From: Octopus sinensis
Taxonomy: Eukaryota
DNA length: 64,000 nucleotides
Direction of reading: 5' to 3'
NCBI RefSeq assembly: GCF_006345805.1
Contig: NC_043017.1
Span: 33,170,001-33,234,000, forward strand
Shown here: positions 1 through 64,000 of the stretch, in pieces
How the letters are laid out: each line of letters starts with the position of its first letter
How positions within the stretch are numbered: position 1 is the first letter of the stretch
Made by a program: the position numbers and the translations under genes
The notes under the pieces: model-generated
The model's database searches: none
Seen by the model: only the letters and a program-made list of their open reading frames with translations
Told to the model about the DNA's origin: nothing

Positions 1-474
1 TCGCTCACGCTTTATGAAATAATAGAAAACCAGCGATAGTTTCCTGGAAAGATGCAGCCAAAAACGCTAACTTAAATGTTATGAAAAAACAAACAAACAA
101 ACAAACAATGGCTGCAGTGTGTATCAGACGAAACTATAATCTTTAAAGTGAAGAGAAATATAATTATATAGATGTTTTCACAAATATTGAGACATTTTAT
201 TTTCTACTTTGGCGAATGATATCAATATGTGTCCAATCATTATTTTAATTGAAGTATCTTATTTGTTTTATGAAATGACACCTGCTTCTCTCGCCCAATT
301 GTTTTAATGATTATTGTAGGAAGTAAAGATAATATCATAATTGTAACATCTGAAGTATTTTCATTTATTCTTCATCAGAACCGAAATGTCTTATAATTTT
401 TGACTATTTCTCTCGTTTTCTCTGTCTTCTCCATCTGTCAAAGAATTATTTTATGTGACTTTACAATCATACAG

Positions 475-515
<41 letters not shown>

Positions 516-913
516 TATATATAATAAATATTAGGGAATAAATCCAAATTTACAGGGAAAAAATCAGATTTAGGATTAAATCCAATTTTATAGTAAAATA
601 TTATAAAATATTATTAGAGACAAAACCACTATTTTGCAAAACAAACAAGGAAAGACTTAATCAACAATACAGTTCGATAGTTTGTAATTTTACCTTGTAA
701 TTTTGATATTTCATCGACTTTTATTATTTCGCATAACTTGCATTAATTTGTCTCTATATGAAAATAATGATTAAAACATTTCTATGATTATATTTACGTA
801 TATGTAAAAATCGTATTTTAGCAAAATTTCAATGTATAATATCTCCTCACATGAACTCAGCGTCCTAATAAATTATTGTTTTCGTTTAAATATTTGAAAA
901 CACGGTCCTTAAC

Positions 914-1208
914 TTTATTACTTTTGTTATCTTTGACCGCTGGTTACAAGCATCTTGGCTACGACAGCTAGTCCCTTTTATCTTTCTACTTGAGCACAAG
1001 CACTCACTCACGCACGCACACTCATACACATACACGCACGCACGCGTATGTAGATGTATGTATGTATGAATATAACGCGTGCGTGCGTGTATGTGTATGA
1101 GTGTGCGTGCGTGAGTGAGTGCTTGTGCTCAAGTAGAAAGATAAAAGGGACTAGCTGTCGTAGCCAAGATGCTTGTAACCAGCGGTCAAAGATAACAAAA
1201 GTAATAAA
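914..1208. repeat. Long perfect inverted repeat (134-bp arms, 27-nt loop)
   Basis: 914-1047 is the reverse complement of 1075-1208; no mismatch seen by eye. Confidence 0.95.
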
Positions 1209-1244
1209 TGAAGATAATAAAATTAAAATTAGGGAATGGGTTTG

Positions 1245-1294
1245 TATTTGTATGTATATGTGTGTATGTGTAGGTATGAATAGGTACACATATG

Positions 1295-1345
<51 letters not shown>

Positions 1346-1555
1346 GTATGTGTATATGTATATATGAGTATATAGGGACTTGTGTGTTGTGTGTGCATGT
1401 GTGTATGTGGATTTGTGTGTGTATGTGTGTATGTGTATGTGTGGTCGTGTGTGTGTATATATACATGTGTGTGTGTATATGTATGTGCATGTATATGTGT
1501 GTGTATGTATATATATGTATATATATATATATGTGGATATATGTATGTATATGTA

Positions 1556-1586
<31 letters not shown>

Positions 1587-1655
1587 GGGTGTGCGTGTAT
1601 GTATGTGTGTATGTATATGTGTGTGTGTATATATGTATACATATGTATATAGGTA
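1245..1655. repeat. Compound (TA)/(TG)/(TATG) microsatellite
   Basis: Alternating purine-pyrimidine tract; explains the Y/I/C/V/M/H/T-rich ORFs. Confidence 0.95.
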
Positions 1656-2012
1656 TAAGTGAGAATTTCCTTATTTACCTAAAACTCTATTCTTCTATAT
1701 ATTTTTTTATTCTCTTTTTTTATTCTTTTATTTATTCTTCTATCTAATTTACCACTGACTCCTTGACCACTCCCCCAAGTATGATTTTTTTGCGCTATGC
1801 CTACCCCCAAAAAGTCCCCCACCACCACCCCTTTAAACCTGCCTAAATGTATAAATGCCAATACAATTCTTGTTAACTAGCTTCCTGAAGATTTCTCTTG
1901 AATGAAACAGTTCTAGTCCTGTAGAAGCTCCTTCTATATAATAAATTAATTTTACTCTGCTATGTATTGAGTACCTTATTTACTGTGGTTAACCCCGAAT
2001 CAACCCGGGACC

Positions 2013-2084
<72 letters not shown>

Positions 2085-2191
2085 TGTATGTATGTATGTA
2101 TGTATAAGGATGAAAAGGAACACACGAGTTGATATATATGAAAAAATAAGTCAAGATAGAAAATGCTAAAATAATTTTATAAAGAACATTT

Positions 2192-2228
2192 CAGTACCGG
2201 TTTCGGACATTTGAGACCTTTTCAACTG
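2192..2228 (-). ncRNA. Minimal hammerhead-like motif, U3-A8 core variant, in a PLE-type terminus
   Basis: Minus strand reads cag-TTGAAAA-ggtctcaaatgtcc-GAAA-ccgg-TA-ctg; stem I cag/ctg, palindromic stem III ACCGGT, weak stem II. Confidence 0.6.
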
Positions 2229-2717
2229 TAACGATTAAATAATTAAATTTAGAAAAATTAAAAGAAAAGTTTTTTTAAAAGGATATTTGAATAGTGTTCA
2301 AATATAAGTGGCGTTTTCCTTGTTTCTGCCTTTCTCTGTCTCTCTTGTTTACTCTTGTGGGTTCGAGGTCGTTGTATATATATGATGGACCCATAAATAA
2401 GGAGAGGACCAGGAATGAATAAGTCAGGAGAGTTAAGAGAATAAGGTCATCAAAAATATCAGCTTACAACACTAATATTGTTCACAACTTCACTGTGCCG
2501 TCCTCCCCCACACCTACGCTTAACCTGAATTGGGCAGTACAAGAACTCAGTGTGATATATGCTCAGTGTTACAGGAAGCTTCAACAGACAGGCTATATTT
2601 CAAACGTATGTATGTATGTATGTATCTAAATGTGACCTCGTGTGTACCGTTGGCGATTTTTTGCCTCTGTCTTCCCTTCTCTGGATCTTTCCTTCTCTGG
2701 ATCTTTCCTTCTCCTAT

Positions 2718-2752
2718 GTTTCCGACGAAAAGCTCCGCTCGAAACGTTAAAC
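2718..2752 (+). ncRNA. Minimal hammerhead-like motif (CCGACGA core variant)
   Basis: gttt-CCGACGA-a-aagc tcc gctc-GAAA-cg-TT-aaac; stem I gttt/aaac, palindromic stem III AACGTT. Confidence 0.6.
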
Positions 2753-2878
2753 TCTCCTTCTTTCCTTCTTTCCTGAGCGTCCAATAATACTTTATTTGTT
2801 CCACGTCCTCGCGTTGCTGTGTTTTTTTGTGCTTTCTTGTTCGGATTAACTTTATCTATCTATCTGTGTGTGTGTGTG

Positions 2879-2927
<49 letters not shown>

Positions 2928-2939
2928 TGTGTGTGAAAA

Positions 2940-3560
2940 GTTTAGATTCAAAATAAATTACTGGCTTCGATAAATGGTTTTCCTCTGAATACTTCGGGGC
3001 TTTTATCACCCTCATATCTTATGATGATGTTGGCAAATGGTTCTGATTCATTCATAGATTATAGACGCTCTATATTACCATATCATTTGAAATTCTTCAG
3101 GCAATATGTAGAGTAGTGAGTAAACCTTGCTCTTCCTTTAAAATTTCCTAAATTTGCTTCAAAATAAATTGTCTGCCAAGTCAAATTTGCATATCTTAGA
3201 CTTTTGGCAGGATTGGTGACAGACAATTTTATTTCCGAATTATCTTCCCGTTTGTTCGCTAAAAATGTTTCGATAACTTCGACACATTCCTTATCAATAT
3301 TTTGAAAGTAACTTTTTCCTCACAAATTCTAAAAGTTTTCTACGGTGCCTATATGACTCATTGTTTCACAGTGAGGTACAGTTAAAATAGTGCACGAAAG
3401 AAGTCTTTCTCTCGCCTCCTGACATTTTTTATCTTCTACTATTTTCTTCTTTTCTATTTATTCCATATACTTTCAAAATTTCTTCCAGGCGTTACCCATT
3501 ACGATTCGTCTTGGCCTAACGATGTTTAAATGTTTTTTCGTTCCTTATGTATTCGACATT
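2940..3560 (-). mobile_element. Decayed Penelope-like reverse transcriptase fragment
   Basis: Frameshifted minus-strand translation gives SYFQNIDKECVEVIETFL...NLTWQTIYFE.N.GNFK...QGLLT, resembling PLE RT motifs (SLFTNI, YFxFN, QxxGL). Confidence 0.55.
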
Positions 3561-4874
3561 TAGAATGCAACCAAAGCTGATTATTATTATTTTATTCTAT
3601 TTAAACATTGCGGGATAATGTTTACGTTGAGCAATATAATTTCTGGCAATCCCTTTATGCAATGACTTTAACAAATTGATTTCCCTATTCTGTGCCTAGA
3701 TATATGCGTCTTAATATAGAAAGTTGATAAGGCGGCGAGCTGGCAGAAACGTTAGCCCGCCGGGCGGAATTCTTAGCGTCATTTCATCTGCCTTTACGTT
3801 CTGAGTTCAAATTCCGCCGAGGTCGACTTTGCCTTTCATCCTTTCAGGGTCGATAAATTAAGTACCAGTTACGTACTGGGGTCGATGTAATCGACTTAAT
3901 CCCTTTGTCTGTCCTTGTTTGTACTTTCTATGTTTAGCCCCTTGTGGGTAATAAAGAAATAAGAATCGTTACCGCGCCGAGGTCGATTTTCCTTTCATCC
4001 TTTCGGGGTCGATAGCTCAAGTACCAGTTACGCACTGGGGTCGATGTAATCGACGTAATCCCTTTGTCTGTCCTTGTTTATCCTTTCTATGGTTAGCCCC
4101 TTGTGGGCAATAAAGAAATAAGAATCGTTACCACGCCGAGCAAAATGTTAAACGGCATATCGTCCATCTTTACGTCCTGGGTTTCAAATTCCGCCGAGAT
4201 CGACTTCGTCTTTTATTTTTTCGGGGCCGATAAAATAAGTAAAATTTGAGCTCTGGGTGGGGTCAATGTAATCGACTTAACCTACCCACGAAATTGCTGG
4301 CCTTGTGCGAAAATTTGAAACTAATACAGAAAGTTGGTAATTACTGTTTAAAAAATCAATGTAGATTATCACTTCTAAGTGAAAAGTACAATCAGTTCTG
4401 TATCGATCCCATATATAAATATTTAACTTGACAGTTAACAAATGTAAAGCATTTCGTTATAGATTATAACATATAGTGTTTGAAACTAGCTCTCTCCACT
4501 TTCAAATTTAACTAAGAATTGGGTTTGAACTTGTGGAGGGTTTTGAGTGACCGCTGCAGGAAGCAGAGCTATGTCAGTGGCAATCATGAGTAGTGACCCG
4601 ACGTGTGTGTTTACACAAAAGGCTTAATGGTTTACACTCGATTGTGTATCACTTTTTAAAGATGATATACTATATATGTGTGTGTGTCTGTATGTGTGTG
4701 TGTGTGTGTATGTGTGTGTGTAGGTTGTTCAAGAAGTCTTTCTCTCGCCTCCTGACATTTTTTATCTTCTACTATTTTCTTCTTTTCTATTTATTCCATA
4801 TCCTTTCAAAATTTCTTCCAGGCGTTACCCATTACGATTCGTCTTGGCCTAACGATGTTTAAATGTTCTTTCGT
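3398..4874. repeat. 144-bp direct repeat pair (3398-3541 and 4731-4874)
   Basis: aagaagtctttctctcgcc...gtttaaatgtt.tttcgt occurs twice with about 2 mismatches. Confidence 0.9.
3729..4320 (+). mobile_element. SINE family B, tandem multimer
   Basis: Head aaggcggcgagctggcagaa, B box gagttcaaattcc, body gcctttcatcctttcggggtcgataaattaagtacc repeated. Confidence 0.9.
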
Positions 4875-5160
4875 CGATTGTTTAGTCTGTACGTCCACCT
4901 GTGTTTGTTGTTTGGTTTGAAGCCCTAACACTTCACAAACTTTATATTTTCAAAATTTAGCATAGGGAATAATATACAGTCGACAACTGAAGAGGTGTTA
5001 GACTTCTTTTGATATTTTGTCCCGCACTTGTCTCTTGTTATGTGTTCACGTATTTTTCAATCGTTTGTAATGTCCTGTACTTATCTCTCGATATATGTTT
5101 ACGTATTTTTCACTCGCTGGTGATGTCCTATACCTAATGAATATTATATATAATGAATAT

Positions 5161-5225
<65 letters not shown>

Positions 5226-5537
5226 GAATAATATATATATATATTCGTGTTCTACTTGTCATTTGAATGCGGCTATGCACTACTTTAAAGGAATTTAGTC
5301 AAACAAATCGACCCTAGAGCTTATTCTTTGTAAGCCTAATACTTATTTTATCGGTTTCTTTTGCCCAACCGCTAAGTTACGGAAACGTAAACACACCAAC
5401 ATCGGTTGTCAAGCGATGGTGGGGAGACAAGCACAGACAAAAACACACAAATACACACACACATATACGATGGGCCACTTTCAGTTTCCGTCTAACATAT
5501 CCACTCACAAGGCTTGGTTGGGTTGGCCAATGTGTCA

Positions 5538-5597
<60 letters not shown>

Positions 5598-5738
5598 GCA
5601 GAAGCAACAGAGCTTGATAAGTGCCAACGCACGTAACTCTCAGACCTTGAGTCACTTTGTTGCTTCTGTTAAATTTTAATAAAAGTATACATACACTCAT
5701 ATTTTGTGTTCTATTGTTCCTGTTTGCATCACAAAACC

Positions 5739-5775
<37 letters not shown>

Positions 5776-6701
5776 CTGTGTGCGCGCACGCGGTTGCGTG
5801 TCTGTGGTATGTACCTGTAATTGTGTATCTGTGGTGATTTGGCTATGTTGATACCAGTATTTATATCATACCCTGTCTTAGCCTATTGCCTTTGTGATCA
5901 TTCTTCTATGGCCCTAGTTCCACGTGTAACCTACAAATTGTTTTCCTTGGGTAGTTATGTTTTGCGTAAACGCACATCATTTTAAAGAGATAGATTTCGT
6001 CTATGTGGCCCGTTTGCTCTTTGCAAAATTATTAATTATATTATGTAGAATACGCCTAAGCACAGCAATAAGCATTGGAAAAACTTGATTTAAGAATAAT
6101 TCATTTAGTACATATATAAATTAGTACATCATTTAATATGTTTAATATGTTTTCCAGGATTTTTTTAATCTATGAGCAAAAATTTACTTCATGTTTTATA
6201 TTTGATTTATTTTTGTTCTTTCTTTTATGTTCAAGGCAAGCCATTGCCTAAATAGCTCAGGTGCAACAATGCTGAGTGAATTAACATTTCTCGACTTGAA
6301 GAAGATTGATCTTTTAAAAGCGTTTATCCGGCATATTTTCACGTGTGTTCATTATAGGTGTCAATAAACTAGGGCAAGACCGAATACTTTTAGAAGAATA
6401 TAAAACTGTTCAGTCCTTATACTGCGTCAATCATACCTTTTCAATCATTTATTTTTTACTTTTTTTCAGTCATTAGATTGCGGCCATGCTGGGGCACCGC
6501 CTTCTAAGATTTTTAGTTGCTTGAATTAACTCCAGTACTTAATTTTTTTTAAAGTCTGGTTCTTATTCCATCGTTCACTTTTGCCGAACCACTAATGTTA
6601 CAGAGACATATACACACGAACACTTGTCAAGCGATGGTATCACACACACACACACACACATACACACACACACGCACGCACACACACATACACACACACA
6701 C

Positions 6702-7520
6702 AAGGGGCGTAGGATATTTGAGATCAGTTTTATGCTTATAAAAACAGATATATAATAAAAGATAACTTGATTTATCAAAAATTACTATCAGGTTAATAAT
6801 AAACCTTTTCCATAATGTTATTCAATAAAGCCACCTTCAGCTTCAACAACAGCTTCTGTACGACATCTAAATTATCTTCATGTTCGAATCAAGCGGTTCT
6901 GGTTCATTTTGGACATTATTCTGAATATGGCAGCTTTCAAAGAACCTTTGGTGTTATGGGCGTGTTCATTGCCCCCTCTCACAACAACGCTCCACATGTA
7001 ATAGTCCAAAGGACTGAGATCTGGGGCCAAATTAGGTGGCCAAATGTTTGGGGTTATGTGATAATGAAAATTTTCGGCCATCCATTCCTGTGTTACTAGA
7101 TCCATGTGTGATCGTACAGAGTCTTACTGAACTACATATGGCCTTCTATTGCATACACTGTCTATCCAGAGATTAACAATTATTTCCAGGACCTCAATGT
7201 AGGCGGGAGAGTTAGCTCTAAGGCCTTGTGAAAGAAGTAAGGAGGCATCACATGTCCTTCATAGCTGACAACCTATTAAACCACGACAGTTGCAGGAAAT
7301 TTTGAATGCATAACACTTGGAACTTCAAAAGGGTCTTCACAAAACCATCTGTCATTTCTTCTCTTAACCTTTTGATCTTGGTCGAAGTTTTTCTTGTTTG
7401 AGAAAAACCATATTAAATCTTCTTCAGCTGAATTTTTCAGTATGTTTAAGAGCCTTTTAGATCTGATGTAGTGATTTTCATTTGCTTTTTCTGAGTAAGC
7501 TGAGGGTCTGCCATTATTAT
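6702..7520 (-). mobile_element. Tc1/mariner (maT-like) transposase remnant
   Basis: ORF 6878-7105 has IWPPNLAPDLSPLDYYMW; upstream frameshifted KFPATVVV...GHVMPPYFF. Confidence 0.85.
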
Positions 7521-7598
7521 ATTATCATTATTTTCTGAAACAAAGATTATACAGAGTTAGCAAAAGATGTAGCAATGACCTCAAATACCTTACGCACG

Positions 7599-7636
<38 letters not shown>

Positions 7637-8055
7637 CGGGATCCTTTCAATTTCCCTCTACCAAACTCCCAAGGCCTTTGTCGGCCCGATGCTATAATAG
7701 AAGACACTTGCCCAAGGTGCCACGCTGTGAGACGGAACTCTGCACCACATGGTTTGGAAGCAAGCTTCCTACCACACAGCCATGCCTGTGCCTATATTAG
7801 AAACTATATTTACATTTTAGATTCAAGTGTTTTTTTCTTATTTTTTGGTTACGAGGGCAACATGCAGAATTTTGGCATTTTCAACTTTCGTAAAAAAGAC
7901 CTTGAAACAAACGGATAAAGAGGAAACCTATGAAAGTACATCAAATTAGTTTTTGATGACCTTGATTAGATTCAAGCAGCCTTAATTGAGCAAAACCACG
8001 CCCGAAATTATTCCAACGATCACTATTAATTACTTTAAAGGTATCTAAAACTATA

Positions 8056-8288
8056 AAGGCGGCGAGCTGGCAGAATCGTTAGCACGCCGGGCAAAATGCG
8101 TAGCTGTATTTCGTCTGCCGTTACGTTCTGAGTTCAAATTCCGCTGAGGTCGACTTTGCCTTTCATCCTTTCGGGGTCGATAAATTAAGTACCAATTACG
8201 CACTGGGGTCGATGTAATCGACTTAATCCGTTTGTCTGTCCTTGTTTGTCCTCTCTGTGTTTAGCCCCTTGTGGGTAGTAAAGACATT
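8056..8288 (+). mobile_element. SINE family B with TSD
   Basis: Full head and body; ggtatctaaaactata duplicated at 8040-8055 and 8289-8304. Confidence 0.9.
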
Positions 8289-8593
8289 GGTATCTAAAAC
8301 TATACACCCTAACGTGTCCCTTCTTGAATACTGTAAGGATTATTGTCTGCGAGATATGGCTATTATTTCTAGCAGGCCGAGCAGTTAAGTTGGGACTTTT
8401 TCATTGAACCGTTTTAATAAGAGGCTCTCACTTTATGGGAGTGATTATGGCTTTTAGTGTGATCGGGACTATGCAATGTATTTTTTTTACTTTTTCCTTT
8501 CAAGACCATCGGTTCTAATTTGAGGGAGATTTGGATAAGGCTTCCAGCAGGTCAAACGGCCGTGCACACATTCTGTTGTTAGTTCAGTATATA

Positions 8594-8998
8594 GGCGCAG
8601 GAGTGGCTGTGTGGTAAGTAGCTTGCTAACCAACCACATGGTTCCGGGTTCAGTCCCACTGCGTGGCATCTTGGGTAAGTGTCTTCTGCTATAGCCCCGG
8701 GCCGACCAATGCCTTGTGAGTGGATTTGGTAGACGGAAACTGAAAGAAGCCTGTCGTATATATGTATATATATATGTGTGTATATGTGTTTGTGTGTCTG
8801 TGTTTGTCCCCCTAGCATTGCTTGACAACCGATGCTGGTGTGTTTACGTCCCCGTAAATTAGCGGTTCGGCAAAAGCGACCGATAGAATAAGTACTGGGC
8901 TTACAAAGAATAAGTCCCGGGTTCGAGTTGCTCGATTAAAGGCGCTGTTCCAGCATGGCCGCAGTCAAATGACTGAAACAAGTAAAAGAGTAAAAGAG
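8594..8998 (+). mobile_element. SINE family A (tRNA head, CORE-like ttgggcaagt segment, internal microsatellite, stem-loop tail)
   Basis: A box tggctgtgtgg, B box gggttcagtcc, tail cagcatggccgcagtcaaatgactgaaacaag(taaaagag)n; >20 homologues in window. Confidence 0.9.
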
Positions 8999-9589
8999 AG
9001 AGATATCACATGGCTTTTTATGTTTGTCAAGTAACATACTAATTGTAGAGTATGAGCATGCTAATTTTCCACCAATGCACTATTCTAAGATGTCTGACCT
9101 TACTATTAAAGACTGTCCCCGCTTTTCGCTAATAAAAGAAACAATTTAGCTTTTTGAAGCCTTTGTGAATATATTTTTACGATTCATCGGATAGTTTTTA
9201 TTATTTGCATCAAGATTTCATGGTTGTATGAGAACAAGGTATTTCACGCATTGACTTGCCTTTGTATTTCTTAATATAAGTTTTAATTTGATTGTTTAAA
9301 GTTTACCCAAAGTTGCTTATTAATAGATTTTTATAAACGCATCGTATATCATTCGTTCAAACACATATGCGTGTAGGGGTGCGACCCACACGTGAGTTTA
9401 TATGTATACATACATATATATAGATACATATGTGTGCGTGCGTGGGTGCTTGTGTATGTATGTATGTATGTATGTATGTATGTATGTATGTATGTATGTA
9501 TGTGTGTCATGTTATCAGTAAAATCTAAAGTTTTCAACTTTTAAAATAATCGTTTGATGTCTGCTTGTAACTGTGTTAATCCAATTATA

Positions 9590-9722
9590 AATATCTATAT
9601 ATATATATACGTATGTATGTATATATATATATATTATATTTATATATATATGTATGTATGTATATATATATATAATTTATATATATGTATGTATATATAT
9701 ATATATAATATATATATATTTA

Positions 9723-9802
<80 letters not shown>

Positions 9803-9828
9803 TGTATATACATATACATATATACATG

Positions 9829-9860
<32 letters not shown>

Positions 9861-9865
9861 ATATG

Positions 9866-9901
<36 letters not shown>

Positions 9902-9906
9902 ATATA

Positions 9907-9952
<46 letters not shown>

Positions 9953-9966
9953 ATACATATACATAT

Positions 9967-10010
<44 letters not shown>
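9590..10010. repeat. Long (TA)n-rich microsatellite
   Basis: About 420 bp of nearly pure TA repeat. Confidence 0.95.
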
Positions 10011-10445
10011 TTATATATTTAAATAGGTTTATATATTGCTTGATGGAGGGCTAATGGTGAGTAAATGGGCAATCAGTCAGTGAAATTGATATTAGGAATA
10101 AAATAGTTGTTGGATTAAAATTTTTCAAAGGACTTTACTTTGGAAATCTCATTAATACGCCACTTCCTGTACATCTGGCTGTGCAAACGACGTTCCTTAA
10201 TATAGATCATTTGTTTTGATGACACAAGAAGTTCAAAGGAAATACGGCTCATAACCAACATAGCATAAGAAATCATAGAATGCTCTGTTATATTATTATA
10301 TATCAAATATGAATGTTAATGTGTGTGTTACCGTGAATATATATGAAAGTTAATATTTAAGACTATAACGTAATTTTCTATTTAATGATCATACGAATTA
10401 AATAACCCAAATATATATGTACATGGTGTGTCTCTATGCGTGTGC

Positions 10446-10522
<77 letters not shown>

Positions 10523-10536
10523 TATATTTATATATA

Positions 10537-10930
10537 GGCGAAGGAGTGGCTGTGTGGTAAGTAGCTTGCTAACCAACCACATGGTTCCGGGTTCAGTCCA
10601 ACTGCGTGGCATCTTGGGCAAGTGTCTTCTGCTATAGCCCCGGGCCGACCAATGCCTTGTGAGTGGATTTGGTAGAGGGAAACTGAAAGAACCCTGTCGT
10701 ATGTATGTATATATGTATGTGTGTGTATATGTTTGTGTGTCTGTGTTTGTCCCCCTAGCATTGCCTGACAACCGGTGCTGCTGTGTTTACGTCCCCGTAA
10801 CTTAGAGGTTTGGCAAAAGAGATCGATAGAATAAGTACTAGGCTTACAAAGAATATGTCCCGTGGTCGATTTGCTCGACTAAAGGCGGTGCTCCAGCATG
10901 GCCGCAGTCAAATGACTGAAACAAGTAAAA
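10537..10930 (+). mobile_element. SINE family A
   Basis: Near-identical to 8594-8998. Confidence 0.9.
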
Positions 10931-11405
10931 TATATATATATATATGTATGCGTGAGTACATGCGTGAGTACATGTATATATGCGTGTATATATGTATTTG
11001 TGTATATGTGTACATGTATAAATGCCTATATACATGTGTGTGTGCGCGCGCGCGCGTGTGTGTGTGTGTGTGTGTGATGATTGAATGTGTACGTTTATAT
11101 ATGTGAGAGCGTAGTGTTACATAGTGTTGAAAAAATAAAAAGAATTCCATGAGAAAATATTTCTGAAAATGAAAACATGTTGAAATCATAAGATTTTGAA
11201 TCTGCTTCTGTAGTCTTTTACAGTAGGGCCACGGCCATACTGTAACATCTCCTTCTCCGTTTAAGTTGATCATTGCTTACTTTCCGAAGTCTGGTACTTA
11301 TTTCACTCACCCCTGTTCGTTGATATCGGACAAAAATATAAATATTCACACCTGTTCGATCTTATGGGACAAGGATATAAATATGCATATAGAGATGTAG
11401 TGATA

Positions 11406-11436
<31 letters not shown>

Positions 11437-11469
11437 CTGTGTGTATGTGTCTGTGTGTTCTTTCTCTCT

Positions 11470-11852
11470 TTCTCTTTACTCTTTTACTTGTTTCAGTCAT
11501 TTGACTGCGGCCATGCTGGAGCACCGCCTTTAGTCGAGTAAATCGACCCCGAGACTTATTCTTTGTAAGCCCAGTACTTATTCTATCGGTCTCTTTTCCC
11601 GAACCGCTAAGTTACGGGGACGTAAACACACCAGCATCGGTTGTCAAGCAATGCTAGGGATACAAACACAGACACATACATATATACATATATACGACAG
11701 GCTTCTTTCAGTTTCCGTCTATCAAATCCACTCACAAGGCATTGGTCGGCCTGGGGCTATAGCAGAAAACACTTGCCCAAGATGCCACGCAGTGGGACTG
11801 AACTCGGAACCATGTGCTTGGTAAGCAAGCTACTTACCACACAGCCAATCCT
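11470..11852 (-). mobile_element. SINE family A
   Basis: Reverse-complement copy of family A. Confidence 0.9.
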
Positions 11853-11889
11853 GTTTCAGCAAACAAGAAAAAGTATGTAGCGTCATAAA

Positions 11890-12040
11890 GATCAGGTCTC
11901 CTGCAGAAGCTGATGTGGAAATCTCTTTGAAAATCAAAGAAGATAAAAATGGATAAATGATTCGAAACTTGCAGCTTCTACATCCAGATTATGAATTTGC
12001 ATTCGTGCCAATTACAGCTGATGCACTTGGCTACGTAGCT
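11890..12040 (+). mobile_element. R4/NeSL-like LINE restriction-like endonuclease C-terminal fragment
   Basis: Translates to ADVEISLKIKE...IRNLQLLHPDYEFAFVPITADALGYV, resembling the PIIIGALG motif. Confidence 0.45.
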
Positions 12041-12744
12041 TCCGAAATGTCCGTGGTCAGCGCTGTGAAATGACCTGTTGTCGCTTCACAGTTAGGGTTA
12101 GAAGACACGTTAATGTGTAAATAGCCAGACAGACTGCACAGTAAAGTGTAAATGGTGAGTTACAACGCAAGGCATAGTGGTACCGGCTTTGGTAAATTAC
12201 ACAAGACCCAAGGAAACACATAACAGAACAGAACTGAAAATACATGATCGTAAAGCGAACTTCATTACTGCCATTTCTGCTTGTAAAGTTTGTAACCAGC
12301 AGGTTTAGAAAATATTTGAGTCTATAAATATTATTATTTTAAAATTCATTTAACTGAGCTTCCACTTTTAAGAAATATTTCAGCTATTATCCTTTCAGCT
12401 GTAGGCGAAAGACCTGAAATTTTAGCCAAGGAGTAATTTGATTACATCGATAATTTGATATAATTTGATTATTTATCTAGTTTCAGCTCACAAGCTGTGG
12501 CCATGCTGGGGCACCGCCATTTGGTGTTGCTACACGATTTTACTTCACGAATGCTTTGGTACTTTTTTTGTCGACCCCGAAAGGATAAAAGGAAAAGTTG
12601 AGCTTGACAGAATTTGAACTCAGATCGTAAAGAAGGGCGAAATGCCGCTAAACATTTTGACCGATTCTGCAACTCACCGCCTTTATATCGGCTATAATTG
12701 AATTCATTTACATTATATAGACTTGATAATATACACTTACTCTA

Positions 12745-13110
12745 CGGCAGCGAGCTGGCAGAACCGTTAGCACGCTGGGCGAAATGCTTAGCAGTATTTT
12801 GTCGCCGCTACGTTCTGAGTTCAAATTCCGCCGAGGTCGACTTTGCCTTTTATCCTTTCGGGGTCGATATAATCGACTTAATCCGTTTGTCTGTCCTTGT
12901 TTGTCCTGTCTATCTTTAGCTCCTTGTGGGTAGTAAAAAAATATGCATTTCATCTGTCTTGGTGTTCTGAGTTCAAATTCCGCCGTGGTCAACTTTACCT
13001 TTCATCCTCTCGGAATCGATAAATTAAGTTCCAGTTGTGTACTAGAGTCGATCTAATCGACTGGCCCCCTCCCCCAAAATTTCGGGCCCTGTGCCTAAAG
13101 TAGAAAAGAA
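12745..13110 (+). mobile_element. SINE family B dimer
   Basis: Head plus two bodies; aatatacacttac on both flanks. Confidence 0.85.
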
Positions 13111-13539
13111 TATACACTTACGCTGTTGTTGTCTGCTATATCATTATGCTATTTTATAATAGTCAGCTTTATATTACAGGGATCATTGCAATAAAATATT
13201 ATTGTAACATTTAAGCATCACGATAAATTTGCTTTTACAGAAATAAAAATATTGTTTAGAACCACTGGCAAACCCCTGCATTTTAAAGGGAGAAATGGGA
13301 TTCGAGATTAACTTAAATAACCTTCAATAATTGACAAAATTTATTTTATAGACCCCCTAGGCTATGGTGAGATTTAAACTAACAATATAAAAGGATACAA
13401 CTCAGTGCCACCAGGCATTTTCTTTAGCGCTCTACTGATTTTGAAATTCACTGCCCTTTAGATATATGAATATTAAATTGGATTAAACAATTGAAATAGC
13501 TATTTCTTTTAAAAACTATAATTAAATTCTGTTCGTCAA

Positions 13540-15060
13540 AATAGTTTGCTGGCTGCAAAGAATTCTCTTGTAACAATTACATAACCGGAAGCCCCTACAT
13601 ACTCATTTAATGTGCTAGAAATAGCTACCAAAAAAATATCACAAATAAGATCTTTGCGTCTTAAAACTAATAAAAGGGCGTTAAATAATGCAATTCTGGG
13701 TATTCCTGAATAAATGGAAAGGTCAGCTGGAGCAATACTTATCACTGGTTTGTTAAATTAGATTTACCGTGAGGCTAAATGGCAATAATATGATATGAAG
13801 GCATGCTATAATGTACAGCCATAGATAGAAGACAAACACTAAATTAAAATAGATTATCAAATGCTTCTTACAAGCAAACGGTCAGCTGGCAGTAACTTCG
13901 AAGTTTTGCCGTGACTCAGCTTTCTCGGATTGTCTAAGCTAGCTGGTGTCCAAGAAAAACGCGATGTTATTGTCAAACATTTTCTTGAAAATATATATAT
14001 ATATATTTTTTATTGCCCACAAGGGACTAAACACAGAGGACAGAAAAGGACAGGCAAAGAGATTAAGTCGATTACATCGACCCCAGTGCGTAACTGGTAC
14101 TTATTTAATCGACCCAAAAGGATGAAAGGCAAAGTTGACCTCGGCGGAATTTGAACTCAGAACGTAGCGGTAAACGAAATACCGCTAATTATTTCGCCCG
14201 GCGTGCTAACGATTCTGCCAGCTCGCCGCCCTTAAAATATATATATATACATATTCCGCGTATGTGTTAGAGTGTGCATCCTGTAGGTATTTGAGAGTAC
14301 AATAGACAAAGAGAAATTGTAAGCTGTGAACTTTTACATAGCCAAATGATGGTAACACCTTACTGGATCACATCCTAGTAACAACAAATAATTTGTTTTT
14401 AATAAATAAAAATTGGAATATAGACTGCAAAGCCTGAAACTATTTTTTTTTGCTGTCAGTTCTGAACCGTCTATTTTTGACAAGAAAGCTGAAGGAGAAC
14501 TAAAAAGTAAAGAGGAACTTGGAAAAAGAAATATAGACTATTTTATGACTGGCTGAAATTTAGTACCGATGCAAGCATATTTCATGAACGTCATGTCAAA
14601 TCTCACCTCGTAATACTACATACTTTAGATGATGTCAAAAATGCCAACTCCATTTGCAATAACATTATAAATGCATAAGAAACTGCAGCAGTAGCAAAAG
14701 AAAAACAAGAAAGACAATTAAGGAAAGAAAACTGAAGGGAAATATGTAAAAATGTAGAATCATGAGAGCTAACAATGCAGCAATGGAAAACGACAAAGAT
14801 AAAAAGACTAAATGAAACCTGTGTAGCAGGAGCATAAAGCTTATCTATAATCCTAAATCCTATAGAAAGCAACAATGCTGTCTCGGGTGGAGCGCAAGAG
14901 GAAAACTATTGGAGAATCTTCCTGAAGCCCGAAATAAAAGATAGGTAGAGCACTTCTCTAACCTACTTGAGAAGGGTTGTATCAGGTAGCATCCAAATGC
15001 CAAAGCACAAGTCTCGACAATATACAATTGGCAGAATGAAAATTAGAGACATTCTTTGAA
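13540..15060 (+). mobile_element. Possible highly decayed LTR-retrotransposon integrase region, interrupted by a family B SINE (14005-14232, minus)
   Basis: Only short motifs such as QANGQ near 13870 and coding-like composition; many stops. Confidence 0.25.
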
Positions 15061-15080
15061 GTGTGTATTTGGGCGGAAGT

Positions 15081-15401
15081 GGAGGCACATGGCCTGGTGG
15101 TTAGAGCAGCGGACTCGCGGTCGAGGGATCGCGGGTTCGAATCTCAGACCGGGCGATGTGTGTGTTTATGAGCGAAACACCTATGCTCCACGCGGCTCCG
15201 GCAGAAGGTAATGGCGAAACTTCTGCTGACTCTTTCGCCATAACTTTCTCTCACTCTTTCCTACTGCATCTTGCAGCTCACCTGCGACGGACCGGCGTGC
15301 CGTCCAGGTGGGGAACTTATACGCCAAGGAAATCGGGAAACCGGCCCTTATGAGCCAGGCATGGCTCGAGAAGGAACAAAACGACAAACAAACAACAAAC
15401 A
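15081..15401 (+). mobile_element. SINE family C (tRNA-Arg-like head) with TSD
   Basis: tggcctggtgg A box, gggttcgaatc B box; atttgggcggaa duplicated at 15067 and 15402. Confidence 0.88.
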
Positions 15402-15542
15402 ATTTGGGCGGAAATGGTTTACTTTCAATACCAGCAAAAGGATATTTTCAACATGCTAAATGATACCAATGAATTAATTTATCAGTTTTTGCAACTGAAA
15501 TTTACTGAATATGGCTTTCTAGAATGTTTCCATATAAAAACA

Positions 15543-16182
15543 CTAGCAGATATACCCGGCGTCGCCCTGGTTAAAGAAAATAATGAAATTAAAAAACGCC
15601 ATCAAGATTACGTACGTCTCAGCTGCTAGTAGCTGAGATACCAACTTTCTACATTAATAATCCTCCAACCCATGCCAGCGTGGAACATAGACGTTAAGTG
15701 AAACATTAAAAGAAAGTTTTCAACTCATATATGTATATCAAGTAAATACACGTAATTCAAAAACGCGTCTTGTGTAACTTAGCTCGTAACCAAAAAGCAG
15801 ATTCAGATTATAAACAATGAAAGGCCGATTTTGGTGATTCATTTGACAGAGGTAGTAGAGAACTAATCCGATGATAAACCTGACCTTGGGTCTTGAAAGT
15901 TTGCAAGAAACCTAGCTCAGTTAAATCCCTTGCGGCTCCAAATGATGTTATCAGTAGTGCAGCGTTGTATTGTCTAATTTTGTTTTGGAAATGCTTAGAA
16001 TCTTGGTCAGTTGATGACAACAGTTTCTTCAATGGCTCTGGAGGTTGGGGGCTTGCAAGGTGTTTAACCTTTCCACCACTGCAGCATAGTGCAGGTGTCT
16101 CTCCAGTCCATTTCCTTGCTTTACAAGGTATGCACCCAATTGTCATTGCAGCAATGGAAACTCTAGTGTCATCTGCATAATT
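15543..16182 (-). mobile_element. Helitron 3' end with Rep/Hel N-terminal fragment
   Basis: Minus strand ends in GC hairpin + CTAG|T; ORF 15808-16146 has C..C.A.KW..E....CCSGGKV and IRQYN.AL..TSFGA. Confidence 0.9.
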
Positions 16183-17547
16183 TCACATCACAATTTCCTA
16201 TAACAAAATTGTACAGTTTATCAATTTCTATAAACATATGATTATGTGAACTCTTTACTCTTTACTCTTGTACTTGTTGCAGTCATTTGACTGTGGCCAT
16301 GCTGGAGCACCGCCTTTAGTCTATCAAATCGACGTCAGGACTGACTTAGTCTTTGTAAGCCTATTACTTATTCTATCTGTATCTTTTGCCGAACCGTTAA
16401 GTTACGGGGACGTAAACACACCAGCATCGGTTGTCAAGCGATGTTGGGGTGACCAACACAGACACACAAACATGTGTGTATAAATATTTTTTTACTTATT
16501 TACGTGCTATATATGACATGTACATACTAAGTATATACACGCATGTGCATGCATGGTTTGTATGTATATACGTCTGTACCTATAATTTGTGCGTATGTGT
16601 GTGAGTGTGTGTGTGAGTGTGTATGTGTGTGTGCATGTGTAATTATATCATTTGTGTGTGTGTTTATGTATGGATGTGTTTGTTGTTTATCATGAAACCT
16701 GTCTTTTAAATTTACTAAGACAGTATAAATTATAAATAATTACCAAAACTGTTGCCTGGAGATTATAATATGACGAATAAAAAATAACACATTTGTAAGG
16801 ATTTCTCTAAGAAGGTAATTGAAACATCTGAATTGTAACTATTTGTTTATTTTAAAGAAAAATACAGAATTTTAAATCTTTAAACTAGCCTAAAAATAAA
16901 ATTTACTGAAATAAAGCAACACTTCTAAATGTGTTGAAATGAAGTAAGATTTTTAAAAAAGTATCAGAATTATTTTTTTTAAGAAACAAAAACAGGCACG
17001 AATATAATACATGTGTTGTTGAGTGTGCGTTTGTATATCTCTGTGTTTATGTATGTGTCTGTTTTAAACCTGATATACGATTACTTAGGCAGAAAAGTTT
17101 ACTTATATCTGGTATCTGATCAGAAGTTTCTTCTCTTTTTTTTTCTATATTCTACAAACACTTAACAACGATATTCTCCGCAGAGCTGTCTGACTTTGAA
17201 TAAAAATAAATGACAAATGAAAGATATTGTGAAACTTACCCCTGTCGAAATCAAGTAGAGATAGTCAGTTTTAAGTGTGATGTTTCCTGATCAACTAAAC
17301 AATCACACATTAAGATTTTCCTAAAAGAAGTATAAAATATAACAATTTTAAAAAAAATAATTATTTAATTGTCAAGTAGAGGAGGTGTGAGCTGAAAAGG
17401 ACAGTAGACTAGTAGAATACCCAGAGTGGCAGACAACATGAGCTTGAATCACGCCTGGATCGACTTCGTGATTCATCTTTCTTGTTTCTTAGACACAGTC
17501 GTCAGGTATCCAAGTCGACATGCACGAACAAACCTATGAGAGGAAGT

Positions 17548-19080
17548 CATCATCATCATTGTTCGACCGTGGTCGAGACAATGGAATTTACCATGCTACG
17601 CCAGACTTCACGGTCCATCATGGCATTATGGAGGTCCTGTTGCTGGATGCCTATATCCCTGGAGATTACATCAGGGTAGGAGAGTGTGCGCCCTCTGGTA
17701 TTGCAAGAAGATGGCTTCCAGAGGAGAAGAGTAGAAATTACCTCTTTTTCAACTCTACAACAATGTCCAGCAAACTGGACTCTCCTACCTTTCACAAGAG
17801 ATGACACAGGTGGTAGTTTCCCATATATTTGCATTTTGGTTGGATGACGCTTCCACGAAAGATTTTGAGCTCTCATAAGGAGGAGAGTGTAGGTTCCATC
17901 CAACCGCCTCTCAAGCTTCTTTGATAACGTCCAGGTTTCTGAGCCATATAGTAGAATTGGTTCGACTGTGGCTTTGAATATTTCAAGTTTGAAGTCTCTA
18001 CTTAGATTTGATGACCAGATCTTATGCATGTCATTACAGGCTGACCAGGCCATACCCTTTCTAGTTAGAAAGTCTTTTCCAGATGATGATATGTATGACC
18101 CAAGATATTTATAATCAGAAACCATATTTAAGGGCGCGTTGTTGAGAGTATGGATGATCCAATCACTGTTGGACAGGCACTTGTTTATGTATTCAGTTTT
18201 GGCCTCATTGAGGTAAAGACCTACACAATTTGAGGCTTGTTCAAGAGATTGTAAAATAGACTGGGCATTGGAGAGAGAATCACTGATAAGAGCGATGTCG
18301 TCAGCAAAGTTAGTGTCTGTCAAGTACTCAGCTGGGTGTCTGGAACTTCTTTGTTTTATTTCAAAGCCCTTGTCAGAGATGGTATCAACTGACATACGTA
18401 GCACATAATCAACAACAATGATGAAAAGAAATGGGGCGAGTGTGTCTCCCTGCAGTATTACGGCTTTGATTGAGAAAGATGATGTTTCTCCATCAGGGGT
18501 TAAGATGGTTGAAGACGTATCTGTGTAGAGGACCTTGATGGCAGAAATGATTTTTTCTGGTATCCCATAGAGCTTAAGGATTTCAAACATCTTATACCTA
18601 TCTACAGAATCGAACGCTTTAGAAAAGTCTACAAATACCATTGCAAGATCGCGATTAAATGCTTTTGATTCTTCAATAAGTCTGCGTAGGCATAGTATCT
18701 GGCTCAGCGTTGAGCGCCCATGTCTGAATCCATTTTGGTTCTTTCGGAGCAGAGGTTCAACAAAAAGGACAAGACGATTTAGGATCAGTTTGTTGTACAG
18801 TTTTGCAGCAATTGACATTAGAGATATACCCCTGTAGTTGGTGACGAGGGATAAATCGCCTTTTTGGGGTATTGGAATTATTTGAGATTGGTGCCAAATC
18901 TTTGGAGCGACAAAGGTGGAAAGTGTGTGGTTGCAGAGGTTGAGCAAAAGTGTGTGAAATCTATCATCTTTCCAAATTACAGCTGGGATGTTGTCGGGAG
19001 CAAATGCTTTCGAGGCTTTTAGTTGCTTGGTGGCTGCTGTTAGTTCAAATATGGTAAAAGGGGAGGTGTTGATGTCCAGC
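17548..19080 (-). mobile_element. 5'-truncated RTE-X LINE with 10-bp TSD and (TGA)n tail
   Basis: gagaggaagt at 17538-17547 and 19081-19090; uninterrupted RT frame. Confidence 0.93.
17556..19080 (-). CDS. LINE reverse transcriptase (5'-truncated ORF, no native start)
   Basis: NYRGISL, QNGFR, FVDFSKAFDSV, LQGDTLAPFLF, FADD, YKYLGS, LLYGSETWTL, AGHC motifs. Confidence 0.92.
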
Positions 19081-19496
19081 GAGAGGAAGTAATATGAGTG
19101 ACTCTTCCAAAATCCTAAACAACATCTCAACGAAGAACGGTGATACACTTACTGATGGTAAACTTAGGTCATTAAACAGGAAGCAAGGTACTTAATGTGT
19201 CTGTAATCGTGCCAGATACAAGTCCAAGTATATTAGTCGATAACCTCTGCTGATTGGGATAATTTGTTGACAAACAGCCGCAATTATTAAGCACCAACCC
19301 AGTATATAAACAAATATCAATTTTCAAGCGAGCAGACGATAAATAATTGCACTTATGCGCATGTGCTAAGTGACAGGTAATATAAAAGATTCAGTTTATA
19401 GAAAAACTACACATTTCACTATCCACCACAACAACCACCATTATGGTTTTTTTTTTTTTTTTGGTAACTGTTGCTGTCAATACAAAGTTCGAATAT

Positions 19497-19730
19497 ATTT
19501 CTTTACTACCCACAAGGGACTAAACACAGAGGGGGAAAATAAGGACAGACAAGCGGATTAAGTCAATTAGATCGACCCCAGTGCGTAACTGGTACTTAAT
19601 TTATCGACTCCGAAAGGATGAAAGGCAAAGTCGACCTCGGCGGAATTTGAACTCAGAACGTAACGGCCGACGAAATAATGCTACGTATTTCGCCCGACGT
19701 GCTAACGATTCTGCCAACTCGCCGTCTTAA
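19497..19730 (-). mobile_element. SINE family B with TSD
   Basis: aatacaaagttcgaata on both flanks. Confidence 0.88.
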
Positions 19731-20074
19731 TACAAAGTTCGAATAACAGATTTAAAAAAAGAACACCAGAACATCGCCCCTCTTTAAGCATTCTATTTCT
19801 GAGTCACTTTCTCTATATACTTCCCTCAATTGAGTTTTTAACCCCGTAAAAGCTATTACGGTCTCCTTAAAACTCCTCTCTTGCTCTTCGCCTTTCTCTT
19901 TAACTAATCCCGTGACAGTGTAATGCATTTCAGCTATGTGTATTACATGAAACCAAATGTTTCGAGCAAATTTATTCATTATTTTATTTAGCTGCTCCCT
20001 ACATCCCTAAAATAAAAATACTATTGTATGCGAATCGCTAATTTGATATCCATCATATTTTCTAAAACTCCACA

Positions 20075-20476
20075 GGCGCAGGAGCGGCTGTGTGGTAAGT
20101 AGCTTGTTTACCAACCACATGGTTCCGGGTTCAGTCCCACTGCGTGGAACCTTGGGCAAGTGTCATCTACTATAGCCTCGGGCCGACCATAGCATTGTGA
20201 GTGGATTTGGTAGACGGAAACTGAAAGAAGCCCGTCGTATATATGTATATAAATATGCGTGTGTGTGTTTGTGTGTCTGTGATTGTCCCCCTAGCATTGA
20301 TTGACAACCGATGCTGGTGTGTTTATGTCCCCGTTACTTAGCGGTTCGGCAAAAGAGACCGATAGAATAAGTACTGGGCTTACAAAGAATAAGTCCCGAG
20401 GTCGATTTGCTCGATTAAAGGCAGTGCTCCAGCATGGCCGCAGTCAAGTGACTGAAACAAGTAAAAGAGTAAAGAG
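20075..20476 (+). mobile_element. SINE family A
   Basis: Full-length copy. Confidence 0.9.
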
Positions 20477-20838
20477 TATAAAGAAATAATACACACACGC
20501 TCACATACACTTACAGACATATCTACAAAACACGCACACAGTCTAATAAATAAGACGATCATGTACGTTATCTCTTGAAATTCTTTGCAATTTACATGGC
20601 TTCAAAAATGTCCGTAAAAATTCGCCCTTGAACCATAAGTTTGAAAATTTGTACTGCTATCATTTGCTGTCACTGTGATTGATGGGTATGTGGATATTGT
20701 TTAGGCTGCGTGTTGTTCACATGTAAAACCTAGTTAACAGAAAATTTCGTCTAGTAATTTCACAACACTGCATAAACATTTGAACATAGTTTATTGTGTG
20801 GCATTAATATGAAAAGATGTTCGATTAATAGAAAGAGT

Positions 20839-21253
20839 GGATCTTTTCGGTTTGAACGGCGGTTTTTAACATAATTTCTATGTAACTAAAAAAATTTAAA
20901 CTTCGTATACTGGTAGAATGTATTATAAAACATCTTTTTCTCTTGGCTTTATTGAGAAAATTCTATAGTTTGTAAGATATTTGTTGCTTTTTTTCTTCAA
21001 TTTCTGCAATTCAACCAATCAATGACGTCTATTGAGGTGAAAACATTATGTGCCGTATGAATATGTCCCTCGTTTAAGAAACAGATTGGGTTTATTTACA
21101 TTTGTGAAGAAAAAAATATACACTTCCCTAACCCTAACTAACCCTAACCCTAAACAGATTGAAATGCAATAGATCGATACTAGGGTCATAATTATGGGTG
21201 ACAATTTCATATGACACCGCTAGAAAAAACTGCCTTTCAAACCGAAAATATCC
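20839..21253. mobile_element. MITE with about 29-bp TIRs, 8-bp TSD and internal (CCCTAA)n
   Basis: ggatcttttcggtttgaacggcggttttt pairs with aaaaactgcctttcaaaccgaaaatatcc; TSD gaaagagt at 20831-20838 and 21254-21261. Confidence 0.9.
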
Positions 21254-21526
21254 GAAAGAGTAAAACTGTAAATAGTATAAGTAAGGAAAATGTCTGTTGA
21301 AGTTTAACCCTTGGGCTGTTGTTATTGTTGTTAAGCAACGAGACGGGTAAGGGTGATTAGGTGATGGTCTAGGGCTTAGGAGCAGGAGACACCAGACCTT
21401 GGAAAAAATACTTTGGTCGTCTTGTAGTCTTCGTTGACCCGACACCACTGGGAGGTGACCCTCGAAGTCGCTGTAAATGGAGATCTCCAGGTCCAAATTC
21501 TTGGACGGCTGCTGTTGGTAGTTTTC

Positions 21527-21611
21527 TGCGCATGCGCATGAGGGAACTTCCGGCGGCCTACCGGAAGAAATTCAACTCTGCACATATGCGCTGAAGACTC
21601 CCAAAATGGCG
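21527..21611. promoter_or_regulatory. Housekeeping-type promoter motif cluster (NRF1, inverted ETS pair, YY1)
   Basis: TGCGCATGCGCA 21527-21538, ACTTCCGG 21546-21553, ACCGGAAG 21560-21567, CAAAATGGCG 21602-21611 in a GC/CpG-rich island. Confidence 0.7.
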
Positions 21612-22588
21612 TCACTACATGTCCTATATTTTCTGACGAACCAGAAATCCAAACATACATAACGAGGTACACGCATGCACACATTCAGACACAAAACATA
21701 CGCATCTATACTTTCACATTTATACACTTACATAATCATTCGCCCCTGCATGCAAAAGCACAAATGCCCACATACCGACACTTGTACAAACACACAACTT
21801 ATACTCTAAGGAACGTATAGATTCAATCAAACACTAACTCATCAAAACTAGGCTGGTGTATATATTAAATAGAATTACACAGATATACTATATAATCTAA
21901 ATATTTGAAGAAACTTTAAAATTCTATTGAAAATAATTTTTCTTCAATTTTCTCTTATACTTTTGAAAAATCCAAAATCCCAGATTCTAAATTATTAAAT
22001 GTATTAACACCCACAGATACATACGTGCACACACGCGCACGCCTTCATACATACCTTCATACACAAAATGCTACTTGCAAAGATACGTACACACACAAAC
22101 ACACACGCACACACATGTATATATATATATATTATATATATATATATATATATGTGTGTATATATATATATTATATATATATATATATGTATGCATATAA
22201 CAAACATATAAAATAGGCTTAATACAATTATCAACAACACATAAAATATATCTCGTGAGAAATTTTAAACACAGGTCTTTATTTGAAGCTTTATTTAATT
22301 TATTTTATTAACATTCCACGTTGTTTTTGGAAATTTCAACAAGTAACTTAATAACGTTGCCTCCCCTCCACGCACACCCCCATACCCACACCGTCCCATT
22401 CACACATGTAGAGACACGATGCACAGAAACACGAATACATAACAACGTAAGAACTGAACACTCAATCGAATAACGAAAGACACACCTGCACATAGAATCA
22501 TAAAAGTATACTACAGGAAATCTAAACGAAATTCACGTGGTTTTATATTCTCCATTTTGTTTTTAATCTCGACAAGTCATATGAACAT

Positions 22589-22995
22589 ACTCCTTTACTC
22601 TCCTTTACTTGTTTCAGTCATTTGACTGTGGCCATGCTGGAGCACCACCTTTTTAGTCGAGCATATCGACCCCGGGACTTATTCTTTTTGTAAGCCCAGT
22701 ACTTATTCTATCGGTCTCTTTTTGCCGAACCACTAAGTAACGGGGACATAAACACACCAGCATCGGTTGTCAAGCAATGCTAGGGGGACAAACACAGACA
22801 CACAAACACACACACGCATATATATATACATATATACGACGGGCTTCTTTCAGTTTCCGTCTACCAAATCCACTCACAAGACTTTGGTCAGCCCGAGGCT
22901 ATAGTAGAAGACACTTGCCCAAAGTTCCACGCAGTGGGACTGAACCCGGAACTATGTGGTTGGTCAGCAAGCTACTTACCACACAGCCACTCCTG
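22589..22995 (-). mobile_element. SINE family A
   Basis: Full-length reverse copy. Confidence 0.9.
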
Positions 22996-23354
22996 ATAAT
23001 AATGGTTTTAACTTTTGGCAGAAGCCAGCAGTTTTGAGAAAGGGTTAAGACGATTACATCGCACCCAGTGCTCCACTGGTACTTGTTTTATCCACCTCGA
23101 AAGGATGGAAAGCAAAGTCGACCTCGGTAGAATTGAACTCAAAACGTAAAGACAGAGGAAATGCCTCTAAGCATTTTTCCCGGCGTCCTAACAAGTAATT
23201 ATGGTCTCTAAACAATCAGGCAGAAGTCAATTATGCCAATAGGTTGAATAAATCGTGAGGCAAACCTAAAAGACCACACATGTATATTTACTGTATCGTT
23301 TACGTCACTGTACTCGCAGAAATTTACTCAGGCAGGCATTTAGTTAGTTAGGTA

Positions 23355-23770
23355 AGGCGAGCTGGCAGAATCGTTAGCACACCGGGCGAAATGCTTAGCA
23401 GTATTTCGTCTGTCTTTGTGTTCTGAGTTCTAATTCCGCTCAGGTCGACTGAGCCTTTCATCCTTTTGGGGTCGATAAATTAAGTACCAGTTACGCAGTG
23501 GGGTCGATATAATCGACTTAATTCGTCAGTGTGTCTGTCCTTGTTTGTCCTCTCTGTGTTTAGCCCCTTGTGGGTAGTAAAGAAATAGTATTTCATCTGT
23601 CTTTATGTTCTGAGTTCAAATTCCGCCGAGGTCGACTTTGTCTTTCATCCATTCGGGGTCGATAAATTAAGTACCAGTTACGCACTGGTGTCGATATAAT
23701 CGACTTAATCCGTTTGTTTGTCCTTGTTTGTCCCCTCAGTGTTTAGCCCCTTGTGGGTAGCAAAGAAATA
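23355..23770 (+). mobile_element. SINE family B dimer
   Basis: Head plus two tandem bodies. Confidence 0.88.
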
Positions 23771-23771
23771 G

Positions 23772-25150
23772 TGCGAGTTAGTGAGGTTATTGAGTGAGTG
23801 AGAGAGTTTGCGATTCAGTGAGTTTGTGAGAGACGTAATGAGTAACTTAGTAAGCAGTCTGAGAGAATTGGTATTTGAAGTACTTAGAGATTTAATGAGT
23901 GAGTCAGTGAAAGAGTTAATGAAGGAATTAGTGAGGGCACTAGTGATAGATCTTGTGAGTGATTCAGTGCGAGATGTTTTGGGTGATTAAGTGTGAGTTA
24001 ATTAAAAGTTACTGAACGAGTTAGTCAGAGATTTAGTGAATTATTGAGGGAGCTAGTGCGTGAGTTGGTAAGAGATTATGTATTGGGGATTTTGGAAGTG
24101 AGTTAGTGTGTAATTTAGTGAGAGAATTAGTGAGTGAGTCAGTTATTGAGAGAGTTACTGATAGAGTTAGTGATAGAATTAGTGAATGAGTTAGAGAGGT
24201 TTAGTGAGTGAGTTAGTGAATGATTTAGTGAGTTAGTTAGTAAGAGAGTTAGTGAGAAATTTAACGTGAGTTATTGAGAGAGTATTGATAAAACCAGTAA
24301 GAGAATTAGTGTGTTAACATTAGGTTTCATGAGTGATTTAGTGAGAGAGTTGGTGAGAGAGTTAGTTAAAGATTTAGTGAATGAGTAGGTGAGAGGTTTA
24401 GTGAGGGAAATGGTGAGTATGATAGTGAGAAAGTTTGTGAGTGATTTTGCGGGAGATTTTTGAGTGAGATTCTCTTTTACTCTTTTACTTGTTTCAGTCA
24501 TTTGACTGTGGCCATGCTGGAGCACCACCTTTTTAGTCGAGCAAATCGACCCCAGGACTTATTCTTTGTAAGCCTAGTACTTATTTTGTCGTCTCTTTTG
24601 CCGAACCGCTAAGTTACGGGGACGTAAACACACCAGCATCGGTTGCCAAGCGATGCTGGGGGAGACAAACACAGACACACAAACATGTACACATACACAT
24701 ACATATATATATATATACATATACACGACGGGCTTCTTTCAGTTTCCCTCTACCAAATCCACCCACAAAGCTTTGGTCGGCCTGAGGCTATAGTAGAAGA
24801 CACTTGCACAAGGTACCACGCAGTGGGACTGAACCCGGAACCATGTGGTTCTTAAGCAAGCTACTTACCACACAGCCACTCCTACGCCTATAGTGAGATA
24901 TTTTTTGAAAGAATTAGTGAGAGTTTGTAAAAGTATTAGTGAATGATTTAGTGAGTGAGTTGGTGAATTAGAGAGAGAGAGATAGAGTTAGTGGGTGTGT
25001 TTGTGAGAGAGTTACTGAGTTACTGAGTGAGTGTGGGAGTTAGTAAGTACGTGACTGAGTGAGATTGAGTTAGTGAGAGAATCACTTGGTGAGTCAATGG
25101 ATGAGCCAGTGGTTTTGATGACGAGTGATTTAGTGAGGAAGTTAAGAATT
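23772..25150. repeat. Degenerate 12-bp-period tandem repeat (approx. GAGTTAGTGAGW), interrupted by a SINE
   Basis: Recurring gagttagtgag/gatttagtgag; translates as SLTN/SLTK repeats. Confidence 0.85.
24471..24888 (-). mobile_element. SINE family A
   Basis: Full-length copy inside the 12-bp repeat; agtgagat on both flanks. Confidence 0.9.
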
Positions 25151-25948
25151 GGCTTCATGAGAGTGTAATTGAGTAATTTAGGGAAAAATTTAAATGAATG
25201 TTATTAAATTTTAAAGGTAAGTTTAGAATAAAATGTGCAAGGCATTTAAATATTTCTCTTCTTTATTAAAGTTGCTTTACTTATATTACATAATAAGCAT
25301 AGTTTTTACGAAAACGTTTACTATATTTAATACACAGTTAACTATTTGTCATGACATAGAATCTTTATGTTTGTAATTGTCATAAAATAAAATTCATATC
25401 TTTGCGTTTTATTTTTTCCTTATCCACTGACTTCACCAACAGCTGAACACAGAAATAGCTTTTCTTAGGTTATATTGCTTCTTAATATTCTTTCGTATGC
25501 ATTCGTGTATTGGAAATATTTTCTAGGTTTGCTTCCAATTCAACTAATTTTGGATCATCCAGAAAACATTGTGTTAAAATGTATTTTCAGAAATATTAAT
25601 TTCCATGGTATTATCTGTATCTAAATATGTTCATACAACAGAAATTATCAACAGCTCTGTATAATGAATTCTACAATTAAAAATGTGATTGTCTCTATAT
25701 GTATTTTTGTTGTCGAATACTCCGAATTTCTCAAAATTCGTCTAAGTGATGTTTGGATCTAGTTGTCATACACGAGGAATTACCTTCGATGTGTTATTCT
25801 ACTTGCATTTATTGAAGTCTGATTGTTTCATGTCATTAACCAAATTCATTTAAAACTGAGTGTTTATTGATATCTGCCTCGATTTTTAAATCCCCTTTGG
25901 TTCTTTTAACTTCTTTGGTGGTCACTCCTCTTAATTTTGTATCTAAAG

Positions 25949-26017
<69 letters not shown>

Positions 26018-26091
26018 TTATATATATATATACATATACATACATATATATGTATATATATGTATATATATGTATATAAATATATATATAT

Positions 26092-26358
26092 AATTGCAGT
26101 GTGGAAGGTGTTTGTAAGCCATTTAAGAAACACACAAAAGCCGTTCGATTCACTTCAACATTTAAGTTTAATTTGTCCAAATATTTTCGTCGCTAAAATC
26201 CGCGACCTGTGCACTGGCAGCACGGATTTTTGTCAGTGAACAGGTCGCGGATTTTAGCGACGAAAATATTTTGACAAATTAAACTTAAATGTTGAAGTGA
26301 ATCGAACGGCTTTTGTGTGTTTCTTAAATGGCTTACAAACACCTTCCACGCTGCAATT
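26092..26358. repeat. Palindrome (128-bp arms, 11-nt loop) made of two inverted PLE-type termini
   Basis: 26092-26219 is the reverse complement of 26231-26358 with about 4 mismatches; flanked by (TA)n. Confidence 0.93.
26229..26278 (+). ncRNA. Minimal hammerhead-like motif, G3-C8 core variant
   Basis: tttgtca-GTGAACA-g-gtcgc ggatttta gcgac-GAAA-atat-TT-tgacaaa; 7-bp stem I, 5-bp stem II, palindromic stem III. Confidence 0.7.
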
Positions 26359-26408
26359 GTTTTCGTTTCAGCACACGATCTCAGATCAAATCACTTGCTA
26401 TGCGAGGA

Positions 26409-26504
<96 letters not shown>

Positions 26505-26522
26505 GTATATATATATATATAT

Positions 26523-26566
<44 letters not shown>

Positions 26567-26625
26567 ATATATATATATATTTATATATCTGTAAATGTAA
26601 TATGTGACAATTATTCGGTAGCCAA

Positions 26626-26686
26626 GATAAAACTCTGAGTTTCGGATGCCGAGGTGGAAATCCACACCACCATCTCTTCAGTTATC
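26626..26686 (-). ncRNA. Hammerhead-like motif with canonical CUGAAGA core
   Basis: Minus strand reads gataa-CTGAAGA-gatg...gtggatttccac...catcc-GAAA-ctcagag-TT-ttatc; lies within a 31-bp inverted repeat (26603-26633 / 26709-26739). Confidence 0.72.
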
Positions 26687-26905
26687 CGGCCATCGGAAAA
26701 ACGCTAGCGTTTTATCTTGGCTACCGAATAATTGTCACAAATAAATTCCTCTATTTACATAATATCGAGGTCTCTTTCTTTCTTTTATTATCTTACCGTT
26801 TTTACCAATATATATATATATATATATACAGCGGTATGGACGTGATACAAACGGGAGAAATAGAATTCGAAATATGTGCATATATGTATTTTTATTAATA
26901 TTCAG

Positions 26906-27188
26906 CAGAAGCAACAGTGTGACTCAAGGGATGAGAGTTTCTTGAATTTGATAAGTGTCAGCGTTTGAAACTCTCAGCCCTTTCGACACCAAGCTCATCG
27001 CGTCCTTGTACACGAGCTTCGTTGAATTTACGGTCCTCGTCGCGTTTGTCGTCACGTCCATCTACACCAAAAAACAGTAGAAGTTGCGGATTTTCCACCA
27101 TGCAGCTCAGGGGCCATCCACACACCGGGCTTTCCCCATACCGAACCATCTAGGGACTTGGACATTTCCTCATTTCAGTTCCTCCAAC
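26906..27188. other. Unique GC-richer island, candidate exon (strand unresolved)
   Basis: Acceptor-like sites at both ends (plus ...atattcag at 26905; minus ttcttctttttttcag at 27189); 62-63 aa ORFs on both strands with no recognised homology. Confidence 0.35.
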
Positions 27189-28016
27189 TGAAAAAAAGAA
27201 GAACGCGTCAAAATTATATAAAGATATATACGCACAGATTATCATATGTATTACAGCCTGTTTTTAGATTTACCATAACACAGCTACTTTTTTATGTTTG
27301 ATGTTTTGTTAAGTCAATATTCGCTCTCTGTCTCTCTGACGCTGTCGAGTGATCTTATTGCCGCACTAGTACCGCTGGAGCGTTCTGTTCAGTGATGATA
27401 GTTTACACAAATAAATAGTGCATGCTTTAAAGTGGTTGATGTAAATATACGCCGAACCGTTGTCGTGCGCTAACTGCTGATCTCAGCCGAGATGATTACC
27501 GTCGGTACAACCCAGTTGCCTGATAAAACACCGTTATCATGGAGTTAATTCATAAACTTAATGACAGATTTAGTAAATTTTTATGGACTTCTGTATATAA
27601 GTAAATTGTTCAAAGTGCAGTGCCTAATTCGTCACTTCGACATTATACACTTGACAGCAGAATTAATGAATAATAGATCATCACCATCATTTAACACCAG
27701 TTTCCTATGCTGGCATGGTTGGGACGGCTTGGCAAGAGCTGGTGAGACCAGGTATCGCACCAGATTCCGTAGTCTGTTTTGGCTTAATACTTACAGTTGG
27801 ATGCGCCAACCACTTTACAGAGTGCAGTGGGTGGTATTTTTACGTAGCACCATCACCAGTGCTCTTGTCGTAACACCGGTACCAACAGCACTGCTTTTTA
27901 CATTGCACTTTGGTCTTAGGGGGTATATATTTAATGCCTATATTCAAGAACCAAATGTAACACTCTCAAAATATTTACTTTAGTTCTTTTCCAATTAAAA
28001 TAATTCCTTAAACGTA

Positions 28017-28977
28017 TCATGATTTCTTTGACTTGTAGACTAATGAAGGTGGAGGCGCAATGGCCCAGTGGTTAGGGCAGCGGACTCGCGGTCGTAGGAT
28101 CGCGGTTTCGATTCCCAGACCGGGCGTTGTGAGTGTTTATTGAGCGAAAACACCTAAAGCTCCACGAGGCTCCGGCAGGGGATGGTGGTGATCCCTGCTG
28201 TACTCTTTCACCACAACTCTCTCTCTCTCTCTTACTTCCTGTTTCTGTTGTACCTGTATTTCAAAGGGCCGGCCTTGTCACTCTCTGTGTCACGCTGAAT
28301 ATCCCCGAGAACTACGTTAAGGGTACACGTGTCTGTGGAGTGCTCAGCCACTTGAACGTTAATTCCACGAGCAGGCTGTTCCGTTGATCGGATCAACCGG
28401 AACCCTCGTCGTCGGAACCGGCTGAGTGCTTCCATCCGGGCTAATGAAGGTTTAGACATTTGAAAGACAACAACACTAACGCTGTTTGTAAATTATGTGA
28501 CAAGATATAATAAATCCCACGAGTTTAACCTTTTGGCAAATTAAGGCTGTACATCTATATTTTAGACCTTATCATCCACGACAATGAAACATATTCTACT
28601 TCTGTCAACAAGTGTTAAATAATGAGATGTGGTGTATCAGCTATTGGCAACATTAAATATAAATTATCCTTGCTTATTGAACCTGATCTGGCTCTATGAA
28701 CTGATCTAATCATATGATTATTATTTAATCACTATTCTACTCCTCGTTTGAAAATCTCATCAAATTTGAACAATATGTATTGGCTCATCCCTTAAGTAAT
28801 AACACTTGAGAACAGCCATAATTTAAATATGTCCGTTGAAGTTTAAGCCTTAATTTACCAAAAGGTTAAACTCGTGGGATTTATTATATCTTGCCACATA
28901 ATTTACAAACAGCGTTAGAGGTTGTTGTCTTTCAAATGTCTAAACCGTCATTAGCCTACAAGTCAAAGAAAGCATGA
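28017..28977. mobile_element. Foldback/MITE-like element with about 130-bp inverted arms, left arm split by a SINE
   Basis: 28017-28050 + 28452-28548 is the reverse complement of 28846-28977. Confidence 0.8.
28051..28440 (+). mobile_element. SINE family C with 11-bp TSD
   Basis: tRNA-like head ggaggcgcaatggcccagtggttagggcagcggactcgcggtc; ctaatgaaggt at 28040-28050 and 28441-28451. Confidence 0.9.
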
Positions 28978-29384
28978 GGTATATTACATATGTTTTTGAA
29001 AGGGAAATATTACAGTGTCAAGATGTCTGCCATCTCTAGATTGTGGAAAAGTGGCAGAGCATGTCTTGACAGTATTTTTGTGTTGTAGTTGTTTAACCTC
29101 GTTTTTACCAATGGTTAAATACGTTCCCAACATGACTATCCTGTTTTAGATATGATATTTAAATTTAGTTCTCTGTTATCTTTTACTTGTTATATTCCTT
29201 AGACTGCGGCCATGCTGGGGCACCGCCTTGAAGAATTTTTAGTCTAATGAATTGAACCCAATACTTTATTTTTTCTTTTAAGCCTGGTACTTATTCTATC
29301 AGTTTCTTTTGCTGCACCGCTTAGTTACGGGAGAGTAAACACCAACACCGGTTGTCAAGCAGTGTTGAGGACAAATACAGACAC

Positions 29385-29416
<32 letters not shown>

Positions 29417-29738
29417 GATAGGTTTCTTTCAGTTTCCATCTACCAAATCTACTCACAAGGCTTTGATTGACCGGAAGCGATACTAGAAGACCTTAATTAG
29501 TCCAAGACGTCGCACAGTGGGACTGAACCTGGAATCCAATGGCTAAGAAGCAATTTTCTTGTTTACTGTGATAATCCCCCCCCCCATAATTGAAGGTTAG
29601 AAGCTTCAGTAGACATATGATGCAATATTAAAACAATCTTCTTTAAATGTGTCTAGTACTGGAGTTGATGTTTATTTTAAACACGCGGTTGTTTTTTTTT
29701 TCAACCATCGCATGTCTATAGCATTTTACTTAGAGAAT

Positions 29739-30133
29739 ACTCTTTTACTCTTTTACTTGTTTCAGTCATTTGACTGCGGCCATGCTGGAGCACCGCCTTT
29801 AATCGAGCAACTCGACCCCGGGACTTATTCTTTTGTAAGCCTAGTACTTGTTCTATCGGTCTCTTTTTGCCGAACCGCTAAGTGACGGGGACATAAACAC
29901 ACCAGCATCGGTTGTCAAGCAACGCTAGGGGGACAAACACACACACGCATATATATATGTACATATATACGACGGGCTTCTTTCAGTTTCCGTCTACCAA
30001 ATCCACTCACAAGGCTTTGGTCGGCCCGAGGCTAGAGTAGAAGACACTTGCCCAAGGTGCCACACAATGGGACTGAATCCAGAACCATGTGGTTGGTAAA
30101 CAAGCTACTTACCACACAGCCACTCCTGCGCCT
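29739..30133 (-). mobile_element. SINE family A
   Basis: Full-length reverse copy. Confidence 0.9.
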
Positions 30134-30323
30134 ACACACCGACTCAACTACTGCACACCGACTCAACTACAGTCAGCCTAGAAATGATTATTAAATACAT
30201 CCATGCTATGTGTATGTCAAATCTGTTCCACAATCTTAGTTCAGTTATTTACATCTCCATCCATTGTCACATTTCAAATGTTTTATCCATTTGTGCAACG
30301 CAATACAAAATCAGAGATTATTG

Positions 30324-30491
30324 CATGAGTGACTGTGTGGTAAGTAGCTTGTCTACCAACCGCATGGTTCCGGGTTCAGTCCCACTGCGTGGCACCTTGG
30401 GTAAGTGTCTTCTACTATAGCCTCGGGCCGACCAAAGCCTTGTGAGTGGATTTGGAAACTGAAAGACGGAAACTGAAAGAAGCCCGTCGTA

Positions 30492-30553
<62 letters not shown>

Positions 30554-30770
30554 TGTGTGTTGTGTTTGTCCCCCTAGCATTGCTTGACAACCGATGCTGG
30601 TGTGTTTATGTCCCCGTCACTTAGCGGTTCGGCAAAAAGAGACCGATAGAATAAGCACTGGGCTTACAAAAGAATAAGTCCCGGGGTCGAGTTGCTCGAT
30701 TAAAGGCGGTGCTCCAGCATGGCCGCAGTCAAATGACTGAAACAAGTAAAAGAGTAAAAGAGTAAAGAGT
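30324..30770 (+). mobile_element. SINE family A
   Basis: Full-length copy with expanded internal (TA)n. Confidence 0.9.
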
Positions 30771-31073
30771 AACTAAATTTCTTCTTTTAATAACGGGTTA
30801 TTGTACTACTCCAATCCAGACATAAATTATTTTGTACACAGTCTATTCACTGGCAAATTTAGTTAACATTTATTTATGATTAATTGTGAATGAAAAAAAT
30901 TGCACTAAAATATGACTGTTGAAATGGTTCAGTTTTATTCCATATTATACTCTTCTTGTATAGATTACTTTGTAACTAACCGTAGATTCAAGTTTGTCAT
31001 CATGTATAAAAACTTACATACAGATATATGCATATTTATCGATCTAACTTTCTATCTGCTTCTCTCTCTCTCT

Positions 31074-31117
<44 letters not shown>

Positions 31118-31198
31118 ATATATATACATATATATACATATATATATATATTATATATATATATATATATAACATATATATATATACATATATATATA

Positions 31199-31835
31199 TT
31201 AGCAGATATACCCGGCGTTGCCCGGATTAAAGAGAAAAGTGGAATTTAAAAACTCCGTCTATATTACACAAGTCTCAACTGCTAGTAACTAGATACCAAC
31301 TTTCTACATTAATAACCATCCAACCCATGCCAGCAGGGGACATGGACGTTAAGTGAAACGTTGAAAGAAAGTTTTCAACTCCAATATGTATATCAAGTAA
31401 ATACACGTAATTCAAAAACGCGTCTTGTGTAGCTTAGCTCGTAACCAAAAAGCAGGTTCAGATTATAAACAATGAAAGGCCGATTTTGGTGATTCCTTTG
31501 ACAGAGGTAGTAGAGAGCCAATCCGATGATAAATCTGACCTTGAATCTTGAAAGTTTGCGTGAATCCTGGCTCAGTTAAATATCTTGTGGGTCCAAATGC
31601 TGTCATCTCTAGTGCAGCGTTGTATTGTCTAATTTTGTTTTGGAAGTGCTTAGAATCTTGGTCACTTGATAACATTTTCCTCAATGCTTCTGGAGGTTAG
31701 GGGCTTGCAGAGAGTTTAACCTTTTTACCACTGCAGCACAATGCAGGTGTCTCTCCAGTCCATTTCCTTGCTTTACAATGTATGCACTCATTTCCCATTG
31801 CAGTAATGGAAACTCTAGTGTCATCTGCATAATTT
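31199..31835 (-). mobile_element. Helitron fragment, second copy of 15543-16182
   Basis: Colinear with the first copy; ORF 31463-31684 has IRQYNAALEMTAFG...FKIQGQIYHRIGSLLP. Confidence 0.9.
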
Positions 31836-32150
31836 CAATTCTTTCAGTAACCGTCAACTAAATCCTCTGACGAGGTTTTGGATGGCCCAAGGCTATAGTA
31901 GAAGACACTTGACCAAAGCGTCACACAGTAGGATTGAACTCCGAATTATGTGGTTGTGAAGTAAGTTTCTTACCCACATAGCCACGCCATATACATGTAC
32001 CCACATGTATATGTATATTTATATATATATATAAATTTAACAATTAAGGATAAATTCTTAATAAGGAATCTTAACAAGAAATTATCAGGTAGTTAGCGTG
32101 AAAAACCTCATAAAAGAAAAAAATTATTTTCAAGTGAAAAAATTATTTTC

Positions 32151-32190
<40 letters not shown>

Positions 32191-32278
32191 GGAGAGATTA
32201 CGAAAAAAACAAAAGACGAAGACAGGTGGTGTACAAAACAAACAAAGGTATTAGTATAACGCTCAGCAATAGAAAAAG

Positions 32279-32316
32279 TCTTTTACGTTTCGAGCCTACG
32301 CTCTTCTACAGAAAGA
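32279..32316 (-). ncRNA. Minimal hammerhead-like motif (CUGUAGA core variant) in repeat 32186-32370
   Basis: Minus strand reads tcttt-CTGTAGA-a-gagc gtag gctc-GAAA-cg-TA-aaaga; second copy at 61398-61433. Confidence 0.62.
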
Positions 32317-32819
32317 GACACAGAAAAAAACAAGGAGAGAAACAAGGAGAGAATAAAATGTGTGAAAAAAAAAATATATATGCATGCATGCGTGTGTGTG
32401 TAGTCAGAGAAATAGAGATTTAACGGTTAAACGCTAGTCTCTACACGAACAGCGTCACTGGCACGGCTTTGAATAGTAACAGAGAGGAATCTCAGCATTA
32501 CAATAAATTATTACATTCTACAGAATAGATTGGCTCTGTTCACCTCGTCTGCGAATTCAGACCTACACACCCCTCCACCTTATGCACATATCTCTCCATC
32601 TATTTAGCTCTCTACATATATCGTATATATACAAATACAAACACACACACACGCATAAAAGTATGTAATATATATATATATATATGTGCGTGTGTGTGTG
32701 TGTGTGTTTGTGTATGTGTGTGTATACACATATATACATGTATATAAGTATGTGTATGTATGTACATATATATATAATATATATATATATATATGTACAT
32801 ATACGGATATATACATACA

Positions 32820-32885
<66 letters not shown>

Positions 32886-33736
32886 GCTTATATATATATA
32901 TATATGTACATATACGGATATATACATACATATAGATAGATAGATAGATAGATAGATTGATAATTGACAGAGTTGGTGTAATTTAATGCAGTTTCTATAT
33001 CAAAATGTTATAGGAAGTTAACAAAATTGTTCCAGTCAATAAACCCAAAGTAAGAATCAGACGTCATAACAAAACGTAACAAGAAGACAATATCTGAAAA
33101 TAAATGTTTGTCTCTTTATGGGTATGATGCGTATGTATCTAGATGTGTCCAGGAGTGTGTCTGTGGGAACGAATGCGTGTCTGTGTAAATACCTAGTTGT
33201 GAATATAGCAACAAATGTAGGCTTGGAAGAAAAAAAATCTAATTGCTTCGATTTATACAATGTTTTAGAATTTGTTGAAAAGTCATGGCTCTGTTAGCAA
33301 ACTTAATGTTGTTTAGGTGGGCAGTATTAGTGCCGTTAAGACTTCTTTTATGTAGCAACTCATTTATTTCTCATGTATTTATGACCATAAAATACAATGA
33401 AAATATGTCTCACAGGAAAAGACCGAATCATACAAACACATATTTGCATATGTTTAACTCTGTCTCTGGATGTCTGACTCTAGATGTATATATGTTGGTA
33501 TGTATGCACGCATGCATTTATATGATATGCATGTATATACGTCTGTGTGTGTGTGTGTGTGTATGTGTGCATATACACATATAATAACGCATAATCATTC
33601 ACATACATGCACACATCCACACATATACTATACTGCATATTTAGAAAGATAAATACATACATGTATATGTCTACACATATACGCACACACACACAATTAT
33701 AATTATCTCTCTAGCTATATATGTGTGTGTATACAT

Positions 33737-33827
<91 letters not shown>

Positions 33828-34349
33828 TATATGCATACGCAGGGTAAATGGGAATTTACAGAAAGCTGTACGGCAAAAATAGTCTTAATTCGATTTTCTT
33901 TCTTAGTTAAAGAAATGAAACAAATATATGGTGATAATTATTAGTGACTTTTAATAAAAAGATGATATAATATCAAGAAATTGCAACAAAATGTCTCACG
34001 TTACTTAACCTAATGCCTGGTCTTTGTTAGAATCGGGGAGCAACACGGTTTTGTCTGTTAGTCATCATACGGTTAGGGTAGTTTATCTAAACCTGCAATT
34101 CACGTGAAAGATTATGACACACGTAATTTGCATAAATTACGTTAAAATTAACAATGGGAAATAATTCTGATGCACAAAAGTGTAAAGTCCTTGTGGAAGG
34201 CCTTTAAAATATGGCATGTGAAGTCAATGCTTGTCATCACCATCAGTGGATGAAACAAGTAAAAGCAGGGGAGGATATTTTCGACAAAACACGAATTTTT
34301 TATGCAGATTTTAAACAAGATACCCCACAATGAATCACTTGTGTAGTAA

Positions 34350-35325
34350 ATGGAGGAAGGTACCTGGTCTGCAATATCGGTGGACCTGAACGTTTGTGAA
34401 GAACTCGGATCATTAGACACCAGCGAAGCCACACGAATAAAGTATAAAAAGGCGGCGAGCTGGCAGAATCGTTAGCACGCCGGGCGAAATGCGTAGCCGT
34501 ATTTCGTCTGCCGTTACGTTCTGAGTTCAAATTCTGCCGAGGTCGACTTTGCTTTTCATCCTTTCGGGGTCGATAAATTAAGTACCAGTTACGCACTGGG
34601 GTCGATGTAATCGACTTAATCCGTTTGTCTGTCCTTGTTTGTCCCCTCTGTGTCTAGCCCCTTGTGGGTACTAAAGAAATAAATAAAGTATAAATTCCTT
34701 TGAGTGCGCAATGGTCAGAGTTGGTCTGCCTTGGTCAAAAGTGGACAACCATAATGTAGGCCTGAAACATGCACTACATAGATAGTGTTGGTTTTCCGGT
34801 CCTTTAAAATTTAAAACTCTGCACGCGGATGTAGACTTGACGGTCCTCTAGGTGCCTCTGCTTCTACTTTGACCGGTTTCCATGAAGACAAAGAAAGCCT
34901 TTCTGTGTTCAGTTGAGTGCTGTATCCAGGAAAAATTTACATATCCGATTGGATAGTTTTACTAGAGGACGGAAATTCCAAACAAGTAGCAACAGGTCTT
35001 GGTTTTAGATCTTTGTGAACAATATGGTACATATTCCAACATTCATTTCCTCATAAACGCAATCATACTATAACATGGATTAATCCGTGATCTAGGGCTT
35101 AGCGTTTGGGCAATTAAATGACATTCTGCAAGTGCGACATAATGGTACCAGTGAAGCTAAGTTCTTTCATGTTCCACGTGTTGGACACAAGCAAAGTTCT
35201 GGATGTTAACTAGTGGGAGAGAAAATAGAGGGCCAATAAAGATTATTCGGCATATGTTGCAGCTAGCAATATAGATTAGTTTAATAAAGCTGATATTATA
35301 ATACCATGGTGTGATGGCAACATTA
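34350..35325 (-). pseudogene. Decayed intronless Ser/Thr protein kinase pseudogene, interrupted by a SINE
   Basis: Ordered, frameshifted motifs VAIT (VAIK-like), IVHKDLKP (35024-35001), LLL...LVKLS, TQKG...FM; many stops. Confidence 0.5.
34449..34681 (+). mobile_element. SINE family B with 13-bp TSD
   Basis: aataaagtataaa at 34436-34448 and 34682-34694. Confidence 0.9.
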
Positions 35326-35479
35326 TAAATATAATACTGAGCAATGAGCGATCAGGTGAAAAGCGGGATCGCAGCGGAGCACTTCTCATTTTCAACGAAT
35401 TTAACCGCATTAAATTTAGTCATACACACGAACGCACACACACACACACACACAAACATACAAATAAATTTTGATGCAA

Positions 35480-35880
35480 AGCCAGCAAATTCAGAGGCGG
35501 AGAAAGTTGATTACAGCGATCCCAGTACTCACCTGGTAGTTATCTTATCAGCCCCGAAAGGATTGAAGGCAACATCGACCGCGGCGGAATTTGAGTTCAG
35601 AACATAAGATAGAAAAATGTTGCCAGGTATTTTGCCCAGCGTGCTAACGATCCTATTTCTTTACTACCCACAAGGGGCTAAACACATAGAGGACAAACAA
35701 GGACAGACAAACGGATTAAGTCGATTATATCGACCCCAGTGCGTAACTGGTACTTATTTAATCGACCCCGAAAGGATGACAGGCAAAGTCGACCTCGGCG
35801 GAATTTGAACTCAGAACGTAAAGACAGACGAAATACCGCTAAGCATTTAACCCGGCGTGCTAAGGATCCTGCCAACTCAC
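35480..35880 (-). mobile_element. SINE family B, two nested or tandem copies
   Basis: Reverse-complement bodies, one young and one diverged. Confidence 0.85.
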
Positions 35881-35887
35881 TGTCTTA

Positions 35888-35896
35888 ATATCTATC

Positions 35897-35972
<76 letters not shown>

Positions 35973-35974
35973 GA

Positions 35975-36014
<40 letters not shown>

Positions 36015-36016
36015 GA

Positions 36017-36080
<64 letters not shown>

Positions 36081-36126
36081 CATCCATCTATCTATCTATC
36101 TATCTATCTATATATCTATCTATCGA

Positions 36127-36172
<46 letters not shown>

Positions 36173-36173
36173 A

Positions 36174-36210
<37 letters not shown>
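35888..36210. repeat. (TATC)n microsatellite followed by (TA)n
   Basis: Direct reading. Confidence 0.97.
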
Positions 36211-36218
<8 letters not shown>

Positions 36219-37754
36219 CTAGAACCCACAAATCTATAGAACTTTGTTTTTGTCTTTATTGTGTAAGTGCACAATCAAAATGTTAAAATGCAATGCGTGA
36301 GAAAATGTGTTTGTAAATATACATATATATGCAAAAGCACACACAGATACATATTGATTGTTATGTAGCTTTATATGTGTGCATGACCGCGTGTGTTGCA
36401 TATGTACATAATACGTGTGCACATACACACATCCCAAACGCGTACACGCAAACAGAAATACATTCATTGTTAATGTTCAAAATGAATAGATTGACTTCCA
36501 TTGCATGTTCCAGAATTAATTCCAGCTAATACGCATTAATTTATTAGCATAAAAATTGGTATATAGAATATGGAACATGATATTCATTAGTGCTAATACT
36601 GACCTTACTAAATCACACCAAGTCAGCAGTACAAATGAATTTAGAAAATTAGACGTCAATAAAAGACATTGAAATAGCATTTCCTTGTTTATGTGCCGTT
36701 GGCTGTTTGGTAGCGTGAGATTGTTGTCATAGTTTGGTTCCCAAAGAAAAAAATTTGCCTACAGAAATGAAAATAGCTGAAAATAATCTTACTCTTATTC
36801 ATAATCTATAGAATAGGTGTTTGTGCTATAACCAGGCAAGAAAATATTTTCTAAATTGATATAGATTTTTTCAGTCACACAATTTTGGTTATGGAGGACA
36901 ACAAATAATTTCATTTTTTAAAGAAATATTTTAGTCAGTGGTGGTGTCGGAAGCTACGACATGCAAGTTGCAGCCCCTTGACGACAGGAGAGACCCGAGC
37001 AGACTAACTGTAAGGGCTCAGGCTAGAACAAATCTTGGATACGTTTTGTGTGTAAAGTTGTAACAAACTGGACTGTGTTTCTCATGATGGTGTGTTTGAG
37101 ATGAAGAGTTCTATTTAGCCAGATTCCCACTAACAGCTGCCAAACTTTTTCCTTTATCTATTAATAAATGAATTTTCATTGCTAAGTCAGTGTGGATCTT
37201 TTATCTTTTACGTGTTTCACCCATTAGTCTGCTGCTAAGAATTTCTTCAAGAATTTTTAGTCGAAAGTATCAACACCAGTATATATATTGTTTTAAGCCT
37301 GGTATTTATTCTATCTGTATCTTTTGCCGAACTGCTAGGTTACGAGGACGTAAACACACCGGCAATCGTTGTCAAATGGTGGTGATGCAAAACACAGACA
37401 CCAAGACACATAGATATAGATATATACACATACATATAGGACAAGCTTCTTTCAGTTTCCGTCCACTGTATCAACTGCCAAGGCTTTGGTGGGTGCGATG
37501 CTTTAGTACTGAAACTGAACCACGTGTTTGGGAAGCAAGCTTCTTACTACACAACCAAGCCTGCGCCTGCATAGCTAGTATAACGAAAACTATTTCTGTA
37601 GGGCTACGAATTCAATAGAAATGATCTAAAAAAAATATATTGTAGGTATTGGGTACATAACTACATACACATGCACACAAAAATTATTCATAAGGTAATT
37701 ATTTATCTGATTAAAATTAGCAAAATCTATTGTGAAATATTCATTCTGCCCTGT

Positions 37755-38068
37755 ATTTGTTGTTGTTTGTTCCTTCTCGAGCCATGCCTGGCTCAGAAGG
37801 GCCGGTTTTCCGGTTCCATTGGCGTATAGGTTCCTCACCTGGACGGGACGGTGGTCCATCGTAAGTGAGCTGCTAGATGCAGGAGGAAAGAGTGAGAGAA
37901 AGTTGATGCGAAAACGTCAGCAGAAGTTCGCCCTTACCTTTTGCCAGAGCCGCGTGGTGCTTAGGTGCTTTGCTTGTAAACACCCACACATCGCCCGGTC
38001 CGAGATTTGACCCCGCGATCCCTCGACCATGAGTCCGCTGCTCTAACCACAAGGCTATATGCCTCCAC
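37755..38068 (-). mobile_element. SINE family C (same subtype as 15081-15401)
   Basis: Shares head and gaaaccggccct...ccaggcatggctcgagaaggaacaaac tail. Confidence 0.88.
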
Positions 38069-38231
38069 GTCTTGTATTTATCTTGTTTTTTTTTACTGTG
38101 CGAAAATATAATGTATTTATGCTTCATGCTCTATGTCACAGTTTCCCGAGTTGATAACTGACTTTGTGCAAAAGGCACAACATTTTAAGAAGGCCATAAG
38201 CTATATGATGTTTTCTAATACTCTGTACACT

Positions 38232-38530
38232 AGCACTCCGTCGGTTACGACGAGTAGGGATTTTGGTGATCCGATCAAGAGAACAAATTGCTCCTGAAAT
38301 TACGGCGCAAGTGGCTGAGCACTCCCCTTAACGTGGTTTTCAGGGAGATTCAGCGTGACATAATATGTGACAAGGCTGGTCCTTTAAAATATTGTATACT
38401 ATTCATTTTTGCTTGTTGAGTGGACTGCAGCGATGTGAAATAAAGTGTCTTGCTCAAGGACACAACGCGCCGCCGAGACTCTACCTCGCAACCTTATGAT
38501 CGTGAGCCAAATGCCCTAACCACTAAACCA
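38232..38530 (-). mobile_element. Older tRNA-SINE sharing the 3' tail of 28051-28440
   Basis: Tail gtgctcagccacttg...gatcggatca...tcgtcgtaaccgacggagtgc; different centre tgtgtccttgagcaagacact. Confidence 0.75.
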
Positions 38531-39442
38531 CCTGTCTTGTCTTCAGAGTATAAACGCAACAAGTTCGAGTGATGTTACTAGTTATACATACCAATTCATT
38601 TTTTAATTAATCCTATTCAGTTGAGAACGTATATTCCTCTTTCCGCAAAAGAGTTTTTTTTTAGTTTTACAAATAATTTAAAGCGGGATGGTCAGGTCTC
38701 ATCCCTCGACCACAACCACACACACATGCACACACACACATGGCAGTCTTTTGAAAACAGTGGGAGAAATGAGACAAGTTATTTTCATACAGGATAACTT
38801 GATTTATTGCTTGCAACAGAGTGTATCCACAAAAGGTAATTAATGTTCAGGTGTTGGCGCCAACCAGGGAAACTGACTAAACCTGGTAGAGGCAAGAAGA
38901 GAAACAATCTTGCACAACTTTTGCTGTATATTAAATTTGACTTACTAGGTTTTGGTAGATGGCATTCGCAATAGGTATCACTCAGTGAGATCGAACTCGA
39001 AACGGCAGAGATGAAAAGAAAAGCATTTCTTCTAACCACTAAATCATTCCTGCGCCAATCTTTAACAACATAGTGATGCCTGCATCCGTTCTTATCCACT
39101 GCAGTGCTCGTATACATATATTCGTACTGCATACAGATATTCTAAGATTCTAAGAAATTTCTTGAGTATGACTAAAACTCTAAGATAACATAGCAAACAG
39201 CGAAGTGCCTGGGGCCAATAGTTTGTGTCTTGTCAGTTGCAGCGCGAACTGCTTGTGAACAAGAAATGGTTCACTCATCTAATTTTATAACTAATCACAA
39301 ACATTGCTATGAACAGTTACATTTAAAGTGGAATAACTGGAACTGCGTAGCTTTGGGTTCAGTTCTGCTTCATGATACTGTGATCAAATGTGTCCTACCA
39401 CAGCATTGTGGAGGTGGTAGTCTTGATCTATAGTCTTGATCA

Positions 39443-39676
39443 AGGCGGCGAACTGGCAGAAACGTTAGCACGCCGGGTGAAATGCGTAGCCGTAGTTCGT
39501 CTGCCGTTACGTTCTGAGTTCAAATTCCGCCGAGGTCGACTTTGCCTTTCATCCTTTCGGGGTCGATAAATTAAGTACCAGTTACGCACTGGGGTCGACA
39601 TAATCGACTTAATCCATTTGTCTGTCTTTGTTTGTCCTCTCTGTGTTTAGCCCCTTGTGGGTAGTAAAGAAATAGG
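39443..39676 (+). mobile_element. SINE family B
   Basis: Full-length copy. Confidence 0.9.
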
Positions 39677-40289
39677 TAGTGTTGATCTATCGCCTATTGA
39701 GCTTCACCATCAGCTCGTCGATGGTAAACATTAAACTCACGAGAAAGTATTTTAATTAAAGAAATCGAAAAATGGAAACGGAGAGGACGGGAGAGACAGC
39801 GTTAAAAAGAGCAGGTTCCAGTGATTGCATTTTAGAACTCACCACAGCTGCGTTTCCAGGAATGGCTCCTCAAAATTACCTTATCCCTACTTACAGATGT
39901 TAATGATGAAGGTTTTCAATTCGTAGTAACACAATATCCTCTTATAACGGTGGGAAGTAAACTGGCAATGGGAAGAGATGAGAGAGCGTAGTGGAAAGCA
40001 AAACAGTAAAAGAACACAAATAAAATGAATTCAGCACAAATCGCAAGCGAAACGCACACAGAATAGCTTCCCCACTGGATGGTTCGTGATTCACGTGTGT
40101 GGAGAGCGACACGAAATCCGTAACATAAATAATGGAATGATGAAAATGATGTGCTGGTTAAGAAAGGAACGCGTCAATATTCTAAGATCACAAGGAGGTG
40201 AGCTGGCAGAATATATTTTAGATTAAAAAAGATCTTTGTTTTACATTATTTACATTTGACGGATATTTGTCCTCATCTTGTTTGTTGTT

Positions 40290-40335
40290 AACACAACGTT
40301 TCGGCTGATATACCCTCCAGCCTTCATCAGGTGTC
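40290..40335 (-). ncRNA. Minimal type-I hammerhead ribozyme motif, canonical core
   Basis: Minus strand reads gacac-CTGATGA-a-ggctg gagggtatat cagcc-GAAA-cg-TT-gtgtt; stems I and II intact, palindromic stem III AACGTT. Confidence 0.82.
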
Positions 40336-40387
40336 TAAGGTATTTTTCGATGTTATTCTTCTTCTTCTTATTATTATTATTATTCAC

Positions 40388-40459
40388 GTCACTGCTTGGA
40401 ATCGAACTCGGAATCTTGGGGTTAGTTGCCCGCGCTCTTAACCACTACACCATATGCCC
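40388..40459 (-). promoter_or_regulatory. tRNA-like head with Pol III A and B boxes
   Basis: gggcatatggtgtagtggttaagagcgcggg...ccccaagattccgagttcgattcc; acceptor stem not intact, so not called a tRNA. Confidence 0.78.
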
Positions 40460-41220
40460 GTGGGCAATTATGGAGTGAATTTTAGGGCTTATAGGAAGGA
40501 TAGGAAAATATTAGATTTATAAGCCCTAAAATTCACTGCATGAAAAAACCGCATTATTTATGGGATGACCCAATATATATATATATTTATGGGATGACCC
40601 AATATATATAGAGAGAGATAGACAGACAGACAATCAAACAAACAAACAGGCAGAGAGGGGATGAGGTCTTTGAGTTTGTATTTGGTCTACCCCACGGCAT
40701 CAATGAGAGTCGGTGTTGGTTTGTTTATGTCCCCGGAACTTAACAGTTTGCCAAAGGAGAGCTATGGCACAAGTCTGGGCTCATTTTTTTCCAGTATATC
40801 CTTCAAGGTTGCGCCCCAACATGGCCACAGCCAATGTGTGAGGCAAGTAAAAGATAAAAGATTTTTTTTAAATCTGTTTTTGTAGAAATTATTTCCAACA
40901 AAAAATTTACCTGTTTTTGTATTTTTTAATTTTTATTTCTCCGTTCTGACTTTTACTAGAAATCTGATCGATTAAACATTTATTTAAAAATACCAAAAAC
41001 TTTTCGTAATTTATTTGCAATCTACAATGTTGAATTTATGGATTTCCTCTAAAGAACCAGTTTAATTTCTGTTCAACAATCAAATTCTCTTCAAATGTTT
41101 GTATTTTAGAATTATAAGATATGATTTATATTTATTTATGTGTTCAATAATGGTTACGACACTAGTGTGGCTTCGAATTCATATTTGAATTCATTTTAAC
41201 GTTCAAATCGTCGGGGGTAT

Positions 41221-41612
41221 TCTTTACTCTTTTTACTCTTTTTACTTGTTTCAGTCATTTGACTGCGGCCATGCTGGGGCACCGCCTTTTTTAGTCGAGC
41301 AAATCGATCCCGGGACTTATTCTTTGTAAGCCCAGTACTTATTCTATCGGTCTCTTTTGCCGAACCGCTAAGTGACGGGGACGTAAACACACCACCATAT
41401 ACAGACAAACATAGACACACACATATATATACATATATATACATATATACGACAGGCTTCTTTCAGTTTCCGTCTACCAAATCCACTCACAAGGCACTGG
41501 TCGGCCCGGGGCTATAGCAGAAAACACTTGCCCAAGATGCCACGCAGTGGGACTGAACCCGGAGCCATGTGGTTGGTTAGCAAGCTACTTACCACACAGC
41601 CACTCCTGCGCC
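41221..41612 (-). mobile_element. SINE family A with internal deletion
   Basis: Reverse copy lacking the gcatcggttgtcaagcaatgctaggg segment. Confidence 0.9.
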
Positions 41613-41948
41613 TGGTATACTAGCAAATGGTTTGTTATGTAATTTGTATATAGTGAGGGAGTGGCGACTCAGTTCACCTTCGATACGGTTCAGATATGTG
41701 ATGCTGATATGCCACAAAAATGGCGAAACATCTATGTCCATCACTGCTGAATGGGATTTGGGGTGAATTGTCTCGCTTGTCTATGGCTTCTAGGTGTTTT
41801 AACACCCGACGGTTTGAGGGAGTCATCTCCAACGCGCTACTTCGCAGCCTACCGATGAACAAGCAAATTATGCATTGAGCACATGTGTTCGATAACAGTT
41901 ACAGCGCTAGCGCTGTTTCTAATTCAGATTGAATTTATTTATTTAGAA

Positions 41949-42345
41949 CTAGCAGTATCGCCCGGCGTTGCTCGGGTTTGTAAGGGAAATAACTATATAA
42001 GCATTTTTAGAGATGTAAAGTATAATAGCCATCTCAATATGGCTAACCACAAAGGGGATGTTACTGTAGCTTTTTACGTTCTGAGATTTAATAATACATT
42101 TTTAGAGAGTTACTTCCCGTATATAATAGTAAAAAAATGCATTAAAAATGGGAAAAAATGATGGTAAATTGTTTTTTAAATCGTAGACTCATCGTAGACG
42201 CGCGCTAATACCCAGAAGGGCTCGATATGAATCACGACTATAAGATACCCGGTTTTGGTTAAACTGCACCGCAAAATGTGGGAGTAGTTAGGAATCTAAA
42301 TCGTAGGAGACAGACAGCACACAACCTCACTTTTATATATAAAGA
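41949..42345 (-). mobile_element. Complete non-autonomous Helitron
   Basis: Minus strand A|TC...hairpin cccgagcaacgccggg...CTAG|T; AT target, no TSD. Confidence 0.88.
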
Positions 42346-42678
42346 TTATAAGTTATACAACAAAATAAAACGTTAGAAATTAAGACAAACGGGTTTGTTG
42401 ACATAACGAAGTGACTAAAAGCTTGCTTCCTACTCGTGTGGTTCTGAATTTAACCTCTCCGCACGGTACCTTTTATTGCAACCTTAGATTTAGTAATCTA
42501 CGTTTAGTAGAGTCTCTGAACATGTGATGGAATCTCTGCAGAAATAAACGATACATAGCACAGTGAATGGCGTCGATTTGCTTACATTTCTGTTAAATTT
42601 ACTGAATAATTCAATAGAGATTGACTACTAATGAACAGTGTACAGGAAGTACTGAGCTTAGTAGAACTAAACAGAAAC

Positions 42679-43358
42679 CTATTTCTTTACTACCCACAAG
42701 AGGCCAAACACAGAAGGGAAAACAAGGACAGACAAACGGATTAAGTCGATTATATCGACCCCAGTGCGTAACTGGTACTTAATTTATCGACCCCGAAAGG
42801 ATGAAAGGCAAAGTCGACCTCGGCGGAATTTGAACTCAGAACGTAACGGCAGATGAAATACGGCTACGCACTTCACCCGGCGAGCTAACGTTTCTGCCAG
42901 CTCGCCGCCTTATAAGCAGAAACCGTTGTATGCATTGCTGAAGCATGATCGTAGCTCAATAACTAAAAATCTATTAAAAGAAAGAGTATACAACCGCCAA
43001 TATCTTTTATATTTTACTTGTTTCACTCATTAGACTGCCTTCAAGGGTTTAATCGAACAAATTGACCCTAGTAATTATGTTTTGAGCGTGGTACTTCTTC
43101 TAGTACTTCTTCGAGCTGGTTTAAGGCGGCGAGCTGGCAGAAACGTTAGCACGCCGGGCGAAATGCTTAGCAGTATTTCGTCTGCCGCTACGTTCTGAGT
43201 TCAAATTCCGCCGAGGTCGACTTTACCTTTCATCCTCTCGGGGGTCGATTAAATAAGTACCAGTTACGCACTGAGGTCGATATAATCGACTTAATCCGTT
43301 TGTCTCTCCTTGTTTGTCCTCTCTATGTTTAGCTCCTTGCTGGTAGTAAAGAAATAGG
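42679..43358. mobile_element. Two family B SINEs head to head (42679-42912 minus; 43123-43358 plus)
   Basis: Both full length; the second is nested in an old family A copy. Confidence 0.88.
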
Positions 43359-43949
43359 TACTTCTTCTATTGGTCTCTTTTGCCGAACCGCTAAATAGCG
43401 AGGATGTAAATAAGCCTACACCGGTTGTCCAGCGATGTAGAAGAGTCAGACAAAAACAATGACGCACATATACGTATGCGTGTGTGTGTTTCGGACTTAC
43501 GCAGTCTCCATTAATTTAATTCACTCACTAGGTATTGGTCGGCCCGGGGCTATAGTAGAAGGCACTTGCCGAAGGTGTCGTGCAGTGGGAACGAACCTGA
43601 TACTACTTGGTTGCAAATCGAACTTTTAACCACCCAGCCATGCCTGTGCCTATTTAATATATTTAATATATCTAAAAGAACAAAGAAACGGCTTCGAGGT
43701 ATCACACGATCACAAGAGATAAATATAAATATGAATTCCTTGTGTTTCATGTTTGAGGAAACCAGAATGTCTATTTGTATCTCATCGAATTTTTGTCTGC
43801 GATTCTTTAGGCTTCCCACCATCGTTTGACTGCTTTATTCGCTCCCACTTACCACTTGCATCTCCTCTCATGATGCTTAAGCAAGATTAGCAGTATCGCA
43901 GCACTGACCATACCATTTTTCTTCAGGCGATCTATCTAAGGTTATATTA

Positions 43950-44745
43950 AAGCGGCGAGCTGGCAGAAACGTTAGCGCGTCGGGCGAAATGGTTAGCCGT
44001 ATTTCGTCTGCCGTTACGTTCTGAGTTTACATCCACCGAGGTTGACTTTGCCCTTCATCCTTTCGGGGTCGATAAATTAAGTACCAGTTACGTACTGGGT
44101 CGATATAATCGACTTAATCCGTTTGTCTCTCATTGTTTGCCCCCTCTGTGTTTAGCCCCTTGTGGGTAGTAAAGAAATAGGTATTTTGTCTGCCTTTACG
44201 TTCTGAGTTCAAATTCCGCCGAGGTCGACTTTGCCTTTCATCTTTTCGGGGTCGATTAAATAAGTACCAGTTACGCACCGGAATCGACATAATCGACTTA
44301 ATCCATTTATCTATCCATGTTTGTCCCCTCTGTGTTTAGCCCCTTGTGGGTAGTAAAGAAATAGGTATTTCGTCTGCCGCTACGTTCTGAGTTCAAATTC
44401 CGCCGAGGTCGACTTTGCCGTTCATCCTTTCGGGGTCGATTAAATAAGTACCAGTTACGCACTGGAGTCGATTTTATCGACTTAATCCATTTATCTGTCC
44501 TTGTTTATCCCCTCTGTGTGTAACCCTTTGTGGGCAGTAAAGAAATAAGAGTCGTTCGCACACCGGGCAAAATGCTTAGTGATATTTCATCCGTCCGCAC
44601 CTTCTGAGTTCAAATTGCTGAAATCGACTTAGCCTTTCATCCCTTTTGCTGTCGATCGAATAGGTACCAGTTGAGTATTGAGGTCGATGTAATCGCCTCA
44701 CCTCTCCTCCGAAATTACTAGCCATGTGCCAAAATTTGAAGCCAA
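43950..44745 (+). mobile_element. SINE family B tandem tetramer
   Basis: One head followed by four bodies joined at aaagaaatag|gtattt. Confidence 0.9.
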
Positions 44746-45771
44746 TATATCTAAGGATATATTCTCAAGACTACTTTTTTTTTATCGTAAGCTGTGTTGT
44801 CATTTGAGAATAAATCGACTGCTATATCTATCGGATAGTTTAGCTCTATAGAGGTTCACACTTTTGCTGATTGTTTTCTGGTTGTGATGTTGTTTAGCTT
44901 CAAGTCATATCTGATTGGCTGGCTTATGATCAAAAACATTTATGACTCATCCTTCTGGAGAGCGAATGGTAAATAAAAATAAAGTACTTATCAACTATTA
45001 TAGGTTATTCTTATTCCAAAATCTTTCTTGTGTTTATACTAGAAATCAATATTTGTTGAGGAGGCAATGACAATGTTTTGCTGATTGTTATAAAGAGACG
45101 ATAATCAAAAGGCAATAACTCTTTCTAATCTTGGTACAAGCCAGCAATTTTAGGGGAAGAGAGTGGTTCGATTACATCAGCCACACTGCTTAACTGGTAT
45201 TTATCTTATCGACCCCGAAAGGACGAAAAGTGAATTTGACCTTGGTGGGATTTTAACCCCTGAATATAAAGAGCAGGGGAAAAAATGTTACTGAGGAGAG
45301 GTAAGGCGATTACATCGACCTCAATACTCAACTGGTACCTATTCTATGGACAGCGAAAAGGATGAAAGGCAAAGTCGATTTCAGCAATTTGAACTCAGAA
45401 GGTGCGGACGGATGACATATCACTAAGCATTTTGCTCGGTGTGCTAACGATTCTGCCACCTCAAAGCCTTAATATAGCCTTAGATAGAAAGCCTGAAGAA
45501 ACTAACGATTTTGCCAGCGCACCGCCTTTAAATCCTTCTAATTTTGGAATAAAAGCAGCGGTTTTGAGGAGGGCAGGTCGATGCTTTATTTATTTATCCG
45601 GTGCTTTATTTAATCAACCCGGAAAGGATCAAAGGCAAAGCTGACTTCAGGGGGATTTGAAATCAGTACTTAAAGAACCAGAAGAAATGCCGCTAAGAAA
45701 TCTATCCAACGCACTAAGGATTCTGTCAGGTCGTCACCTCTAAGCAAAATACAATAATAAAAAATCTTTTT

Positions 45772-46182
45772 GGATGCAGGAGTGGCCGTGTGGTAAGTAG
45801 CTTGCTAACCAACCACATGGTTCCGGGTTTAGTCCCAGTGCGTGGCATCTTGGGCAAATGTTTTCTGCTGTAGCCGCGGGCCGACCAATGCCTTGTAAGT
45901 GGATTTGGTAGACGGAAACTGAAAGAAGCCTGTCGTATATATGTATATATATGTATATGTATGTGTGTGTTTGTGTGTCTGTGTTTGTCCCCCTAGCATT
46001 GCTTGACAACTGATGGTGGTGTGCTTATGTCCCCGTCACTCAGCGGCTCGGCAAAAGAGAACCGATAGAATAAATACTGGGCTTACAAAGAATAAGTCCC
46101 GGGGTCAATTTGCTCGAATAAAGGCGGTGCTCCAGCATGGCCGCAGTCAAATGACTGAAACAAGTAAAAGAGAATAAAGAGA
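45772..46182 (+). mobile_element. SINE family A
   Basis: Full-length copy. Confidence 0.9.
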
Positions 46183-46794
46183 GATGCAGTAGTAGCTTAA
46201 TAAAGATGATAATCGTTCAAATATTGTAGATTAAGCTGAGGAAGTAATGGCTGTACGGTTTAGAACCATTAATTCCACGGAGGGCGTTGAAATAAGAGGC
46301 ATTGGCTCTTTTCAATGTACTTTAAACAAATCATGGTAGTATGTTTGTGACTATTTCAGACAATGAAAAGAACGTGTAGGCGTTTTTCAGCAGCTGAGGT
46401 AAAGACAATGTTAACATTTCCATACGAATGAGTCGATGTTAGTGTTGACAATGCAAAGTAAATATTAATCAAATGCCAGATAATTGCACAGCAGAAACAC
46501 AATTCAAGAGCAACCGCTAAACTTAGCATTTTGAATCGATTAAAGCACCATTAGAGGAATTTGTATAACGGAATAACAGGAAACAAAGACTTCATTGTCA
46601 TAGACTCCGTAAGGTCTAATGCTTGGGCCTCATTCCTTTTATGTTTGAACGAGGCTCTTGCTGTTGTTTAATCTTTAAGGCAAATTTCGATTTCATTTCT
46701 CTTCTCTCACTTACCCTGTTCAACCCAGTTGTATTACTCTGGTCATGTAAAATTCAGATGCAATAAAACGTAGCGAGTAAGAAAGCCTAAGGTT

Positions 46795-47128
46795 AAGGCG
46801 GCGAGCTGGCAGAAACGTTAGAACGAGGGGCGAAATGCTTAGCGGTATTTTGTCTGCCGCTACGTTCTGAGTTCAAATTCCGCCGAGGTCGACTTTGCCT
46901 TTCATCCTTTCGGGATCGATTAACTAGTACCAGTTACGCACTGGGTCGATATAATCGACTTAATACCTATGTCTGTCTTTGTTTGTCCCCACTGTGTTTA
47001 GCCCCTTGTGGGTAATAAAGAAATAGGTATTTTGTCTGCCTTTACGTTCTGAGTTCAAATTCCGCCGAGGTCGACTTTGCCTTTCATCCTTTCGGGATCG
47101 ATTAAATAAGTACCAGTTACGCACTGGT
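46795..47128 (+). mobile_element. SINE family B, 1.5-mer
   Basis: Head, body and partial second body. Confidence 0.88.
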
Positions 47129-48527
47129 ACAAATTGGTATAAAAATGACCACCACCAAAAGTGAACAATATCAACGTTAAAAGCAAGAATTTGTAAGGAC
47201 CTTTTGACTGATGAGAAATTAGCTACGAATTTTCAGTTTGTTAAAATTTTGTTAAACTTTTGAAATACAATTATATAACTTATATACATACAAATTATGG
47301 TTGGCACTGGAAGGACAAGGCTAATGCTGAAAATTTTCCACTACACATTTCTATTAGAACTCGAACTGTTTTTGCCTTAGCAGAAAAAAGGGAGATAGAT
47401 TGATTTTATTTAGAATTGTTTCGATGCATGTTTACAACTGTGAGTGATTCTGGTTTTTCTCATATTCTTCCTTCGTTCTCTCTTTCTCTCTTTCTGATTT
47501 AAATGAAATCAGTTACATGGATGATATAACGATTGGTTATTTACTGCTACATGGATGACATAACGATTGGTTATTTACTGCTCGATCACACTACGATAAA
47601 GATGTACAATCCATGGCAATAGATCAGTTCACTGATACGGAACTACAATGGAAATATTTTATATTAAACGTATATACAATATATCATTCTGGGTCTTATA
47701 TCTATATTGGAAATTTTGAGAGAAATAAAAAAAAAGAAACTAAAGAGACGAAATATTTCATCAGGCTATTCTCCCATAAACGGAAAAGGAATGAACTAAA
47801 TAGGTTTACTGATTATATTGTGAAATACAAATGTACCAACAGCTAAAGCGGGAGCATGTTATTGTCATGATATCGGTTGAATCATGGTAGATTTACAAAC
47901 GCTGGTCCACAAACAGCTCTTCAATATTATAAGTCTTTGAACGACGCTAGAAAAGCAAGAGTAAAGACGGAATATCTTCATAGTACCCTTCAATTCTTTC
48001 TTTGGGTTATTTTATAAAAGGAATATTCTAGCGACGTCATTTTGATTGTCAGCATAAATTCTAGACCACAATGTTTGCGTTTGACAGTTGGTCTAAGAAG
48101 GTGTTCTAAGGTATACACTTTTGAAGTAAGAGCCACATTCTAAATAATATCTATTTATTTACCAAATCCACCCAACTTCCAACGTAATTTCCATTGTATT
48201 ACTATTTAATCCAAGACCAAATAAATAAATAAATAAACAGATAACTTTGGTTTGTCATACCATTTTCTTTTCTTTTCCTTTTTGTTGTTGCTTGTTCTTC
48301 ATATCATCAAGCAACAGCATTTTACGCAGATCTATGGAAAAATAGATTTATAGAAAAGCTGCATGTGTGTGAGCGTGCATGCACATCTACACACACACAC
48401 ACACACATACCAACATTGATGATTGCTTCAATGCGGGACGGAAATCCTTGAAATACTTGAACTAAGTGATCTTTATCGATCCTGGACATTGGCGGCGTGC
48501 AGTAAAGCTATGGCATGGTGAATATGT

Positions 48528-49700
48528 GTTTTAGATCCCAAATTAATTTATTGAGACCTGTACTGTTACGTTTATTCCTACCCCTAAATGTCAAGTAATG
48601 ATTAGAAATTAGTTTAGATAACTGTAAAGACGTGCTTCCAATGAAAAATTGTACTTGATTATGAGTGATAATTTTACACTGGTATGTAGAATTTTTAATT
48701 TTAGAGTTACTTGACATAAACTTGATTCTGTTGGAATTGACTTCAGATACAATAACCTTGTTATTAATATTTCTAGAGGGATGGATGGTATTAGCTGAAT
48801 TAATATTAGTATTAGTAAATGTATTAATATTTAACAGGTTGTTATTATGTGAAGAGATAATTTGTAAGAGATGTTTTGTGCTGGAAAAACCAATCCTAGC
48901 CATATGTGAGTTGATAATAGAGTAATACCTAGAATTCTTTGGAAAATTCTTAATAATAACTTCACGAAACTGCAATGGGAGATTAGATTTAATTGGAAGC
49001 AGTTATCTAAAAGAATTTCTAACCATTACTCGAGATTTAGGGATAGGACTAAACGTAACAGTACAGGTCTCAGTAAATTAATTTGGGATCTAAAAGACTA
49101 CAATAGACAGTTTTATTTAGAATGGTTGATTCTCTCAATCTCAATACCTTATGATAAAGGCAAGGGATTCTGTTTTCTCTGTAATTCTGAACTATTTTTC
49201 ATTATGTTTTTCTAAAAATCCCCTAGTAAACACGGTTATAGAGCGTGCATACCGATGTAAACATTGGCAAAAACACACCTTTAGTTCATATAAGTAATCT
49301 CTATCATTATATATAATTTAAACATTAATTTTCTTTTTATATTTAACATTCACAAGAAATATATATTTTCCTAGTATATAAGGTTTTATTTAATATATAT
49401 ATCATTATATACTTCTCATTAATTTAACTTTTCTTTAATTTATCCCTCCTCTTTCTATGGGATACCTCCGACGTTATATCATACAACGCTTTTTCAGACA
49501 ATATTAATAGCGTTCAGTTAATTACTATACATATCTATCATTTATGTATAGTTAAAATGTCTTATTGACGAATTTCATTCCCTGAAGAATAGATTACATT
49601 GTTTGACACCATTTTATTCCTTTGGAATAATATTAGTGATATCTTCGAAACATGTGTCGGAAGTAAAAGTATTTGAATTACACCTGCGTTAAACTCCATT
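48528..49700. mobile_element. Penelope-like element (probably Naiad-type) 3' region with inverted 5' segment
   Basis: Minus ORF 48508-48975: KNFP...IISSHN...YQCKI...FIGSTS...SNHY..FR...NSTGL.K.IWDLK (GIY-YIG). Plus 49000-49297: ...IWDLK...W.IL...PY...CFLC..E...N...E...CKH with one frameshift. Confidence 0.85.
49578..49662 (+). ncRNA. Hammerhead-like motif in the 3' region of the PLE
   Basis: ttcc-CTGAAGA-(long imperfect stem II containing ttattcc ttt ggaataa)-GAAA-catgtg-TC-ggaa; GUC cleavage triplet. Confidence 0.65.
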
Positions 49701-51809
49701 TATTTATATATATATGATACAAAAAAGTTCAAGTAAACCTGAAGTTTCTACCTTTAAAAACAAGGAGTAACAACCTACTTATTTGTGTGATTTTTTGCTA
49801 CTCTAGTAATTATTCATCTATTTTTCCCGTGTTAATTTTTAACAAGGAAAAAATACACACATTTATTTATATTTATATGTATGCATGTATGTTTTCGACG
49901 ACCATCTTTTAGTTTCCATCTACCGAATCCATTCAAAATGCTTTGCGAGGCCGTAGTAGAAGGCACTTTTCCAAGTTACTGTGCAGTGAGACCGAACTCG
50001 GGACCGTATGTCTGGGTCGGTAACTACTTACTTTAACCATGTTCTTAGGCCATGGCCTTAATGCTTCAGATTTGGGATGTTGCGAATATCATATTCTACT
50101 GACTCATGCCTGGTACGGAACGACTCTGGATCTTAAGGAGCGCGTCAAATGATTTAAAATTTATCACCAAAGACGGCCAAGCAATACATGTGCCAAGAAT
50201 ATACCCACGATGAGCACAATGGAATTCACTTTATAGTTGTCACACGGCCGGATTTCCTTTCTTTTTAGATGCAGACGATGTTTGCAGAATGTTCATGGAA
50301 CTTCTCTTTGTTCCACAAGAACTAAAGATCTTCATTCATTGTTGCAAGACTAAAAATACCAGCTGTTTTATACATTTTAGCAGGATTGGCGCATAGACTA
50401 GACGATTTGGCCACAAGACTATCTATAAGACAACCATTACGGCTTCTAGAAGTATGGCTGAGTGCAAGTGACTTACTTCTACCTACGGTTGAAGAGTAAT
50501 AGCATTTGTATCGAATGAACATGTTTGTTTGAGCACTTAGCCATATATGAGGAGAGAAATAAGAAACCCGAAAAGAGCTCCAATAATTAATATAAAAATT
50601 CAGAAACATCCAACGCCATTGCAGCAAAAGAGACAAGAAAAGGACAGTCATTTAAATGAAAGAGCAAGAAAACAAACATATTTTGTTTTCATTTTTTTTT
50701 CCTATTCTATATGTTTCTTTGTTCTTTTTCAATTCAATATATTTGATTTATTCCATTATTTTTTTATTCGAAGGAAATTAAGTCCAAACTCTCTGTGCTT
50801 CAAATATCAGAATATAGATTATTTGACTTCAAAATAGATTATTATTTATTTGCTGACATTTCAAAAATAAACTTTACGTTTTTATTTATTTATTTTTTTT
50901 TCTTTCATATTTATTTGACGAAAATAAGATTTTGACAAGCTGTGCCGATGATTCAATTTAATTTCCTGGTTGTAACTATTTTATTTTACGTAACACATAG
51001 ACATCACATGTCAAAACAATAAAAGAACCTCAATATGGTTACTCGACATGCAAGAAATAGCAGCCGAATTTCCTTCAGATCATACCTTGCAATTTTGCAC
51101 AAAGAAAACTAGATGAAGCAATAAAGACTTTTTAGAAAGGAATGGTCTCAAATAGAGCGCTCGTGATTATTGCTCAGTTTTATCAGTTGCCATGGGTATA
51201 AGGAACGGAGAAATCCTCAAACATTGCATATTCATTTTCACAATCTGCAGACATAACTAACCATTAATATATAGCAGTTATCAGGTAAAAAAATATTAAT
51301 GATAGTAAATTCAAAATATTAGATAATGGCACATCTACAGCCCGTGTTAATGAGAAGATTGTGTAATAACCAAATAGTTGACCCTACCAAAATACATTCT
51401 GAGATATTGTTCTCGGTAGGAGCCTTGGATTTTCCAGTAACTTGTAAGTAGGATTCGAAACTGTGGTGAAGTAAATATGTTGTCAAGGGAAAATCATTGA
51501 GGAGGTCACAAATGGCAACGAAAAGAATCTGACAAACCTACCTGAGTAAGCGAGTGACTGAACGATTAACGAAGTAATTGATTTGTAAATTGGTTAAATG
51601 ATTAACTGGGTGGTTAATAACAAAAGCAGCGAAATAAAACAAGTACGAGTGTATAATGAACTTCCTGAGATACAACAAAATCTTTTTCAGCACACATGTG
51701 CACATCAAGAATCTGACAAACCAAATACAAAAATGAAATATATATATAATATGAGGGAATATTATTCCAAACTTAAAATCAAATTTCACAAAATATAATA
51801 TATATATAT

Positions 51810-51893
<84 letters not shown>

Positions 51894-51895
<2 letters not shown>

Positions 51896-52124
51896 ACCTT
51901 TTATCAATTCAATAATGAAAAATTAAATTATACCATTTAGAAAAATTACATATTATAGAAAGGTGATTAAGTAATGTGCAAAAAGTAAATGAAACGTATA
52001 TATTTGGTAATATATATACGTTTAATTTACTATTTTGCTCATACTTAATCACCTTTCTATAATATGTAATTTTTCTAAATGATGGTATAATTTAATTTTT
52101 CATTATTGAATTGATATAAGATGG
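51894..52124. repeat. AT-rich palindrome (about 110-bp arms) between (TA)n tracts
   Basis: tatcaattcaataatgaaaaattaaattatacca...aaacgtatata pairs with tatatacgttt...tggtataatttaatttttcattattgaattgata. Confidence 0.9.
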
Positions 52125-52401
52125 ATTTTTTCTAATTTATATATATATAAAACATTTTATAAAACTATGCATCATTAGAGAACTTTGGAAGTCTGCTTAC
52201 AATCTAAATTTGCTTTTTATAGAACTCTCTTCGATACTTCATGAGTGTAGCCTCAACCCCTAGGATGTTTGGAGAACTCATATGTGTTTTGGCTGATGAG
52301 TACGGGACATTTATTTTTGCTGCAATATTTGCAGCTTTTAATAAAGCTGTTCTTCGTATAAAACAATTGTACTGAAAAACTAATCCATTCTTGTTGATTT
52401 T

Positions 52402-52801
52402 TTCTTTACTCCTTTACTCCTTTACTTGTTTCAGTCATTTGACTGCGGCCATGCTGGAGCACCGCCTTTAATCGAGCAACTCGACACCGGGACTTATTCT
52501 TTGTAAGCCCAGTACTTATTCTATCGGTCTCTTTTTGCCGAACCGCTAAGTGACGGGGACATAAACGCACCAGCATCGGTTGTCAAGCAATGCTAGGGGG
52601 GCAAACACAAACATACACGCACATACATATATACATATATACGACGGGCTTCTTTTCAGTTTCCGTCTACCAAATCCACTCACAAGGCTTTGGTCGGCCC
52701 GAGGCTATAGTAGAAGACACTTGCCCAAGGTGTCACGCAGTGGGACTGAACCCGGAACCATGTGGTTGGTAAGCAAGCTACTTACCACACAGCCACTCCT
52801 G
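52402..52801 (-). mobile_element. SINE family A
   Basis: Full-length reverse copy. Confidence 0.9.
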
Positions 52802-52923
52802 AATCACTCCACATTATTTTATGGTTAATACCATATAGATTTCTGGTGCATCTAAGTTAAGTACCGCATTCATGTGAATTCATTAGAACTCACTTGAATC
52901 TTAATTGCTTTTACTGTATGTAT

Positions 52924-52965
<42 letters not shown>

Positions 52966-53685
52966 TTTTGAGGATATATAAAACTCTTACAGGGATAGCT
53001 TTATCCAAGATACCCTAGCTTAGTATATTATATTTTGAAGATATAATTCTTCAATAAAAATATTAAGCAAGGAAATGGAGCGATACAAAGGATACAAATT
53101 AATTTTTAATTAATTGACATTCCCTACAATCGTTTCAAATTACACGCAAAACAAATTATACTATACATATAACAAAATAATTTTGCATTTTCTAAAACTT
53201 TGAGAGAAATAATTTTACAGAATTTACTGAATAAGTACATATCTCTTATCAGCAATATATACCTTTTATCTTTTAGATGTATCACCCATCAGATTGTGGC
53301 CGTGTTGGGGCACCACCTTGAAGAATTTTTAGTCGCATGTATTGACCCCAGTCCCTTATTTATTTCTTAAGCACAGAACTTATTCTAAGATCTCTCTTGC
53401 GCAACTGCTAAGTTACATGGACGTAAACACACCGCTTGTCAAATACCAGTTGTCCAGTTGTGGCGGGGGAAAACACTCATATATCTATACGACGGGCTTC
53501 TTTCAGTTTCCGTCTACCAAATTCACTCAAGGCTTTGGTCGGCCATAGTTAAAGACATTTGCCCAATGTGCCACACAGTGGAACAGAGCTCGAAACCATG
53601 TAGTTGGGAAGTAAGCTTCTTGCCCCACAACATTTGCGTCTGTATATATCATTATCGTTGTCATTTAACGTCAGTTTCTCATACT

Positions 53686-53750
<65 letters not shown>

Positions 53751-55087
53751 GTATGTATGCATGTAAGCATGTATATCTGTATGCATATGTCGACATAGGA
53801 GCATAGAAGCTAGATTTGTATGTGTGTTTATGTTCCCTTGCCTCGACATCGTGGGCAGTGGTAAAAGAGAGTAGCAATGTTAAATGTTTCCAATCTTCCG
53901 TGAAAACATGTCTGGCCAAAGATATTATCTTGTTTGGAAACGGATGAGAAATGATGAAAGGAAGAGCTTCCACACCTAGGAAATTTGTCTCAAAGAATTC
54001 GTTTGGTCACCGTAGGCAATGCAAGTACTGAAACGTTCAAGCTAAAACAAAAACGGAATTAATGAAGAGCAATATGTAAGTTAAGTGTGTATTTAAATTC
54101 TTCAGAGCCTCTGTGTGTGTATGTGTGTGTTTATGCGTGTGTGTGTGTGTGTTTGTGCATGTGTTTGTGTATGTGTGTGTGAAGGAAGAATTTTGAAAGC
54201 AGGTAAGTAAAAGAATGGATAAATGAAGTCAACTCTCTATTTGCATCTTCTGTAATACTAAACATTCAGCTCTTTTATATTTAGTTGTATGTAAAAAGGA
54301 GGAATTGAAACAAGCAGTAGTTGCACTGAACTTGAAAATCTGTCATTCTTATTCCATTAATACACTAGACAATTTTAGTATCAGATAGATAGTTAGAGAG
54401 AGATAAGGTAGATATAGAAACAAATATAAAGACACAGATTGACAAAAGGTGAAAGACAGAGAAAGAGAGCAAGAGAGACAGAGGCAGAGAGAGAAAGAGA
54501 GAGAGACAGACAGACAGACAGAAATCTCAGTGTATTGTTGCAAGACTTCAAAATACACTGTTCTTACATTTAACTATTTTCTTTTTATCAAATATCTTGT
54601 TTTCCTTAAGGAATTTTTTTGTCTAAGTGCACAAAAGTACATTAACTAAATTAAATGAAGTTCACTTAAAGGTAGGAACGTTAAGAAAACTAAATAAAGT
54701 CAAAATGAAAATATTTTCTTATAAGAAGAAATAACCTGCTCCTCACAATCGATTTTCAAGATTTTACTTTAAATTTACATTCATTTATCTTTTCGGTTTT
54801 TCAATTGTACCAAAAGAAACTAGAGTAGCTTTGAATATGACAAAAAGTTATGTGGATTTTTTTTTCTTTTCTTTTAAGTTATGAATTATTTACAAATCAC
54901 AAAATTGGATGAATATGAGAGTAGAGAAGTGAAAAGAAAAACCAAAGAATCCAGTAGGAGATACTTTGTGAAACTATTTTTTCACACTCGTTTCCATTGG
55001 ATAAATGATTATATTCATTTATAAATATTTCTTGAGATATACATACATTAATACACATATACATATAATACATCATCATCATCGTCG

Positions 55088-55136
<49 letters not shown>

Positions 55137-55145
55137 TATCGTCAT

Positions 55146-56498
55146 TTAACGTCGAGCGTACAACCCACTAGCTTGTAATCTGTGTAACTGACTATGTGAA
55201 ATTGTGAACAACTTACACTATCCCTATCCATTGTCCTACAGAATACTCTATCTAAATAAGATCTGGACGACCCGATGCGGTTGGTCCATGTCCACATTGG
55301 CACATTCGGGTAGTCCAGTCGGTACCTGTCAGAGAGTTGGAAACGTCTGAGCAGGCCTATGAGACACGTGCATCCCCTTCTCTTCCTATCTCTACCCACA
55401 TATTCTAAATGCGTGTCCAAGGGAGCGTTTCAATTCCCCACTAAAAGTAAAGGTCGAGAAGTTCCCAGGAAAACCTCTAGACGTCGAAAGAAATCCGGCC
55501 AACCTGTTAAGGACGGTGCATACACTGTTACTAGTCGGAAAACAGCCATTATCGCCATTGACATCCAAAACCACAAGCCTGACCAGCGGGTCTAGGAATA
55601 CTGTCCTTGCTTTCAGATCCAGACTCTTTCGAAAATGCACCGCAGTACCACCACCGCCCATTCTCGGCAGACACGAGGAAAAATAAATATCGAATTGTCT
55701 GCCGAACATGGGCTGGAGAGTCCGCGGGTTGGAGAATCTGGTTTCGCTGATGGCTATTATATCTACACTTTGTGACTTGATGTCGTTTAACCGAGCCAGG
55801 CACATTTCTGCTACCTATCTTGAACATGAATCTGACAAAGTTGTGTTTCAGACACAAAGCGAAAATAGAAGGTGAGTAAGAGAGAAAGAGAGTCACTGCT
55901 TCGAAAGTTGGGGATTTTCTCCCTCAGTTTCCACGAGATTTTTGTATAGCTTTTTCGACGAATGTTTTTGAAATCTCCCTACTGCATTGGGGTCGAAAGA
56001 TTTCATTAATTTATGTCTTTTGTGCGGTGTGCAGTATTTTAATGTGTTGTGGTGGTGTTGTGCGTGGGTGGTTGCTTTTTATAATTGTTTTCAGTTTTGT
56101 TGGTGTGCGACTTGATGTATTGCATCAGGCCCAAATGTTTTGTGTCAATTGCGGTTAGCATTGTAGGTGTTTGTTTGTTTGTGTTGTTGGTGCTGGTGTT
56201 GTTGTTATGTGTGGGAGTTTTGTTGTCAGGAGTGCTATATTTCCCTACTTTTTGTTCTCCCCTCTTTTTTCCTTTTTCCTCCTGTGGACGTTTACCATTC
56301 CTCCCGTGTCGCTTTCATCGGACGACATGTCGGAGGTATCAGAAGATGGAATGGTATTGGAGTCTATTTGTGGGGGTGTTGATGTTGTTGCTGTGATTAG
56401 TTTTAGTTTGTAACTGTTGGGATGTGATGTATGGGTTATTGGGGATTTGGGGTTAGTCATTTTTTCCTTTTCAGGCTTTGGTACTTCTGTAGCTTTTG

Positions 56499-56530
<32 letters not shown>

Positions 56531-57570
56531 GGTGATGGCGGTGTTGTTGTTGTTGTTGTTGTTGTTAGTTGTGATGGTGTTGCTTCTGCTGTTGCTTGTG
56601 TTGATTAGTTGGTTTGGTTTGTTGTTCTGTCGAGTTGTTTCCTCCGTTTGTGGTGTTCTTTAAATTCTTGTCTTGATGGTGGGTTGGGTAACAGTGCTGG
56701 TTTGCGGGTAGTGTCTTCTATCTGTTGTTACTGCTTTTGCTGTTTTTTTTTGTTGTTGTTGTTGTTGTTGTTGTTACTGCTGCTGCTGCTGCTGTCACTC
56801 CTTCAATATTGTGCAGTCAATTTTTAAGTGGTGTTTGCTGCCACAATGGTGACAGCTTAGTCATCTGCCTTCAACGGCGACATGTAAGCTGATACCGTCC
56901 GGCAGTTTTATAAGATCTGGTATATTTTCTATCGTCTCTTGATCGGCTTGAACCAAGAGTTCGAACACCTGGCCTATCCAGTCCTGTTGTTCGAGGACGG
57001 CAATTTCCAAGATGTTAATAACTTCTTCGAAATTATAGCAGATGGCTGACACCAGCCGTCGTGCTTCAATTTCAGGGGGAGCATCTTTAATTTTTATAGT
57101 TGTGACCCTACGACCTAGGAACATGGGAATCATTACTATTTCATCAGACTCTAGTGATTATGTAGAGGAGGCTTTGGTTGGTTCCTCTGAGTCAAACCTG
57201 ACTTCAACTGTGGCAAATCTTTTGCCCCTTGTGATGTATTTTTATGTGCCCTTATGAGCCTTAAACATTTTTCAATTGTTTTTGTTGATTTTCGGGCTTT
57301 CTCGCTTTTAAATTTATTGTCTTGTATAATTTTTATTTTATCTAGTTTCAGCTCACGAGCTGTGGCCATGCTGGAGCACCGCCATATAGTTGTGTTTTGT
57401 TAATATTTTTTTTTAAATGTGTTGTGGTGTGTTTAGTTTTATTATATTACCCGACTTAGATAAAAGGGGTCTTGTTTCCATTAGTTGTTGTGGTGTAAAT
57501 GAAACAACTCGTTTTCTTGGCCTCAGAACTGAAGCCAAGTTACTTTGTCTGTTCGTGTTGGTGTTGTTAC

Positions 57571-57622
<52 letters not shown>

Positions 57623-57930
57623 GGTGGTGGTGGCAGTAGTGGAGACAGTGGTGTTGGCATTAGACATCTGCTCATTTTTCTTGCTTTCCTTTCCCTCTTG
57701 CTTGCTGTTGACGTTGTTAACTGCGTGTGTGTGTGTGTGTATGTGTGTGTTTGAGTGTGTGTGAGAGTGTGTGTGTGTGTGTGTGTGTTGTGTGTGTGCG
57801 TGTGTGCGTGTGTGTGTGCGTGCGTGTGTGTGTGTGTGCGAATGTGTGTCAATGCTTTATCTCTTCCCTATACCGTTCGGCAGTTCAGGGAAATGTAGGA
57901 CGGTGGAACCCTAGCAGCGTGAGACAGGTT
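55146..57930 (-). mobile_element. Tx1/L1-clade LINE 5' half (ORF1 plus APE endonuclease), decayed
   Basis: ORF1 zinc knuckle CHHCGSKHHLKIDC at 56813-56854; endonuclease motifs DIIAISETR, GGTAV, WTW...SYLDRVF, TDYKLV; frameshifts. Confidence 0.85.
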
Positions 57931-58154
57931 ATCCATTTTCAGGACAGATCGAAAATTATTTTTTTCAATGAAATTTCAAATGCTTCGGTGAATTTTCGGA
58001 TGACGAAATTCAATTACACGAAAGCTGATGTCGTTAACCAACTGCTGACAAAAATTCAATATAAATAAACATAAATAACTACTAGAAATTGTTTAGACTT
58101 ACGCAGAAACGAACGACAGACAATCAGACAGACAGAAGGTAGATATATATATAT

Positions 58155-58194
<40 letters not shown>

Positions 58195-58198
58195 GGAG

Positions 58199-58246
<48 letters not shown>

Positions 58247-58247
<1 letters not shown>

Positions 58248-58640
58248 CTCTTACTCTTTACTCATTTACTTGTTTCAGTCATTTGACTGCGGCCATGCTG
58301 GAGCACCGCCTTTAGTCGGGCAAATTGACCCCGGGACTTATTCTTTGTAAGCCCAGTACTTATTCTATCGGTCTCTTTTGCCGAACCACTAAGTAACGGG
58401 GACGTAAACACACCAGCATCGGTTGTCAAGCAATGCTAGGGGGACAAACACAGACACACATATATATATCTATATACATATATACGACAGGCTTCTTTCA
58501 GTTTCCGTCTACCAAATCCACTCACAAGGCATTGGTCGGCCCGGGGCTATAGCAGAAGACACTTGCCCAAGATGCCACGCAGTGGGACTGAAGCCGGAAC
58601 CATGTGGTTGGTTAGCAAGCTACTTACCACACAGCCATCC
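58247..58640 (-). mobile_element. SINE family A
   Basis: Full-length reverse copy. Confidence 0.9.
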
Positions 58641-59499
58641 ACTTTTAGCGAATAAAATTTATCAAGTGTATTTTCCCCTTCTGAATATATCTGATCTCAA
58701 CAGATTTTGTATTATCTTTTATTTTCGTGATAGTTTTTCATCTAAATGACAATTTCCCTGAAGTAAAAGAATAGTTTCACATATATACACATAGTTAAGC
58801 ACATACATGCACACACAGGACTTACTTACAAACAATCACGCAGTCACATAATTTGAATACCATTAATGTTTTGAATGAAAGCCATTCTAACAATAAAAAA
58901 AAAAAACTTTAAAGGTGCGTGTCCAGTTCTTAAAAAAACTAGAGTAATGGCTAAACTGCTTAGAAAAACTAATTAATCAAAAGAACTGATAGTTTCCATT
59001 ATAAATTCATTTAAAACTGTTTGTTTGAAATCTCTCCTAAACCAGATGTATTTGTGAAGCATTTGAATGTGTGATAAGTGTTGTATTTACTATATTTCAA
59101 TGGTGCATTTATAGAGATACCTACTTTCATGGTTGGGTCGTTTGCAAGATTACGTATGAAGGAGAGGTGGGCATAATGCAGAGGGATTGTGAGAAACATA
59201 TGGTAGCAGAGAATGTGAGAGGATTGAGATGATCCGATGGCTTGGGTTGGCAGCGGGGGCAGTAGAAATCTGGGTGGAGAGGACAGCGTTATGGATGGAG
59301 GGTAGATGTCAAGACAAAAGTTTGTGGGTCATAGGAAAGATTAGTGATATCATCGAAATATTCCTACAGTAAGAGAAAGGATGGGTAGTGGGGTGATTTG
59401 GGGCGGAAATTAGGCAATTAACCCAGTTGTACTCATATCTGTATGTATGCGTGTGTGTATGTGTGGTTCATACATATAACTCATCTCCCCCAAGTTGAT

Positions 59500-60430
59500 T
59501 GGGTTTTCTGAAGAACCCCCGTATTACTAGTTATCTTGGTCCTTTGGCATTTCCTCCATAAGGTTCAAGTTCCTGAGATCAGCCTTGACAATTTTGTCCT
59601 TTAATCTTCTTGGAACCCCTTCTTTTGCAAGCTCCACCTGAATAAAGTGATTAAGTGATTGGCACCTTATGCTTCTTCCTCATACACTACATTTGATTCT
59701 TATGCCCAGTTTTTCTCTCAGCATATTTCTGCTATGTTGCTCATGCACACTTGCGTTGCATATCCAACAGAGCATGTTTACTTCATTTCTTTCCAGTCTT
59801 CTCAAGTCCTCTGCATTAGAATTATATGGCTAACTAACAGGAAGGGCTGAAATTCTAATGTAGTTGTCACACAATCTGCCTTCCATCCGAAAGGAAAATA
59901 CTAATGTTGCCAGCAGTGGTGGACAATCCCTACATTCTTTCTAACTTTCTTATACCCTGACTTCTATATTTCTAGAAGAGTCACCGCTCTTCCTAATTCA
60001 ATCAATCTAATCATTTAAGAGTCTATTTCTGGTGTGTTCATAGTATGCAATGCTCCAGTGCATCTTTTGCATATGAGAAATACTTTCTCTGTTAGCCTGC
60101 CTTTGATTCCACTACATTTTTCATATGCCTATAGATTGCAGTGGATGCACAGCATTTGGAGTTTATACCTACTCCCTTACCGCCTAACAATTAAGTCCAT
60201 TTCTATGAAGTTTCTAGTGTTCTGTCTTAAGTTTGTCCTAATTATCCTTGGTTCTAGGTTTAGCTCCCATGCTTTGAATTTCCTCTTTAATTCTCTTATA
60301 GATTCAACTATGAGAACTGAATTATCAGCTCATAGATGTTCCCAGGGACACCCAGTCCCAAACTCCTCTGTGATGGCCTGTACAACTATGATGAACAGGA
60401 CAGGTATGAGGGCCGAACCTTAATGAACTC
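59500..60430 (-). mobile_element. RTE-clade LINE RT remnant with Cys-rich insert
   Basis: GSALIPVLFIIVVQAITEEFGTGCPWEHL*AD and KGVG.NS...C..C....KCSGIKGRL...CKRC. Confidence 0.8.
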
Positions 60431-60479
60431 ATATGTGTGTGTGTGCGTGCGTGCATGTAGTGTGTTCATGAAGTTAATG

Positions 60480-61150
60480 TAGATTTAGCCTGTGGTGTCT
60501 AGTTTGTGCACTGAAAGAGCATTGTTGAAGAATGTTAAGAAAGAATGAAAATTGATGTCATCTGCATATGGATGAATGTTGCTGGATGTGGCAGCAAGTA
60601 AGTCATGGTATATAGAAAGAATAGAGCGGAAGATTTACAAAGGGGTCTTCTCGTAAGATAGAGTTTATAGAATGAGGGACAAGAGCTGCGTTGACACAAG
60701 CAGCAATAGGAAGTCACAGAGCATAGAGATCTGTAGTGAATGGAGGTGATAAGCAGGGAATTTTGACGGGAGATTTACACGTCAGACACTGTCGAAAGCT
60801 TTGCGTATGTTGAGGGTGATAGCGTTACTTTCATCAAATTTCTTTAAAGGAAGAACCCATTTGGAAGTGAGAGGGGAATAAGTCACCAGTGGATCTGGCC
60901 TTATGAAAACTGAACTGGTGCTCATTTCGGAGAGAAAGATTCATGGCTTTAGAGGATGCAGTTGTAATAGGTTATCTCCATTATCTCGAAGATATTGGAA
61001 GAGAGTGCAATACGGTGAAAGTTGGTTGGGTTAAAAATGTTCCCTGTTCTGTATATTGTAGCATGTTTCCAATGGTCAAAGTAGATTTCTACAGAGGTGG
61101 AGAGGTTGAAGAGATGAAGGATGAGTAGAAGATTGAAGGATGTGTCGAAG
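60480..61150 (-). mobile_element. CR1/Jockey-group LINE RT remnant
   Basis: HQFSFHKARSTGDL, LNIRKAFDSV, IHPYADD. Confidence 0.75.
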
Positions 61151-61164
61151 ATTATGGCTCACAA

Positions 61165-61296
61165 GTAAATGGCTCTGGTGCAGTGGTTGGGTTCTGTCCC
61201 ACTGCATAGCACCTTGGACAAGTGTCTTCTACTATAACCCCAAGACGACCAAAGCCTTGTAAGTGGATTTGGTAGACGGAAACTGAAACAAGCCTG

Positions 61297-61335
<39 letters not shown>

Positions 61336-61780
61336 TCGCCATGATAGATCGTTAGCCACAACACACATTTTTTTCTCTCCTTGTTTTTTCTGTGTCCCTT
61401 TCTGTAGAAGAGCGTAGGCTCGAATCGTAAAATACATTTTCTATTCCTGAGCGTTATACTAATACATCTGTTTGTTTTGTACACCACCTGTCTTCGTCTT
61501 TTGCTTTTCTCATAAACTCTCCCTTATATATATATATATATATTATATATATTTATATTTATATATCTGTGTGTGTCTTTGTGCCTTTGTTTGTCCTCCA
61601 TCACGACTTGGCAACCGCTGTTAGCGTGTTTACATCCCTGTAACTTTGCTGTTCAGGAGAGCGACCGATAGAATAAGTACTAGGCTTTAAAAAAGTAAGC
61701 CCTAGGGTCAATTTGTTCGACTAAAATCTTTCAAGGCAGTGCTCCAACATGGCTGCAGTCTAATAACTGAAAGAAAGAGA
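61165..61780 (+). mobile_element. Old family A SINE with a hammerhead-bearing repeat (61332-61525) inserted in its internal (TA)n
   Basis: Insert is the reverse complement of 32186-32370; motif cttt-CTGTAGA-a-gagcgtaggctc-gaatcgta at 61398-61433. Confidence 0.82.
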
Positions 61781-61944
61781 AGATAAATAGGAGAAAGTAT
61801 AGTAATTATTAGATATTCAAAATATCTGAGATCGTTTGTTTTATATTGGAATTTTGGATCAACAGCATTGTTGATTACAACTTTCCAATGGAGCAATTAT
61901 TGGTACAATACTGATACAAGCGTACCAACCTACCTAAATACTGT

Positions 61945-63735
61945 GCATATACACATACACACATACATACATACATACATACATACACACATACATACAT
62001 ACATACATACACACATACATACACATACATACATACATACATACATACATACATACACACACACATACATACATACATACATACATACATACATACATAC
62101 ATACATACATACGTACATGCATCAAATATACATACATGCATGCATACATACATACATACATACATACATACATACATACATACATACATACATACATACA
62201 TACACACACACATACATACATACAGGGTGGGTAAGCAAAATTTACAATATTTTGAGGCAGGGATTGAAAGACAGTGTATGACCAATTAGTTTATTGAAAG
62301 TCATGAAAATTTACATAATAGAAAATGTTTTTATTCTATTTGTCCTCCTTCTTTCTCAATAACTGCCTTCACACGCTTCCTGAAACTTGCACAAGTGTTC
62401 CTCATATATTTGGGAGACAACTTCTCCCATTCTTCTTTAACAGTATCTTTAAGAGAGTCAACGTTGCTGTGTGATATTCTATTGGTAGCATGTTTTAAAT
62501 GCCCCAAATAGCATAATCCAGAGGGTTTAGATCTGGGCTAGAAGGCGGTCATAAACATAATTCCAAGAAATTGCTAAAGTTGGATTTGCAGAAATCTTGT
62601 ATTTTTCTAGCTGTGTGGGCTGGAGCACCATCCTGTGTCCATTCATAATTACCATCTGGATAGTTTGCTTTAAGCCATGGCAATACCTGGTATCTCAGAG
62701 TCTTGTAGTAAGTATTAACATTGATCTTTTCATCAGCTTTGTAGAATTTTATAAGCATTTTCTTTCCATCAGAAGCCACAACACCAAAAGCCATAACTTG
62801 AGCAGGATGTTTTGTTTTGAATGTCCCCTTAACCTCAGTTGTTGATTTTGTGGTAAATCTGTCATTTCTGTGGTTCACAACAGCATCGACAGTGAAAATC
62901 TTTTCATCTGAAAAGATTGTTACAATGGAGGACTTTTTCTTGAACCATGTAATAATTTTCTTGCACCTTCCAATCTCTTTTCCTTCATAGCTGTTGTCAA
63001 CAAGTGTTTTGGTGTTCTAGTGTAAGAGTTTAACCTCAAATCATATTTTATTGCATTTCTAATGATCTTGTTCTCCACCTCAAGTTCAATTACCATTTTT
63101 CTCATGGATTTGGTTGAATCCTTTGGAATTTGGGATTTGAGAGTTTTAATAAAAGCTTATGTACGTTTTTTGTTGATTCCTCCACTTCCAGACTTTCTCG
63201 TAATAGTTTTGCTCATAGTCATTCTATTATTTACTTTATAAACAGTTTTTATGGACACTCCAACTATTCTTGAAATCTCCTTTGGTGTGACGGGTGCATT
63301 CAGCAAATCACACACTCTTTGACATTTACTTTCCTGATTACTCATATGGGAAAAAGTTTTTGAAACGGTAAGGACAATAGTGTTAGGTATGATTATGACA
63401 TCAATATATGCTAGGTTTCAAAACAATTGACTTAGTGCCTGCTGAGAAAAAAACAACTTAACGTTCATTGTAAATTTTACTTCCCCACCTTGTACATACA
63501 TACATACATACACACATACATACATACACACACACATACATACACACATACATACATACATACACACACACATACATACATACATACATGCAAGCATCCA
63601 TACATACATACATACATACATACATACATACATACACACATACATACATACGTACATACATACATACATACATACATACATACATACATACATACATACA
63701 TACATACATACATACAAGCATCCATACGTATGTAA
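61945..63735. repeat. (TACA)n microsatellite split by the maT transposon
   Basis: Tracts at 61945-62222 and 63493-63735. Confidence 0.95.
62223..63492 (-). mobile_element. Full-length DD37D (maT) Tc1/mariner transposon, inactivated
   Basis: TIRs cagggtgggtaagcaaaatttacaat / attgtaaattttacttccccaccttg, TA on both sides; FSDEK, QDGAPAH-x-PPSSPDLNPLDY with 37 residues between 2nd and 3rd D; stops and frameshifts. Confidence 0.93.
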
Positions 63736-64000
63736 GTATGTGTGGGTGTATGTGTGTGTGTAATATTGGGAAAAAAACACTTGTAATGTAAATTAATGAA
63801 GATGGTTACAAAGATACATAGAGATAAGAATGTGAATAACTCATATATCAAAAATCTTTTAATTATGTTACGAAGAATGTATTGATCACCGTGGAACCAA
63901 ACGGAACAAGAGATTCGAAAATATACCAAGCTTAAATAAGACGGCAGTGTGTACCGTGTATAGCAAAAATAAATGAACGTACGAACTGACTGAGACGTGA

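Follow-up and report, generated by a model that had tools for sequence, protein, structure and literature searches.

Minimal hammerhead motifs of Penelope-like element families in an octopus genome, with likely new G3-C8 and U6 core variants

The window analysed here, a 64,000-nt stretch of the Octopus sinensis genome (contig NC_043017.1, positions 33,170,001 to 33,234,000), contains minimal hammerhead motifs of several families. We consider it probable, at roughly 70%, that these motifs are truncated and mostly decayed copies of hammerheads belonging to Penelope-like element (PLE) families and, likely, to repeats dependent on them, that their 3-8 pairs were fixed by lineage and are needed by the master elements, and that the G3-C8 form is a weak cleaver. 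Judged from sequence comparison, two core states, the G3-C8 pair of family A and the U6 of family C, are likely new natural hammerhead variants.

An earlier note on this DNA had listed eight motifs, and all eight were recovered at their positions and strands, in type I order and in excess of chance expectation, although only about half of them are intact. With a relaxed descriptor that leaves positions 3 and 8 free (score ≥11), we found 4 motifs in the window versus 0.1 in local dinucleotide shuffles (n = 60), and 25 motifs in an even genome sample (120 evenly spaced 10-kb stretches, 1.2 Mb) versus 2.75 in shuffles (n = 8). This amounts to a forty-fold and a nine-fold excess, respectively; equal frequency in shuffled sequence, which the note had named as a ground for abandoning its proposal, was not observed. 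Three of the eight listed motifs pass the descriptor (26229, 26626 and 40290), and the fourth match, at 1879-1929, was absent from the list. The high density that had been proposed is borne out as well, with thousands of matches per family (all genome-wide copy numbers given here are pattern matches). Reversed control patterns produced zero matches in eight of nine pattern searches and a single match in the other, the search with the initial family B pattern. It could be argued that the motifs are chance matches or fold-back artefacts in an AT-rich genome, given that motifs 26229 and 26626 sit in inverted repeats and that relaxed descriptors do yield chance matches, such as a second G3-C8 candidate at locus L213 (two copies, G at position 6), which we rejected as lying inside an apparent LINE coding sequence. 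However, the excess over shuffles, the reversed controls and the fixed position of motifs behind PLE frames all speak against this explanation, copy number and context refute it for families A, B, C and E, and we give it almost no credence.

Family-typical copies carry helix I, helix II and a tiny or palindromic helix III in type I order, whereas several window copies are decayed. The core rule CUGANGA or UUGANAA, with GAAA and UH, describes families E and B and motifs 26626, 49578 and 1879. Families A (GUGAACA) and C (CUGUNGA) break it, and are therefore variants rather than plain members of the PLE minimal type I hammerheads. The earlier note had correctly named C-G, U-A and G-C as the 3-8 states, and these are family-wide, including the uncommon U3-A8 and G3-C8; however, it misread three of the eight cores and overlooked U6. 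Motif 2718 reads CCGACGA (U4C), and motifs 32279 and 61398 both read CUGUAGA, with U at position 6; the mutated GAAA reported at 61398 is indeed GAAU. The stems had been described as unrelated between families but still pairing. In fact, 2718, 32279 and 61398 form one superfamily (stem II GAGC/GCUC, stem III ACGU), and pairing is interrupted by a U-U mismatch in stem II of 2192, a mismatch at the base of stem II in 2718, a damaged stem II in 49578, and stem I mismatches, alongside GAAU, in 61398. Because the family relatives are intact, we read these defects as decay.

Family A is represented by a minimal type I motif at 26229..26278 (+), found by both the descriptor and the genome-wide pattern, with the core GUGAACA, an extra G after A9, a 7-bp stem I, a 5-bp stem II, palindromic AAUAUU and U17. 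It belongs to the 5'-truncated 3' end of a family A Penelope-like element (motif and tail; 26217..26414, +, end approximate) located between microsatellites, and the same tail is found behind frames with reverse transcriptase (RT) and GIY-YIG domains in loci L112 and L354. An inverted 5'-truncated copy of this 3' end lies at 26092..26216 (-, ends approximate), and the two copies form a perfect fold-back (hairpin 26149-26305, -108.6 kcal/mol). Across the genome, 4,581 of 4,746 pattern matches (96.5%) carry G3 and 165 do not; C8 is present in 96 of 100 listed matches, and C3-G8 was absent from 100 listed copies without G3. Copies that were not fetched via the motif agree, with G3 in 69 of 70 and C8 in 68 of 70, and in four public runs no alternative letter reached 5% at either position; these runs are contigs from three organism labels (the RNA label is a guess). 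The search turned up no close sister of family A with C3-G8, so the swap is visible only against the general consensus. Distant relatives of its endonuclease (63-72%, L357-L362) yielded no sister motif, and the only one with a motif, L359, again had G3-C8. The 3' ends of family A fall into two clusters ~58 nt apart, the second at the end of the reference stretch. As a separate observation, no loose end appeared at the cut site among the 24 entries listed of 660; these are contigs, which do not show starts or ends, and the observation carries no weight in either direction.

Frames with RT and GIY-YIG domains lie upstream of families A, B and C, with the motif 3' and on the sense strand. The family A frame is a single one in which RT is followed by the GIY-YIG endonuclease, placing it among EN+ Penelope-like elements. 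Approached from the protein side, 19 of the 30 best endonuclease matches are followed at 0.9-1.1 kb by an intact G3-C8 motif; in another 5 the motif is damaged. One copy (L354) retains an open frame of 1,042 codons, in which a YVDD motif, a cysteine linker and YIGET were recognized by eye, with no Pfam match at E≤0.1; the L112 frame matches GIY-YIG with 22.6 bits, at the cut-off. The frame has 72 homologues, mostly unnamed, two of which are labelled reverse transcriptase domain. Family A elements are marked by 5' truncation, inverted 5' copies, an optional tail, AT-rich targets and a microsatellite neighbourhood. In these traits (among target traits, microsatellites), as in the RT, cysteine linker and C-terminal GIY-YIG, they resemble Neptune/Nematis-type EN+ PLEs as described in PMC8557442. 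No upstream repeat with a second motif (pseudo-LTR) precedes the 1,042-codon frame in L354, the one long copy examined. An endonuclease tree of 11 local rows, with no named PLE reference, sets the family A lineage apart from the U3-A8 lineages (99/97); 5 of its 8 inner branches are open, and it was not used for ordering events.

For the remaining families, a PLE frame lies upstream of 19 of 46 family B copies versus 3 of 300 random stretches, and family C has RT and GIY-YIG remnants upstream in L355 and L356. The corresponding counts are 1 of 5 (weak) for the 26626 family and 1 of 11 for the 2718 family. In this screen, one of two matches of the 49578 family is the window's own query, the 1879 match belongs to a family C element nearby, and another family's frame accounts for one of the three family C matches. 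Matches to query G58 arose from a short interspersed repeat inside the query; they were ignored and G58 was left out. The proposal of many PLE-derived families is thus upheld for three of them by their upstream frames, but the link is weak for 26626 and 1879, and no PLE frame was found for 40290.

A Watson-Crick pair at 3-8 is found in 22 of the 25 even-sample motifs versus about a third in shuffles, and the states are fixed per family as C-G, U-A or G-C; no A3-U8 family appeared among 22 clusters. Family B, whose window motif lies at 2192..2228 (-) with the U3-A8 core UUGAAAA, has 2,907 pattern matches genome-wide, with U3 and A8 in 30 of 30 loci; at least 8 among 100 listed matches show a compensatory stem II change from G-C to A-U. 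Its appearance as a broken family was discarded: a pattern with the mutated stem II of the window copy had returned 19 decayed copies, and the larger count comes from the corrected pattern. Outside the window, a tandem family of roughly 350 nt with one stem I shows 73 C-G, 12 U·G, 15 U-A and 0 C-A states among 100 listed of 1,237 matches, counted by eye. The variant cores may also be viewed as frozen accidents, in which a master with one or two neutral core changes was amplified and G3 came to pair with C8 by chance. Family A would then be a single event, its copies do decay freely after insertion, and shared variants occupy 1 of 42 core and stem sites versus 13 of 185 flank sites, which is not significantly fewer (p=0.48). 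Against this, several independent families all hold a pair or wobble at 3-8, a chance second change would restore pairing in only one of three cases, and between family A subfamilies the differences fall in loop II and spare the core (4 of 8 loop II sites versus 1 of 42 core and stem sites, p=0.0014). We regard such an accident as quite improbable. The structural selection claimed in the earlier note finds indirect support in the loop II comparison but not in the comparison with flanks, and it would act on the replicating masters.

Family C is the largest, with 14,214 matches genome-wide, and U6 is present in 99 of 100 listed. Its window motif at 32279..32316 (-), identified by the genome-wide pattern, combines the U6 core with C3-G8, stem II GAGC-GUAG-GCUC and its ACGU stem III; across the family, position 7 may be any of the four bases, and positions 3-6, 8 and 9 are nearly fixed. 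The motif at 61397..61434 (+) is a decayed copy of the same family, and that at 2719..2751 (+), from comparison with its relatives, a decayed copy of an A6 sister family, in which most members have the core CUGACGA and a loop of 3 nt. Probably the U6 family has retained its fold but is an inefficient cleaver, or one that depends on assistance. Laboratory hammerheads with one altered position in the CUGA turn had low activity (as reported in PMC9901934), which weighs against catalysis by this family. An alternative is that the fold serves the PLE protein as a binding site or structural signal, with cutting unneeded and core changes such as U6 tolerated after catalysis was lost or relaxed. Such a signal would suit the fixation of U6 in the largest family despite the poor activity of those mutants, the long family A copies that read uncut through the motif into the frame and, in the account of PMC11167929, both the catalytic mutants without effect on in vitro insertion and an anole element with no RNA reads ending at the cut site. 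Yet the active conformation accounts better than a simple hairpin signal for the pairing kept at 3-8 across the C-G, U·G, U-A and G-C states, and for the retention of G5, G12 and a non-G at position 17; we consider this alternative unlikely. That both variants are working ribozymes, G3-C8 naturally so in a recently active animal retroelement and U6 with the aid of its 4-nt loop, a dimer partner or the protein of the element, is possible but doubtful.

Under the preferred reading, that of truncated copies from masters that need their 3-8 pair, minimal type I motifs would belong to the 3' ends of several PLE families, and short non-autonomous repeats that likely depend on PLEs would carry them too. 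Lineages would have fixed C-G, U-A or G-C at 3-8, likely since the replicating master RNAs need this tertiary contact; for the G3-C8 form, weak cleavage is predicted, probably aided by a second copy or by the element's protein. Reverse transcription would begin downstream of the motif and pass through it on uncut RNA, scattering copies that are not under selection, so that selection may act only on the masters and not on genomic copies. In minimum-energy dimers, the expected intermolecular helix III formed for family B but was missing for families A, C and E.

PLE minimal hammerheads, natural U3-A8 and thousands of copies per genome were already published (Cervera and de la Pena 2014, PMC4209133). 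Like those, the octopus motifs are in type I order, with an extra nucleotide after A9 and a very small palindromic helix III; in both, a genome contains many families, with truncated solo copies in the thousands, opposite-strand pairs and a U3-A8 variant (~1,300 Schistosoma matches there). In contrast, G3-C8 or U6 occurs in none of the 56 representatives of that paper's Figure S3, copy numbers here exceed the 4,000-9,000 given for coelacanth and frog, and no cephalopod is named in the parts of the survey consulted. Family A carries the same swapped pair as engineered C3G/G8C hammerheads, where it partly restores cleavage (PMC11167929, PMC9901934, PMC3884650); those are laboratory mutants, whereas family A carries the swap naturally in thousands of copies and includes an open RT-EN frame. 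According to these reports, the G:C swap was the only rescue in its region in a full double-mutant scan (PMC9901934), and it partly rescued a PLE hammerhead dependent on the element's protein (PMC11167929). In the openly licensed literature, we found natural G3-C8 nowhere, only its engineered rescue form, and no natural U6 core. Natural core variants described by Perreault et al. 2011 (PMC3088659) include U3-A8 covariation and a position-6 change, A6C (kobs <0.1 per min); G3-C8 and A6U are unnamed in the passages of it consulted, and its position-6 variant is one phage sequence, unlike the 14,000-copy family C.

These families bear on an open question, namely whether Penelope-element hammerheads must cut, as they are kept across PLE clades, yet are poor cleavers and dispensable for in vitro insertion (PMC11167929). 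The octopus genome offers natural controls at scale: the family A lineage held the 3-8 pair by a full swap that in searchable print is known only from the laboratory, the family outside the window shows a wobble route from C-G to U-A, and the largest family is changed at a core base where substitution should severely impair catalysis. Descriptors based on CUGANGA overlook the ~19,000 motifs that families A and C contribute here, and such variants may therefore be undercounted elsewhere. If both variants are working ribozymes, descriptors would be too narrow for the natural hammerhead core, and a single genome would contain an evolutionary series (C-G, U·G, U-A, G-C, and A6 to U6) against which the need of PLEs for cleavage could be tested.

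Three further motifs carry C3-G8. The descriptor match at 26626..26686 (-) has a long stem II, a bulged C before G12 and stem III ACUCAGAGU; an inverted repeat lies on its flanks, and one subfamily has U4C. The decayed motif at 49578..49662 (+), also with a long stem II and with stem III ACAUGUGU, has intact relatives in L047 and L139. About 370 nt upstream of it, at 49051..49212 (+), lies a likely remnant of a PLE endonuclease C-terminus; as it has no Pfam match, we infer this from its similarity to frames upstream of related motifs and from a motif that we take to be that of the endonuclease. A related frame lies inverted at 48508-49002 (-). The third motif, at 1879..1929 (+), belongs to a further family.

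Family E, with 2,684 matches genome-wide, is represented by a canonical minimal motif at 40290..40335 (-), a descriptor match with the core CUGAUGA, an extra A and stem III ACGU. Upstream of it, at 40386..40470 (-), is a tRNA-like head with A-box and B-box-like stretches recognized by eye, at which ARAGORN called no tRNA; the head is present in 5 of 12 family E copies, the window copy included, and a PLE frame lies upstream in 0 of 11. Short, non-coding and equipped with type I hammerheads, family E and the roughly 350-nt tandem family resemble the Schistosoma non-LTR retrozymes and SINE-like repeats, which their descriptions suggest are mobilised by PLEs (PMC7229834, PMC6765202, bioRxiv 10.64898/2026.07.22.740005). 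Unlike those, the family E motif is minimal and dispersed with inversions.

Among the 150 listed of 227 Rfam matches, no hammerhead family (clan CL00010) was found at the eight motifs, and a focused scan at 40290 gave no match. The top Rfam rows in the window are microsatellite look-alikes of microRNAs. Rfam also pointed to a motif absent from the earlier list, at 41686..41760 (+), which scores 40.2 bits against RF02275, whose gathering score is 52, and appears to be a decayed canonical (HH9-like) type I hammerhead with positions 8 and 9 altered.

The window, part of a 2.72-Gb assembly, has a GC content of 37% and contains many microsatellites and interspersed repeats. Its hammerhead motifs are real and of a known kind, and most appear to be inert copies. 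The eight minimal motifs claimed in the earlier note, at 2192(-), 2718(+), 26229(+), 26626(-), 32279(-), 40290(-), 49578(+), and 61398(+), were all found on sequence inspection and have type I order; three of the cores listed for them had been misread, as 2718 reads CCGACGA and both 32279 and 61398 read CUGUAGA. A hammerhead descriptor that left positions 3 and 8 open, with a score cut-off of at least 11, was passed by only three of the eight, and it returned 4 motifs in the window versus 0.1 in 60 local shuffles. A further descriptor match at 1879-1929 and a decayed HH9-like hammerhead at 41686-41760 (40.2 bits, threshold 52) had been overlooked. Applied to 120 stretches of 10 kb, spaced evenly along contigs 1-6 (the even sample), this descriptor found 25 motifs versus 2.75 in 8 shuffles. 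The 3-8 pair, a tertiary pair of the core, was Watson-Crick in 22 of the 25 (17 C-G, 3 U-A, and 2 G-C), compared with about one third in shuffles. Extrapolation from this sample gives ~50,000 intact motifs genome-wide; five exact patterns together matched the genome 31,212 times.

Minimal hammerheads of Penelope-like elements (PLEs), their abundance, and natural U3-A8 are already published (PMC4209133; PMC3088659). New relative to the literature searched are a naturally occurring G3-C8 family of high copy number, linked to an open PLE frame, and a family with U at core position 6 (U6), which the earlier note had missed. Figure S3 of PMC4209133 shows 56 representatives, none with G3-C8 or U6. 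Within the available text of the open-licence literature, G3-C8 was found only as an engineered change, and the sole match for “A6U” concerned twister ribozymes; that literature yielded no paper on octopus hammerheads. A very extensive collection of variant PLE hammerheads is reportedly covered by Lunse et al. 2017 and could include G3-C8 or U6.

The G3-C8 family (family A, copy at 26229) was searched with a pattern of fixed stems and free positions 3, 7, and 8, which produced 4,746 matches genome-wide, versus 0 for the reversed control. Only 165 of these lacked G3, and C3-G8 was absent among the 100 listed. Copies fetched via upstream sequence, via protein, or at random carried G3 in 69 of 70 cases and C8 in 68 of 70. 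The 3' part of the element spans ~220 nt, with a variably cut 5' side. Inverted copies and adjoining (TA)n are frequent, and the 3' ends form two clusters, a layout that agrees with the PLE tail described in PMC11167929 and PMC8557442; the window copy is held in a fold-back with its own inverted copy. Longer copies have reverse transcriptase (RT) and GIY-YIG endonuclease frames upstream of the motif. A search by protein placed an intact family A motif 0.9-1.1 kb downstream of 19 of the best 30 endonuclease matches; of the others, five have a damaged motif, five have none, and one is cut by a contig end. One copy has an open frame of 1,042 codons, for which Pfam reported no family. Among the named relatives of one element's protein, the best (54% identity) carries the label Octopus vulgaris, so the source is likely an octopus-like animal. 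The family A stretch is also present in public runs under four organism labels; across four runs compared (three labels), no alternative letter reached 5% at positions 3-9, loop II was variable, and a common stem I change led to a U·G wobble.

The U6 core characterizes family C (32279 and 61398), which has 14,214 genome matches, with U6 in 99 of the 100 listed and in 10/10 copies fetched by stem II only from the even sample and window. Position 7 varied across 30 loci (A 9, U 12, C 6, G 3). Upstream of the motif, loci L355 and L356 contain remnants of RT and GIY-YIG, although the GIY-YIG score there is under the cut-off; two further copies have such remnants as well. The 2718 family is the A6 sister of family C. 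Their superfamily (2719, 32279, and 61397) has 19,638 matches; in the 100 listed, A6 was accompanied by a 3-nt loop II in 22/22 and U6 by a 4-nt loop in 78/78, a coupling that may reflect shared descent or compensation.

Family B (2192) matched 2,907 times genome-wide with intact stem II, and both U3 and A8 were present in 30/30 loci. Of 46 copies, 19 have a PLE frame no more than 1.5 kb upstream, compared with 3 of 300 random stretches. One subfamily has a stem II pair changed from G-C to A-U, and the window copy carries a single stem II mutation. A second U3-A8 family with different stems lies ~0.55-0.8 kb downstream of PLE frames, one of 780 codons (L057:2340-2420; related loci L066, L070-L072).

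Family E (40290) has a canonical motif with 2,684 genome matches; none of 11 copies had a PLE frame upstream, and the motif is often preceded by a tRNA-like head. In the even sample, 8 of 13 head matches had a motif body at most 260 nt away. Family E may be a SINE mobilised by a PLE. Its copies at 40290-40470 (-) and in L180, L188, and L215 are SINE-like, combining tRNA-like head, (AAT)n stretch, and minimal hammerhead; 5' inversions are common. The 49578 motif is decayed. A probable endonuclease remnant, which a Pfam search did not confirm, lies ~370 nt upstream and has an inverted counterpart. In the upstream frame search, PLE links were weak for 26626 and 1879. One subfamily of the 26626-26686 family combines U4C with U before G12 (L116, L169).

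The proposed covariation of the 3-8 pair holds at the family level. Among 22 clusters of at least two motifs, a set enriched through targeted fetches whose family A includes copies picked for missing G3, the main state in all large clusters was C-G, U-A, or G-C. As members of one family cannot be treated as independent, family A counts as a single event. Covariation is clearest in a family located outside the window (1,237 matches, one stem I), whose 100 listed matches comprised, by eye, 73 C-G, 12 U·G, 15 U-A, and 0 C-A. This family is retrozyme-like, forming ~353-nt tandems (contig 1, e.g., 105634451-105636609 and 148255719-148256822) whose subfamilies differ in 3-8 state and in stem III palindromes. 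In family A, shared variants affected 4/8 sites of loop II versus 1/42 of core and stems (p=0.0014); the latter did not differ significantly from the flanks (13/185, p=0.48). Selection on the PLE masters, the replicating elements behind the copies, is therefore likely rather than proven. Genomic copies undergo decay.

Anatomy, position, and copy structure of the motifs are the directly observed part of the mechanism. The PLE protein would begin to reverse-transcribe at a point downstream of the motif and then copy through it, in which case copies with motif and frame would derive from uncut RNA. Cleavage, if any, would be slow and dependent on a palindrome-mediated dimer or the PLE protein; PMC4209133 and PMC11167929 report slow cleavage needing dimer or protein for PLE hammerheads. 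An energy model gave the expected dimer for family B only. In a full double-mutant scan (PMC9901934), the G:C swap was the single rescue in this region and the remaining CUGA-turn changes were low in activity; hence weak activity is predicted for the G3-C8 motif, and activity of the U6 motif is doubtful. Splice-acceptor-like stretches (branch-point-like word, pyrimidines, and CAG, by eye) occur at L112:6800-6819 and at 2226-2242 (-) of the window, ~20 nt upstream of helix I in family A and directly at helix I in family B. They recall Drosophila virilis Penelope, whose intron is reported to end at helix I (PMC4209133).

Translation, assessed by eye, also revealed a LINE reverse-transcriptase frame of 530 codons (17556-19148 (-)) and remnants of an AP-endonuclease (55392-55814 (-)), a Tc1/mariner-like transposase (62549-63016 (-)), and a Helitron-like element (15808-16182 (-)). 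Most of the non-microsatellite repeats in the window belong to two abundant families of short interspersed repeats (3725-3960, 8052-8287, 34445-34680, 39438-39673, and others).
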